Made by a program: the position numbers and the translations under genes
Part shown: positions 1 to 64,000 of the stretch, in pieces
Layout: each line of letters opens with the position of its first letter
Numbering within the stretch: position 1 is the stretch's first letter
Notes under the pieces: model-generated
What the model saw: only the letters and a program-made list of their open reading frames with translations
What the model was told of the DNA's origin: nothing
Databases searched by the model: none
Assembly: GCA_963771165.1 (NCBI GenBank)
Contig: CAVYSN010000021.1
Span: 264,502 to 328,501 of the forward strand
Direction of reading: 5' to 3'
Origin: an uncultured bacterium
GTDB lineage: Bacteria; Acidobacteriota; HRBIN11; JAKEFK01
Length of the DNA: 64,000 nucleotides

Positions 1-57
1 AGCAATGAGTCATGAGTAATGAAAACACGGCGTAGTCCCATTGCTCATGGCTCATGA
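1..57. repeat. Family-A hairpin repeat (arms of tandem heptamers GAGCAAT/GAGTCAT), left arm cut by window edge
   Basis: Inverted arms agcaatgagtcatgagtaatg ... cattgctcatggctcatga. Same motif at 7313, 17033 and 29405. Lies 10 nt beyond the OPT stop codon. Confidence 0.8.
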
Positions 58-67
58 TTTTGGCACT

Positions 68-1894
68 TTACCGGGAGAGAACGCCGGCAACGACCAGCAT
101 CGCGATCACGACTCCCATCAAGCTTTCACCGGCAATCATTCCGGATGCCACCGGGAACACCGTCATTTCTGCAAGCAGTGGTTTTTTCCTGTTCAAAAAC
201 GCCGCAATCGCTGATCCAATGAACATGGAGATGCTGTTGCTGCCCGGTACGACCATCGATATGCCAAGGCCGTTTGCGGACGGAACGAATTTTTTTAGTC
301 GGTTCGGTGCAAAACGCTCTAAAAGCGCCAGAACGACTCCGAGTAACCCGCCGTAAAGAGCAGCCATTCGTGCCGAAGGATCAAGCGCGCTGATTCCGTT
401 GGAAAATGCTTTGGAGACACCGGCCCATACAAGACATGCCGGCGCCGGCCATTCCTCGGTTCCCAAAAGTGCAGGATCCGGAATGATCAGCCAGAATGCT
501 GGAACCACAACCAGTGCTCCGGCAACAACTCCAAACAATTGTGCTTTTAATTGTTGTCTGGGATCTGCGCCAACCATGTATCCGCTTTTCAAATCCGTGA
601 GCAGATCTGCTGAGTGCAATCCAACGCCACCAGTGACATTTCCGCTCATGATGTTTCCAACCATATTCCCCGGTGTCAGGATCCCATAAATTAATTGCGT
701 CACAGGGCCCAGAGCTTTTGTCGGTGTTACGTCGGTTTCACCTGTAACGCGAGCAGCAACAAAACCCATAACCACCGCAAGAGGAACAGCGACGAGTCCG
801 GCCCACCATGGGATTTGAAAAAGCAAGACCATCAACAAAACTACGATGGGAGCGAGCGTGAAATATCCGGCCGGAAACCACCAATCCGGGGCTTCAACGG
901 CTGCAACAGGATCATTCTCTTCATACTTTTGTCGCATGATAATTCGTTTGATTCCGGCGAAGGAGCGCCAGATGCTTTTGTATTCGAGCGCGAACGTTGT
1001 GAATCCTGCGGCCACCAGCAAGGAAGCTCCGGGCCAGAGCGTCCAATTCACGATCGCTTTATAGCTGACTTCAGGAATCAGACCGCGCGCAAACAACGCA
1101 GGCGCAAGCACTCCGTATGTAAGAAAGCCACCGAGTAATAACGACCAGCCGGATCGAAAACTCATCAAGGCGCCGGCGCCGATGAGAATGAATTCGCTTT
1201 TCAATGAGAGCGTCCAGTCTTTTGCGGCGCGGCCTGCAATTTGAAACGGCACCGGGATCGTGGCTGCAATATTGAACGGCATCCAATCCGCTTTTGCATC
1301 TCGAAACCAGGCCAGTACAGCCGCTGTTGCACCGCTGATGGCGAGTAATTTCGCTTTGATCAGTCCGTATCCCTCGCCTGCTTGATGCAAGGATTTGAGT
1401 GTTTCGCCCGTTGCTAAACCGGTAGGAAATGGAAGCTGTTCGCGATTGATGAGCTGCCGCTTCACTGGAATCGCAACGAATACACCCATGGCTGCAATGA
1501 CGCTGAACCACAAAACCATCATCGTTGCATCCGGTCGAATGGAAGTCAGCATCAACAAAGCTCCAAAGGCCGCCATGTTTCCGCCACCCGTCATGTACGC
1601 AGCGGCTGAAGCAACGGATCCCATCGCATTGTTCTCCAGGATTGTGAATTCCGATTTCGTGAGATGCAGCGAACGAAGCAGATGAAAAAAGGCAAAAGCC
1701 AGAATCACAGCTGTAACCGTGACACCCATGCTCCAACCCGTCTTAAAAAACACATACAGATTGGAAAGGCACATGATGCCGCCGATTACCATGCCGGCAA
1801 GCACCGCGCGTGTGGTTAGCTGCTTGACGCCCGGGCGGTAAACATTTTTAACCCAGTAAATTTCCGGATCAACAGATTTTTCTTGTTCCAGCAC
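68..1894 (-). CDS. OPT-family oligopeptide transporter (polytopic membrane protein)
   Basis: Uninterrupted 608-aa ORF with many hydrophobic segments and the sequence pattern of bacterial OPT transporters. The overlapping + and - ORFs in the track are shadow frames. Confidence 0.8.
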   Translation of the reverse strand: MLEQEKSVDPEIYWVKNVYRPGVKQLTTRAVLAGMVIGGIMCLSNLYVFFKTGWSMGVTVTAVILAFAFFHLLRSLHLTKSEFTILENNAMGSVASAAAYMTGGGNMAAFGALLMLTSIRPDATMMVLWFSVIAAMGVFVAIPVKRQLINREQLPFPTGLATGETLKSLHQAGEGYGLIKAKLLAISGATAAVLAWFRDAKADWMPFNIAATIPVPFQIAGRAAKDWTLSLKSEFILIGAGALMSFRSGWSLLLGGFLTYGVLAPALFARGLIPEVSYKAIVNWTLWPGASLLVAAGFTTFALEYKSIWRSFAGIKRIIMRQKYEENDPVAAVEAPDWWFPAGYFTLAPIVVLLMVLLFQIPWWAGLVAVPLAVVMGFVAARVTGETDVTPTKALGPVTQLIYGILTPGNMVGNIMSGNVTGGVGLHSADLLTDLKSGYMVGADPRQQLKAQLFGVVAGALVVVPAFWLIIPDPALLGTEEWPAPACLVWAGVSKAFSNGISALDPSARMAALYGGLLGVVLALLERFAPNRLKKFVPSANGLGISMVVPGSNSISMFIGSAIAAFLNRKKPLLAEMTVFPVASGMIAGESLMGVVIAMLVVAGVLSR

Positions 1895-1909
1895 GAATGA
1901 ATCATAGCA

Positions 1910-2104
1910 TCACAGCTTCATCTTTTCAGCCTCTTGTGGCACGAAATCCAGATAAGCGCGGGTCGCCTCTTCAAGATGATTGATTTGCGAAGCCATCCTG
2001 GCTTTCTCCGCATCAAAAGGGGCCGGCTGCTGCTGCGCGCCCGCTGCGATCGCAAATAGCGCACAACTAAAGGCCAGAACGGTGATCTTCAAGCAGAAAT
2101 GCAT
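1910..2104 (-). CDS. small secreted hypothetical protein
   Basis: An internal ATG of the 93-aa ORF gives MHFCLKITVLAFSCALFAIAAGAQQ..., a signal-peptide-like start. It overlaps the upstream gene end by 38 nt, so it may not be a real gene. Confidence 0.35.
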   Translation of the reverse strand: MHFCLKITVLAFSCALFAIAAGAQQQPAPFDAEKARMASQINHLEEATRAYLDFVPQEAEKMKL

Positions 2105-2492
2105 CGATTTCCTCCGGAGAGTAGGTTCGACCCTGGTTGATTCCTTCACATTCCTTAGCGGCTTCCTTCCAACCTCCCGGCCTTTTGACATTTTCCGGCC
2201 AAAAGGGAAATGTGCGGCATTGAGTTGGTCTCACAGGATAAATCCTGCATCCGGATTCATAGAATACGCAATCACCACTCTGTTCTTCTATCAGGCTCCA
2301 GCGGTTTCCCACTTTCCGGACGTACTTCGCCAAGAAATCACGGAACCGGATTCCAAGGAATTCGGCGATTCTGTGCATGTCTTCGATTGTAATCCACACA
2401 TAGCCCGGCTTTCCGATGCAGCATTTGCCGCATTGCGTACATTCGAATTGAAGACCCTCTTTATACCAAGTCATATTAGAGCTAACCACCAA
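2067..2492 (-). CDS. YkgJ-family Cys-cluster (CxxCxxCC) metal-binding protein
   Basis: Motifs ECTQCGKCC and CVFYESGCRIYPVRPTQCRTFPFWP. Confidence 0.75.
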   Translation of the reverse strand: MVVSSNMTWYKEGLQFECTQCGKCCIGKPGYVWITIEDMHRIAEFLGIRFRDFLAKYVRKVGNRWSLIEEQSGDCVFYESGCRIYPVRPTQCRTFPFWPENVKRPGGWKEAAKECEGINQGRTYSPEEIDAFLLEDHRSGL

Positions 2493-2573
2493 GACGCCAA
2501 ATTCACCAAGTACGCCAAGGTTATGAATTTTCTAGAACTTGGCGTTCTCCGGGCTTTTGGCGCTTTGGCGGTT
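2484..2573. repeat. Family-D hairpin repeat (arms of C[AG]CCAAG units, 8-9 nt period)
   Basis: aaccaccaagacgccaaattcaccaagtacgccaagg ... cttggcgttctccgggcttttggcgctttggcggtt. Fills the gap between the YkgJ-like gene start and the purA stop. Confidence 0.75.
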
Positions 2574-2577
2574 CCTC

Positions 2578-3825
2578 TTACATAAGGGTGTCGAATGCAG
2601 GGTAAAAAACGGTATCATCCCGTTCGGGTGAAGTAGAAATCATTGCTACAGGCACTTTCAGAAATTCTTCAATGAATTCCAGATACTTTCGTGCGTTCAT
2701 CGGAAGATCTGCGAGCTTTCTCAATCCATATGTATTGCATTTCCAGCCGGGAAATGCACGAAAGACCGGTTTACAACCTTCGACATCATCGTTTGAAGCA
2801 GGGAATTCATGGAGTCTTTTACCATTCAATTCATATTCAATACAGACAGCGATCTCTTGAAATTCGTCAAGGATGTCGAGCTTCGTGATGCACAATGCGT
2901 CCATTGCATTGATCTGCGATGCATAATTCAGTGCCACAAGATCCAGCCAACCGCAACGGCGCGGCCTTCCTGTGACGGACCCGAATTCCTTTCCACGATT
3001 ACGGATCGTGTCACCGGTAGCATCTTTGAGTTCGGATGGAAATGGCCCACTCCCCACACGCGTCGCGTAAGCCTTCGATACCCCAAGGACTTTATGAACG
3101 TGCTTGGGGCCAATTCCAAGGCCGGTGCTGATTCCTCCCGCGGCGCAACTACTGGATGTCACAAACGGATACGTGCCATGATCGACATCCAGCATGGTTC
3201 CTTGCGCGCCTTCAAAGAGCAATCTTTTTTCTTTCCGGACCGCCTCCGCCATAAAAGAGGAACAGTTGCATACGTATTTGCCGATCTCATTTCGAAACTC
3301 CGGAATGCGCGCTAAAAAATCGTTTCCTTCAGGTTTATCCTTATAAATATCAAGCAAGCGTTCTTCAAAGTTGGATTGCATTAGATCGCTGATACGAAAA
3401 CCACGTCTGGCCGCCTTATCCTCATAAGCAGGACCGATGCCTCGTAATGTCGTTCCGATCTTTTGCGTTTTTTCTGCTTCCTGCTCCCGCCATCTATGAT
3501 GAGGAAGAATCAAGTGCGCTCGATCGCTGATGTTTAAACGGCCATCAAAAGTAAAGCCGGATCCTTCCATCCTTTTGATTTCGGCCAGCAGCGCGGCAAG
3601 TTCGATTACGACACCATTTCCGATCACTCCAATTTTTCCGCCCCGAAACATTCCGGAAGGAATCAACTGAAGAATGTGGCTTTTGCCTTCAATCACAACC
3701 GTGTGACCTGCATTGTGTCCTCCCTGATAACGGGCAACAATGTCGTAATGCAGCGAAACCAGATCTACAATTTTGCCTTTGCCCTCATCTCCCCATTGTG
3801 CGCCAACAACCGCTAAATTCGCCAT
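2578..3825 (-). CDS. purA: adenylosuccinate synthetase
   Basis: 415 aa, full length, with the N-terminal GAQWGDEGKGK P-loop. Confidence 0.95.
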   Translation of the reverse strand: MANLAVVGAQWGDEGKGKIVDLVSLHYDIVARYQGGHNAGHTVVIEGKSHILQLIPSGMFRGGKIGVIGNGVVIELAALLAEIKRMEGSGFTFDGRLNISDRAHLILPHHRWREQEAEKTQKIGTTLRGIGPAYEDKAARRGFRISDLMQSNFEERLLDIYKDKPEGNDFLARIPEFRNEIGKYVCNCSSFMAEAVRKEKRLLFEGAQGTMLDVDHGTYPFVTSSSCAAGGISTGLGIGPKHVHKVLGVSKAYATRVGSGPFPSELKDATGDTIRNRGKEFGSVTGRPRRCGWLDLVALNYASQINAMDALCITKLDILDEFQEIAVCIEYELNGKRLHEFPASNDDVEGCKPVFRAFPGWKCNTYGLRKLADLPMNARKYLEFIEEFLKVPVAMISTSPERDDTVFYPAFDTLM

Positions 3826-3859
3826 AGCGTTCCATATTGTATCACTGCGGTATTCTTAC

Positions 3860-4012
3860 GGTTTGTAACGCCCGCGAGACTATCCCAAAAATCAGTTGGA
3901 GCGCGGACTTCCAGTCCGCAAAAACTGATAATTTCGAAGAGTCTTTGCGGGCAAAGATGCCTGCCCGCGCTCCCACTAGAGGCCCGCCAGAGGCGGGCGT
4001 TACAAATTGTGG
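3860..4012. repeat. Family-E composite structured repeat
   Basis: 14-bp perfect inverted pair tttgtaacgcccgc (3862-3875) / gcgggcgttacaaa (3993-4006). It encloses the hairpins gcggacttccagtccgc (3903-3919), gcgggca..tgcccgc and gcccgcc..ggcgggc. A 22-nt identical core recurs at 22337-22358. Confidence 0.75.
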
Positions 4013-5535
4013 CGCAGGATAGTTTCCACCGCATGAATGATCTCATCCCCTTGAACCATCGCGGTGATTGTCTGTATGTCGCCCGCAAGAACGCGGTCCT
4101 CTTCCAGCACCGGGACTTTGAAACGGATCAGTCGATGCGCCTCTTGCAGCGGTGTTGAAGATTTCAGCGGCGCCAGCAAATCGAGCGCTTGTGCCGCGCA
4201 CATCAATTCAATTGCAATCACGTGGGAAGCATTTTGAACAATCTGCTGGTACTTCAGGGCAGCAGTCACACCCATACTCACATGATCCTCTTTATTGGCA
4301 GAGGTGGGGATTGTGTCCACGCTGGCCGGATGAGCGAGCACTTTATTTTCGGAGACAAGCGCCGCAGCGGTTACCTGAGCCATCATGAAACCGGAATGCA
4401 ATCCTGAATGCCGGCTTAAGAATGGAGGCAATTCGCTTTGAGATGAATCCATCAATAGTGCCACACGGCGCTCTGAAATACTCGCGAGTTGCGCCACAGC
4501 GATGGAAAGGAAATCAAAGCAGAGGGACATCGGTGCGCCATGAAAATTACCGCCACTGAGCAGGATATTATCTTCGGCAAAAACAAGCGGATTGTCCGTT
4601 CCTCCATTCAGCTCAATCGCAATCCAATCTTCGCCGACCCGCAGCGCATCACGAACGGAACCGTGGACTTGCGGCATGCAACGCAAGGAATATTGATCCT
4701 GAACTTTGTGCGCCGAATCGCGATGAGATTCGCGGATCAGACTTCCTTTTAATAAATCACGAAGATTTGACGCTACTCGAATGGCCCCGGGATGGGGTCT
4801 GATATTGACAATTCTCTCATCAAACGCCGTGTCCGTACCGCGCAGAACATCCAGGGACATCGCTCCCGCAATATCTGCTATCTTGCTCAATCGAATTGAG
4901 GTGTGCCATGCCAGAGATCCGACAGCAGTCATCGCTTGCGTTCCATTGATCAAGGCGAGCCCTTCTTTTGCTTGTAGTGAAACCGGCTTCAATCCTTTTT
5001 CCTGAAGAGCCTGTTTTGCAGGAACCTTTTGTGATTCCGAAAAGACCATTCCTTCTCCAACCAGCACCAGTGCGAGGTGTGATAGCGGAGCCAGATCGCC
5101 ACTTGCTCCAACAGATCCTTTGGAGGGGATGACCGGATGCACCCTTTGGTTTAACATCTCCAGAAGCAAGTGAATCAACTCGGGTCGTACACCGGAGTAA
5201 CCCTTTGCAAGAACATTTGCGCGCAACAGCATAATGGCGCGCGTGACCGGAACCGAATAAGGTTCGCCGACCCCCGCGGAATGACTGCGGATTAGATTCA
5301 GCTGAAGCTCGTTCACGCGATCATCTTCGATTTTTATGTCGCTGAGTTTCCCGAATCCTGTGTTCACTCCGTAAACAATTTGATGACTCGCAAGAATCTG
5401 CTCTATAACAGCACGGGAACGCTGAACTCGAGTCAAGGCTCCGGGCGCAAGCGAAACACGAGCGTCACCCAGCGCCACAGCTTCCACATCCTTCAGAGTC
5501 AGATGATTTCCATCAAGGAGAACTTCTTTTGTCAT
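4000..5535 (-). CDS. hutH: histidine ammonia-lyase
   Basis: [11 protein letters not shown], the MIO-forming Ala-Ser-Gly motif. Start moved to ATG 5535 (MTKEVLLDG) because the 28 upstream codons translate the hexamer repeat. Confidence 0.92.
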
Positions 5536-5552
5536 GGAAATATTGTACGACG

Positions 5553-5638
5553 GATAATCGTAATCGTGATCTTGTTCTTGATCGTAATCATAATCATGCT
5601 CGATCAAGATTACGATCAAGGATCAAGATTACGATATT
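5553..5638. repeat. Family-H dyad of tandem hexamers (8x NTNATC then 6x GATNAN)
   Basis: ataatc gtaatc gtgatc ttgttc ttgatc gtaatc ataatc atgctc | gatcaa gattac gatcaa g gatcaa gattac gatatt. Located in the hutH/hutU divergent intergenic region. Confidence 0.85.
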
Positions 5639-5663
5639 CTCTGTGCTAAACTACGGATCTGCT

Positions 5664-7307
5664 ATGCGAAACATTAGCGCGCCGCGTGGAAAACAACTCA
5701 GCTGCAAAGGGTGGTTGCAGGAAGCCGCCATGAGAATGTTGATGAATAATGTGGATCCTGAGATTGCGGAAAAACCGGAAGAGTTAATTGTGTACGGCGG
5801 ATCCGGGAAGGCCGCTCGCAACTGGGAATGCTTCGATGCGATCGTGAGAAGTTTGCGTTCACTGGACAATGATGAAACGTTGCTGGTGCAATCGGGAAAA
5901 CCAGTCGGTATTTTCCGAACCCATGAAGACGCTCCTCGAGTGTTGTTGGCGAACTCAAATCTTGTTCCTGCCTGGGCAACCTGGGAAGAGTTCTGGCGGC
6001 TCGAAAGTATGGGATTGATCATGTATGGCCAGATGACGGCGGGTAGCTGGATTTACATCGGCACTCAGGGCATTTTGCAAGGCACGTACGAGACATTTGC
6101 TGCAATTGCGGACCGGCATTTTGGCGGTACGCTGAAGGGCCGTTTTATTCTGACCGCAGGCCTGGGTGGAATGGGCGGAGCTCAACCGCTCGCCGCCACA
6201 ATGAATGAAGCGGTCATTCTGTGTGTCGAAGTCGATCCGCAACGCATCGAACGAAGATTGCAAACGCGCTATTGCGATAGCGCTACGAATAGTTTAGAAG
6301 AGGCGCTGAAGCTGGTGATGCAGGCAAAGAAAGAAGGGCGTCCGTTGTCTATTGCATTGCAGGCGAATGCGGCGGATGTTTTTCCGGAACTGGCGCGTCG
6401 TGACATCATTCCAGACATTGTGACGGATCAAACTTCGGCTCATGATCCTTTGAATGGTTATATTCCGAACGGTTTGCCGGATGAAGATGTAAAGGAGCTT
6501 CGCCAGAAGAATCCTCAGGAGTACATCCGACGTTCCTATCAAGCAATGGCCGAACACACGCGCGCCATGGTTGAAATGAAGCAGAAGGGGGCCATTGTTT
6601 TTGATTATGGCAACAACCTGCGAGGACAAGCTTTCAAGGCAGGCTATACAGATGCGTTTGCATTCCCGGGTTTTGTCGTAGCGTATATTCGTCCCTTATT
6701 TTGTGAAGGGAAGGGTCCCTTCCGGTGGGTTGCGCTATCCGGTGATCCGGCTGACATTCACCGTACGGACCGTGCCATCCTGGAAATGTTTCCGCACAAT
6801 GATGCGCTTGCGCGTTGGATTCGATTGGCAGGAGAGCAAGTGAAGTTTCAAGGTCTGCCGGCGCGTATTTGCTGGCTCGGATACGGCGAACGCGCGGAAT
6901 TCGGCGAACGAATCAATCAACTGGTGAAACGCGGCGAAATCAGCGCTCCCATTGTAATCGGTCGAGATCATCTGGATTGCGGATCGGTTGCATCACCGCG
7001 GCGCGAAACGGAAGGAATGAAAGATGGCAGCGATGCGATTGCGGACTGGCCCATCTTGAATGCAATGTTGAATGCCGTTTCCGGGGCGACGTGGGTTTCG
7101 TTTCATCATGGAGGGGGGGTCGGCATCGGACAATCTCTACACGCCGGAATGGTGATTGTTGCTGATGGAACCGACGCAGCGTCTAAACGACTGCAGCGAG
7201 TGCTGACCTGCGATCCGGGAACCGGAGTCATGCGTCACGTTGATGCAGGCTACGAAAAAGCGATCGAAGTCGCCCGCGCCAAACACATTAAAATCCCAAT
7301 GCTTTAA
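5664..7307 (+). CDS. hutU: urocanate hydratase
   Basis: 547 aa from ATG 5664 (MRNISAPRG...), urocanase-like over the full length. The upstream 45 codons of the track ORF are repeat translation. Confidence 0.95.
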
Positions 7308-7312
7308 AGTCA

Positions 7313-7366
7313 CAGATGAGCAATGAGACCGTTTTCGGAATTCTCATGACTCATTGCTCATTGCAT
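7313..7366. repeat. Family-A hairpin repeat
   Basis: gatgagcaatgaga ... tctcatgactcattgctcattgc, between the convergent hutU and dcd stops. Confidence 0.8.
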
Positions 7367-7376
7367 TGGCACTCCG

Positions 7377-7895
7377 TTAAAAGTTTCCTTCCCGCTGGTT
7401 GCGGAATTTCCCCTTGTACTTGGCCTCACCGATGGTGCTCTGAAAAATAAACTGGCAGATCGGGGTTCCGGGAAAGAGCGCCATGGGGGTCGGTGAAAAG
7501 TTGCTGATCTCCAAACATTGTTTGTTTTCAATTCCCGGTTGCATAAAGCTTGCCGAAATATGCACCAGCAATCCCAGACGTGAGAACCGGCTTCTTCCTT
7601 CCAGCCAGCCGCACAGATTCGATGCCAGTGTTATTTTTTCTACAGTAATTCCCAACACGGTCTCTTGCGGCATTAGCAACAATCGATCCGAAACGATGAT
7701 CCGGTCGGTGATCTCTTCGTAATTCGCATCGGCGGTCACGCGAACGATGTCATGGACCTTCCGAAACACCCGAAACTCATTCCCGAGATGCAGATCTACA
7801 CTCGCTGGTCCAACACATTCCGGATCATAAGGATCAATGATGATGCGGCCTGACGAAATCTCCTTTAAGATTTCATCGTGAGTCAAGATACTCAT
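7377..7895 (-). CDS. dcd: dCTP deaminase
   Basis: 172 aa from MSILTHDEIL with dUTPase-fold dCTP deaminase sequence (ASVDLHLG..). The rest of the 228-aa track ORF overlaps the upstream gene. Confidence 0.88.
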   Translation of the reverse strand: MSILTHDEILKEISSGRIIIDPYDPECVGPASVDLHLGNEFRVFRKVHDIVRVTADANYEEITDRIIVSDRLLLMPQETVLGITVEKITLASNLCGWLEGRSRFSRLGLLVHISASFMQPGIENKQCLEISNFSPTPMALFPGTPICQFIFQSTIGEAKYKGKFRNQREGNF

Positions 7896-8311
7896 GCTTG
7901 ATTTGCAAGTGAGAGATGTTCCCACATCATCATCCGCTCCACTTGCTGAAACGCCCCTCCCGCGAGTCCGCGCAAAGTCTGCCGAAAATGATTGTACGGT
8001 TCCCAGTGCGCATCCATGAATTGCGTTACCAGATGAAACAATTGATTGCCCCGGTTGTCCCAATCGGTCAAAATCACCGCTTCGACGTGATTCTCGGAAT
8101 ATTCTTCACAGAATTGTTGAATGCTGCGTCCCGAATGCAGCTTCACAATCTCACCTTGCATCCCCAGCGCCCGTAAAGTCTGAACATCACGAAATCCTTC
8201 CACAATTATCGGGACCGATTGATTGATGTGATTCAATTCTTCTAAAAATTTTTTGGCTTGTTTGTTACGCATTGTGGCCTCTATTCTCGGTCGAGGATTT
8301 TTGAGTGTCAC
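7892..8311 (-). CDS. small Toprim-domain protein
   Basis: Toprim signatures IIVEGFRDV (Glu) and ILTDWDNRG (DxD). Its stop overlaps the dcd start (ATGA at 7892-7895). Alternative start at 8272. Confidence 0.6.
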   Translation of the reverse strand: MTLKNPRPRIEATMRNKQAKKFLEELNHINQSVPIIVEGFRDVQTLRALGMQGEIVKLHSGRSIQQFCEEYSENHVEAVILTDWDNRGNQLFHLVTQFMDAHWEPYNHFRQTLRGLAGGAFQQVERMMMWEHLSLANQA

Positions 8312-8588
8312 TTTTCACCCTTTGTTGTTTTCTATGATAAAGCCATCTAGTATCTATTGCAAATTTCACCCACTACCGCTTGTGGACCACACAGTTTCAA
8401 AAAAGCATTCTTTTTGATCAAGTCGACTAACTAATTGTGCAATCGAAGGTTAACGGAACGCGGCTAAATATCGCTCTTGTAGTTTTCCACAGGTTCTGTG
8501 AATAACCTGTGGATGCCATGTGAAGCCCATGGATGGCTTCTCTTCAAGGAAGGAAATATTTGACTCGACGAGGAAAAAAGCGGACGGA

Positions 8589-9785
8589 CTATCGTTTGAT
8601 GACCAGAACCGTGCGGTCATCTTTTGCTTTTGTGTGTGCCATAAAATTTTCATTCGCAGAAAAAATCGCTTCACAAATTTCTTTGCTCGTGGCTTCACGA
8701 TTTTTCCTTACCACTCTCTTGAGGCGTTCCGTTCCAAATTCTTCACCGATAGGATTCGTTGCCTCCGTGATGCCGTCCGTATACATCACAAGTAGATTAC
8801 CTGCTTCGAAATAGGCGAAGCCTCTTTCATACTTCGCTTTCGGATAAGGCCCGAGGATCAAACCTCCGCGCGACAGTTCGTGCACCTGAGTATGCCCGAA
8901 AAAAAGAGGCGGATGATGTCCGGCGTTGCAATAAAAAAGATTGCCGTTATCTTCCAGTTCCGCATAAAACAACGTAATAAATTCATGACTCTTGCCGGCT
9001 CGCGCCAGAACATGATTCAGTTTCTGCATCGTCCGTACAATTTTGAGGTCTTTCTCAAGCCCCATGCGCAAGCCAATATACACATCACGCACCTGCAGGG
9101 CGGCAGGGAGTCCATGACCGCTCGCATCGGCAATCGCCAGACCGAGAATGGTGTCCGAGATCGGAATCACATCAAAAATGTCTCCGCCTACGATCTCAGC
9201 GGGAATGCTTTTGCCGTGGATGTCGAATCCATAAAAATCGGGAAACTCTTGAGGCAGCAGCCCGATTTGAATTTTACGGGCTTCAGAGATGTAAAATTCC
9301 AGACGGGTCGCCCGAATCTTATAATTCGCGACATGCCGGATTAAAGTTAAAGTGTACTCAACCTGATCTTCATGAACCGGTTCGGCCAGGGTAAAAGAAA
9401 CAAGATATTCGTCACTTTCACCCAGCACGATGGCGGCAAAACGCCGGACTTCAAGCGGTCCTTCAATCTGTGGATCAAAACAGGGATGGTTTTCTCCTGC
9501 AAGGATCTGCCCTTCTTTTCGTAATACCTGCACACAGGGATACTCCATCGAAATGGAATAATCCTCCGGTGCGCGAGAATCTCCCGCCTGGGATATCAGT
9601 TGATAATGGCGGTTTGTTGATTCATAAACTCTGCCCCCTCGTATTCCCAGTTCCGAGCCGAGCTCCTGAATGATCGAAGTCAGAATCGACTGCAACATGA
9701 CGCTGATCGCCGTAGAAGACTCGATTGTTTCAACCAGATTTTCCAGCTTGATTAAGAGTGTTCGATGGTCCATAGATTTCGCCAA
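8589..9785 (-). CDS. GAF-sensor PP2C/SpoIIE-type serine phosphatase (RsbU-like)
   Basis: C-terminal PPM motifs DASGHGLPAAL and YTDGITEA, with an N-terminal GAF-like domain. Confidence 0.85.
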   Translation of the reverse strand: MAKSMDHRTLLIKLENLVETIESSTAISVMLQSILTSIIQELGSELGIRGGRVYESTNRHYQLISQAGDSRAPEDYSISMEYPCVQVLRKEGQILAGENHPCFDPQIEGPLEVRRFAAIVLGESDEYLVSFTLAEPVHEDQVEYTLTLIRHVANYKIRATRLEFYISEARKIQIGLLPQEFPDFYGFDIHGKSIPAEIVGGDIFDVIPISDTILGLAIADASGHGLPAALQVRDVYIGLRMGLEKDLKIVRTMQKLNHVLARAGKSHEFITLFYAELEDNGNLFYCNAGHHPPLFFGHTQVHELSRGGLILGPYPKAKYERGFAYFEAGNLLVMYTDGITEATNPIGEEFGTERLKRVVRKNREATSKEICEAIFSANENFMAHTKAKDDRTVLVIKR

Positions 9786-9949
9786 TAGTATAGGTTCAAA
9801 CAGTCAAAGTTCAATGTTCAGGGGGGAAAGGTGATGTGTTCAGACGTTTGTGATAATCTTTTTAACAGAAGTTAGCAAAGGTAGCGAAGAATCTTTTATT
9901 TTCTTTATTTCCTTCGCTTTCTTCTGTTTAAATTTCTTTCGTTCAGCTC

Positions 9950-12052
9950 GTGGGGACCACTCGGTTGCAGAACAACCCGGCAAATGCTCGAAATCCCGTT
10001 ACAAGAGACGAGCGTCTATCGCAATTTTACCCGCTGATCCTCGAACTTCACGAAATGACAAGCTCCGGCAAGGTGCTGGACCGCATTCTTCAGTTTTGTC
10101 TGGAAGCACTGGATGCCAGTTACGGTTTGATCGCCCTGATCGATTACGAAAAAGAACTCCTGGATATACGCGCAAAAACGGAGCGCGATCTGATGCGAAA
10201 GACAACAAGAATTGCCTTGATGGAGCCGGTGTTCAAAAAAATCGCCTTCGATGCGCACTACGAAATGGTATCCGATTACTCCGATTCCTCCTTTCATCTA
10301 CCGTTTTATCGCGGAGCACGTTCGGCGGTTTATGTTCCGCTCGCGCTGCTGCAAACTGCAATCTCTGTGCAGAAAGGTCCGGGTGAAAACAAACCGGCAA
10401 CTCCCAACGTTGTTGGAATGCTGGTTGTAGAATCGAATAAACCGCGTGCATTTACAAAAGAGGATCTGGCATTCTTGCTTGCCCTCTGTTCTCAGTCCGC
10501 TTCCTTGATCAAAACCATCCAGCGTTTCGAGGCCTTGCAGAAAGAGAATCAGTTGCGCGATGAATTGACGGCAAAGATTCTCAAAATGGATCCCAAAGAA
10601 AGCCATCAACTGGATCAGTTGCTCAAAAACATCCTGGAACTGGCTTTTGAGCTGACGGATACAGCCCACGGTACCATCCTTTTGCTCGAAGAATCAACGG
10701 GTGATCTCATCATCAAACAACAGGCCAGCAAAGGAGATTTTCTGGATCGTCCACCAGCGAGACTTCATTACCAACCGGGACAGCGAAATGGAATTTCTTT
10801 CCAGGTTCTTAAAACCAGAACCCCTTATATCAGTCACGATGTATCGAAGGATCCGCATTACGTGCAAATCTTTAAGCATATTCAGTCGAATCTTGGAATA
10901 CCGATTATTTTTCAAGGCCGCGCGATCGGAGTTCTCCTCCTGGAATCCACCCGTTTGAATCACTTTCATCCGGGGTATCTGAAATCCCTTCAAAAGCTTG
11001 TCGATGAGATGGTCTTCTTCCTTCGTCGCGCCCAGCTCGGCGAATACATTCGCCAGAAAGGGGGTGAGATTACGATCATCGGCAAGAGCAAGATCATGGA
11101 AGAAGTGGATCATTTTGTCGAAAGCGTTGCTCAATCCGATTCCACCGTTCTACTTCTGGGCGAAAGCGGCGTTGGAAAAGAATTGATTGCGCACGCGGTT
11201 CATTTCAACAGCAAACGGCGAGATAAACCCTTTATCACAGTGAATTGCGGAGGCCTGACAGAGGAGATTCTTGCCAATGAACTCTTCGGACATGTGAAGG
11301 GATCTTTCACCGGTGCGATCCGCGATCAAATGGGAAAGTTTGAGCTGGCACATGAAGGAACACTTTTTTTGGATGAAGTAGCTGATATGAGTATGAAGCT
11401 TCAAACGCTTCTGTTGCGCGCCGTTCAGTATGGCGAAATTCAGAAAATCGGAGAGGATAAGCCGAATAAAAAAGTAAACGTCCGGATCATCTGTGCGACC
11501 AACCAGGATATGGAAAAAATGGTCAGCGCCGGCAAATTCCGTAAAGACCTCTACTACCGCATCAACGTCGTTCCGCTTTTCATTCCGCCGCTTCGCGAAC
11601 GGAAAGAAGACGTTCCGGTCCTTGTAAACTATTTTGTCGAAAAGATCTGTTTGCGGAATGAGCTTGCTGTAAAAAAAGTATCTCCTGATGCGATGAAAGC
11701 TTTACAGGATTACAACTGGCCCGGTAACGTACGGGAACTGGAGAATATAGTGGAGCGTGTTGTGATTCTGACTCGCGATCCCCTGATTCACGCAAGGCAT
11801 TTGCCACCCAATCTTGTTGGTCTGCCGATGCCGCTCGCTACGGAATCCAACGAGGCATCGCTCCAGGATAAACTCTCCACGATTGAATCCTATTTGATCC
11901 GTCAGTGTTTGGATGCACACGGCTGGAACGTATCCAACACGGCTCGCTCTTTAGGATTAACTCGCCAGGGATTGCAGAAAAAAATGCGCAAGCATGAGCT
12001 GAAAAAAGGACGCCCTGAATCTTATGGAGCGCATGCGTCCCGCCTGCATTAA
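9950..12052 (+). CDS. sigma54-dependent transcriptional activator (GAF-GAF-AAA+-HTH)
   Basis: GESGVGKE Walker A, GSFTGA loop, and a C-terminal Fis-type HTH (NTARSLGLTRQGLQKKM). The GTG start is uncertain. Confidence 0.9.
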   Translation: MGTTRLQNNPANARNPVTRDERLSQFYPLILELHEMTSSGKVLDRILQFCLEALDASYGLIALIDYEKELLDIRAKTERDLMRKTTRIALMEPVFKKIAFDAHYEMVSDYSDSSFHLPFYRGARSAVYVPLALLQTAISVQKGPGENKPATPNVVGMLVVESNKPRAFTKEDLAFLLALCSQSASLIKTIQRFEALQKENQLRDELTAKILKMDPKESHQLDQLLKNILELAFELTDTAHGTILLLEESTGDLIIKQQASKGDFLDRPPARLHYQPGQRNGISFQVLKTRTPYISHDVSKDPHYVQIFKHIQSNLGIPIIFQGRAIGVLLLESTRLNHFHPGYLKSLQKLVDEMVFFLRRAQLGEYIRQKGGEITIIGKSKIMEEVDHFVESVAQSDSTVLLLGESGVGKELIAHAVHFNSKRRDKPFITVNCGGLTEEILANELFGHVKGSFTGAIRDQMGKFELAHEGTLFLDEVADMSMKLQTLLLRAVQYGEIQKIGEDKPNKKVNVRIICATNQDMEKMVSAGKFRKDLYYRINVVPLFIPPLRERKEDVPVLVNYFVEKICLRNELAVKKVSPDAMKALQDYNWPGNVRELENIVERVVILTRDPLIHARHLPPNLVGLPMPLATESNEASLQDKLSTIESYLIRQCLDAHGWNVSNTARSLGLTRQGLQKKMRKHELKKGRPESYGAHASRLH

Positions 12053-12097
12053 GGACCGCAGGCATCTTGCCTGCTCAGCACATCATATAATTGTCCC

Positions 12098-14191
12098 GTG
12101 AATTTTTTGACACTCCCCTCCAGCATAGAAAATGCTCCCATGGTCAATGAGGCTCGCGGGAAGATTTTCCGCAATCATGGGATCCGCACGATCGAGGACC
12201 TGTTGTGGTATTTACCGTTTCGATATGAGGATTGGCGCCATCCAAAACAGATCAAGGAGCTTGTGGACGGAGAAGTTGCTACGATTGTTGGGACCGTCAC
12301 ACGCACGCATCTCCATCTGACATCGCGAAGAAACTTTAAGATTCTGGAAGTCACCATCCAGGACGGATCCGGTTCGATTCTCATTCGATTCTTCAACCAG
12401 CCTTACCTGAAGGAACAATTTGAAAAGGGCCGTAAAGTCGCCCTGCATGGGACGGTTCGGGTGGATCCTTTCGGTCATGACGCTGAAATGGAGAATCCTC
12501 AGCATGAAATTTTGAAGAAGGAGGATCTATCGGAGTATTTGCGGGTGCGGCCGGTTTACGAAAGGATTGTCAGCATTACTCCCAAAATGCTTCGATGGAT
12601 CATAAAAGGAAGTCTGGAGGCGATTCCGGCACAATCTTTTGGGGAACCACTTTCGGATGAGTTGCGCAAGAAGTACAAACTGGTCGATCGGAGAACCGCA
12701 TTCCTGCAGCTCCATTTTCCCTCTCCTGAAATTTCTCTCGACGATTTGCAGAATCGCAGATCGCAAGGGCATCGCCGCCTGATTTTTGAAGAATTTTTTC
12801 TGCTCGAAGTCGGACTTGCATACAAACAAAAAGAGCGTCCGAAAAAAAAACACAGCGTCCTGGTGGATAACCGGGTTCGTGAAAAAGTGCGCGCGGCTTT
12901 GCCGTTCAAGTTGACGGATGCTCAAAAACGGGTGATTCGCGAAATCGTCGAAGACATGAAAAAGGATCCTGTGATGTACAGGCTTCTCCAGGGGGATGTC
13001 GGAAGCGGCAAAACGATCATCGCCTTGATGGCCTCCATTGTGGCAATGGAAAACGGATTTCAGGCCGCGTTCATGGTGCCGACCGAGCTTCTCGCGGAGC
13101 AGCACTTCAGCAACATTTCCTACCTACTACGTAATACTAGCTATATAGTACGTCTTTTAGTCGGAGGGCAATCCAAGAAAAATCGCGTTCAGTATCTGGA
13201 AGAGATCGCGAACGGGGAATGTCCGCTCGTGATCGGCACGCATGCGCTGATTCAGGATCCCGTAAAATTCAAAAGTCTGGGACTTGTGATTGTCGATGAA
13301 CAGCATCGTTTTGGTGTTTTGCAGAGGGAGGCTTTGGTCAAGAAAGGGGAGAATCCGGACTGTCTGATCATGACGGCCACCCCCATTCCTCGATCCCTTG
13401 CTTTAACCGTTTACGGCGATCTCGAAACATCGATTTTGGATGAGCTGCCGCCGGGGAGGAAGCCGATTTTGACTCGCAAATGGCCGTTGAAGAAGAAAGC
13501 GGAGCTATATCATCAGATCGCCGCCGCCGTACGAAAAGGGCAGCAAGCATACGTCCTTTGTCCGCTTATAGAAGAATCGGAAAAGCTTCAGCTTTCTGCA
13601 GCAGAGAAGCTGGCTGATGAGTTACGACGCTCATTCTCGGATCTTTCGATTGGATTGATTCATGGGGGTATTCCGGCCCGTGAGCGGGAGGTGATCATGC
13701 GAAATTTCCTGGACAAAAAAATTCAGATGCTGGTTGCCACTACTGTGATCGAAGTCGGCATTGATGTGGCGAACGCGTGCATTATGGTGATTGAGCATGC
13801 GGAAAGATTCGGTCTGTCTCAGTTGCACCAGCTGCGGGGGCGTGTCGGACGAGGGAGAGATCAGTCTTATTGTTATTTGCTGATTCCGGCGGAATCCGAT
13901 CTGACAGAGGAAGCAAAAATGCGGATCGATGCAATGATTGCAACGGACAATGGATTCAAAATTGCTGAGACGGATCTGAAAATTCGTGGCCCCGGGGAAC
14001 TCACCGGCACAAGACAATCCGGTTTGCCAACCTTCCGGATCGGAAATCTATTGCTGGATCAGAAGATTCTAGAAATTGCTCGAAAGGAAGCTTTTCATTA
14101 CATCGATACTTATCGCCAGAACCCTGAAGTCCTGAGAAACTTTTTCCAAAAATACTGGAACAACCGCTTCGGTCTCATCCAGGTCGGTTAG
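12098..14191 (+). CDS. recG: ATP-dependent DNA helicase RecG
   Basis: 697 aa with GDVGSGKT and DEQHRFG helicase motifs and an N-terminal wedge region. Confidence 0.93.
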   Translation: MNFLTLPSSIENAPMVNEARGKIFRNHGIRTIEDLLWYLPFRYEDWRHPKQIKELVDGEVATIVGTVTRTHLHLTSRRNFKILEVTIQDGSGSILIRFFNQPYLKEQFEKGRKVALHGTVRVDPFGHDAEMENPQHEILKKEDLSEYLRVRPVYERIVSITPKMLRWIIKGSLEAIPAQSFGEPLSDELRKKYKLVDRRTAFLQLHFPSPEISLDDLQNRRSQGHRRLIFEEFFLLEVGLAYKQKERPKKKHSVLVDNRVREKVRAALPFKLTDAQKRVIREIVEDMKKDPVMYRLLQGDVGSGKTIIALMASIVAMENGFQAAFMVPTELLAEQHFSNISYLLRNTSYIVRLLVGGQSKKNRVQYLEEIANGECPLVIGTHALIQDPVKFKSLGLVIVDEQHRFGVLQREALVKKGENPDCLIMTATPIPRSLALTVYGDLETSILDELPPGRKPILTRKWPLKKKAELYHQIAAAVRKGQQAYVLCPLIEESEKLQLSAAEKLADELRRSFSDLSIGLIHGGIPAREREVIMRNFLDKKIQMLVATTVIEVGIDVANACIMVIEHAERFGLSQLHQLRGRVGRGRDQSYCYLLIPAESDLTEEAKMRIDAMIATDNGFKIAETDLKIRGPGELTGTRQSGLPTFRIGNLLLDQKILEIARKEAFHYIDTYRQNPEVLRNFFQKYWNNRFGLIQVG

Positions 14192-14276
14192 CTCTTAACA
14201 CAGAGACACGGAGACGCAGAGTTTAAGAAAAGGATTCTGATTTTTCTCTGTGCCCTGTGTCTCTGTGTTAACGAGC
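14191..14276. repeat. Family-C hairpin repeat (octamer units ACACAGAG/ACGCAGAG)
   Basis: acacagag acacggag acgcagag ... ctctgtgc cctgtgt ctctgtgt. Starts at the last base of the recG stop codon. Confidence 0.85.
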
Positions 14277-14338
14277 TACCGGTCGTTTGTGTGAATTGCG
14301 CCTCCAAATCGAATGGCGTATATTCACGTGAGAGTGAA

Positions 14339-15238
14339 ATGGCTGAACTGAAGAGGATCTCCTGGATTGGTTGCGGCAAAGTGGGCCGAACGCTCGCACG
14401 GGCTTTGCAGATTGCAGGCTATGAAACAGCGGCTGTCGTAGCCAGGACTTCCGACAGCGCAAAGCGGGCAGTGCAGTTCATCGGAGCCGGAACAGCGACG
14501 ACAGATATGGAGGATGCCCTCACATCCGCATCCGTTCACTTCATAACCACAAACGATGACGCCATCCAGGAAATTGTTGATCAAATCATCAAGGTCGCTC
14601 CTGATCAACTCGACAATCACTACTTTTTTCACACCAGTGGAACCGTCAACTCTACCATATTAGAACCCCTTGCCAAAAAGGGAGCATTTGTCGCTTCGAT
14701 TCATCCGTTGCAGGTCTTTGCGGACCCCGCAAAGGCTTTGGAAACTTTGCCGGGGATTTACTATGCGATTGAAGGCCATGACAAAGCAATGGCGCTGGCG
14801 GTTCAGATCGTGGATCATCTGCAAGGCAAGCTATTATTGATTCCAACCGGACGGAAAGTTCTTTACCATATCGCCGGTGTCTTTGTCGCAAATTACCTGA
14901 TGGTTCTGATCGATCTGGCTCTGCATATTATGCAAGATCTTGGCGAGACGCAGGAAGATGCGTTTGAGGCCTTCCTGCCGTTAATGGTTGGAGCTTTGCA
15001 AAACGTGGAGAGTCTGGGTGTGGGTGAATCTTTAACAGGCCCCATTGCGCGTGGAGATGCAGCCACCATCCGGCGGCATTTGGAGGCGTTGAACTTGCTG
15101 AGACCTGAAATCAGCGAAATTTATACGATGCTCGGAAATGAAGCTGTACAAATCGCAGCAAGGGCCGGGAAGATTACACCCAAAAAGGTGCAAGAGCTTA
15201 CAAAAATACTTACGCCGGCAAAGGACACCGTACATTGA
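14339..15238 (+). CDS. Rossmann-fold / DUF2520-type protein (NADP-oxidoreductase-like)
   Basis: ISWIGCGKVGRTLA dinucleotide-binding start and C-terminal TGPIARGDAATIRRHLEAL. Start set to ATG 14339. Confidence 0.7.
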   Translation: MAELKRISWIGCGKVGRTLARALQIAGYETAAVVARTSDSAKRAVQFIGAGTATTDMEDALTSASVHFITTNDDAIQEIVDQIIKVAPDQLDNHYFFHTSGTVNSTILEPLAKKGAFVASIHPLQVFADPAKALETLPGIYYAIEGHDKAMALAVQIVDHLQGKLLLIPTGRKVLYHIAGVFVANYLMVLIDLALHIMQDLGETQEDAFEAFLPLMVGALQNVESLGVGESLTGPIARGDAATIRRHLEALNLLRPEISEIYTMLGNEAVQIAARAGKITPKKVQELTKILTPAKDTVH

Positions 15239-15239
15239 A

Positions 15240-16373
15240 ATGACGCTAGCCAGTTATGCCATACGCAATGACGAAACTCGCGGCCGCCGTTATCCGGAAG
15301 CGGAGCATCCCTATCGCACTCCATTTCAACGCGACAGAGATCGAATCATTCACTCGCGCGCTTTCCGACGTTTAGAATACAAAACACAGGTTTTCGTGAA
15401 TCATGAAGGTGACCACTACAGGACCCGTCTGACTCACAGCATTGAAGTAGCACAAATTGCGCGCACGGTTTGCGGAGCACTTTCGTTAAACGCCGATCTT
15501 GCGGAAGCTCTGGCGTTATGCCACGATCTGGGCCATCCTCCGTTTGGGCACTCCGGACAGGATGTGCTCGATGCAATGATGAAGGACCATGGAGGATTCG
15601 AGCATAATTTGCAAACGCTTCGCATCGTGGAAGAGCTCGAACAAAAATACATAGACTTTCCCGGATTGAACCTCACGTTCGAGATGCGTGAAGGAATCGT
15701 TAAGCACAGCGCCAGCTACAAGGGAGTGAAAAACCCTCCGGAATCTTTAAGGGAATACGATTTGAATGCATTCCCGCCTCTCGAAGCTCAGGTCATCGAT
15801 CTATGTGACGAAATCGCGTATAACAACCATGATCTGGATGATGGCCTGGAATCCCGATTGATTGAACTGGACGATTTGATTGAGAATGTCACTATTTTTC
15901 GGGAAATCTTTCAGTCGGTGAAACAGCAACATCCCGGCGTCTCTGTAAAGATGCTGAGCAACGCCACAATCATTGGTCTTATCAATTTGCTGGTGACAGA
16001 TCTGGTCCAAAACATCGAACGAACGCTTGCGCGGGACGGTATTCAATCTCTGCAAGCTATTCGCAGTGCATCGCGATTGATTCCCTGTTTCAGCGAAGAA
16101 ATCGGTGACAAGAACCGCGAACTAAAGACGTATCTGTTTAAGCACATGTACACGCATTACCGCGTGCACAGAATGAAAAGCAAAGCTAGACGAATTTTGG
16201 AATCCCTGTTTTCCGCTTATCAGGAAGACCCTGCTCTTTTGCCTTCTCACTATCAACAGAAAGCAAAAAAAGAAGGGAAGGAGCGAATCATCTGTGACTA
16301 TATTGCTGGAATGACCGATCGCTTTGCGATTGAAGAATACGAAAAACTTTTTAACCCGCGTTACCGCGTTTAA
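15240..16373 (+). CDS. dGTPase-like dNTP triphosphohydrolase (HD domain)
   Basis: 377 aa from MTLASYAIRNDE with FQRDRDRIIHS and HDLGHPPFGH motifs. It starts 1 nt after the upstream stop. Confidence 0.9.
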   Translation: MTLASYAIRNDETRGRRYPEAEHPYRTPFQRDRDRIIHSRAFRRLEYKTQVFVNHEGDHYRTRLTHSIEVAQIARTVCGALSLNADLAEALALCHDLGHPPFGHSGQDVLDAMMKDHGGFEHNLQTLRIVEELEQKYIDFPGLNLTFEMREGIVKHSASYKGVKNPPESLREYDLNAFPPLEAQVIDLCDEIAYNNHDLDDGLESRLIELDDLIENVTIFREIFQSVKQQHPGVSVKMLSNATIIGLINLLVTDLVQNIERTLARDGIQSLQAIRSASRLIPCFSEEIGDKNRELKTYLFKHMYTHYRVHRMKSKARRILESLFSAYQEDPALLPSHYQQKAKKEGKERIICDYIAGMTDRFAIEEYEKLFNPRYRV

Positions 16374-16378
16374 TTCTC

Positions 16379-17039
16379 ATGCCGATTCGCGTTCAACTCT
16401 TCGCTGCATTCGCAGACTTTACCGGAAAACGGGAGATTGAATGGGAATACAGTCCCGGATTAACGTGTGAATATTTGTGGAAGGATCTCCAAATTCAGTA
16501 TCCTCGCGTGGCTCGCATTCCGGCGCTTTTTGCCATAGAGAATGAGTACGTTCCACCGGGCACAGAACTGAAGGACGGGGACTCTTTGATGATTTTTCCG
16601 CCCGTGAGCGGCGGGGCCGTTTCCTGTATCTATGAAGCGGCTTTATCTGTGGAGCGCGCGCTGGAAGCCATCCGTGATGAAAATGGCGGCGGAGAAGCAG
16701 TTTTTATCGGACGCGTAAGAAGGTGGAGCGAAGGGAAAGAAAATACGTCACCTTTTTTACGAATGTCATGTTGCAATGGCAGATAATGAAATTCACAGGA
16801 TCATCGGCGAAATGAAGCAGCGATGGCCACTTTGACAGGTCCATGTCGAACATCGAATTGGAAAGTTGGAAGTTGGAGATATTGCTGTCATAGTTGCCGT
16901 TTCTGCTGAACATCGAAAGGAAGCGATGGAAGCATGCCGTTATGGTATCGATGAGTTGAAACATCGCGTGCCGATCTGGAAGAAAGAAGTTTCCGAAGAC
17001 GGCGAAGAATGGATAGGAGCCTGCGATTATAAGTCATGA
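16379..17039 (+). pseudogene. fused molybdopterin synthase MoaD-MoaE (MoaX-like), disrupted by one frameshift and one in-frame TGA
   Basis: The MoaD part ends in PPVSGG and runs directly into MoaE. There is a +1 frame change in gggaaagaaaat (~16736-16744) and a TGA at 16833-16835 inside RWPL*QVHVEHRIG. The remainder (EHRKEAMEACRYGIDELKHRVPIWKKE) is conserved. Confidence 0.75.
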
Positions 17040-17099
17040 GCAATGAGTCATGGGCAATAAGACCAAACTGACACGGTCTCATGACTCATTGCTCATTGC
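17033..17099. repeat. Family-A hairpin repeat
   Basis: tcatgag caatgag tcatggg caataag acc ... ggt ctcatga ctcattg ctcattg. It contains the moaE stop codon (17037-17039). Confidence 0.85.
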
Positions 17100-17112
17100 T
17101 CCGGCACTGATT

Positions 17113-17274
17113 ATGAAGTGGACAGGTAAGATGCTGGAATTGATCGGGATGGTGGTTGTAGCCGCCGGATTTCTCTACGGCGTACAGTACAGTCTGGTTC
17201 GCTTTGAGCTTGGAGCTCTCGCGATCGGCAGCCTGATCTTCTATGTTGGATGGTTAATCGAGAAAAGAACATGA
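17113..17274 (+). CDS. small two-TM membrane protein
   Basis: 53 aa from ATG 17113 with two hydrophobic helices. Its stop overlaps the start of the next gene (ATGA at 17271-17274). Confidence 0.4.
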   Translation: MKWTGKMLELIGMVVVAAGFLYGVQYSLVRFELGALAIGSLIFYVGWLIEKRT

Positions 17275-18924
17275 AAAGGTTTACGATTTTTACTTCTGAT
17301 CCTCTTTTCGACGCGCTGCATTCGCAGCGCTCTGATGATCAAGCCCGTGCGCGTGCAAAACGGGAGTGGCCGCAGCGATCGATGTACCAGATCTCTCTGG
17401 AGATCGATCCACAAACAAAAAGTTATAAAGGACATCAAAAGGTTATTTTTACCAACAGGCAGAATCGATCCACAAATTACGCCGTTTTTTTCGTTTATCC
17501 GAACGATCCAGGTCTCACGAAATCAGAAAAACAATTCATGCGTGTCTCGAATATTACTGTCAATGGCGATGCCTGTCACGGCCGAAGAGAAGGGCCCCTA
17601 CCTGCGAATTCCTCTCGGAAAGGAACTTTTGCCCCGAAAAACGGTGACGATCGAATTGGACTTTGAAGCAACTGTACCCGATCAGAAACAAAGCAGCGAT
17701 CTGTTCAGCGAAGCGATGGAGGAACTAAGGAGATTGATGGATCCGAAGAGCCAGGCTGATACGGATTACGGTGTGTTCAGCTCGGGAAAAGATATTGTCA
17801 ATCTCGGACTCTGGTATCCAATCCTTTCAAAATACGACAAGGATGGATGGGATGAAGAAAAATATTCCGGCATTGGTGATGTAAGCTATTTCGATCCGGC
17901 AGATTTTCAAGTTTCGATCACGGCACCGGCTGATTACAAAGTGGTTACCACCGGATCCGAGATTAGCCGATCACCCGCAGGGAAAAGCAAATTTCTTTAC
18001 AAGATTGATGCTCCAATGGCGCGTGATTTTGAAGTTGAGCTCAGTCGTTTTTATTCGGAAGCGACCCGGTTGACCAAGGGACAACTATTCGGGCTTTCTT
18101 TCTGCCGCAACACAGTAAAAGCGGACAGTCGACTCTGGATAGCGCGACAAAAGCCTTCGAATATTTCGAAAAGTCGTTCGGACCTTATCCGTATACGGAG
18201 TTGGATATCGTTGAAGCTCCACTTTTTGGCGGAGCCGGAGGTGTGGAATTCCCCGGACTGGTGACAATCTCGTCCATGCTTTATCAGGAGGATGAGCAGA
18301 CGAAAGGTGACGATACTCTTAAGAATTTGCTCGCGAACAATCCCGCCTTCGATCAGCTGCTGGAATTCGTTGTTGTGCATGAAGTCGCTCATCAATGGTG
18401 GAACGCGGTCGTGGGAAGCAATTCGAAAAAGCATCCTTATATAGATGAAGCGATGGCCAACTATTCTGCGATTCTTGTACTTTGAGCATTATTACGGACG
18501 AAAAGCCGCAGAGCAGCAAATGGCCATGCAGATGAAGGTGAATTATCAAATGCATCGACTTCTGGGTGGAGAGGATAAACCTGTGCTTCTCCCTGCCTCT
18601 TCCTTTCAAGGTCCGCTGGAATACGCGGCTATCATTTACGGTAAAGGCGCTCTGTATTTTGATCGTCTGCGATCTTTGATGGGCCATACACCTTTCATGT
18701 CTGCGGTCAAGACCTATTACAATTCATTCTGGTTTGGCATTGCAGGGCCTGATGATTTTAAGAAGATTGCTCAGCGAAAATCACCGGGTAAAAGCAAGGC
18801 CATCGAAGACCTGTTTCAACGGTGGATGAATGGTCTGCACGGCGATGAGGATGTAGGCCCGGGAACACTTGATGGAGTCATGAAGACAGTGCTTTCGACA
18901 AACCAGGGATATTCCAACGGATAA
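17271..18924 (+). pseudogene. M1-family zinc aminopeptidase, at least 3 frameshifts
   Basis: HEVAHQWWN-x18-E gluzincin motif. Fragments in the track ORFs 17250, 17335, 18201 and 18445 join across frame changes near 17577, 18060 and 18475. A possible fourth near 18908 would extend the gene to 18973. Confidence 0.8.
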
Positions 18925-19078
18925 GCTGGACGATCTGTTAAAAGAACTCGATAAGATTTTGAAGGAACCCTAGCGGGAACGGAGGCTCGCTCTCCTTCTC
19001 AGGAGAGTAGGCTCTTCGAGTTTTTCAACAGCTCGACCCGCCCGATAAATTAGGTTTTTTTACTTAGGAGGAGACTTG

Positions 19079-22000
19079 ATGCGACGGTTCGCTATTGCTG
19101 TCTTGCTTTTACTTTCATCATTCGCGTTTGCCGAACTGGATCCCGGTTTGCTGGCGGGATTAAAAGCACGTTCGATTGGGCCTGCGACGATGAGTGGACG
19201 AATCGCAGCTATTGACGCGGTTCAATCCAATCCCGACATCATCTATGTAGGCGCTGCAACCGGAGGTGTTTGGAAATCGGAAAATGGCGGGATCACATGG
19301 ACCCCCATATTCGATGATCAAAAAGTCGCTGCGGTTGGCGCCGTCTCAATCTTTCAATCGAATCCCGACATTGTCTGGGTGGGCACCGGAGAAGGAAATG
19401 TTCGAAACAGCGCATCTGTCGGCAATGGTGTGTACAAGACAATGGATGGAGGCAGGACCTGGAGTTATCTGGGACTGGATGGAACGGAGCGAATCAGCAG
19501 AATCATTCTGCATCCTTCCGACCCGAATGTCGCATACGTGGCTGCGATGGGAAGAGAATGGGGTGAGAATGCGGAGCGTGGAGTTTTCAAGACAAACGAT
19601 GGCGGCAAGAACTGGACCAAAGTTTTGTATCTGAACGAGAAGAGTGGAGCTGCGGATCTTGTTATGGATCCCTCGAACCCGAATAAATTACTTGCCGCCA
19701 TGTGGGAATACAGAAGGTGGCCGTGGTTCTTTCGGTCGGGCGGCCCAGGCAGTGGTTTGCATGTGACGGTAGATGGGGGCCAGACCTGGTCCAAGCTGAC
19801 TGAAGAGGATGGCTTGCCGAAAGGGTTACTTGGAAGAATCGGTGTTGCTTTTTCACAATCCAATCCGCGAATCGTTTACGCAATCGTGGAAGCACAAAAA
19901 AGTGCCGTGATCCGTTCGGAAGATGGAGGCAAATCCTGGAAATCCATGAATGAAGAAGGGGATGTTGCAGGACGTCCTTTTTACTACGCCGATATTCGAG
20001 TCGATCCCGTTTTGACAAACCGGATTTATCGTTTGGAAAGTCTGGTCCGTGTGTCGAACGATGCCGGTAAATCGTGGGAAGTTTTGATTCCTTTTCGAGA
20101 TGTTCACCCGGATTATCACGCCTTGTGGATCAATCACAACGATCCAACGCACATGATCGTGGGAAATGATGGAGGTGTGTCGGTGAGTCATGATCGCGGA
20201 GTCACCTGGCGATTCGTCGGCAATCTTCCGGTCGCACAGTTCTACCATATTCGAGTTGACAACGAAGTTCCCTACAATATTTACGGCGGGCTTCAAGACA
20301 ATGGCTCCTGGCGAGGTCCGAGTGAGGTCTGGGAAAGCGGTGGAATCCGGAATCACCACTGGGTGATGGTCGGTTTCGGAGACGGATTCGACACCGCTCC
20401 AGATCCAAAAGATTCTTCGACCGGTTATTCGATGAGCCAGGAAGGTTACTTGATGCGCTTTAATGTAACCACAGGGGAACGTAAAGACATTCGTCCACCG
20501 GCTCCGGAAGGGCAGGCGCTGCGTTTCAACTGGAATGCAGGACTCGCTGTAGATCCGGAGGATGGCACTCTTTATTACGGGAGTCAGTACATTCACAAAT
20601 CAACCGATCGTGGAGATTCATGGACCATCATCAGCCCCGATCTAACTTCGAATAAACCTGAATGGCAAAAACAGTCACAGAGCGGGGGACTAACCCTGGA
20701 CGTAACCGGCGCGGAAAATTTTACAACCATCATCGCGATCGCGATTAGCCCGAAAGACCACAATACGATTTGGGTTGGCACAGACGATGGCCGTTTGCAC
20801 GTTACGCGCGATGGCGGAAAGAACTGGTCGAGCGTCGAACAGAACGTCAAAGGCGTTCCCGCCAATACATGGATCCCTCACATCGAACCTTCCAAGCACG
20901 ATGCAAATTCTGCCTTCGTTGTGTTTGATGATCACCGCCGTTCCAACTGGACTCCTTATGTTTATGAAACCAATGATTCCGGTAAAACATGGAAGAGCCT
21001 TGCAACCAGGGATCTCTGGGGATACGCGCTTTCGATTACACAGGACCCTGTAAAAAAAGATCTCCTTTTTCTTGGCACTGAATTCGGTCTATACGTCAGT
21101 CTGAACGGCGGCGGGAAATGGATGAAATGGACGCATGGCTTTCCTACAGTTTCTACTATGGACATGACCATCCATCCAAGAGAGCAGGATCTGGTTATTG
21201 CGACACATGGTCGTTCGGTTTACATCATTGATGACATCACGCCATTGCGAACACTGAGCGAAGAGATTTTGAAAAAAGCGGTTCACGTATTTGATGTTCC
21301 GGACTCGCATCATTATCAATCACAACCATTCGGCAGACCTCCATTTGCCGGACACACCGAATTCCGCGGTGAAAATGAGCCCTACGGCGCGCTCGTGACA
21401 TATTCACTGAACGCCCCTGATCTCCCGTATCCTGATCCAAAAAAAGAAAAGGAGCTCAAGGAACAGGAGAGACAGAAGCAGTATTCAGGCAAAGAGACCG
21501 AACAACTACTGATGGAAAAAGAAGATATCCCTGCGATGGCCCCGAAGAAAGAGGATGACAAAGGACCACAGGTTGATATTGAAGTGGCTGATGAACAGGG
21601 AAATGTGATCCGTCGCTTGAAAGGACCGGCCCGGCAAGGAATCAACCGTACCACCTGGGATTTACGGAGCGACCCCTTTCGCGAACCGCCACGCCCGCCG
21701 GAGCAACGGTTCTTTGAACCATCCGGTCCGGAAGTCTTGCCGGGTGTTTATACAGTTACTGTGAAGTTCAAGGACAATCAAGCCTCTTCCAAAGTGCGGG
21801 TCAGCGGGGATCCGCGCGACAAGATTTCGGATGCGGACCGCAAAGCAAATTGGGACACACTGGTGAAACTTGGAAAGATGCAGGAAGCAGCAACGGAAAC
21901 GATTGAGAAAATCCAGGGGACCAAAGCGGATGTGGATGTTGTGATGAGAAAAGTGGATATGCTGGACCGCACTTCGGGACTGAAGGAGCCGGACAAAAGC

Positions 22001-22305
22001 CCGTATAAAAACCTGCGTGAAGCCGGAAGCAAGCTGAAGAAGCAGCTGGATGAAGCGGAGCGTCGATTCTGGCAACCGCCGAAGACCAAGGGAATTCCAC
22101 CGGAAAACGATGTGATGAACAAAATACAATATGCTCAAATGGCGGTTGATTCTTCTCCGGGCGCTCCAACACCATCTCATCTGGCTTCTGTGAAAGTCGC
22201 TGAAGATCTGTTGAAGAAAGCTCAAGAGGAATATCGCAAAAATCGATGCTGCAAATCGCTGCATTTAAGCAGCAAGTGGAGGCCGCAAAAATTAGTCTTT
22301 TGTAG
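19079..22305 (+). pseudogene. secreted BNR/Asp-box (sortilin/VPS10-like) repeat protein, frame change near its 3' end
   Basis: Signal peptide and at least 10 SxDxGxTW Asp-boxes. The plausible C-terminus ..IAAFKQQVEAAKISLL* is in the -1 frame from ~22240 (caaaaat run). The track ORF instead reads through into the thiolase gene. Confidence 0.8.
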
Positions 22306-22516
22306 CGCGGAGCCAGACTGTTCAAAAACGATTGTAGCGCGGACTTCCAGTCCGCAAACGCCGTTTTCAGTTTGTCGACAGTGTGAAGGCGAAAGTATCT
22401 GGGACACCACAAAGAAGACTCCATCCTTAAGTTTTTGGGACAGTCTCCAGTGTTTCGCCCCGCGCTCGGCGGGCCGTCCGCGCCACCTTGTAGCGCCGGC
22501 GGCTCGCCGGCAGTAT
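22301..22516. repeat. Family-E composite repeat cluster
   Basis: tgtagcgcgg.. (twice), the gcggacttccagtccgc hairpin at 22339-22355, and tgtagcgccggcggctcgccggc. Confidence 0.7.
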
Positions 22517-22540
22517 AATTTTTCTGCTGGAGTAATTTTT

Positions 22541-23704
22541 ATGCGTGGCGTTTCCATCATCGGTGTCGGTAAAACAAAGTTCGGTGTTTTTCCCAACCGT
22601 TCTTTAAAAAGTTTAATCGCTGAAGCAGGTAAAAAAGCTCTACTCGATGCAAAGATGGATGCGTCGATGATCCAGGCTTTCTACCTGGGGAATTTTGCAG
22701 CGACCGGCTTTAACAACCAGAATCACGTTGCACCATATGCTGCAACGGCGCTTGGTCTGCCGAATGTTCCTGCAACGCGTTTTGAGGCGGCCTGCGCCTC
22801 GAGCGGTGCTGCTCTGCGCGAAGCCGTGATCGCTGTCGGCTCGGGTCTCTATGATTTCATACTTGTAGGCGGCGTGGAGAAGATGAATTCGGTGGACACT
22901 CCGAAGGTTACAGAATATCTTGCACAGGCTGCCGATTGGGAAACGGAAGCAAAACTGGGGGCCACTTTTCCGTCCATGTTTGCGTTGATGGCAACCCGGC
23001 ACATGCATGAATATGGAACAACAAGGTATCAAATCTCACAGGTGGCTGTAAAAAATCATGCAAACGGGGCAAAAAATCCTGACGCTCATATGCAAAAGGA
23101 AATCTCGCTGGAAAAGGCAGCAAACTCGACAGTATTAGTAGCTGAACCCTTGAATCTGTATGATTGTTCCCTGATTACAGATGGCGCAGCTGCCGTCGTT
23201 GTCTGCGCTTCCGATCTGACGTCTCAATACTCTGCAAAGCCGGTCGATGTAATCGGACATGGTCAGGCGTCCGACTCCTTTTGCATGTACCAGAAAAAAG
23301 ACATTACACGTTTTGATGCCACAATTGCTGCGGGCCGGCGTGCGTATGAGATGGCCGGCGTTTCGTCTGACGATATCGATGTTGTGGAAGTTCATGATTG
23401 TTTTACGATCGCTGAAATAATTGCGATCGAGGATTTGGGATTCTGCAAAAAAGGGCAGGGGGGGCCTTTCACAATGGAAGGAATGACTGCCATCGGCGGG
23501 AAGATACCTGTCAACACAAGTGGTGGTTTGAAATCAAAAGGGCATCCTGTTGGTGCAACCGGTGTGGCGCAGGTTGCCGAGCTCGTTTTACAGTTGCGCG
23601 AGGAGGCCGGGCTGCGGCAAGTCAAGGACGCTGAAGTTGCTCTGGCTCACAACCTTGGCGGGAGCGGAGCCTCCTGTGTTGTACATATTCTGCGGAGGAG
23701 ATGA
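22541..23704 (+). CDS. thiolase-family acetyl-CoA acetyltransferase (SCP-x/archaeal type)
   Basis: 387 aa from MRGVSIIGVG with the active-site region EAACASSGAA and C-terminal GGLKSKGHPVGATG. Confidence 0.88.
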   Translation: MRGVSIIGVGKTKFGVFPNRSLKSLIAEAGKKALLDAKMDASMIQAFYLGNFAATGFNNQNHVAPYAATALGLPNVPATRFEAACASSGAALREAVIAVGSGLYDFILVGGVEKMNSVDTPKVTEYLAQAADWETEAKLGATFPSMFALMATRHMHEYGTTRYQISQVAVKNHANGAKNPDAHMQKEISLEKAANSTVLVAEPLNLYDCSLITDGAAAVVVCASDLTSQYSAKPVDVIGHGQASDSFCMYQKKDITRFDATIAAGRRAYEMAGVSSDDIDVVEVHDCFTIAEIIAIEDLGFCKKGQGGPFTMEGMTAIGGKIPVNTSGGLKSKGHPVGATGVAQVAELVLQLREEAGLRQVKDAEVALAHNLGGSGASCVVHILRRR

Positions 23705-24030
23705 CGGTCATGCAAATGTCTATTCGGGCTTGCCCTGTATGCAATCAAAAGTACCTGGATGATGTCGACATTTGTCCGAGCTGTTTGAATGTGACACCGA
23801 CCGTTCGCGTTGAGGTCAGCGGATCGGGAAAAATCTACAGCCACTCGCGCGTTCACGTTGCGCCCGAGCAATTCAAAAAAATTGTGCCTTATTATCTTGC
23901 GATCATTGATCTGGATGAAGGCCCGCGATTGATGGGACGCCTGCAGGTCCAGGAAGGGGACCACGTGCGGATCGATGCTCCCGTCGAACTCGTTTCTCTT
24001 GAAAACGGTTACGTCTTCGCCCTGAAGTAA
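23701..24030 (+). CDS. DUF35 Zn-ribbon/OB-fold protein (thiolase partner)
   Basis: CPVC..CPSC zinc ribbon followed by an OB-fold-like C-terminus. ATGA overlap with the thiolase stop. Confidence 0.8.
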   Translation: MTVMQMSIRACPVCNQKYLDDVDICPSCLNVTPTVRVEVSGSGKIYSHSRVHVAPEQFKKIVPYYLAIIDLDEGPRLMGRLQVQEGDHVRIDAPVELVSLENGYVFALK

Positions 24031-24107
24031 ACTGTTCTCAACGGCCATTTCACGTCTTAAAACGATGTTTCATAGAGTGAAATATCGGGGCCGCGTGTCC
24101 CATAGCC

Positions 24108-24136
24108 TTGACACAGGGTGTTTCGTTCCCTATATT
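24108..24136 (+). promoter_or_regulatory. sigma70-type promoter TTGACA-17 nt-TATATT
   Basis: Consensus -35 (24108-24113) and a near-consensus -10 (24131-24136) with a 17-nt spacer, 28 nt upstream of the TetR start. Confidence 0.6.
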
Positions 24137-24158
24137 AGTGAGTGAATATTCACTTACT
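24137..24158. promoter_or_regulatory. palindromic operator candidate for the adjacent TetR repressor
   Basis: agtgAGTGAATATTCACTtact: a 14-bp perfect palindrome (24141-24154) within a 22-bp near-palindrome, between the -10 and the ATG. Confidence 0.55.
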
Positions 24159-24163
24159 TATAT

Positions 24164-24739
24164 ATGGCAAGGCCGGTTACGAAATTAAACGACATAGAGC
24201 GGACGGCCATGCGTTTGTTTGCGTCGCGTGGATTGATGGGGATCACGATCAAGGACATCGCTGCGGAAGCCGGATGCGCCGAAGGGGCGCTTTACCGTCA
24301 TTACAGTGGAAAAGAAGATCTGGCGTGGCGGCTGTTTCAGCGCGAAGTAGAAGCTTTTGGCAAACGAATACGGCTGGTATGGGACGGCCCGGGATCGTAC
24401 GCGAAGAAATTGAAAGCCGGCATCGAATTGTTTTACAGGTTCTTTGATGAAGAGCCGGATCTCTTTTCGTTCATTCTGCTGTCCCAGCATCATTTCTCAT
24501 CCGATAAAAAACTGAAAAAGAGTTTGAGTCCCGTGGCTCTTGTGTTTCAGTTCATCGAAGACGCCTGGAAATCAGGAGAATTGGAGATTGAGGACCCGAA
24601 ACTAGGCGCGGCCATGCTTTTAGGAATCGTTCTACAGCCCGCAACGCTGGTGGCAGAAAAGAAAATGAAAGGTCCGCTATTGCCATACACGTCCGTTGTA
24701 ACGAAGGCTGCGATGCGATTGTTACGGGGAAGTCAATGA
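24164..24739 (+). CDS. TetR-family transcriptional repressor
   Basis: N-terminal HTH (MRLFASRGLMGITIKDIAAEAGCAEGALYRHY), 191 aa. Confidence 0.9.
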   Translation: MARPVTKLNDIERTAMRLFASRGLMGITIKDIAAEAGCAEGALYRHYSGKEDLAWRLFQREVEAFGKRIRLVWDGPGSYAKKLKAGIELFYRFFDEEPDLFSFILLSQHHFSSDKKLKKSLSPVALVFQFIEDAWKSGELEIEDPKLGAAMLLGIVLQPATLVAEKKMKGPLLPYTSVVTKAAMRLLRGSQ

Positions 24740-25479
24740 GAAAAACGATTGCATTCGCGTTTCGGGAAAATTTGACAGACGAGATGTTCGTACCACATTT
24801 GTTTTACAGACGTTCGGTTGCATCAAAAATTTTTGTGTCTGCTGTGAAGGGATTGGTTCGCGCCTTCCTGGGAATCTTTTTCCAGCTTAAAGTGAAAGGT
24901 AGCGAGCATATTCCAGATTCAGGCCCTTATCTGGTTTGTCCGAATCACTTGAGCGATGTCGACCCGTTGCTGCTCTATTCGTTGCTGCCGGAGGACACGC
25001 TCTATGTCGCATATGAGGCTAATTTTCGGAGGCCACCGCTCTCCTGGATCGTATCATTCGGACGCGTGTTGCTCACAACGCGCGGTGGCAAGGTCCCGCG
25101 TTGTCTGGTTCGCGCTTATCACGGCTTGCAAGACAGTCTTTCCGTTTGTCTTTTCCCTGAAGGGGGCCGGACAACAACCGGAACTTTGATGGAACCGCGC
25201 GACGGTGCCGCCATTCTATCCATTCAAGCGAATGTTCCCATCATTCCTGTTTTGATTGAAGGCTCCCAGAGCATGCTTTCACGAATCCGTCCTGGATTCC
25301 GTTTCTGCAAAATCCGCGTGACTTTTGGCAAGCCACTTCGCCCGCAGGGGAAGACTTGTTCTGAATTGCTGAAGGAATGGACGGAAGCGATCAACGACTT
25401 AACTCTACGGGCGAGTCGCCCGCGTTACTGGAGGTCCGATCATGATTTCCCGATCAGAAAAATGGAATCTTCTTTCTGA
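24736..25479 (+). CDS. PlsC-type lysophospholipid/1-acylglycerol-3-phosphate acyltransferase
   Basis: NHLSDVDP (HX4D) and FPEGGRT motifs. ATGA overlap with the TetR stop. Confidence 0.85.
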   Translation: MRKTIAFAFRENLTDEMFVPHLFYRRSVASKIFVSAVKGLVRAFLGIFFQLKVKGSEHIPDSGPYLVCPNHLSDVDPLLLYSLLPEDTLYVAYEANFRRPPLSWIVSFGRVLLTTRGGKVPRCLVRAYHGLQDSLSVCLFPEGGRTTTGTLMEPRDGAAILSIQANVPIIPVLIEGSQSMLSRIRPGFRFCKIRVTFGKPLRPQGKTCSELLKEWTEAINDLTLRASRPRYWRSDHDFPIRKMESSF

Positions 25480-26864
25480 TGCAACCTTCGATGTAGCGAT
25501 CGTCGGTGGTGGAATCAACGGGGCCTCCACCTATCATCAACTCTGTTCTCAAGGTTACAAGGTTCTATTAATAGACAAAGGTGATTTTTCCAGCGGAACG
25601 AGCCAGGCTTCGGCGATGATGGCCTGGGGAGGGTTGCTTTACCTCAGCTCGCTTGATTTTGCATCGGTCTGGCAATTATCTGTGAACCGGGACCGGCTGA
25701 TCCGCCACCTCTCCGCATCCGTAGCACCACGAAGGTTTCGTTATGTCTCAAAACAGAATAAAACAACTGTGCTCGCGGCGCTCTATTTCTACTGGTTGCT
25801 CGGTCTCGGCAGGAGGCGAATTCCTTATCAGGACAAGCATTTTTCGGAATCAAAATTCCTGAAGGAAGGTTTTTCCAGCGATTCGCTTGTTTATGAAGAA
25901 GCATGTTTGCAACCCTCGGATGCGCGTTTTGTATTGAACTGGATCCTTGCTTATCAGAATGAAATTCATGTGCCTTTGAATTACTGTGTTTTGCAGAATT
26001 GTCATTACGATTCGTCGCGGGGATTCTGGAAGCTTGAGCTGAAAGACACGCGTACGGATCGTGAGGCGCTTGCGCAGGCGAAGACTCATTGTGAATGCTG
26101 CCGGCACCTGGACCGATGAATTGAACGCACAGGCGCAAATCAAAACGCCGTACAAACACATATTTGGTAAGGGGGTGTTTCTCGGTTTTCATCGATTCGA
26201 AGGGCATGAACTGCCTCTGATTGTTGATGGAGGCAAACACACCCAATCGCTTTGCCTGATTCCATGGGGGCCGATTACTCTCTGGGGCCCTACAGAAACG
26301 AAATTGGATTCACTCGACTCTGCTTTTCAAGTGGAACCGGCAGATGTCAGCTTCTTGCTTCAGCGACTCAACCATCACACCAAAGTTCCGGTCCATGCAT
26401 CCGATATCGTTTCACTGCGTTGTGGAGTGCGACCTCTTGTGGTCGATCGTTGTTACGAAGATTCAGGACCGACATTGAAAATATCGAGACGGCATCGAGT
26501 CTTTGGAGATCCCGAACAACCGTGGATTAGCTTGTATGGCGGAAAGATAACGAGCTGCATGTCGCTCGCCGAGGATACTTTACGGAAAGTGCAACAACGG
26601 ATCGATTCTTCCGGTCGTTTGATGGAACAGGAATTACAACCGGATGAGATGTGTTGCACACTGGAAGATTATGTGCGCAGGAGAACGAATATATCCCAGT
26701 GGACTCCCCGCGGTGGTTTCGGTTTTCAAAATGAGCACCGCTCCGAGTTGTTGTCGATTGCGTTGCAGATCCATCGAGATCGGACGAAGGCTGAAGAAGA
26801 TTTGGATGAGTACGAAGCAAGGGTTCAAAGAGAATTTGATGCAGTGATTCAGGAGGTCGCATGA
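25442..26864 (+). pseudogene. FAD-dependent glycerol-3-phosphate dehydrogenase-like oxidoreductase (GlpA/GlpD family), one frameshift
   Basis: DVAIVGGGINGAS FAD fold. The track ORFs 25442 and 26061 join as ..REALAQAKT|LIVNAAGTWTDEL across a frame change near 26086. Confidence 0.8.
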
Positions 26865-28093
26865 AGCCGGCAATTTTAGGTGGTTTTAAAACGGTTACTT
26901 TACAACAGCAGGATGCGGTGAAATGGCCGCTGATCGGCATCGAAGAAGAAAGCGCTGTTCTGGACGTGCTCAGGCATGGAGATCTATCCTGTCATCGGGT
27001 TACCCGCGATCTGGAGCACGAATACTGCGAATACTTCGGCCGCAGATTTGCGCTCGCGCATTGCAATGGTACGGCCGCACTGATGGCTGCGTTTTTTGCG
27101 TTGGATCTGCAACCCGGCGATGAAGTGCTTGTTCCATCTGCAACATTTTGGGCTTCGGTTGTGCCCATGTTGTGGTTTGGCGCCGTTCCTGTTTTCTGCG
27201 AGAGTGAACCGAAGCGCATGGGGCTGGATCCGCAGGATGTTGAAAGAAAAATTACATCTCGCACTCGCGCATTGGTTGTTGTTCATCTCTGGGGAATGCC
27301 TTCGAAGATGACGGAGTTGTTCGAGATCGCCCACCGTTACGGCTTAAGAATCATAGAAGATGCATCGCACGCGCATGGAGCAATCTGGCGCCGACGTCCC
27401 TGCGGAACCCTCGGAGATATTTCCGTGTTCAGCCTCCAAACGAGCAAGCTGGCTCCTGCCGGAGAGGGTGGAATTTTCTTGACGGATGATCCGCAATTGT
27501 ATGAAAGGTCGGTTTGCCTGGGAGACATGATGCGAATTCTCGAATTGGAATCTGACTCCCGCCGTTTTGCCGGCACAACCTTTGGAATCAAAACACGGAT
27601 GGCTCCTTTATCCGCTGCTGTTGCACGGGTTCAATTACGCAAGCTTCAGCATCACAATGAGATTCGAAATAAAAACGCGGAGTTTCTCTCGTCTAAATTA
27701 GCCGAGCTCGGGCTCGATCCGTTTCTTCCGCCACCTCATATTGAGCGGGTCTATTATGAATTCCTGGTTCGCTATGATGCCGCTCTGACGGGACTATCAC
27801 GTGAAAAGTTCGTCGAAGCGCTGCGCGTGGAAGGATGTGATGTTTCGCTGCCGCGGTATCCATTGTTGCACCAACAGCCGCTGTTTACCGAAGGACAGGC
27901 AAGATGCCTGCGATCCTCAATTCAGGCTGGAAGCCCGCGCTCCTTACCATTCACGGAAGCCGCCAATGATCAACTGATCCGGTTTCCTGTTTTTACTTCA
28001 CCGTGCGATCAATTGTTGGGGCAATATGTTGAAGCGATTGAAAAAGTGCTGGAACACGCGGAGGAACTCTCTTCCGCAGTGCTATCTGTTTAG
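26861..28093 (+). CDS. DegT/DnrJ/EryC1/StrS-family PLP aminotransferase
   Basis: 410 aa with CNGTAAL..D..H and SLQTSKLAP (PLP-lysine region). ATGA overlap with the upstream gene. Confidence 0.88.
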   Translation: MKPAILGGFKTVTLQQQDAVKWPLIGIEEESAVLDVLRHGDLSCHRVTRDLEHEYCEYFGRRFALAHCNGTAALMAAFFALDLQPGDEVLVPSATFWASVVPMLWFGAVPVFCESEPKRMGLDPQDVERKITSRTRALVVVHLWGMPSKMTELFEIAHRYGLRIIEDASHAHGAIWRRRPCGTLGDISVFSLQTSKLAPAGEGGIFLTDDPQLYERSVCLGDMMRILELESDSRRFAGTTFGIKTRMAPLSAAVARVQLRKLQHHNEIRNKNAEFLSSKLAELGLDPFLPPPHIERVYYEFLVRYDAALTGLSREKFVEALRVEGCDVSLPRYPLLHQQPLFTEGQARCLRSSIQAGSPRSLPFTEAANDQLIRFPVFTSPCDQLLGQYVEAIEKVLEHAEELSSAVLSV

Positions 28094-29301
28094 TGGAATA
28101 AAGGTCCCGTCATCGATCGTTTTGTTTCGCACACGATACAGTGTGATTCCCGAAGGGGTTTTGAACCCTGCGATCGAACGAGGTCCTACCACGGCCGCGG
28201 CTTGATGAAAGCGGGTCTTGTTTCCTTCCGTTTCATACTCAAGAGCTTCCCGCAAATGCATATGGCCGCCAAGAGCCAGCGGAAAAGGTCGCGTTCTTAG
28301 AACAGCCATCACTTCCTCGGCGTTTGAAACAACGTGCCGGAAAACCGTTTTCCCATTGCACATGGATCAATGTAGGAGCGGCTCCCGTATCCATGTATCC
28401 GGAAAGAAATTCCGCGGCGGTAGCGAATGGAATGTGATTAAACGTAACCACCGGCTGATCGGCGGGCGTAGCCGCAATATCCTTTGTCAGCCATTCCAGT
28501 TGCTTCGCATCGACGTGTCCGTAATACCACAGATCATCGTAGTCGACTGAATCGAGCCCGACAAAGTGGATCCCGCCATAATTAAAGGAGTAATAATTAG
28601 GTCCCTGATAATGACGATACATTTTCTTGCCGTATAGCGGATGTTGGGGATGAACCAGGGACAAATGACGCTCGATCCCAAAGATTTCGTGATTTCCAGG
28701 AACGGTGTACAGTGGAGCCGGCCAATCCTTTGTTTCTCGCTGAAACATTTCATAGTATTTGCGCGCCTCTTCTTCTTTGACTCGCAATGCGTCATGGACC
28801 AGATCTCCGGTGATCAGGACAAATGCAGGTTTTAGCTCGCTGACCACTTTCCGTAGCATTTGTATCCGGACAATGCTGTCTTCCTGAATGTGAGTGTCGG
28901 AAGCATGCACGAATTGAAACTCGGAGACCTGTGCGCTTTTTTGAAGAGGGAAATCCTGAGTGCTCCATCGTTTGATCCGTTCGAGAGGTGCCTCCAGAAG
29001 GATCCGACCGACCGATAACCGTCCGGGATGCTGATAAAGACGATCTGCTGTTCCGTGAGAACCGGTCAACCGATATGCACCATCTTCACCCGTAAGTGCG
29101 ACTTCTGCTTGATTGGAAATGACGGCTCCCTTGACAGGTTGCTCGTTGGTATCCTGCTTCCCATTGCGGTTCTGGTCGACAAATACGGTGCCGTGGATCT
29201 CGATCGTCGGAACGGTGTCTGGGTTCCGAAACTGTACGGGAGGGTCTTAGACCCGCCCCTACAGTGATTACGAGGAAAAAGCATAATAAAAGCTTGCGCA
29301 T
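28082..29301 (-). pseudogene. secreted calcineurin-like metallophosphoesterase, disrupted
   Basis: SDTH, GDLVHD and GNHE motifs. There is a frame change near 28358 (..TLIHV|NGKTVFRHVV..). The signal-peptide-like start MRKLLLCFFLVIT (ATG 29301) is separated from the body by the family-F hairpin, which changes frame. Confidence 0.7.
29232..29264. repeat. Family-F palindromic element (ctgtacgggagggtc tta gacccgcccctacag)
   Basis: 13/15-bp stem with a 3-nt loop, located inside the 5' end of the phosphoesterase reading frame. Confidence 0.7.
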
Positions 29302-29404
29302 CGACGGATATTTGACCACAAATGGCGGGAAATATAAATGATTACGTGGCATTTGCGGGGGGTAATTCATTATGATAGAATCTGCGAACTCTTCAAGTGC
29401 CGGA

Positions 29405-29468
29405 GTCATGAGCAAGGAGTTATGAGACCTGTATTGGTTTCTCATTGCTCGTGACTCATTGCTCATTG
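29405..29468. repeat. Family-A hairpin repeat
   Basis: gtcatgagcaaggagttatgagacc ... gtttctcattgctcgtgactcattgctcattg, just upstream of the rpsU RBS. Confidence 0.8.
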
Positions 29469-29494
29469 TTTAAGAAAAAGGAGGTGAATTTTAA

Positions 29495-29692
29495 TTGGCT
29501 GAAGTCATCGTGCAGGAAGGTGAGTCTTTGGAGTCTGCGCTGAAGCGTTTCAAACGCAAAGTGCAGCAGGAAGACATCATCAAAGAGATTAAGAAGCATT
29601 CCTTTTATTTGAAGCCCGGCGAAAAAAAGAGAGCCAAACAAGCTTCTGCCCGGAAGCGATTGCGCCGCAAACTCAGAAGGCAATCCACTTAA
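29495..29692 (+). CDS. rpsU: 30S ribosomal protein S21
   Basis: 65 aa, ..SLESALKRFKRKV...KKHSFYLKPGEKKR. TTG start preceded by an aaggagg RBS. Confidence 0.9.
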   Translation: MAEVIVQEGESLESALKRFKRKVQQEDIIKEIKKHSFYLKPGEKKRAKQASARKRLRRKLRRQST

Positions 29693-29721
29693 TTCATTTT
29701 TCACGAATCCAACATCGATTT

Positions 29722-29790
29722 CACCGCAGAGGACGCAGAGAACGCAGGGGGAAAATTACATTGCTCTGCGATCTCAGCGGACTCCGCGGT
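29722..29790. repeat. Family-C-like hairpin repeat (9-nt units CGCAGAGGA/CGCAGAGAA)
   Basis: accgcagaggacgcagagaacgcagg ... ctctgcgatctcagcggactccgcggt, between rpsU and icd. Confidence 0.75.
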
Positions 29791-29810
29791 AAGATAACTC
29801 GAGGTGAAAT

Positions 29811-39694: not shown

Positions 39695-40507
39695 ATGGCA
39701 CCCGCAGAGAACCAGCCGATCATTGAATTGCGGAATGTTTATTTCTCTGCCGGAACGTTCCAGATTTTGAAAAATGTGAGCCTGAAAGTGAATGCAGGAT
39801 CGGCGATAATGATCTGTGGGACCAGCGGAGCAGGGAAAAGCACTGTTATCAAGCTGATCCTTGGACTGATCAAAGCGGATAGCGGCGAAATTTATGTGGA
39901 TGGCGAGGAAATCAGCAATTATACGGAAGAAGAATTGATGCCGGTCCGGCAAAAACTTGGAATGGTATTTCAAGAAAGCGCTCTGTTCGATTCGCTGACA
40001 GTTCGCGAAAATGTTGGATACATATTGTACGAACGTGGCACTATGCCGGATGAGGAAGTTGATGCGCGCGTTGTGGAACTTCTAACTCTTGTTGAAATCG
40101 AGGAATTGATCGACAAAATGCCCGCTGAATTGAGCGGTGGGCAAAAGCGGAGGGTCGCGATTGCCCGTGCCATGGCCGCAAATCCCCCAATTCTTCTATA
40201 CGATGAGCCGACCGCTGGACTGGATCCGGTGACATCCAAAACCATCATCAAACAGATGATGAAGCTGCGGGATTTTCGTCACGTGACGTCCGTTCTTGTT
40301 TCTCATAAATTAGAAGATGGATTTCGGCTTTCTTACAATGTAGTCGAGCAACAGGGATCGGAAATCACAATGGTCAAAGACACAAGCGGGAAAAAACTGG
40401 AAGAAACCCGTTTTTATATGTTGCGGGAAGGCGAGGTTATATTTGAAGGGAACGCCGAAGAATTCCGTAATTCGCCCGATCCGTACATAAAAGAATTCTT
40501 AAATTGA
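39695..40507 (+). CDS. mlaF: MlaF-type ABC transporter ATP-binding protein
   Basis: GTSGAGKST Walker A, LSGGQKRR signature, LLYDEP Walker B. Confidence 0.9.
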   Translation: MAPAENQPIIELRNVYFSAGTFQILKNVSLKVNAGSAIMICGTSGAGKSTVIKLILGLIKADSGEIYVDGEEISNYTEEELMPVRQKLGMVFQESALFDSLTVRENVGYILYERGTMPDEEVDARVVELLTLVEIEELIDKMPAELSGGQKRRVAIARAMAANPPILLYDEPTAGLDPVTSKTIIKQMMKLRDFRHVTSVLVSHKLEDGFRLSYNVVEQQGSEITMVKDTSGKKLEETRFYMLREGEVIFEGNAEEFRNSPDPYIKEFLN

Positions 40508-40523
40508 CAGAGGGAGGCTACCA

Positions 40524-41576
40524 ATGGCATCCAAAAAAGAAATTGCATGGTCTGAGCTGAAAGTCGGAGCTCTCGTTATTATTTCGCTCGCGATTCTGTC
40601 GGCGATTGTTGTTCTGGTTCTTGGTGTGGAGTCTCCCTTTTCTAAACGTTACACTCTGTACACCTTTTTACCCAACATCGGCGGACTACGTCCGGATTCG
40701 CCCGTTTTGCTGGAGGGCGTAACGGCTGGAACAGTGGACGATTATGAGTTTGAATCGGGAGATCTGGAAAAAGGTGTCCGTATCAAAATGCGTATCCTGA
40801 AGAAGTATCAGAGTCGCATTCGTACCGATTCGATAGCGAAGCTGAGAAGTCTCGGTTTGTTAGGAGATAAGTATATAGAAATTACGCAGGGAACACCGAA
40901 TGGCCGCGTTCTGGAAGAAGGAGAGGTGATAACAGGCGCTCCCCCTGTGGATCTGGATGAAATGATTGCCAAAGGGACTCACACGTTCGACAACCTGAGC
41001 AGCACGGTGGATAACATCAAAGCGATTACTCAAGGGATACTGGAAGGGCAAGGAACTGTCGGAAGATTGATGCGGGATGATGCTCTCTACAAGAATGCAA
41101 ATGAATTGACCCGAAGACTGCATGAAGGAAAGGGTTCAATGGCTGCATTTATTAACGACGCAACGTTATACAGAGAGTTGAGCTCAACGGCTGTGAATTT
41201 ACGAAAGGTGAGTGCGCGCCTTGAAAAGGGTGAAGGGGCAGCCGGCAAACTTTTAGCCAGCAAGGAAGTCGGTGATTCGTTGCAATCGAGTATTCTGAAA
41301 TTGGAAGGAGTTCTGGCGAAGATGGAGAAGGGTGAAGGCACGCTTGGAAAACTGTCAAGCGATCCGGCACTTTACAACAATCTGAACAAGGTTACAGCCA
41401 ACCTGGGTCCGATCACAGATCAAATCGCCAAAGGGGAAGGTACAGTCGGTAAACTGCTTCGCGATAAGGAGCTATACGATAACACAAACAAATTGATGTC
41501 CGAAATGAGCCTGCTCGTGAAGGAAGTGCGTAAGGATCCGAAAAAATATCTCCGCATCAAGTTTAGTGTGTTCTGA
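40524..41576 (+). CDS. mlaD: MlaD/MCE-domain substrate-binding protein with repeated C-terminal helices
   Basis: N-terminal TM plus MCE domain, then five ~34-aa repeats (G[EQK]G[TA]xG[KR]L...LY). Confidence 0.85.
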   Translation: MASKKEIAWSELKVGALVIISLAILSAIVVLVLGVESPFSKRYTLYTFLPNIGGLRPDSPVLLEGVTAGTVDDYEFESGDLEKGVRIKMRILKKYQSRIRTDSIAKLRSLGLLGDKYIEITQGTPNGRVLEEGEVITGAPPVDLDEMIAKGTHTFDNLSSTVDNIKAITQGILEGQGTVGRLMRDDALYKNANELTRRLHEGKGSMAAFINDATLYRELSSTAVNLRKVSARLEKGEGAAGKLLASKEVGDSLQSSILKLEGVLAKMEKGEGTLGKLSSDPALYNNLNKVTANLGPITDQIAKGEGTVGKLLRDKELYDNTNKLMSEMSLLVKEVRKDPKKYLRIKFSVF

Positions 41577-41578
41577 CG

Positions 41579-41725
41579 ATGCTCTGGGTTGTTCTGGCTG
41601 TTTTACTTTTACTATGGGTGTTCCAGTTTGGCCTGGCTATCTCCGGATGGTGGATCACCCTGCTGATGGTTGGAACGTGGCTATTTTTCTTTAGCTCGCT
41701 TTTTGTTCGTCATGAACACCGCTGA
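41579..41725 (+). CDS. unlisted 48-aa hydrophobic ORF (lmo0937/DUF5670-like small membrane protein)
   Basis: MLWVVLAVLLLLWVFQFGLAISGWWITLLMVGTWLFFFSSLFVRHEHR. ATG lies 3 nt after the mlaD stop. Below the ORF-track size cutoff. Confidence 0.45.
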   Translation: MLWVVLAVLLLLWVFQFGLAISGWWITLLMVGTWLFFFSSLFVRHEHR

Positions 41726-42218
41726 TCCCCAATGGTACGCGATCTACACAAGGTCGCGGCATGAGAAAAGCGTCGCTTCAAAGCTGGAGGAAAAACGGAT
41801 AGAAGTCTTTCTGCCGCTTCGAAATGTCTTGAGGCGTTGGAAGGATCGACGCAAAGAAGTTGCAATGCCACTTTTCAGTAGTTACGTATTTGTTCGAATA
41901 CCTCAGTTACAGAGACTTTCTGTTCTTCAGACACCGGGAGTTGTGCAAATTCTCAGCGAGGGTAGCAAGCCGATGCCGATTCCTGAAGATCAGATTGCTG
42001 CGATTCAAAAACTGGTGCAGAGCGGTTTGGCCTACGATCCATATCCCTATTTGAAAGAAGGTGCGTTTGTAAGAGTGGTTCGTGGCCCGCTTCAGGGCGT
42101 TGAAGGTATTTTGCTGGAGAAGCGCAAGAAGCATCTTCTGGTTTTATCGGTTGATTTGATCCAACAATCTGCAGCTCTGCAGGTTGATATCACCGACACA
42201 GATGTGGCAGGAATGTGA
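41712..42218 (+). CDS. NusG paralogue (UpxY/RfaH-like operon-specific antiterminator)
   Basis: NGN domain (WYAIYTRSRHEK) plus KOW motif (GAFVRVVRGPLQGVEGIL), 168 aa from ATG 41712. Confidence 0.8.
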   Translation: MNTADPQWYAIYTRSRHEKSVASKLEEKRIEVFLPLRNVLRRWKDRRKEVAMPLFSSYVFVRIPQLQRLSVLQTPGVVQILSEGSKPMPIPEDQIAAIQKLVQSGLAYDPYPYLKEGAFVRVVRGPLQGVEGILLEKRKKHLLVLSVDLIQQSAALQVDITDTDVAGM

Positions 42219-42222
42219 TCCG

Positions 42223-44750
<2,528 letters not shown>

Positions 44751-44763
44751 CTCATAATCTGTT

Positions 44764-45411
44764 ATGTTTCCTGTAATACTGTTTGACCTCGATAACACTC
44801 TGTACACGGAAGAGAGCGGGATATTCGACTTGATCGATCAGCGGATGAGTGAATGGCTCATCACGAGGTTGCAAGTTCCTGAATCGGAAGTGATGGAGTT
44901 CCGCCGAAAATATTTCCTTCAGTACGGCACCACACTCAGAGGATTGATGCTACATCACCAGGTTGATCCCATGGATTTTTTACGCTTTGTTCATGACGTC
45001 CCGGTCAAGGATTTCCTGTCGATCGATCTCGAATTACGCCGCACGCTGGAAGAGGTCTCCAGCCGGAAAATCGTTTTCACAAACAGTGATGAAGCGCATG
45101 CGACACGGATCCTGGATGCGCTGGGTGTCCGGGATCTGTTCGAAAAAATATTCGATATCGAAGCCATGTCTTATGTGCCGAAACCGAATCAAGAAGCCTA
45201 CGAGGCTGTTCTGAACTATGCCCGTGTCGCTCCCTCCGATTGTCTGTTGATCGACGATATGACCCGTAACTTGAAGCCGGCGAAAATGTTGGGGATGCAC
45301 ACCGTGTTGATAGGCTCCGGGGAACCTCCCGAAGATTCTCATCACGCCATTGCGAATATCAAAGAGCTCAGCGCGCTTCTTCACAAGATTGCTCAACAGA
45401 TCGAAAAGTGA
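44764..45411 (+). CDS. HAD-superfamily hydrolase (pyrimidine 5'-nucleotidase-like)
   Basis: FDLDNTLY motif I, 215 aa. Confidence 0.78.
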   Translation: MFPVILFDLDNTLYTEESGIFDLIDQRMSEWLITRLQVPESEVMEFRRKYFLQYGTTLRGLMLHHQVDPMDFLRFVHDVPVKDFLSIDLELRRTLEEVSSRKIVFTNSDEAHATRILDALGVRDLFEKIFDIEAMSYVPKPNQEAYEAVLNYARVAPSDCLLIDDMTRNLKPAKMLGMHTVLIGSGEPPEDSHHAIANIKELSALLHKIAQQIEK

Positions 45412-45980
45412 AACGGGTCGACTTTGTCCGGACCCTTGGATGTCATATAATCGCCGCTATGGTAGACGAATCCTTCTTGAGGAACGTGTTTCTTTTCAAG
45501 AATCTCGATGAAACGGAGAATCGCCACATCTGTGCTCTCTTAAAAGAAGAGAATTTCAAACAAGGGGAGAAGATTGTTGAGGAGGGGAGGGCCGGCGACG
45601 CGTTATATGTAATTTGGTCCGGCAGAGTTCGCGTTAGCCGCCAGTTCGATAAAGAGTCCTTTGTGTTAACCGAGCTGGGTCCTTACGATTTCTTTGGTGA
45701 AATGGCACTGATAGACGACTTTCCCACATCAGCGACAGTGGATGCCATCGCAGACACGACCCTCTTTAAGATGAGCAGGGAAGATTTCAGATCGGTCACA
45801 TCCGTGAATAATGAGTTATCTTCGAAGATGTGGGAATCCGTTGCGCGTAGTCTAACGACGAGAATCCGGAAGACGGGGGATCTTGTCAAAATGTACTACG
45901 GATTGAGCAAGGCTCTCTGTGAAAATGAGCAGTTCCGGGAACTTTATACCTCCTGGAATTTCCACGTGCCAAAAGGCTAG
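45408..45980 (+). CDS. cyclic-nucleotide-binding domain protein (no DNA-binding domain seen)
   Basis: cNMP-binding beta-barrel (FFGEMALID). Alternative start at ATG 45459. Confidence 0.78.
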   Translation: MKRVDFVRTLGCHIIAAMVDESFLRNVFLFKNLDETENRHICALLKEENFKQGEKIVEEGRAGDALYVIWSGRVRVSRQFDKESFVLTELGPYDFFGEMALIDDFPTSATVDAIADTTLFKMSREDFRSVTSVNNELSSKMWESVARSLTTRIRKTGDLVKMYYGLSKALCENEQFRELYTSWNFHVPKG

Positions 45981-46093
45981 CAATAGTTACCGCGAAGATA
46001 AGAATATATCTACTTCGCTGACCCACACGGACAGATGGATTCATGAGTGTTTACGGACCGATGGTCCGTTTTCAAAGGGAGATCCAACTTACC

Positions 46094-46855
46094 TTACTTT
46101 TTATACTTGAGAACTACACAGGTAATATTGTCTTTTCCGCCTGCTTCATTCGCAAGCTGGATGAGAGCTTCGCAGATACCGGCCAAATCCCCTTCGGTTT
46201 TTTTCAGCACACCCGCCATCTCTTCAGGTTCCACCAAACCGTGCAAACCATCACTGCAAAGCAGGATCAAATCGCCATCGGCGAGTTGAACTTCCTGAAT
46301 GGGAAACTCAATATCCTCTTTTGAACCGATCGCTTTAGAGAGCACATTTTTCAGTGGAATCCTCTGCAACTGTTCTTCGGTAAATGCCCGCCGGACCCAT
46401 GTTTCATTCAGCCATACATCGTCTCTTGTCAGTAGCTTTACTTCCGTTTCCCGCCAGAGATAGGCCCTGGAATCTCCTACTGAAACGAGGGAAGCAACAT
46501 CATCCGAAATGGCTACAGCTACGATCGTCGTTCCCATGCCTGTATATTCCTGATGGGAATCGGCAAGCTGCCAGATCTTGTGGTTCGCCAGCTTTACGGC
46601 AGTTCGTAGACGATTGGCATCAAAACTCATTTTCGGATCGATACCGAAAGGCCAGGTCAGTTCCCGTTCCTGGTGAGAACGAACCATGAAGCTCTCGACC
46701 GTTTTGGCTGCCGTCGAAGATGCCACATCTCCGGCATTGTGCCCGCCCATCCCATCCGCCACCATGTAGAGGTGGATGTCGCGGTTAACAACATGCGAGT
46801 CCTCGTTCCGCTGTCGCTTCTTTCCAATGTCTGTGGCGCCGTAAGCTGCTATCAT
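46094..46855 (-). CDS. PP2C-family Ser/Thr phosphatase (Stp1/PrpC-like)
   Basis: TDIGKKRQRNEDS and ADGMGGH motifs, 253 aa. Confidence 0.9.
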   Translation of the reverse strand: MIAAYGATDIGKKRQRNEDSHVVNRDIHLYMVADGMGGHNAGDVASSTAAKTVESFMVRSHQERELTWPFGIDPKMSFDANRLRTAVKLANHKIWQLADSHQEYTGMGTTIVAVAISDDVASLVSVGDSRAYLWRETEVKLLTRDDVWLNETWVRRAFTEEQLQRIPLKNVLSKAIGSKEDIEFPIQEVQLADGDLILLCSDGLHGLVEPEEMAGVLKKTEGDLAGICEALIQLANEAGGKDNITCVVLKYKK

Positions 46856-46956
46856 GCGTCCTCACATCATAACACACGTGGGGACGAACTTGTGTCTCTC
46901 TCCTTTCATCGGATTTCATTGCTCAAACTGTGCGACTCCTGTATCTTAATGGCTAT

Positions 46957-49317
46957 ATGGATGAGACTGCTGTTATTACGGCTGGCGTCCCTGCCGGAAG
47001 GAAGAAAGTCTTTAAAAATGTTCTGATCACGCTTCTGTATTTCTTCAGCATTTCGATTGGGTCTCTCTTTGGCTTTTTCCTATCTTATTTGAATCGGCTC
47101 CCGCAGGTGGAACAAAGCGAAACGTTTCGGCCCAATGTCCCGGGCCAGGTTTATTCTTCCGATGGAAAACTCATTGAGGAGTTTGCTGTTGAGAAAAGGA
47201 TTTTGCTCCGTTCGATTGACGAAATCTCGCCGTATTTAAAGAATGCTGTGATTGCAGTGGAAGACGCCCATTTCTATCAGCACCCGGGTGTCGATCCGTG
47301 GGGAATTCTGCGCGCGTTGTATGTGAACTTAAAGACCGGACGTGTCGTGGAAGGTGGAAGTACGCTTACTCAACAACTGGCAAAATTGCTGTTTCTCAGG
47401 CCGGAAAAGACAATGGAACGGAAGATCCAGGAAGCCATGTTGGCCGTCCAACTGGAACGCAGGTATACAAAAGACGAAGTGTTTCTTCTCTATGCAAATC
47501 AAATTTATCTTGGGCATGGGATTTACGGTATTCAAGCCGCATCAAACTACTACTACGGTAAGTCCGCTAAAGAATTGAATCTGGAAGAAGCCGCCTTGAT
47601 CGCTGCGCTGCCCAAAGCGCCTGAGAACTTTTCACCTTATACTCATCCGGAACAGGCGATGAAGCGAAGAAACCATGTTCTTGAGAGGATGGCCGAAGAA
47701 AAGTTTATTTCCAAGCAGGACGCAGAAGAGGCCAAAACGAAGCCTTTATCGGTGAAAACCGTTGTCCCTAAAATTTCTGTGGCCCCTTACTTTACAGAGG
47801 AGATTCGGAAATACCTCGAAACGAAATATGGATTTTCGGGAATCTATGAGAGTGGTCTCCAAATTTACTCAACCCTCGTTCCGGAAATGCAAGTTGCTGC
47901 AGAGAAGGCTTTGGACAAAGGTGTGCGAGCATTGGATAAACGGCGCGGATTCCGGAAAATAACTACGACAGTGAAGGAGCAGGAAATAGAGAATTTTCGA
48001 TCACCGGATTGGTCTAAGTCGTTTGAACCCGGAATGATCGTGCGGGGGGTCGTCACGGAGGTAACTCCGAAGCGCGTTACGGTGAAGATTGGAAAGGAGA
48101 CGGTGAATCTTTTCCCGGAAGGTTGGGGCTGGACCGGCAGGAAAGACGCTGCATCGATTTTTGTGCGGGGCACCGTTACAGATTTTAAAATTCGGGGAAT
48201 GGAAAATGGCAAGATTCAATCGATTTCGGTGGATCAGGCGCCGATTGTTGATGGGGCCCTGGTTGCGATGGATATTAAGACGGGAAAGATCCAGGCGTTG
48301 ATCGGAGGATCCGATTTCGGAACCAAGAAGTTCGATCGTGCAACCCAGGCTTACCGCCAAACAGGATCCGCTTTTAAACCTTTCATTTATGCAGCAGCCT
48401 TTGAACGTGGATTCACTCCATCGGATGTGATGGTTGACGCTCCTTTGTCCTATTATGACGCCTGGTCAAAGAAAACATGGTCACCGCAAAATTATACCGG
48501 CGATTTCCTGGGTCCCATGACTTTGCGTCGAGCCCTGGAACTCTCAAGAAATACGATTGCAGTAAGACTTTTGGAGCAAATCGGCGTGAAATATGCAATT
48601 CGTTACATCGATAATTTTGAAGTAGCCAATAATATGCAGCCCTATTTGCCTCTTGCGTTAGGGGCCAGCGAAGCCACATTAATCGGCATGGTGCGAGCGT
48701 TTGGCGCTTTTTCCAACCAGGGCCTCATGATGCGTCCCTATCTGGTGGAAAAGGTTTTGGATCGCGATGGAAATCTACTGGAACAAAATCTCCCTTCAGC
48801 AAAAGAGGTTATGCGTGCAGATGTGGCCTATCTAATGACGGATGTGTTACAGGGGGTCATCAGGCGTGGCACGGCGGTGAAGGCGAAGAAGTTGAAAAGG
48901 CCCTTAGCCGGGAAAACAGGGACCACCGACGATTGCACGGACGCATGGTTCATCGGCTACACTCCGAGCCTCGTTGTGGGTGTGTGGGTTGGTTACGACG
49001 AAAAGAAATCCCTGGGTAAGAAGGAAACCGGAGCTGAGGCTGCGTTGCCGATTTGGATCGATTTTATGGAAGTGGTTCTCAAAGATAAGCCGGTTGAAGA
49101 ATTTCAGGCCACTTCAAACATTGTAACGATTGCTATCGATCGCCATTCAGGCCTTCGCGCAACACCAGACTGTACAGACGTTATCCTGGAATCCTTTGTT
49201 GCCGGAACGGAACCTAAACAGTATTGCGGTCCCGAACACCATGGGGAAATCCCGCTTCAGCCTGAGGAGCGAGAATCCATGCAAATCGTCACCCCCCCAC
49301 CCGAAGAACAGAATTAA
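46957..49317 (+). CDS. mrcA: class A penicillin-binding protein 1A (transglycosylase + transpeptidase)
   Basis: EDAHFYQH and GGSTLTQQ glycosyltransferase motifs; SAFKP and KTGTT transpeptidase motifs. A GTG at 46930 is an alternative start. Confidence 0.9.
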   Translation: MDETAVITAGVPAGRKKVFKNVLITLLYFFSISIGSLFGFFLSYLNRLPQVEQSETFRPNVPGQVYSSDGKLIEEFAVEKRILLRSIDEISPYLKNAVIAVEDAHFYQHPGVDPWGILRALYVNLKTGRVVEGGSTLTQQLAKLLFLRPEKTMERKIQEAMLAVQLERRYTKDEVFLLYANQIYLGHGIYGIQAASNYYYGKSAKELNLEEAALIAALPKAPENFSPYTHPEQAMKRRNHVLERMAEEKFISKQDAEEAKTKPLSVKTVVPKISVAPYFTEEIRKYLETKYGFSGIYESGLQIYSTLVPEMQVAAEKALDKGVRALDKRRGFRKITTTVKEQEIENFRSPDWSKSFEPGMIVRGVVTEVTPKRVTVKIGKETVNLFPEGWGWTGRKDAASIFVRGTVTDFKIRGMENGKIQSISVDQAPIVDGALVAMDIKTGKIQALIGGSDFGTKKFDRATQAYRQTGSAFKPFIYAAAFERGFTPSDVMVDAPLSYYDAWSKKTWSPQNYTGDFLGPMTLRRALELSRNTIAVRLLEQIGVKYAIRYIDNFEVANNMQPYLPLALGASEATLIGMVRAFGAFSNQGLMMRPYLVEKVLDRDGNLLEQNLPSAKEVMRADVAYLMTDVLQGVIRRGTAVKAKKLKRPLAGKTGTTDDCTDAWFIGYTPSLVVGVWVGYDEKKSLGKKETGAEAALPIWIDFMEVVLKDKPVEEFQATSNIVTIAIDRHSGLRATPDCTDVILESFVAGTEPKQYCGPEHHGEIPLQPEERESMQIVTPPPEEQN

Positions 49318-49377
49318 CGCAAAAACGCAAAGAAAAGCAATGATTTTCGCTTTGCGGGCTTTGCGATATTGCGTTAA
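49314..49377. repeat. Family-B hairpin repeat (octamer units ACGCAAAG / CTTTGCGT)
   Basis: ttaacgcaaaaacgcaaag ... ctttgcgggctttgcgatattgcgttaa. It contains the PBP1A TAA stop (49315-49317). Confidence 0.85.
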
Positions 49378-49419
49378 ACAGCTAGCGTTTTTTCTTTTTG
49401 GCTGGTTTCGCTTTCTTCT

Positions 49420-50040
49420 TTAGAGCGGGTTTGCTTTTTCTGTCGGCTTCGGCTTCGCTTTTGCCTTTACCGGTTTTGCGACTTTTTTCACGGCAGGCTT
49501 GGTTTTCGCCGCCGGTTTTGGCTTCTGTGGTTTTGCCACTGGAGGAGGCGCGACCTTCTTCCTGCCCGGCTTAACAGGAAGTGGCACGACTCTGGGCTTC
49601 GCTTTCTTAGCATCCTCTACTGCCTGTTTGATCTTCGGTCGTTCGACGGCCCGGATCGCTTCAAGGACTGCCTGTTTGACCTTTTTCATCGGACGAGGAG
49701 ATTCGTCGGTCAGGCGCGATTTTTTCTTCTTATACGAGCGGTTGATGATCTCAAGGAGCTTCTCAGCCTCTTCCCAACTCGTTAATTGTGCCTGACGCCA
49801 ACCCGCATCATGAAGCATTTCAACAGGATGCGGATGGACAAAGGGTTGATTCTCTGTGGAGGTCAGGTCTTTTGGAGCCGGCTTGAACTCGACAAAGATG
49901 ATCTCATGACTGCGGTTCATGCCGAGAGTACAGATCGTCTGCCCGTCACTCTTGATAAAGATCCGCTCAGGTGAACTGCTGCTCTCGTTGTCCGCCGTAA
50001 GTTCGTCTTTTAGCTTGATATAGATTTCTTCGGCCGTCAT
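49420..50040 (-). CDS. hypothetical protein with Lys/Pro/Ala-rich histone-H1-like C-terminal tail
   Basis: 206 aa from MTAEEIY. The last ~70 aa are KPxxKK/PKPAAK low-complexity basic repeats. Confidence 0.6.
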   Translation of the reverse strand: MTAEEIYIKLKDELTADNESSSSPERIFIKSDGQTICTLGMNRSHEIIFVEFKPAPKDLTSTENQPFVHPHPVEMLHDAGWRQAQLTSWEEAEKLLEIINRSYKKKKSRLTDESPRPMKKVKQAVLEAIRAVERPKIKQAVEDAKKAKPRVVPLPVKPGRKKVAPPPVAKPQKPKPAAKTKPAVKKVAKPVKAKAKPKPTEKANPL

Positions 50041-50126
50041 TTTGCATAAAAATATACACGGATTGCTACAATTAATCAATAAGAATGATAAATGTAGTAT
50101 TATTTTAGTCCATCGAAGATTAGCTT

Positions 50127-50683
50127 ATGACAAATATCCCACGACTAAATTGCGACAATATAGTCTTTTATTTTCATTGACTTGCAGGAGAAGCTACTAA
50201 TGAAGATTTCTCATGCACAACAAATCGTTTCGCGCAATGAACTGCTTATTGGGAGCTGCTAATGTGTTACGTCTACCTTATGTTACGACGACACAATATC
50301 GGAAGGGTCTGGGTGCTTTATCCGGTTTCCTGCAGAAAACAATCAGACCTTCTTTGGACAAGACGACCTTTAGTTGTGCGGCAGACGCGGCAATTTCAGC
50401 GGAATTGGATCGCATTGGCCGCAATTGCATTGTGGTTTCCGGGGTCGAGACCCACATCTGCGTTCTGCAAACCTGCCTGGATCTGATCGGCAAGGGATAT
50501 CAGGTGTTTGTCGTTGCCGATGCCGTCGGAGCACGGAGCCAAATGGACCACCAGCTAGGGTTGAAGCGCATGGAATCTGCCGGAGCTGTATCTGTAACGG
50601 CCGAGATGCTGATCTATGAGCTACTGGGCCGCAGCGATTCCGACGCTTTTAAACAAATCCTTCCTTTAATCAAGCAAACTTAA
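50127..50683 (+). pseudogene. isochorismatase-family hydrolase, two frameshifts near the 5' end
   Basis: MTNIPRLNCDNIV | FIFIDLQEKLL..NELLIG | ANVLRLPYVTTTQY.. joins across frame changes near 50168 (T-runs) and 50245. VSGVETHICV catalytic Cys region. Confidence 0.7.
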
Positions 50684-50695
50684 TGGCAACGGTCA

Positions 50696-50726
50696 TGACG
50701 CCAAGAGCTTAGTGTCTTGGCGGTCA
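50696..50726. repeat. Family-D short hairpin
   Basis: tgacgccaaga ... tcttggcggtca, between convergent stops. Confidence 0.6.
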
Positions 50727-50729
50727 GGG

Positions 50730-53134
50730 CTACCAGCAGCCTATTGGGGCGCCGGGCGGCGGATCCAGCGGAGGAGTCAGGTGGAGTTCTTTCGGGTTTT
50801 CCTGAAAACGAGTAATTTCGGACACAGCAAATTGGAAATGTGCCTTTTGGTCCGGGTTTTGTAGAGATTTCAGTTGAACATTCAGCCAGCCTTTTAACTG
50901 ATCCAATTTTTGGTAACTGATTGCCCGGACCTGTGGCGCTGCTTTATCATTCGCGCTGAGATTCATCAAGTAATAGAGCGTGATCATGTTAACGACCCGG
51001 CGGATTTCTGCGTGATAACCTTGAGCTTCTGGAGCTTTCCAGGTGGCACCAAAAAGCTTTTCAATCGTCCCCGCTAATCCGGGAAGTCGGGGATTTCTGG
51101 AATTTTGCTCCACCAATCTTGCGGCGCGCTCAGGATGCAGGATCAGATAGACCGTCATTGTGGCTGCGCTTTCGGGTGGAGCAAGCGCGTCAAATGTTAC
51201 GCCGGTCCGAATCTTAAAGTTTTCACGCCATCTCGGATGACCGAATGCGCGAGGAGGAATCAGCTTTAAGATATGATCCGGCACCGCAAGCAGCTTCGGT
51301 TGCAACGTACCAAGCAATGAATCCAGAGCGCGCAGTTGTGTTTCAGGAGGGACAGGACTTACGGGGCGCTGATTGTCACCGCGTAAGGAGTAGCTGTAGT
51401 CCACGCCTCCGAGTAACTTTACAACCGACATGATTTGATACCGGTGAAAAAGGTAGATCGGAACCAGAACCTCTTCCAGGTTCGCGTATGGAATTCCTTG
51501 TCGAATGTTCCTTTCTGAAAAACGGGACAATGCCAGCTCTCGGACCTTCAGGATATGTTCCAGCTCTTGAACCGCGTCCTTTCCATTATCCCAGAGGTGG
51601 GCTGCAGGGTGTGCGCCGCCGTCCGGCCGTGCATCTTCATCCGTGATGAACAATAACCCCCGGGAAGATGCTTCGCGAAGAATCTCATTCAGCACATTCT
51701 GTTCGGGTGCTTCAGAATATCCATACTGAATTGCTACTTTGTCCCATTCTCCGATCCCTTTCCCATACGAATCCGACAAATCAAAGGAGCCGTCGGTCCG
51801 TATTTTCACCAGCGGATGGGGGTAATCCATCACGGAGGCACGATCACTCACGCTCGCGGCAAAATTATGTGTCAACCCTAACGTGTGACCGACTTCATGG
51901 GCAGATAGCTGGCGGATTCGCGCGAGCGCCATTTCAAGCATTTCAGCCGGAATTCCATCACCTTCATACGGGCCCAGTAATCCTTCTACGATCATATAAT
52001 CCTGCCGAACGCGTTGCGAACCAAGACTCACATGTCCTTTGATGATTTCGCCCGTCCTGGGATCGACAACTGTATTCCCGTATGACCATCCGCGCGTCAA
52101 ACGGTGTACCCATTGAATCACGTTGTATCGGACATCCAGGGGATCCGCTCCTTCCGGCATGACCTGAACTTGAAACGCGTTCTTGTAGCCCGCGGCCTCA
52201 AATGCCTGGTTCCACCAGCTCGCCCCTTCGATCAACGCGGTGCGAACCGGCTCCGGCGCTCCGGCATCAACGTAATACACGATCGGTTCGGTAGCTTCGC
52301 TGATTGTACCTGGTCTCTTTTTCTTTAAACGATGACGTGCGATAAACTGTTTCCATAACGGTTCACCGATGGGTGTTGAAAAATCCATGAATCGAATACC
52401 GTAAAATCCTGCGCGCGGATCAAAGCGTCGTGGTTCGAATCCGGGCGGCGGAGATTGCAACGAAAGAATGGTGCTCACGAACCGTGATGATTTTAGGGGT
52501 CGGCGTGACATCGCGAACGAATTCTCCGGGTGAGTCCCCAGTAAAAGTTAAAGTCACTTCGACTTCCGTATTCTTCGGAAAATTCTTGGTGCCATCCAGA
52601 TAGAAGGCCGATCGGGAAGCATCCAAACGAAAATCGCCCTGCTTGGTCTCTTTCAACCTGGAGATCACGTCGAAAACATCCTGCAGGTAAAAATTCGTTG
52701 CATCGACCAAAATCTTATCGTTTTCTTCCGCCGCGACATCGAATCCCCACAAAACAGATTGTGCAAAAGATTGTTCTACGGCTTGAGCTTCCGCAGGATT
52801 GTCTGTAATCGCGCGAAATGTATAGTTGGGCTGGACGAGCAAGATCTTTGGACCGCTGCGAACAAATTTTACAACACGCGTGTCCCCGAGTTGTCCGCGG
52901 TCCAATCCTACATCGTTCGATCCGAGACCGGCAGGCAACCAGTGAACATACAGAAACTCATCGCCGATCTTGTCGATTTCAAGCCAGATCTTTCCAGCAT
53001 TGGAATCCCAATAGAAATTGAAAAAGCCCGGAAATTTTTTAAAGCCGGACGTTTTTTCTGCGAGGCCGGGAAGAGGCTCCGCTAACGACTGCGCAGGTAA
53101 TCAGAAAACAAAAAATGAATGTCAGTTTTTTCAT
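50730..53134 (-). pseudogene. secreted zinc metalloprotease (DUF5117/DUF4953-type, HEVGHTLGLTHNF), two frameshifts
   Basis: Signal peptide MKKLTFIFCFLITCAV. Frame changes near 53075 (before GFKKFPGFFNFYWD) and near 52462 (..REHHSF|SLQSPPPGFEPRRFDPR..). Confidence 0.75.
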
Positions 53135-54271
53135 GCAGAACTGGCGCAAAACGAGATGATACAGCAATGCGGCCCTTTTCGATAAAGAACCGGTCAGTAT
53201 ATGTTCATCTAAAGCATGTGCTCCGCCACCTTCGGCGCCAAGGCCATCCAGAGTCGGAACTCCCAGTGCAGCAGTGAGGTTTCCATCGCTCCCGCCTCCT
53301 GTCCAGAATTCAGACAGCGAGTAGTCCATGGACTGGCCAATTGTTCTTGCCTGCTCGTACAGCATGAGCACTTTATCCGTACGCTCGAGCGGAGGCCTAT
53401 CTACTCCACCGGTTACATGTGAGGCTGGCGCCCTCTTTTTTGGGCGACAAACTTGCAAATCGATCCCCCAGCCAGGTTATATCATCCATGGTGTCACATC
53501 GAACGTCGATCATGGCTTGTGCTTGTTCCGGAATCACATTGGTTCGTGTGCCTCCTTCGAATCAGTCCCGCGTTTGCACTGATTCCGGATCGTATCCGAT
53601 TCCAGCTTTGTATCTCAAGAATTTGATGAGATAGCTCTTCAATTGCGTTGATGCCCTTTCTCCGGTTCGACACCGGCGTGAGCCGCCTTGCCGTGAGCCT
53701 CCACGATGTATCGTCCAACACCTCTGCGTTTGGTTTTTAAAGAGTTGTTCGGCCCTGCAGGTTCGAGAACGAACGCTGCCCTGGCGCTTCTTGCTTCCTG
53801 TTCAATCAATTGTCTGGAGCTTTCACTTCCTACTTCTTCATCGGAGGTTGCAAGCACAGTGATCGGATATTTATCGAGTCGCTGTTCGCGAATCAAAGAC
53901 AGAGCATACAAGGTGATGATCAATCCTGCTTTCATATCGAAGATTCCCGGGCCGCGGCCGGTTTCCTCATCGATCAAACAGGGCATGCGCTGCAAAGTTC
54001 CCAGTTCCCATACAGTATCGAGATGACCGATCAGTAAAAGGTGACCGTGCCGCGAACCCCAGCGCGCGATGAGGTGATTTCCTCGTGTCTCATCCTCCTT
54101 CCACTCGATAGACATTCCGATGTCGGAGAATCTTTTCGCTACCGCCAGGCCGAATTGGTCCACGCAACTTTTTTCGGAGGTTGGAGACTCGATTTCAACC
54201 CACTCTCGAAGATCAGAAATCATCTTGTGTTTCTGATTCTCGAAATGAGCCGCTGTTTCTTTGGGATGCAT
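53131..54271 (-). pseudogene. M20-family metallopeptidase (carboxypeptidase G2-like), at least 3 frameshifts
   Basis: LIGHLDTV and ATSDEEVGS motifs. Frame changes near 53660, 53565 (LI|EGGTRTNVIP) and 53430 (KKEGASL|VTGGVDRPPLERT). The 3' end is uncertain. Confidence 0.75.
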
Positions 54272-54274
54272 TGA

Positions 54275-54712
54275 CTATTCCAGCGCAAATTGCATGATGC
54301 CGTTCATGACTACACGATCCCGCACCTTGGCGAGAACCGCAAAACGGCCCAGTCTTCCTTTGCGTCGTAAGAGTTCCACGGACATCACCACTTCATCGCC
54401 CGGTTGCACCGGTTTGCGAAAACGGACCCTGTGCAGGCCGGAGAAGAACACGAGTCTGTTGCGATTTTCTTCATCTACGTAAATGAGAATGGCGCCCAGT
54501 TGAGCAATCGCTTCGGAAAGTATGGATGCAGGCACGATTCGTAATCCATCCGGCAAGCCCTGAAAATACCATTCGTTGTAGGTGATGTTTTTGACTCCGG
54601 TGATGCTTTTTTGCGGATCCAATCCGGTGACTTTGTCGATCAAAAGAAAAGGATAGCGGTGCGGCAAAAGTTTCAGGATTTCATTGATGTCCGGTAAGTT
54701 GTCTTTTTCCAC
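54275..54712 (-). CDS. fabZ: 3-hydroxyacyl-ACP dehydratase
   Basis: LPHRYPFLLIDKV hot-dog-fold signature, 145 aa. Confidence 0.92.
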   Translation of the reverse strand: MEKDNLPDINEILKLLPHRYPFLLIDKVTGLDPQKSITGVKNITYNEWYFQGLPDGLRIVPASILSEAIAQLGAILIYVDEENRNRLVFFSGLHRVRFRKPVQPGDEVVMSVELLRRKGRLGRFAVLAKVRDRVVMNGIMQFALE

Positions 54713-54737
54713 GCCATCTTATAATAATGGTAGAAGA

Positions 54738-55556
54738 ATGAATCGCCAACCTGCTGTAGCCGGTTATTTTTATGCCGGTGAAAAGCACCGTTTGGAACAA
54801 GAATTAAATCGACTTCTCCCTGCCGGCAAACAAAAAACCAGGGCGACCGCTGTTGTCGTACCGCACGCCGGATACATGTACTCCGGGATCGGTTGCGGGC
54901 GAAGTCTACGGGTCGATTGAGCTTCCGGACAGTTTCATTATTCTATGTCCCAATCATACCGGACAGGGAAGCGATTTTGATTTATGGCCCGAAGGGGAAT
55001 GGATAACGCCGTTAGGCGCAGCGCATGTCGATTCGGAGTTATGTTCTGAATTGATGCGCTATTTTCCGCGCGCTGTTGCGGACGGACGGGCACATCTCAA
55101 AGAGCATTCACTCGAAGTGCAGCTTCCGTTTCTACAGATCCTGAAAGGAGAGATCTCCTTTGTGCCGCTCTGCATTCGTCAACGCAACTATCGAATATCT
55201 GGAAGAACTGGGGCAAGCGATTGCAAAAATGATCTCCGGTTCGGCGCGACGAGATCTTGATTATCGCCAGCAGCGATATGACGCATTATGAAACGCAGGA
55301 ATCAGCGCATAAAAAAGACCATCTCGCGGTTCAACAAATGGAACAGCTGAATCCGCGTGGGTTGTACGATACGGTACACGAACATGAAATTTCTATGTGC
55401 GGATACTTACCTGCAACCGCCGCTATGATCGCTGCAAAAGAGCTTGGCTCGGCTTCCGGCCGCCTTGTGAAATACGCGACTTCCGGTGATGTGACGGGTG
55501 ATCATTCGAGTGTCGTCGGCTACGCCGGCCTGCTCTTTAACGCAAAGACGCCATGA
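54738..55556 (+). pseudogene. MEMO1/AmmeMemoRadiSam-system protein B family, 3 frameshifts
   Basis: PAVAGYFY, VVPHAGYMYSG and IASSDMTHYE motifs. Frame changes near 54888, 55172 and 55254. Confidence 0.78.
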
Positions 55557-55602
55557 CGCAATGATTAAGAATCTTCTTCTTTGCGTCTTTGCGTTAAAGA
55601 GC
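55533..55602. repeat. Family-B hairpin repeat
   Basis: acgcaaag acgccatg acgcaatg ... ctttgcgt ctttgcgt. It encodes the last residues and stop of the Memo-like gene and abuts the stop of the convergent gene. Confidence 0.85.
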
Positions 55603-57011
55603 TAAATTCCAAGGCGACGGTATTCGATGGCAGGACAGCGATTCATGATCACAATCAAGCCGGCGTCGAGGGCTTTTTGCGCAGCTTCTTCATGATAGAC
55701 ACCAAGCTGTGTCCAGAAAATCTTCGCTCCAATTTCAATTGCCTGATCGGCCACATCCGGTACAAATTCCGAACGACGGAACACATCGACCATGTCCACA
55801 GGGAAAGGAATCGAGCGCAGGTCTCTGTAACAGGGCACTCCCAGAATCTCCTTGTGTCCAGGATTGACTGGAACCACCAGATTCCCTCGCGTCATCAAAA
55901 GTTCGGCGATCCTGTTGCTGTCGCGATACTCTTTTGGGGAACATCCTACTACAGCGATAGTACGATCTTTTGATAATATTTCTCGGATGACGGAGTCGGG
56001 AGGATTTTGAAACATGATTCGCTGTAAAAGTTCAAGAGGATCTTTGACTTCTTTGCTATTACGATTATAGACGGGCGTAAGCCAGCTTTTATACTTCGGA
56101 ACGTTTCCGCGAACGGCTTCGAAGTAAACTTCCTGGATTTTTCCGGTGATCGGACCGATTTCACCGTTTCCGATCTTCCTTCGGTCGATGAAGCCAACTC
56201 CGGATATTTCAGCTCCTGTACCGCAAAGAAAAACTTCCTCCGAAGCGTAGAGCTCGCTGCGATTCATGGAGCGTTCTTCGACAACCAGCTTTTGATCTCT
56301 GGCAATTTCAAACACGATCGATCGAGTGATGCCTTCCAGCACGTTATCGTAGACAGGTGTGGTAATCAGTTTGCCGCCACGAACGATAAAAATGTTCATG
56401 CCGGCGGCTTCTGAAACGGTTCCATCTTCATTTAAAAGGATGGCTTCGTCGAATCCTCCTTCACGCGCTTCGGCTGCAGCCAGCGATACATTGACGTAAC
56501 TGCCGCTTACTTTTGCGCGCGGCGGAATCGCATTGTCCTGAATACGTCGCCAGGAGGAGACCATAAGGTTCAATGGTCGATCCTTTGTCAAGTACGACCC
56601 GATCGGTACCGCGAAAACAAGGAATTCATGCTCTTTGCCCCACTTCAAGCCGATTCTCTGGGCCGACTTGTAGACCATGGGACGAATGTAAACATCTTCC
56701 TTGTAGCCGCATTTCCGAATCAGTTCCACGGTAACGTCGGCTAGTTGCTGTGGTGTCTGTTCCATATCGATCATCAACAGGCGCCCGTTCGTTTTCATTC
56801 GGGCGTAGTGATCGATCACCCGGAGAATGTAAATGTCATCCTCTTTATCGTTGTAGTAACCGCGGATCCCTTCAAAAATGGCTGATCCATACAGAAAAGC
56901 ATGGGTCATGATGCTGATCTTTGCTTCTAAGAGCGGAACAAATTTGCCTTCAACAAATGCGTAAGCGTTTGCCAGTTCTTTTGAAGTTACAGCTTGATCG
57001 TGAGCATCCAT
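55602..57011 (-). CDS. ilvE: class-IV branched-chain amino-acid aminotransferase fused to a C-terminal CoA-binding (YccU-like) domain
   Basis: About 315 aa of IlvE-like sequence, a ~25-aa linker, then TIAVVGCSPKEYRDSN..VPVNP, all in one 469-aa ORF. Confidence 0.8.
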   Translation of the reverse strand: MDAHDQAVTSKELANAYAFVEGKFVPLLEAKISIMTHAFLYGSAIFEGIRGYYNDKEDDIYILRVIDHYARMKTNGRLLMIDMEQTPQQLADVTVELIRKCGYKEDVYIRPMVYKSAQRIGLKWGKEHEFLVFAVPIGSYLTKDRPLNLMVSSWRRIQDNAIPPRAKVSGSYVNVSLAAAEAREGGFDEAILLNEDGTVSEAAGMNIFIVRGGKLITTPVYDNVLEGITRSIVFEIARDQKLVVEERSMNRSELYASEEVFLCGTGAEISGVGFIDRRKIGNGEIGPITGKIQEVYFEAVRGNVPKYKSWLTPVYNRNSKEVKDPLELLQRIMFQNPPDSVIREILSKDRTIAVVGCSPKEYRDSNRIAELLMTRGNLVVPVNPGHKEILGVPCYRDLRSIPFPVDMVDVFRRSEFVPDVADQAIEIGAKIFWTQLGVYHEEAAQKALDAGLIVIMNRCPAIEYRRLGI

Positions 57012-57022
57012 TGTGCAGATTC

Positions 57023-58738
57023 CTAATCGATGAAGATTTGATAGGGCATCAATAATAGCACAGGTTCTTTTTGCGCAACGCTGGCAAGGGCCATCAGCCT
57101 TTTGATCTCGGAACTTAACGGAAATTGGAAGCGTTCTTCTGAAATCATTCCGGTTAAATCTCCAGCCCGGTTCGATGGATAAATCGCGTAACTGAAGTCT
57201 CCGAGCTTTGCGAGTTTCCTGGCTTCCTGAACGGCATCCAGCATCCCACCCAGTTTATCAATCAGACCGTTTGATAAAGCCTGATCACCGCTCCATACAC
57301 GTCCTTGAGCCAAAGCATGAATTTGCTGTTGAGTTTTCTTACGGCCTTCTGCCGCTTTGCGTGTGAATGCATCATAAGTTTCCGACATATGATTCTTAAC
57401 AATGGCCCATTCTTCTTCGCCATAAGGAACGTAATCGCTGAAAAGATCAGCATGCTTTCCTCGTTTGAGGACTTCTTTTTTCATGCCGATTTTGTCGTAA
57501 AGTCCTTTTAAATAGAATTTACCGCCATAAACACCGATCGATCCGGTAATGGTGGATGGGTCCGCGAATATTTTGGTGCCTGCCATCGCTACGTAATAAC
57601 CGCCGCTTGCTGCAACATCCGACATGGAGACTACAACAGGTTTTTTCTTTGCTGTAATTTGTACTTCACGCCAGATCACATCGGATGCCGACGGGGAACC
57701 TCCCGGCGAATCAACGCGAAACACAATTGCCTTCACACTGGAATCCTCGCGTGCATGCTTGAACGATTCACTGACTGTTGTCGACCCCATGAATTCTTCG
57801 CCAAAGCCCCGATACGATTCTCCCGGGATGATTGTTCCGGTCGCATAAATGACTGCAATCCGATCCGGCTTCACATTCATTAGATCGCGGAAAGAGGGTT
57901 TCTGATACTCCAGCACTGAAATGGAATGCAACTCGTCCAATTTCAAGTTCTTCTTTATCATTCCTTCCAACTGATCGCGATACATCAAATCATCCACGAG
58001 TCCCCTGGTTTTCAAATCACGCGTCAATAAAGGACTCTGATCGATCAGCGTTCTTACCGTATCCGCGGTGAGATTGCGATCTTTCGCGATGTCCTGTGTG
58101 ATTCGTTGAAAGAGACTCTCTAATAGAGCATTCGTTTGCTCACGATCCGGTTCGGACATGCTGTCGCGCGTGTAGCTTTCGCTGCCGCTTTTGTACATGC
58201 CGATGTGCTCCATTTGAGCCTCTACACCCAGTTTATCCAGAGTTCCTTTGTAAAATGGTATTTCTGCCCTCAGCCCGATCAAAGTAAACCAGGTATCACT
58301 TTGTGGGGGCAGATACAGTTTAGGTGCAGCCGAACAGATGTAGTAATCAATCGTGCCTCCGTCTTCCAGAAAACCATAGACAGGCTTTTTGGATCGGGCG
58401 GCAAAGTCCTTGATAGCAGCGCGGATTTCCTGTGCTTTACCCGGGCCCATGCGTGCGAAGGTGGAATTAACGATCAAGGCGCGAATGCGATCATCTGTTT
58501 GAGCCTTTTCCAAAGAACGCAAAATGCCTCGAGTGGTCAGAATTTCGCCGACCAGTAGTTTGGTTTTCCAGTCCTGCGGCCCTTCTTCCGGAAGCGGTCC
58601 TGTGAGATCCAGAATTAAAGCGCTGTTGTTCTGAACCTTCGGTCCCATCGTCCACACGGCCAGTACAAGAATAAAAATGAAAAGTAAAACAAACCCGAGC
58701 AGCATTCGCAGCAGGAACTTAAAAAAACTTTTGATCAT
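57023..58738 (-). CDS. sppA: signal peptide peptidase SppA, 67K type
   Basis: N-terminal TM followed by two S49 domains, 571 aa. Confidence 0.9.
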   Translation of the reverse strand: MIKSFFKFLLRMLLGFVLLFIFILVLAVWTMGPKVQNNSALILDLTGPLPEEGPQDWKTKLLVGEILTTRGILRSLEKAQTDDRIRALIVNSTFARMGPGKAQEIRAAIKDFAARSKKPVYGFLEDGGTIDYYICSAAPKLYLPPQSDTWFTLIGLRAEIPFYKGTLDKLGVEAQMEHIGMYKSGSESYTRDSMSEPDREQTNALLESLFQRITQDIAKDRNLTADTVRTLIDQSPLLTRDLKTRGLVDDLMYRDQLEGMIKKNLKLDELHSISVLEYQKPSFRDLMNVKPDRIAVIYATGTIIPGESYRGFGEEFMGSTTVSESFKHAREDSSVKAIVFRVDSPGGSPSASDVIWREVQITAKKKPVVVSMSDVAASGGYYVAMAGTKIFADPSTITGSIGVYGGKFYLKGLYDKIGMKKEVLKRGKHADLFSDYVPYGEEEWAIVKNHMSETYDAFTRKAAEGRKKTQQQIHALAQGRVWSGDQALSNGLIDKLGGMLDAVQEARKLAKLGDFSYAIYPSNRAGDLTGMISEERFQFPLSSEIKRLMALASVAQKEPVLLLMPYQIFID

Positions 58739-58805
58739 AGGAACGCCTCCACCACGCGTTGTCTTGTAATTTAACTTTGGATTCGTCGCTTTTCCACCCG
58801 GGGCT

Positions 58806-59000
58806 GTAATGGCAGAGCAATTTCAGTGTAATCCGAAAAACAGGACTCTTGAATGGATGGTTTTATCTTCTACGAACATGCTTGGTGGGAGAATTGCTCT
58901 GCAGAGCATTTGGTGAACCGCTGAACTCAAACGACAAGAGCCATCCATCAATTCAATACTAAAGTTTTGGCGTATTGCGCGGCAAATGCTCTGCCACTAC
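58806..59000. repeat. Family-G repeat cluster forming two tandem long hairpins
   Basis: ggcagagcaatt (58811) pairs with aattgctctgc (58892). gcagagcatttg (58901) pairs with caaatgctctgc (58983). The inner segments gaatggatgg / ccatccat.. are also partly complementary. Confidence 0.7.
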
Positions 59001-59087
59001 GGAGGTATTTTATCCCAGAGGATGTGGGGTGAGTCTTTTCGTAGAAACATCAGATAACGTCCGATCACAACGCGTTTTGTCGTTTTT

Positions 59088-60551
59088 TCAAGCAAGGCGA
59101 GAAGCTTCCTCCTGGTTCTTCCACAATTGCGCGATCACATCCGGGTTTAAAGAAAGGGAGTACTCGTAGTCGTATTTCATATGCCCCGGCTGATAATTCA
59201 CTATGGTTTCAAAGAATCCCTCGCGTAATCGGGCCGGTAATCGCGCGACACGGGGATCGTTTTTGCCCAACAGATCGATTGCGTATCGGTCAGCAAAATA
59301 AGGAAGAGTTCCGGACCACGTAACGGCGACCTTTGCCTGTGGATTGGTGAATTGTTTAATCAACAAAGCCCGTTCCGTCATGGCCCAATTATCACCTCTA
59401 TGCGCCGGAGGTGCGATCATAAGAAATTCCAGTAATGCGGCCGGTCCGTAAAAGGAATTGAATGCGATCAGGCTGAATATAAGCAGCGAGATGTTCCACC
59501 TGGCTTGACGTTCTTTCAACAGTTGACATAATTCGAACAACGCGTAACTGAAAAGAATAAAGAACTGAGGCATGGCGATCGAGATAAATCGGTTGCTACC
59601 GCCATACCCTTCCCAGGCGTCTCCTCCCACGTAAATGCTGTAGGCCATCTGAACGCATAAAATCCATGCGGACAGATATGTGCGAGGATCTTTGCGAACA
59701 GCAATGAAGAAGAAGGGGAAAAGAAAAAGCACCCAGTTCATTTTCCATGTGAAGAGGAAGAAATAATAGATCCCGCTTGAGATCCGATAAAGCAGAGGAT
59801 AACCGGTCATTTTGAGATAGTAAGTGTTTGGGAAGAAATCGCCGTAGTACCAGTAACGGAAGAGAGTTTGGCCGCCAAGGAAGATTCCAAGGAGCAGGAT
59901 GGAAAGGCTTAGATATTTTGTTCGATTCTGAGGATTATAGAAAAGCAGAAAAGGCAGGAAACCGAAGTAAGTAACAGTCATGTCCATCCGGATGAGCGTT
60001 GCTGATGCCAGCAGAAGAAGAGTCATCCAGTCGAACCGCCGGTTTTCAGTGGAGCGCAAAGTTCGAAGGATGCATATGCTGACAATCAAGGTCAGCAAAC
60101 TGACTTCCATCCCCTGGAGACTCCACATGTTTAGCGGAAGATAAAAGGCGGTCAAAATAACAGCACCGAGCGCAACCACTTGCGATTCAGAGAGCAGGAG
60201 AGCTATCTTTTTCGTGATTACAAGATTCCAGGCCAGCAGCAATAGGCCTGTGAATTGTATGAAAAGACTGATTTTTGCGGCAGGAAGTCCCACCGAATGA
60301 AACAAGGACATATACACGACCCAAAGCGGATTGGTGAAGCCCTCCACTCGTTCGCCACCCGGATTCCACACCAGGCCATAACCGTTAGCCAGATTTTTGG
60401 CGTAACGCATCGACACCATCGCATCATCGAAAAGAGAGTAGTAGCGTTCCCCCTGAAGAACGAAACTTGTTCGAAAAATGTAAAGTCCGGAATAAATAAA
60501 GAAGGCGATCAAAACGTACCGGAAGATGCGATCCGCTCGAGCCTGTTCCAT
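59088..60551 (-). CDS. polytopic membrane protein, GT-C/ArnT-PMT_2-like glycosyltransferase candidate
   Basis: 487 aa with more than 10 TM segments and N-terminal FDDAMVSMRYAKNLANGYGLVWNPG. The family assignment is tentative. Confidence 0.55.
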   Translation of the reverse strand: MEQARADRIFRYVLIAFFIYSGLYIFRTSFVLQGERYYSLFDDAMVSMRYAKNLANGYGLVWNPGGERVEGFTNPLWVVYMSLFHSVGLPAAKISLFIQFTGLLLLAWNLVITKKIALLLSESQVVALGAVILTAFYLPLNMWSLQGMEVSLLTLIVSICILRTLRSTENRRFDWMTLLLLASATLIRMDMTVTYFGFLPFLLFYNPQNRTKYLSLSILLLGIFLGGQTLFRYWYYGDFFPNTYYLKMTGYPLLYRISSGIYYFFLFTWKMNWVLFLFPFFFIAVRKDPRTYLSAWILCVQMAYSIYVGGDAWEGYGGSNRFISIAMPQFFILFSYALFELCQLLKERQARWNISLLIFSLIAFNSFYGPAALLEFLMIAPPAHRGDNWAMTERALLIKQFTNPQAKVAVTWSGTLPYFADRYAIDLLGKNDPRVARLPARLREGFFETIVNYQPGHMKYDYEYSLSLNPDVIAQLWKNQEEASRLA

Positions 60552-60616
60552 CGCAGGTTCATACTACCACACACATATTGTTGGGGTGCAATTCATCGCG
60601 CCCGTGTGAGCTGATC

Positions 60617-62243
60617 GTGCTGCGTTTTGCATTGACCTGTGAACAGATTTCAAAGACAACAAGAAAGCTTGAGAAGGAAAAAATCCTTGCAGGTTATTTG
60701 CGCGAACTCGCAGACGAAGATCTGGCAATTGCCTGCTATCTTTATGACCGGTTATCCGTTCGCTTTAAAAGATCAAAGGGTAACGAACGTAGGCTATGCT
60801 GCAATCCGTGATGCCTTGGAAGACGTGGAGCGCGGCTCAACGGACAGGCTCGGCCCTCCTGCTGTTGCGAACAGGAGATCTTGGTTCAGCCATCGAAGAA
60901 TTATTTCAACAAAAGAAACGCGAGCCTGTCTCTGACCTTAAAACATGTTAGATCGTACTACGAGAAGCTTACTACAATTTCGAGTCAACGTGAAAAACGG
61001 GCCATTCTTAGCGAAATGCTTGTCGAGAGCCACACCTCTGGAGGCCAAAGTATTTGATCAAGGTTCTGGGGAACGGGATGAGGATCGGGCTGCAGGAAGG
61101 TCTGGTGGAATCATCGATCGCAAAGGCTTTCGAGCAGCCGCTTGCGAAAGTGCAGTATGCCAACATGTTGCTGGGAGATATCGGCGAAACCGCTATCCTT
61201 GCCCGCTATTCGCGCCTTGACGATGCGCGCATGAAGCTTCTTCATCCGATCAAGCCGATGCTGGCTTCCGTGGAGGAGGATCCGGAAAAGATCCTCGAAT
61301 CGATGGAAGCGCGTGGTTTGGCAGAAGACAAATATGACGGTATTCGCGCACAGGTCCACAAGGAAGATCAGGAGATAAAGATTTTTTCGCGCGATCTGGA
61401 CGATATCACTCATTCTTTTCCTGATGTTGTTGAGAAAATGATAACGCTCCCTCATTCCTTCTTGATGGATGGAGAAATTGTTCCCTACAAAGAGGAACGG
61501 ATTCTGAGTTTCGGCTCTGTTGCAAAATCGTCTTGGCAGGAAAGCGCTTTCCAGTGCAATGTTGGAGCAGATTCCATGTCGTTATTTCGCTTTTGATCTT
61601 GTTATTTCTGGATGAGAATCTGCTGATCGACTTGCCGCTTCAGGAAAGGCGTAATCAATTGTTCAGGCTTCAAAACCTGTATTCCGCGCCATTTTCAATT
61701 TCAGAACAGCGAACCATCCGGACGGTGGATGAACTCGAAGCCTGTTTTGACGCTTCAAGAGGCCGCAACAATGAGGGGCTTGTGATTAAGCATCCCGATT
61801 CGCCGTACAAGCCTGGAAAAAGGGGTAAACAATGGCTCAAGCTGAAACGTGCGCTTGTGACACTTGATGTGGTTGTTGTCGCCGCTGAATACGGGCATGG
61901 CAAACGGGCCGGACTTCTTTCCGATTACACATTCTCAGTGCAGCATCAGGGGAAACTTCTCACAATCGGGAAAGCGTATTCCGGAATTACGGACAAGGAA
62001 CTGTTTCAATTGTCGGAATTATTTCACAAAATTTCCATTCGTGATGAAGGATTCATGCATTTCGTGCCGCCGCAAGTTGTGTTCGAAGTCACTTTTGACA
62101 GAATCAATCGCAGTGATCGCCACACAAGCGGTTTTGCTTTGCGTTTTCCGCGAATTAAAAGCATTCGATGGGACAAAAAACCTGAAGAGATCGATACGCT
62201 TGAGACAGTGGAGAAGCTTTACCAAGCCCAGGAACAAAACTGA
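60617..62243 (+). pseudogene. ATP-dependent DNA ligase (Lig1/Cdc9-like), about 7 frameshifts
   Basis: Adenylation motif EDKYDGIRAQVH plus an OB-domain and conserved C-terminus. The segments sit in alternating frames, with junctions near 60744, 60830, 60933, 61020, 61050, 61516 and 61598. Confidence 0.8.
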
Positions 62244-62283
62244 GAATTCAATAACCGAGTCCGTATCGATCGGGTAATTTTGT

Positions 62284-62679
62284 TCACAAGAACGTGTGAC
62301 CTTGATGTACGTCACGAATCACGCGGATCAATTTTTCACGAGCTGTGTCTTTTAGAAGATAGGCGGCGGCACCGGCCTGCATACTCTTTTGTATATCTTC
62401 AGGGAAATCGTAAGCGCTCAACATAATGAAGCGAGCATCCGGATGTTGTCTGCGAATTGCGTGAACGGCATCGATGCCATTCATTCCCGGCATACTCAAA
62501 TCCATGAGGGTCACATCCGGAGCAATTTTTTCGTAAGAGGTCACGGCGATCTGGCCATTGGCGGCCTCGGCTACGACTTGCATGTCCGGTTGGATGTTGA
62601 TGAGCCGGGTCATCGCCTCGCGAACAAGGCTATGGTTATCGACGACGAGAATCCTAATTGGCTTTGTTTCTTGCATCAC
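62284..62679 (-). CDS. stand-alone response-regulator receiver domain (NarL-type receiver without HTH)
   Basis: RILVVDNH...DVTLMDLSMPGMNG, 131 aa. There is no room for an output domain before the next gene. Confidence 0.8.
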   Translation of the reverse strand: MMQETKPIRILVVDNHSLVREAMTRLINIQPDMQVVAEAANGQIAVTSYEKIAPDVTLMDLSMPGMNGIDAVHAIRRQHPDARFIMLSAYDFPEDIQKSMQAGAAAYLLKDTAREKLIRVIRDVHQGHTFL

Positions 62680-62803
62680 AAATTTAACCCGCGCTAAGAA
62701 TATACAAAGCAGCGGCGTACTTCATGTCTCGCAGGTTGGAATCAGAATACCCAAGCTAGTGCAGCGGCAGGTCTAACTTAAGTTATAGAAAAATCTCTAA
62801 CCA

Positions 62804-62884
62804 GGCTTTAACGCAAAGACGCCACGACGCAAAGATTTTAAAAATATTATTTCTTTGCGGCGTTGCATCTTTGCGTTAAAGGGC
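62804..62884. repeat. Family-B hairpin repeat
   Basis: acgcaaag acgccacg acgcaaag ... ctttgcgg cgttgcat ctttgcgt. It abuts the stop of the LuxR-type regulator. Confidence 0.85.
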
Positions 62885-63517
62885 TATTCCAGGCGGACGA
62901 GGCCGCGTTTCAGGGCCACAGAAACGGCCTGAGTGCGGTCTGTGACGTTGAGTTTGGAAAGGATATTGTTGACATGGGATTTGACGGTGCCCTCGGATAT
63001 TCCGAGCTGATCTCCAATTTCCTTGTTGCTGTTGCCTTTCACTATCAGTTTCAGCACTTCAAATTCACGTGAGGTCAGCTCATTGCCGCCGACCCTTTCC
63101 GCTAAACGGGTGGCAACGTTGGGCAGGTATGCAGCGTTCGCCGTTATGCACTCGAAGGATTGCGGAGATCAATTCATTGCGTGGGGAATCTTTCAATAAG
63201 TAACCGCGGGCGCCGGCTTGAATGGCCTTATAGATATCTTCTTCGTGATCAAAACTGCTCAATATGATGATTCGTGCGTTCGTGAATTCATTTCGAATGC
63301 TTTCGATTGCCTGTGCGCCGCTCATGTCGGGCATTCGCATATCCATGAGGGTGATGTCGGGACGAACTTTGCGATACAACTGCATTGCTTCTTGTGCGGA
63401 TCCCGCTTCACCAACCAGTTCCATCTTTTTATCGGTGCTGATAATTCTAGCAATGCCTTCGCGAACGACGGGATGGTCGTCCACAATCATCACTCGTATC
63501 AGTTCGGATTTCGACAT
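62884..63517 (-). pseudogene. NarL/FixJ (LuxR-HTH) response regulator, one frameshift
   Basis: Receiver domain (track ORF 63080..63517) followed in another frame by ..[43 protein letters not shown]. Junction near 63130. Confidence 0.8.
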
Positions 63518-63593
63518 ATTAAGCCTTCATGATATCCGGAACGATCTAATCTATTCCATTCTATACAAACGGCTGGTTCTGTAAAATGGTTAG

Positions 63594-64000
63594 ATGAATA
63601 TTTCCACAGCAACGCAGCCCGGGCAGGTGGCAGCCTTCCATGAGATCAAGTGGCAATGGCGCAAAAAACTTGTCGAAGGAAAATTTTACGCGGAAGGGGA
63701 GCAGGTCATTTGTCGCTTACTCCAATCGTCGGTTGAAATCCTGTCGATGTTGATGACACCCGAGTATCTTGAGCAGTGGAAAGACGTGATTGCCTTACGA
63801 AAAGATTCGATCGGCACCATCTGGATTACGGAAAAGAACTGGATGGAAAGAAATACAGGACAAAAATTGAATCAAGGATGTTTAGCCATAGGGAGGATTC
63901 CTGAGCCGCCACCGCTGCAAAGTTTTCTTGACTGCAGGTTCTTGCTGCTTTTTAGCTCTGGATGGACTCGATCATGCAGTCAACGTTGGAGCCATCGTGC
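63594..64000 (+). pseudogene. TrmH/SpoU-family RNA methyltransferase, 5' part (runs off window), one frameshift
   Basis: MNISTATQ... with a substrate-binding N-domain. After the T5 run near 63948 the conserved LDGLDHAVNVGAIV motif is in the next frame. Confidence 0.6.

Follow-up and report, generated by a model that had tools for sequence, protein, structure and literature searches.

Frame disruptions in a 64-kb window of an uncultured bacterial genome are very probably assembly consensus errors

The frame disruptions found in the window (the whole stretch of DNA analyzed, 64 kb in length) are, judging from the sequence, very probably errors in the assembly consensus and not mutations of the organism. 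The lesions themselves exist, are insertions, occur genome-wide, fall in essential genes and are independent of selection. Consensus errors are favored over decay because (i) essential genes are hit, (ii) the spectrum is one of insertions, (iii) the rate is genome-wide, and (iv) the lesions have no link to conservation.

Lesions in the window were mapped by aligning ortholog proteins of a same-genus genome (G002) with the window DNA in a frameshift-aware dynamic program, using tblastn frames as backup. This approach placed about 30 frame shifts and one TGA in 12 genes, the same 12 genes, with near-identical counts, in which the initial annotation had noticed about 28 disruptions. About 26 of the 30 shifts are net +1 single-base insertions and about four are other shifts, the one stop coming in addition, and in the junction alignments with G002 perfectly conserved residues flank the single-base insertions. 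The earlier description of one-nucleotide indels separating conserved segments, with a single nonsense codon, was borne out. The lesions are as follows.

16379-17027, plus strand: MoaD-MoaE fusion gene; net +1 insertion at 16733, frame 2 to 3
16833..16835, plus strand: in-frame TGA in the MoaD-MoaE gene; substitution-type lesion, Arg in the G002 ortholog
17250-18967, plus strand: M1 peptidase; +1 at 17580, -1/+2 at 18080, +1 at 18474, +1 at 18907
19094-22302, plus strand: BNR/sortilin-like gene; -1/+2 at 22236, 22 codons from the gene end
25442-26864, plus strand: GlpD-like FAD oxidoreductase; one net +1 within 26061..26119, frame 2 to 3
28085-29233, minus strand: phosphoesterase; 28358 (+1), 28974 (+2), 29066 (+1) and, weakly supported, 29205 (+2)
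50127-50674, plus strand: isochorismatase; +1 at 50166 and 50257
50733-53134, minus strand: Zn-metalloprotease; +1 at 52458 and 53080
53138-54271, minus strand: M20 peptidase; +1 at 53417, 53556 and 53659, the original frame being regained after all three
54744-55538, plus strand: Memo-like gene; +1 at 54885, 55192 and 55250
60617-62240, plus strand: ATP-dependent DNA ligase; seven +1, at 60737, 60858, 60931, 61025, 61047, 61513 and 61598
62887-63517, minus strand: LuxR-type response regulator; +1 at 63118, with 92% identity to G002 before and after it
63594 to window end, plus strand: TrmH/SpoU-like methyltransferase; net +1 near 63900 (63890..63940)

At the 16733 junction of the MoaD-MoaE gene, for instance, the flanks GRVRRWSE and GKKIRHL are conserved with G002. 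Selenocysteine was rejected as an explanation of the TGA at 16833, which aligns with an Arg of G002 and not with Cys or Sec. The M1 peptidase runs through tblastn frames 3>1>3>1>2; three further shifts that the alignment placed in its signal peptide (17289-17333) were taken for noise, as were shifts at 43025 (the sat/cysC N-terminus) and 49442 (the tail of a Lys-rich protein). In the BNR/sortilin-like gene the shift at 22236 removes the stop, so that the ORF continues into a thiolase-like gene (22541-23701). The GlpD-like shift could be narrowed only to where its two ORF pieces overlap; the first piece contains positions 1-80 and the second positions 196-316 of the Pfam DAO domain. In the TrmH/SpoU-like gene, a six-frame reading alone located the lesion, with the conserved LALDG...N.GAI motif resuming in the next frame. 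The window also contains an IS110 element and many repeats, as well as an M48 peptidase gene that is reduced to a remnant, mostly missing relative to G002.

Two long blocks consist of genes that aligned with G002 in a single frame.

1..16373, no strand assigned: clean block; OPT, purA, hutH, hutU, dcd, SpoIIE-like, sigma54 activator, recG, DUF2520-like and HD phosphohydrolase genes
29811..50079, no strand assigned: clean block; ICDH, MDH, sucCD, cyclase, IS110, GATase, MlaEFD, NusG-like, CysQ, sat/cysC, HAD, cNMP-binding, PP2C, PBP1A and Lys-rich protein genes

The second block matches the segment from 29.5 to 50.1 kb that the initial annotation had called clean, and the genes that it had named as intact (OPT, hutU, sigma54 activator, recG, PBP1A, sat/cysC, SppA) gave full-length single-frame alignments, as did about 30 others, wherever an ortholog was available for comparison. 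Its statement that the lesions are non-random also stood. The largest lesion-free gaps in the window measure 20,961 and 16,733 nt; the maximum gap has P = 2e-4, the two gaps jointly were reached in 0 of 200,000 simulations, and the coefficient of variation of the gaps between lesions is 2.24, vs 0.95 under the null. In the genome-wide sample described below, a test on genes with zero hits gave P = 2.5e-4, but neither a length-weighted chi-square for clustering (P = 0.26) nor the co-occurrence of hit genes as neighbors (P = 0.18) was significant. Clustering, real in the window, is thus no more than moderate across the genome. What clusters is the stretch of DNA rather than the class of gene, since adjacent genes on both strands are affected together; short genes within dirty patches, such as FabZ, are spared simply by their length.

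An unbiased sample of the genome (184 genes, 194.5 kb, 15 contigs), compared with a clean relative, contained 0.53 shifts per kb, and 34% of its genes were hit. The window, with about 30 shifts in about 55 kb of coding sequence, matches this rate; the figure of about 0.5 per kb from which the initial annotation had argued is simply the genome-wide average. By class, the sample contained 90 '+1' shifts, 13 '+2' shifts and 14 stops, compared with six of each in a 118-kb control in which clean relatives were compared with each other. Only the '+1' class exceeds the control, by about ninefold, and stops remain at background (0.072 per kb in the sample vs 0.051 per kb in the control). A separate scan of paralogs yielded 220 sites, 76% of them net +1. 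One-base insertions make up about 85-90% of lesions. The genome, assembled from a metagenome and belonging to an uncultured member of the Acidobacteriota, totals 4.45 Mb in 22 long contigs with a CheckM completeness of 73%, a low value for such contigs that is consistent with broken marker genes; we did not take it by itself as proof, since 4.45 Mb is also below the sizes of the same-genus genomes.

The -1/+2 shifts and the stops are no more frequent than between clean genomes, so the insertion process does not explain them. A few lesions could be genuine, among them the TGA found at 16833, the -1 shifts and the near-absence of the M48 peptidase gene, which truly is a remnant. On such grounds one might propose a mixture, in which most disruptions are artefacts and a minority (the MoaD-MoaE TGA, three or four -1 shifts, and the ORF fusions that lack a stop) are real changes in the lineage. 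However, most of the background seen in the control is noise of the alignments, and no individual event is marked as real; we consider this mixture unlikely.

Genuine pseudogenization, one of two readings offered by the initial annotation, would have relaxed selection or genome decay producing repeated frameshifts in dispensable genes. The window alone lends it some color: the genes hit are mostly accessory (peptidases, the ATP-dependent ligase, isochorismatase), IS110 and the repeats are present, and most of the M48 peptidase gene known from G002 is missing. Essential single-copy genes elsewhere (rpoB, rpoC, secY, rpsH, rplD, rplA), however, bear the same lesions. The sole rpoB (contig C22, 201745-206102) encodes a protein 95% identical to G002 RpoB, yet contains two +1 insertions with identical flanks; two lesions were likewise found in each of rpoC, rplD, ribBA and ribD, and one in each of secY, rpsH and rplA. 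Further, the lesion rate is unrelated to conservation, being 0.39, 0.58, 0.53 and 0.34 shifts per kb across bins of identity, and genes with and without lesions do not differ in mean identity (0.681 vs 0.679, P = 0.78). The spectrum also argues against decay. Bacterial mutation is said (by Mira, Ochman and Moran, in 2001) to be deletion-biased, with pseudogenes gathering nonsense codons, whereas here one-base insertions predominate overwhelmingly and neither stops nor deletions are in excess. Finally, the M20 peptidase, despite three lesions, has a terminal branch similar to that of its sister and not lengthened (root-to-tip 0.93 vs a median of 1.0), and the residues flanking the lesions are perfectly conserved. 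The case that the initial annotation had itself begun to make against pseudogenization is thereby strengthened, and with rpoB, rpoC, secY and ribosomal protein genes among those hit we regard that reading as refuted, leaving it only a very small probability.

The DNA ligase was set aside as a test of essentiality, since it is an ATP-dependent (KYDGxR) enzyme and not LigA. The NAD-dependent LigA is the essential ligase, and its gene, on contig C22, looks intact. Orthologs of the ATP-dependent ligase are intact, at 543-553 aa, in five related genomes; in a sixth, the match covered no more than 55 residues, close to the start of a contig. Homologs of the M20 peptidase are similarly intact, the closest 30 being 378 aa long in all but four cases (range 362-379 aa); the read-through M20 protein is at most 83% identical to its closest homologs. 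A search for a record of the same species, with the intact FabZ that sits between two broken genes as the query, found none.

The inserted bases have little in common. For 57 of 125 genome-wide lesions every candidate extra base lies outside any homopolymer; in 12 all candidate bases lie in runs of at least two, and in none in runs of at least four. The composition of the extra base is even. The locally poor consensus that the initial annotation had offered as its second reading is supported as such, but not the homopolymer or A/T-run origin attached to it, for most lesions lie in neither A/T runs nor homopolymers. The typical Nanopore homopolymer-error model, which predicts mostly deletions in runs, was likewise rejected, insertions being dominant and mostly outside homopolymers. 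The sets of candidate bases and the codon positions were also used to compare random insertion with the writing of both alleles of a SNP in series, but synonymous degeneracy confounds this comparison.

That nearly all shifts are +1, in genes whose encoded proteins are otherwise intact and conserved, might instead suggest recoding, with +1 ribosomal frameshifting or quadruplet decoding rendering the genes functional as written. No recoding or slippery-site motif was found at the shift sites of the 125 lesions: beside the even composition of the extra base, CGG occurs at 16 of 125 sites, no enrichment over its 11% background, and a stop in the old frame follows at a median of 66 nt downstream, the distance expected by chance. 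None of the shifts recurs in the orthologs of six related genomes or in some 30 homologs from metagenomes, and the density of lesions follows patches of the DNA, not particular codons. We therefore consider recoding extremely improbable. Hardly any credence, too, attaches to the proposal that the extra bases are real and tolerated, even in rpoB, through frequent +1 frameshifting or four-base decoding in this Acidobacteriota lineage; a milder variant has the patches of insertion errors marking strain-variable, SNP-dense segments, and the error map would then also chart how the source population varies on a fine scale (its microdiversity).

Under the favored reading of consensus errors, each kb of coding sequence would on average contain about 0.4-0.5 spurious inserted bases throughout the genome, which would amount to some 1,500-2,000 insertions in total and affect about one gene in three. 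Each error would be a lone extra base, of no particular identity and in most cases not in a homopolymer, with deletions, substitutions and stops at background. Their density would vary regionally, clean blocks of 15-25 kb alternating with patches of one to two errors per kb, and this variation would produce the apparent concentration of lesions in a few genes of the 64-kb window. As to cause, we suspect a consensus built from insertion-prone single-molecule reads, either at low depth or with co-existing strains collapsed, the patchiness perhaps mirroring local depth or microdiversity.

As artefacts, the disruptions hold low biological interest, and their importance lies in the use of the genome, which is a species representative in which about one gene in three appears to be split by spurious insertions. 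Relatives should be consulted before relying on its gene calls, on counts of pseudogenes, on completeness estimates, on ORFs that are fused or truncated, or on any 'novel domain architecture'. Because consensus quality is itself patchy, clustering of lesions within a window is no evidence of selection. Builders of polishing tools may find it of interest that the errors are insertions of non-repeated bases and not homopolymer deletions.

Decaying genomes, such as those of Mycobacterium leprae, Shigella and recent symbionts, resemble the window in having several disruptions per gene, IS elements and repeats. Unlike it, they spare essential genes and show deletions, nonsense codons and raised divergence. 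A closer likeness is to long-read assemblies, which contain gene-fragmenting indels (PMC12007338). As in assemblies of Nanopore or PacBio CLR reads (IDEEL-type tests, Kastor; PMC12007338), single-base indels here are assembly-wide, about a third of genes are split irrespective of function, and marker completeness is lowered while contiguity is high. A Nanopore-only MAG catalogue is the source of three relatives, and those of its MAGs with low coverage had reduced coding density (PMC12313526). The spectrum nevertheless departs from these assemblies: the best-described long-read artefact consists of false deletions, mostly in homopolymers of 2-8 bases (PMC12007338), whereas about 90% of the present lesions would be false insertions, in most cases of a base that differs from those beside it, with none requiring a run of at least four. 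An insertion-dominated, homopolymer-avoiding spectrum is atypical by that standard. The mosaic assembly of Trypanosoma brucei offers a further parallel, in which collapsed allelic variants introduce indel errors, and apparent frameshifts, caused by nearby variants that misalign reads, vanish with phasing (PMC8445201). The organism there is a diploid eukaryote, and reads confirmed the errors, whereas for the present genome a mixture of strains in the metagenome is what we infer. Variant density in T. brucei is very uneven along chromosomes (PMC8445201), and such unevenness would yield patchy errors like those described here.

Proteins of the same-genus relative G002, a 72-kb contig of which is largely collinear with the window, were aligned to the window DNA using tblastn and our own protein-to-DNA aligner, which permits frame shifts. 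These alignments found the same 12 genes to be broken that the initial annotation had named (MoaD-MoaE, M1 peptidase, BNR, GlpD-like, phosphoesterase, isochorismatase, Zn-protease, M20 peptidase, Memo-like, DNA ligase, LuxR regulator and TrmH), with approximately 30 shifts and one in-frame TGA.

Frame disruptions in individual window genes
ATP-dependent DNA ligase: exactly seven shifts
M1 peptidase: four shifts
M20 peptidase: three shifts
Memo-like gene: three shifts
Isochorismatase: two shifts
Zn-protease: two shifts
GlpD-like gene: split, as judged from Pfam coordinates

All genes previously read as intact and having an available orthologue yielded full-length, single-frame alignments, as did about 30 further window genes, and no lesion was supported by orthologue alignment in 1-16,373 or 29,811-50,079. 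About 26 of the 30 lesions are net +1 (i.e., one extra base), while three or four belong to the -1/+2 class. The residues on either side of each junction are identical or conserved, none is missing, and the protein alignment is continuous across it, as exemplified by an M1 junction (HPYIDEAMANYSAI and LYFEHYYGRKAAEQ on its two sides). The sole in-frame TGA aligns with arginine, and was therefore rejected as a selenocysteine site. Neither a tRNA nor any Rfam family was found within the 64-kb window.

The lesions are not special to these 12 genes. The window spans C21:264502-328501 of a genome that comprises 4.45 Mb in 22 contigs at 49% GC, with an estimated completeness of 73% and contamination of 3.8%, and whose relatives are uncultured Acidobacteriota. 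A whole-genome, paralogue-based scan located frame shifts at 220 sites, distributed over 19 contigs; 76% were net +1. In motif searches, the invariant RpoB and RpoC motifs fell in ORFs of only 138 and 768 aa, respectively. For rpoB this genome has a single match, broken up over several frames, while the gene is one ORF in G002 (1,487 aa) and in the relative G006 (1,455 aa); against the G002 protein the match is 95% identical (1382/1451), with exactly two +1 insertions. Similarly, rpoC is divided into three, both tyrS and purN are split, and lesions were found in secY, rpsH, rplD (twice), rplA, ribBA and ribD. An unbiased sample was drawn from G006, a clean relative: every ORF in 400 kb of its sequence was aligned to its best locus here.

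Lesions in the unbiased sample and in a control among relatives
ORFs of G006 contig C3 against this genome: 184 genes, 194.5 kb aligned; 90 +1, 13 +2, 14 stops
Control among G002, G004 and G006: 112 genes, 118 kb aligned; 6 +1, 6 +2, 6 stops

In this sample 34% of the genes were affected, at a rate (0.53/kb) equal to that of the window. The excess over the control, approximately ninefold, was limited to the +1 class; deletions and stops did not rise above method noise.

Mutation in bacteria is biased towards deletions, and true pseudogenes accumulate nonsense codons and substitutions. The initial annotation had offered pseudogenization of dispensable genes as one of two readings; it fails, as essential and dispensable genes are both broken, by an insertion-only spectrum and with no difference in identity. 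Mean identity to G006 was 0.681 in genes with lesions and 0.679 in those without (P = 0.78), and the +1 rate per kb was 0.39, 0.58, 0.53 and 0.34 at <60%, 60-70%, 70-80% and >80% identity, respectively. In a tree of 35 homologues, the terminal branch of the read-through M20 peptidase (three lesions) resembles that of its sister, with a root-to-tip distance of 0.93 (median, 1.0); all but four of its nearest 30 homologues are 378 aa long, and the rest 362-379 aa. Ligase orthologues are intact (543-553 aa) in five related genomes; in a sixth, the only match is short and lies close to where a contig begins. Thus, selection has no part in the lesion distribution, and a spectrum of some 90% single-base insertions and nothing else, shared by essential and dispensable genes, is not a product of evolution.

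The initial annotation's claim of non-random placement was borne out. The largest lesion-free gaps among the 30 lesions in 64 kb were 20,961 nt (P = 2e-4) and 16,733 nt, which occurred jointly in 0 of 200,000 simulations, and the CV of lesion spacings was 2.24, as against 0.95 under the null. Lesions are also over-dispersed genome-wide: 132 sampled genes lacked a +1 lesion, where 119.6 +/- 3.5 were expected from gene lengths (P = 2.5e-4). Neither a length-weighted chi-square (P = 0.26) nor neighbour co-occurrence (P = 0.18) was significant genome-wide. Clean runs extend up to about 25 kb (e.g., C22:208-232 kb), and dense patches include a 2.9-kb gene with seven lesions (C17:44.3-47.2 kb). In the window, dirty patches span adjacent genes of both strands and short genes within them escape, indicating that the unit of clustering is the DNA, not the gene class.

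The genome-wide +1 excess and the broken essential genes support the other reading, a locally poor consensus, and the disruptions are very probably artefacts of assembly that hold little biological interest. Consensus quality would vary by region, leaving patchy lesions, either where read depth is locally low or where reads from co-existing strains were collapsed; such collapsing is known to introduce indel errors close to clusters of variants, and variant density is itself very uneven (PMC8445201). Extrapolation (0.4-0.5/kb over ~3.9 Mb of coding sequence) implies ~1,500-2,000 insertions genome-wide, and it is this number that gives the artefact its practical weight: caution is needed with other findings in this genome that depend on ORF boundaries, fusions or truncations.

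Several other loci were noted.

Other features of the window
1886-2578: gap of ~700 nt; ~70 N-terminal M48 peptidase residues match weakly (50% identity)
19076-23704 (+): 1,542-aa ORF, not a single gene
26861-28093: intact DegT-type aminotransferase (410 aa)
35344-36609 (-): intact 421-aa IS110-family transposase, within a clean block
55602-57011 (-): one 469-aa ORF, class IV aminotransferase plus CoA-binding domain

In the 1,542-aa ORF, a shift at 22236 deletes the stop of the BNR/sortilin-like gene, and the frame stays open into a thiolase-like gene. The aminotransferase and CoA-binding domain are two adjacent genes in G004 and G006, in different frames with stops between; the tail is poorly conserved, and their fusion is probably a further lesion near the end of the first gene, or a lost stop. 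G002 has an M48 peptidase gene (434-462 aa) between the OPT transporter and purA, and what is left here looks like genuine gene loss or a remnant, unlike the insertion artefacts. The DegT-type aminotransferase is two ORFs in G002, a short-read relative (L010:18580-19520, i.e., G002:C10:38580-39520), so that this relative, too, must contain one lesion or more. The IS110-family transposase is missing from the collinear G002 contig. Elsewhere, three ORFs carry GroEL motifs, C3:83083-83859 (259 aa), C10:162412-164100 (563 aa) and C14:391299-392312 (338 aa); of these, the one on C10 alone is full length, and that on C3 carries a +1 lesion at 83115. The paralogue scan also contained -1 changes between 80-96% identical paralogues (C10:251410, C11:34520, C14:4531, C14:5753, C9:11216, C21:227892 and C18:49502). 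These may be transposases of multi-copy insertion sequences that use a programmed -1 shift, in which case they are real features that inflate the -1 class of that scan.

For 125 supported +1 lesions, we determined which single-base removal best restored the orthologue protein. No motif common to the lesion sites was found, the old frame stops a median of 66 nt downstream, matching chance, and CGG is not enriched at the sites, so there is no support for programmed frameshifting or four-base decoding. The removed base is spread evenly over A, C, G and T. The suggestion of homopolymer errors proved wrong: in 57 of the 125 lesions every candidate base differs from both neighbours, and in only 12 do all candidates lie within a run of at least 2. 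The relatives G003, G004 and G006 are Nanopore-only MAGs from the Microflora Danica long-read catalogue (PMC12313526). Classical homopolymer-length error in Nanopore assemblies is mostly false deletion (PMC12007338), whereas here insertions dominate, largely outside runs, and none requires a run of 4 or more, which rules out that class of error.

Follow-up and report, generated by a model that had tools for sequence, protein, structure and literature searches.

Intergenic hairpins with internally periodic arms in an Acidobacteriota genome: probable gene-less relatives of stem-wrapped gene cassettes

Introduction

An intergenic hairpin of an uncultured acidobacterium, located at 55532-55602 of the 64-kb stretch of DNA analysed here (henceforth the window), is built from two arms that each consist of tandem copies of a short degenerate unit. 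This raises the question of whether such a structure is a terminator or another RNA element, a product of replication slippage, a mobilised repeat, an array of protein-binding sites, or the remnant of something larger. A first-pass annotation had grouped the hairpins of the window into families B, C and D (beside a heptamer family A and a hexamer family H), and had argued that one construction recurring with several unit sequences reflects a common generating mechanism or selection on structure rather than ordinary terminators arising independently. Our analysis suggests that the hairpins are probably gene-less members of a superfamily of stem-wrapped cassettes resembling the ORF-bearing intervening sequences (IVS) of 23S rRNA. 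The relationship to such cassettes is well supported; how they spread is something that we can only infer.

Results

The left arm of the family-B hairpin at 55532-55602 (55532-55563) starts with GCTCTTTA, followed by the 8-nt units ACGCAAAG, ACGCCATG and ACGCAATG at 55540-55563. An AT-rich loop (55564-55578) leads to the right arm (55579-55602), which is composed of CTTTGCGT CTTTGCGT and TAAAGAGC, so that two units on the right face three on the left. When folded as RNA, the segment 55528-55606 reaches -35.7 kcal/mol (z -9.0). The hairpin is tightly embedded between its neighbours: the reading frame of the C-terminal part of a Memo-like gene (55257-55556, plus strand) enters the left arm by six codons, and in the relative G001 the stop codon of this gene is the TAA of TTTTTTAAC; on the other side, the right arm shares its last base with the stop codon (55602-55604, CTA on the plus strand) of an aminotransferase-IV / CoA-binding gene (55602-57011, minus strand).

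All copies cited in the first-pass annotation were found in the window sequence where it had placed them, and hairpins of this type with arms of tandem degenerate units are thus real. The two other family-B copies lie at 49314-49377 (RNA fold of 49310-49381: -23.6 kcal/mol, z -3.8), where the TAA stop codon of the PBP1A gene (46930-49317) falls inside the terminal TTAAC, and at 62804-62884, with three units in either arm (62800-62888: -37.4 kcal/mol, z -7.9). The family-C hairpin at 14191-14276 (ACACAGAG ACACGGAG ACGCAGAG; 14187-14280: -48.9 kcal/mol, z -9.0) is immediately preceded by the stop codon of recG, and is kept at the corresponding site in a relative (L001 2838-2925) whose RecG is 83% identical. 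A 9-nt period characterizes the hairpin at 29722-29790 (ACCGCAGAG GACGCAGAG AACGCAGGG; 29718-29794: -39.9 kcal/mol, z -7.3), while the family-D hairpin at 2484-2573 consists of CACCAAG / CGCCAAG units (2480-2577: -38.2 kcal/mol, z -5.1) and ends 5 nt short of the stop of a minus-strand ORF (2578-3825). The hairpin at 50696-50726 had likewise been listed as a periodic family-D copy; it contains a single CGCCAAG unit per arm, and is therefore a short, non-periodic hairpin of family-D flavour.

The same construction is shared by a hairpin with a period of about 9 nt at 9860-9932 (ACAGAAG TTAGCAAAG GTAGCGAAG), located in a divergent gap according to our gene calls, and periodic arms are also found at 34109-34181, with units of the GTTCAAAG type. 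Heptamer arms occur at 17036-17101 (GAGCAAT / GAGTCAT; family A) and 29408-29466 (GAGCAAG / GAGTTAT), and hexamer arms at 5557-5620 (ATCGTA / ATCGTG; family H). The arms of the window hairpins comprise 19-36 nt with 75-100% complementarity, and their loops of 15-47 nt contain no ORF. All are situated between protein-coding ORFs and none in 23S rRNA; consistently, an Rfam scan of the window at the gathering threshold matched neither a family nor rRNA.

A census of the assembly that contains the window (G000, 73% complete) for ungapped inverted repeats with arms of at least 18 and loops of at most 45 nt yielded 277 loci, compared with 1 in the block-shuffled genome. Arms were periodic in 152 of the 277 and in none of the shuffled control, as scored by banded self-alignment with a threshold that is passed by 1.3% of random segments of the genome. 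The family-B arm pattern alone occurs 41 times, and its backward-read control not once. The construction is found throughout the genome with a fixed handedness: the periodic hairpins share the terminal consensus T-T-N-A-C ... G-T-N-A-A, and the purine-rich arm comes first (5') in 125 hairpins and second (3') in 3 (110 vs 1 in another count). Loops are AT-rich and about 21 nt long, with 74% AT at their centres. No less than 145 of the 152 periodic hairpins are intergenic, at 5-7 nt from stop codons, and 23 of these 145 lie in divergent gaps, the background share of which is 20% by rough gene calls. This one genome contains, side by side, many units that are unrelated to one another in sequence (7-mers, 8-mers, hexamers). 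Loops of different copies exhibit no homology beyond AT-rich low-complexity words, and near-identical copies were not found, so that there is no sign of a recent copy-and-paste burst. Target-site duplications were likewise not detected, the lengths of direct repeats at the boundaries being near those of the control and without a preferred value. The genome also carries a separate, GTAG-headed REP-like family (GTAGGGGCGCGATTCATCGCGCCC).

The single architecture underlying families B, C and D was thus borne out, and their standing as separate families was not: all three are flavours of a single unit, C-R-C-N-R-A-G plus a spacer of 1-3 nt, usually present three times per arm, the flavour of which changes in concert. 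At variable positions, units are 79% alike within a hairpin and 50% between hairpins, a within-hairpin likeness attained by 0 of 500 permutations, and units that do not pair are as alike as those that do. The arms of an orthologous cassette (C14) read CGCAGAG in G000 and G002 and CACAGAG in G003, and in G003, G005 and G006 the CACGAAG flavour is found 42-83 times, whereas G004 has 30 occurrences and G000-G002 have 0-2. Unit flavour hence follows the genome and not the site, and units are homogenised within one hairpin.

Arms of this kind also enclose genes. In a complete cassette, which spans about 430-480 bp, a single small gene is framed by two inverted arms of about three short tandem units each. 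Both genes of G000 that encode a GxxExxY protein of the PD-(D/E)XK type reside inside periodic arms (C4:152175-152606 and C14:259945-260383), and the arms of the latter cassette are of family-B type. Across the phylum, periodic inverted repeats flank 14 of 25 GxxExxY loci, with periods of 8-10 nt, and 16 of 25 loci encoding a four-helix-bundle protein, 12 of those with a 7-nt period, compared with 0 of 102 control positions. The unit thus varies with the cargo: the core C-R-C-N-R-A-G with a period of 8-10 nt accompanies the GxxExxY nuclease, and mostly 7-nt units accompany the four-helix-bundle IVS protein. This 7-nt period is the one seen at 17036-17101, and hexamer arms like those at 5557-5620 surround a four-helix-bundle gene in G002 (L075). 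On the best reading, the three families B, C and D represent nuclease-type arms without the gene, and the heptamer and hexamer families are of the four-helix-bundle type. Outside the phylum, named plasmid records show the GxxExxY gene within arms of the TTCACCACAGAGGAC... type in Bacteroides finegoldii and Bernardetia, and the unit core C-R-C-R-G-A-G along with the terminal TTNAC is conserved between Acidobacteriota and Bacteroidota.

Arm abundance tracks gene presence in 121 genomes (35/9 vs 8/69; Fisher p = 1.3e-14; Spearman 0.74), kinship being ignored in this comparison. Eight of the 77 gene-negative genomes contain at least 10 arm matches, e.g., G082 with 113, and G000, as far as its 73% complete assembly reaches, combines one intact nuclease gene with at least 10 arm flavours. 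The structure of the nuclease was predicted with a pLDDT of 91.9, and 40 homologues all retain its residues D66, E76 and K78. A sequence search of solved structures gave no match to the nuclease, and a fold search returned weak, generic PD-(D/E)XK matches only (E >= 0.027), among them lambda exonuclease, Cas4 SSO0001, tRNA-splicing endonuclease and Hjc. Homologues of this nuclease are located mostly on contigs shorter than 2 kb.

Orthologous regions were compared, as had been proposed as a check. Eleven cassette sites were taken from relatives; four had both flanks in G000, and two afforded clean comparisons. A gene-bearing cassette (G003:C18) corresponds to a gene-less hairpin with a matching arm type at the orthologous site in G000 (C7:~66375-66470), and a site occupied in G002 (C400) is empty in G000 (C1:~36290). 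Moreover, the cargo can differ at one site: the C4 site holds the nuclease gene in G000 and G005, and in G001 and G002 it has hexamer arms around a four-helix-bundle gene (TIGR02436, 73.8 bits; PF05635, 76.8 bits). The site of the hairpin at 62804-62884 is without a periodic hairpin in G002, where an ordinary terminator-like hairpin is found instead, and in another genus REP-like elements occupy the sites of the hairpins at 49314-49377 and 55532-55602. Inheritance of gene-bearing cassettes at a given site is stable from genus to genus (50-71% amino-acid identity), which fits a gene kept by the host as well as a selfish one.

At the RNA level, TTTT is present within 14 nt downstream of the stem in 5 of 110 hairpins and AAAA in 37 of 110, and canonical terminators with a GC stem and a T-run adjoin periodic hairpins in the same organism. 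The lack of a U-tract in the flanks and the occurrence in divergent gaps rule out the canonical intrinsic terminator. Mismatches on the sense strand comprise 74 G-U and 92 A-C pairs (p = 0.19), that is, there is no bias towards G-U, and RNA-level selection on the sense strand is rejected as far as this test reaches.

Discussion

On the strength of these findings, the view that the hairpins have a common origin, rather than being ordinary terminators that arose independently, is upheld by the genome-wide construction with its fixed handedness and common termini, the missing U-tract, the copies in divergent gaps, and the arms held in common with small gene cassettes. Selection on RNA structure finds no support on the sense strand. 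We consider it probable that the hairpins constitute gene-less members of the IVS-like cassette superfamily. It is tempting to speculate that the cassette protein, in which the D-E-K catalytic residues are kept, would bind the repeated units as phased sites, and that this protein may make a DNA break through which the cassettes, and gene-less copies in trans, are spread or maintained. Units and both arms could be kept alike if the periodic arms pair in a shifted register and are then repaired. Once transcribed, the long stem might be a target of RNase III, for which IVS provide the precedent, and such cleavage would render an intergenic insertion harmless.

Two other explanations deserve attention, both of which we regard as unlikely. 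The hairpins might be RNA elements selected by the host (terminators, 3'-end stabilisers or RNase III sites) and kept for their structure, with the small genes having invaded the loops secondarily. Their intergenic location close to stop codons, the high stability of the stems, the retention of the recG-site hairpin in the relative with 83% protein identity, the terminator-like hairpin at the 62804-62884 site in G002, and the finding that IVS stems are RNase III substrates (PMC4990558) would all be accounted for. However, TTTT is far rarer than AAAA downstream of the stems, divergent gaps hold nearly their background share of copies, G-U is not in excess over A-C, and canonical terminators exist beside the elements; furthermore, the arm period depends on the cargo, and structure alone does not require that non-pairing units be equally homogenised. 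Alternatively, replication slippage and hairpin-templated repair could have let the palindromes grow and become homogenised where they stand, without a dedicated enzyme or movement, the cassette genes merely preferring them as landing sites. Unrelated loops with AT-rich centres, the absence of target-site duplications, the strong homogenisation within an element and the variation of repeat number among Coxiella strains (PMC4990558) agree with such a process, which we nevertheless deem improbable in view of the conservation of unit core and termini between Acidobacteriota and Bacteroidota, the purine-first handedness (110 vs 1), a flavour that follows the genome at orthologous sites, and the tracking of gene presence by arm abundance.

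Arrays of sites for a nucleoid-associated or regulatory host protein that binds DNA or RNA, unconnected to the cassette genes, would explain three phased, identical short sites per strand with fixed spacing and conserved handedness. This is very unlikely, given that the arms are physically linked to cassette genes across phyla, that many unrelated units coexist in one genome, and that no candidate host protein is at hand. Still less can be said for REP/REPIN-type repeats mobilised by RAYT, an IS200/IS605-like Y1 transposase, in spite of the high copy number of these short intergenic palindromes, the GTAG-headed REP-like family in the same genome, and the REP-like elements found at two of the sites in another genus. 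The heads are TTNAC, and not GT[AG]G or CGTC as given for REPs in PMC3733652, and the genes between the arms encode a nuclease-fold protein or a four-helix bundle rather than a Y1 transposase. The search for a RAYT gene that had been suggested for this genome was negative: Y1_Tnp (PF01797) has 0 matches in G000 (73% complete), while the same search was positive in 6 control genomes, and the REP/RAYT reading was therefore dropped.

Returning to the cassette superfamily, one architecture unites abundant intergenic hairpins, two gene families and the ORF-bearing rRNA IVS, the origin and function of which have been open since about 1990. The GxxExxY (PF13366) and four-helix-bundle (PF05635) families are very large, and we know of no role for them outside retroelement accessory proteins. 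Three predictions follow: phased units of 7-10 nt should be bound or cut by the small protein, the stems should be cleaved by RNase III, and flavour should track the resident protein. A far more sweeping proposal, which we put forward with considerable doubt, is that GxxExxY and four-helix-bundle cassettes, including the 23S rRNA IVS, might form one pan-bacterial class of autonomous elements of about 450 bp, smaller than any known insertion sequence. Their tandem units would be phased binding sites for their own small protein, spaced according to the cargo (7 nt with the bundle, 8-10 nt with the nuclease); gene-less hairpins, of which a genome has hundreds, would be non-autonomous copies, flavours would co-evolve genome-wide with the resident protein, and register-shifted hairpin repair would homogenise the units. 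For practical purposes, hairpins can extend neighbouring genes or supply their stop codons, which is relevant to annotation, and hairpin and cassette elements break metagenome assemblies, as reflected by the short contigs that carry most nuclease homologues.

Comparison with known systems

The hairpins resemble REP, BIME and REPIN sequences in being short, imperfect, intergenic palindromes of high copy number that lie tight against gene ends and act as preferred landing sites for other elements. Unlike REP and REPIN, they lack a GT[AG]G or CGTC head, have internally periodic arms, and are associated with genes of other families. As for MITEs, short gene-less copies possess the same terminal inverted arms as longer gene-bearing units, and both forms are encountered at a single orthologous site; in contrast to MITEs, there is neither a target-site duplication nor a common internal sequence, and the cargo protein is no known transposase. 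With Rickettsia palindromic elements (RPEs) they share the appearance of selfish palindromes whose presence at, or inside, the end of a gene is tolerated, as illustrated here by the Memo-like ORF and the PBP1A stop; to our knowledge, RPEs have no periodic arms and no gene-bearing form. Cyanobacterial STRR sequences, reportedly described by Mazel et al. in 1990 and Elhai et al. in 2008, are said to consist of tandem heptanucleotide units in intergenic DNA, often in inverted pairs, much as here, and very small repeats reportedly insert into their heptamer hairpins.

The closest known family is that of the ORF-bearing 23S rRNA IVS of the Coxiella burnetii / Leptospira type. The window copies differ from these in being gene-less and located between protein-coding genes rather than in rRNA, in that their arm type goes with GxxExxY nuclease-fold cargo, and in reaching hundreds of copies per genome. 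In the literature on GxxExxY/PF13366, PF05635 and STRR, we found periodic-arm cassettes described solely in the Coxiella IVS paper (PMC4990558). In the Coxiella IVS, the terminal stem measures 28 bp and three tandem GACAGAT heptamers precede the start of S23p, the purine-rich arm being the 5' one; repeat number differs between strains, and RNase III cleaves at the first repeat (PMC4990558). Likewise, the gene-bearing relatives of our hairpins are units of about 430 nt with terminal inverted repeats forming a stem of about 28 bp, the arms are made of short direct repeats in tandem (in the window copies, each arm has three units of 8-9 nt), and a small four-helix-bundle ORF (PF05635/TIGR02436) occupies the loop, at intergenic sites in this phylum.

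Results

The periodic hairpins that the first-pass annotation had cited were found at their places when the window sequence was inspected, except that 50696-50726, listed there as a periodic family-D copy, carries one unit per arm only. The family-B hairpin at 55532-55602 (copy 1) has the outer stem GCTCTTTA/TAAAGAGC, a left arm of three 8-nt units (ACGCAAAG ACGCCATG ACGCAATG), an AT-rich loop of 15 nt and a right arm of two CTTTGCGT units. It occupies exactly the space that separates two convergent genes: the last six codons of a Memo-like ORF (55257-55556) lie inside its left arm, and the stop of the minus-strand aminotransferase-IV/CoA-binding gene (55602-55604) shares the last base of its right arm. 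Likewise, the TAA stop of the PBP1A gene lies inside the terminal TTAAC of copy 2 (49314-49377). All six periodic window copies fold far better than their shuffles (z -3.8 to -9.0). The Memo-like gene (54853-55556) is present as a pair of ORFs that overlap (54853-55260 and 55257-55556), owing to a frameshift or else to a sequencing error, and the second of these stops in the hairpin arm rather than at the TAA that its counterpart in the relative G001 uses. The ATP-dependent DNA ligase gene of the window (61054-62243) may also be frameshifted: domains PF01068 and PF04679 are encoded by ORF 61533-62243, and a second ORF in a different frame, 61054-61596, overlaps this one.

The window corresponds to C21:264502-328501 of its own assembly (G000; 4.46 Mb, 22 contigs, 49% G+C, 73% complete), which a RecG relative assigns to the Acidobacteriota. 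In G000, an ungapped scan (arm ≥18 nt, loop ≤45 nt) yielded 277 inverted-repeat loci versus 1 in the block-shuffled genome. The arms of 152 loci (55%) are periodic, versus 0 in the shuffled genome, by a banded self-alignment score that 1.3% of random genomic segments reach. Most of the non-periodic remainder is a separate GTAG-headed REP-like family of about 60 loci, GTAGGGGCGCGATTCATCGCGCCCGC and its variant GTAGGGGCGGGTCTGAGACCCGCC (e.g., C4:145369-145442 and C19:217423-218730; in the relative G005, L039 2770-2850). In another genus, members of this kind stand at sites where G000 has periodic hairpins; no REP-associated Y1 transposase (RAYT) gene is present in the 73% complete assembly. Nearly perfect kilobase-scale inverted duplications (C16:95904-98600 and C21:402108-404474; arms up to 523 nt, 97-100% identity) could be genuine or assembly fold-back artefacts. 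The stretch C17:1-18000, with many G+C-rich inverted-repeat matches and a composition that looks unlike the rest of the genome, may be an island of foreign origin or the result of a chimeric join.

Among hairpins picked out by a strict pattern of the unit C-R-C-N-R-A-G, of which families B, C and D are flavours, the purine-rich arm comes first in 110 and second in 1, a true handedness because this order is unaltered by reverse complementation. Three units per arm (3+3) is the commonest count, loops have a median length of 21 nt and an A+T content of 74% (52% in intergenic DNA), and T-T-N-A-C precedes the first unit and G-T-N-A-A follows the last. Canonical terminators do exist in this organism, one of them directly beside the C4 cassette described below. 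The flanks, however, rule out reading the periodic hairpins as intrinsic terminators: the stem is followed by TTTT in 5/110 copies and by AAAA in 37/110, and the T-run lies upstream instead, so that neither strand offers the stem-plus-U-tract. By our own rough ORF scoring, which covers 82% of the genome, 145/152 periodic hairpins are intergenic, with 91 in co-directional, 31 in convergent and 23 in divergent gaps (background 1593, 383 and 494, respectively); divergent gaps are therefore not off-limits. Would-be sense-strand mismatches in co-directional gaps (G-U 74, A-C 92; p = 0.19) make no selection on a sense-strand RNA fold visible. No target-site duplication was found at hairpin boundaries, and the loops of different copies have only AT-rich words in common.

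Periodic arms also surround both GxxExxY nuclease genes (TIGR04256, PF13366 PDDEXK_3; D66, E76 and K78 of the fold are invariant) of G000: an intact gene of 122 aa (C4:152175-152606; arms ACCGCGGAG TCACGGAG GTCACGGAG) and a frameshifted one (C14:259945-260383; family-B arms TTTAACGCAGAG ACGCAGAG AGGCAGAG). Among 121 Acidobacteriota genomes, 44 contain a GxxExxY gene and 65 a four-helix-bundle ('23S rRNA IVS protein') gene (TIGR02436). Periodic inverted repeats flank 14/25 full-length GxxExxY loci of the phylum (period 8-10 nt) and 16/25 four-helix-bundle loci (7-nt period in 12 of these 16), versus 0/102 control positions. Arm-triplet richness goes with the nuclease gene across the 121 genomes (35/9 vs 8/69, Fisher p = 1.3e-14, Spearman 0.74, uncorrected for phylogeny). 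In named plasmid records, TTCACCACAGAGGACGCAGAGGACACGGAG-type arms enclose the gene in Bacteroides finegoldii and Bernardetia, a gene-less hairpin adjoins it in Gemmatirosa, and in Sphingomonas it lies between fabD and fabG with a single arm. Direct rather than inverted repeats surround it in Prevotella nigrescens (L070), where they contain ACAAATNG-type tandem units, and in Fusobacteria bacterium ZRK30 (L068), the same ingredients being arranged differently there. Most close protein homologues (P0002-P0120) lie on 0.5-2 kb contigs, as would be expected if metagenome assemblies break off at the repeated arms to either side of it.

Gene-bearing and gene-less forms have their arms in common, and at one orthologous site they occur as alleles of each other: a G003 cassette on C18 with CACGAAG arms corresponds to a gene-less G000 hairpin of the same arm type (C7:~66375-66470). 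The occupancy and cargo of sites vary among genomes. The site of a G002 cassette on C400 is empty in G000 (C1:~36290); such empty-site boundaries are fuzzy because even the congeneric G001 and G002 are distant (DNA identity only about 74-80%). At the C4 site, the nuclease gene of G000 and its G005 orthologue (56% aa) have CACGGAG arms, and G001 and G002 carry a four-helix-bundle gene (TIGR02436 73.8 bits, PF05635 76.8 bits) with hexamer arms. Unit period depends on the cargo. The frameshifted C14 gene (CGCAGAG arms) has intact orthologues in G002 (71% aa, CGCAGAG arms) and G003 (50% aa, CACAGAG arms). At the copy 2 site, G000 has ACGCAAAG units, G001 has ACACAGAG units with identical boundaries, and G005 and G003 (another genus) have REP-like elements. 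The copy 1 site, with the boundary AAAATTAAC common to all three genomes, holds ACGCAAAG units in G000, ACACAGAG units in G002 and ACACAGAG arms with a ~250-bp loop insert in G001. The family-B hairpin of copy 3 (62804-62884) is replaced in G002 by a small AT-flanked GTTGAC-AAA-GTCAAC hairpin (L046 reverse strand 2084-2194), an ordinary one resembling a bidirectional terminator. Small elements of another kind, which have an inverted repeat of their own (GAACCGCAGAATGTCCAACAATCGATTTCAGAACCGTCGAAGT...), lie inside periodic-hairpin loops of relatives (L045 of G001, reverse strand 1260-1500; L033 of G002, 11040-11108), and other elements seem to use hairpin loops as landing sites.

Units are homogenised inside each element, and their flavour is genome-specific. 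Agreement at the three variable positions is 79% within one hairpin versus 50% between hairpins (0/500 permutations match the observed within-hairpin likeness), and it is the same whether the units compared are neighbours on one arm (0.79), partners in the stem (0.785) or cross-arm units that do not pair (0.785), a uniformity that base pairing by itself would not demand. Flavours are lineage-specific, with 30-83 CACGAAG doublets in G003-G006 versus 0-2 in G000-G002, and CACGGAG, the commonest gene-less flavour of G000, is also the arm flavour of its single intact nuclease gene.

Discussion

We consider it quite probable that the window hairpins are related to gene-bearing cassettes resembling the intervening sequence (IVS) of 23S rRNA. 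In the mechanism that we infer, the units would serve as phased sites for the cassette protein, and a break made by this protein would let cassettes spread or persist and, in trans, do the same for empty copies. Repair after the periodic arms have paired out of register would keep all units alike, and RNase III would take the stem out of transcripts, so that insertion between genes would cost little. Against this mechanism stand the stable inheritance of gene-bearing cassettes across genera and the many flavours for few genes; moreover, no movement event was seen and no recent identical copies were found. Relationship and mechanism taken together are, at best, somewhat favoured.

In the literature we found no paper describing periodic arms as a general feature, linking them to GxxExxY, or describing gene-less intergenic copies, and a survey of the PD-(D/E)XK fold enters PF13366 as 'unknown' (PMC3424549). 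The closest likeness is to the 428-nt IVS of Coxiella burnetii, in which three tandem GACAGAT heptamers precede the start codon of the four-helix-bundle protein S23p, the repeat number differs among strains, and the first repeat is where RNase III cleaves (PMC4990558). Its architecture is that of the present cassettes, and its 7-nt period that of the four-helix-bundle cassettes described here. Two of the features that define an IVS, an ORF and a place in rRNA, are however missing from the window copies, and we therefore name them gene-less relatives of such elements rather than IVS.
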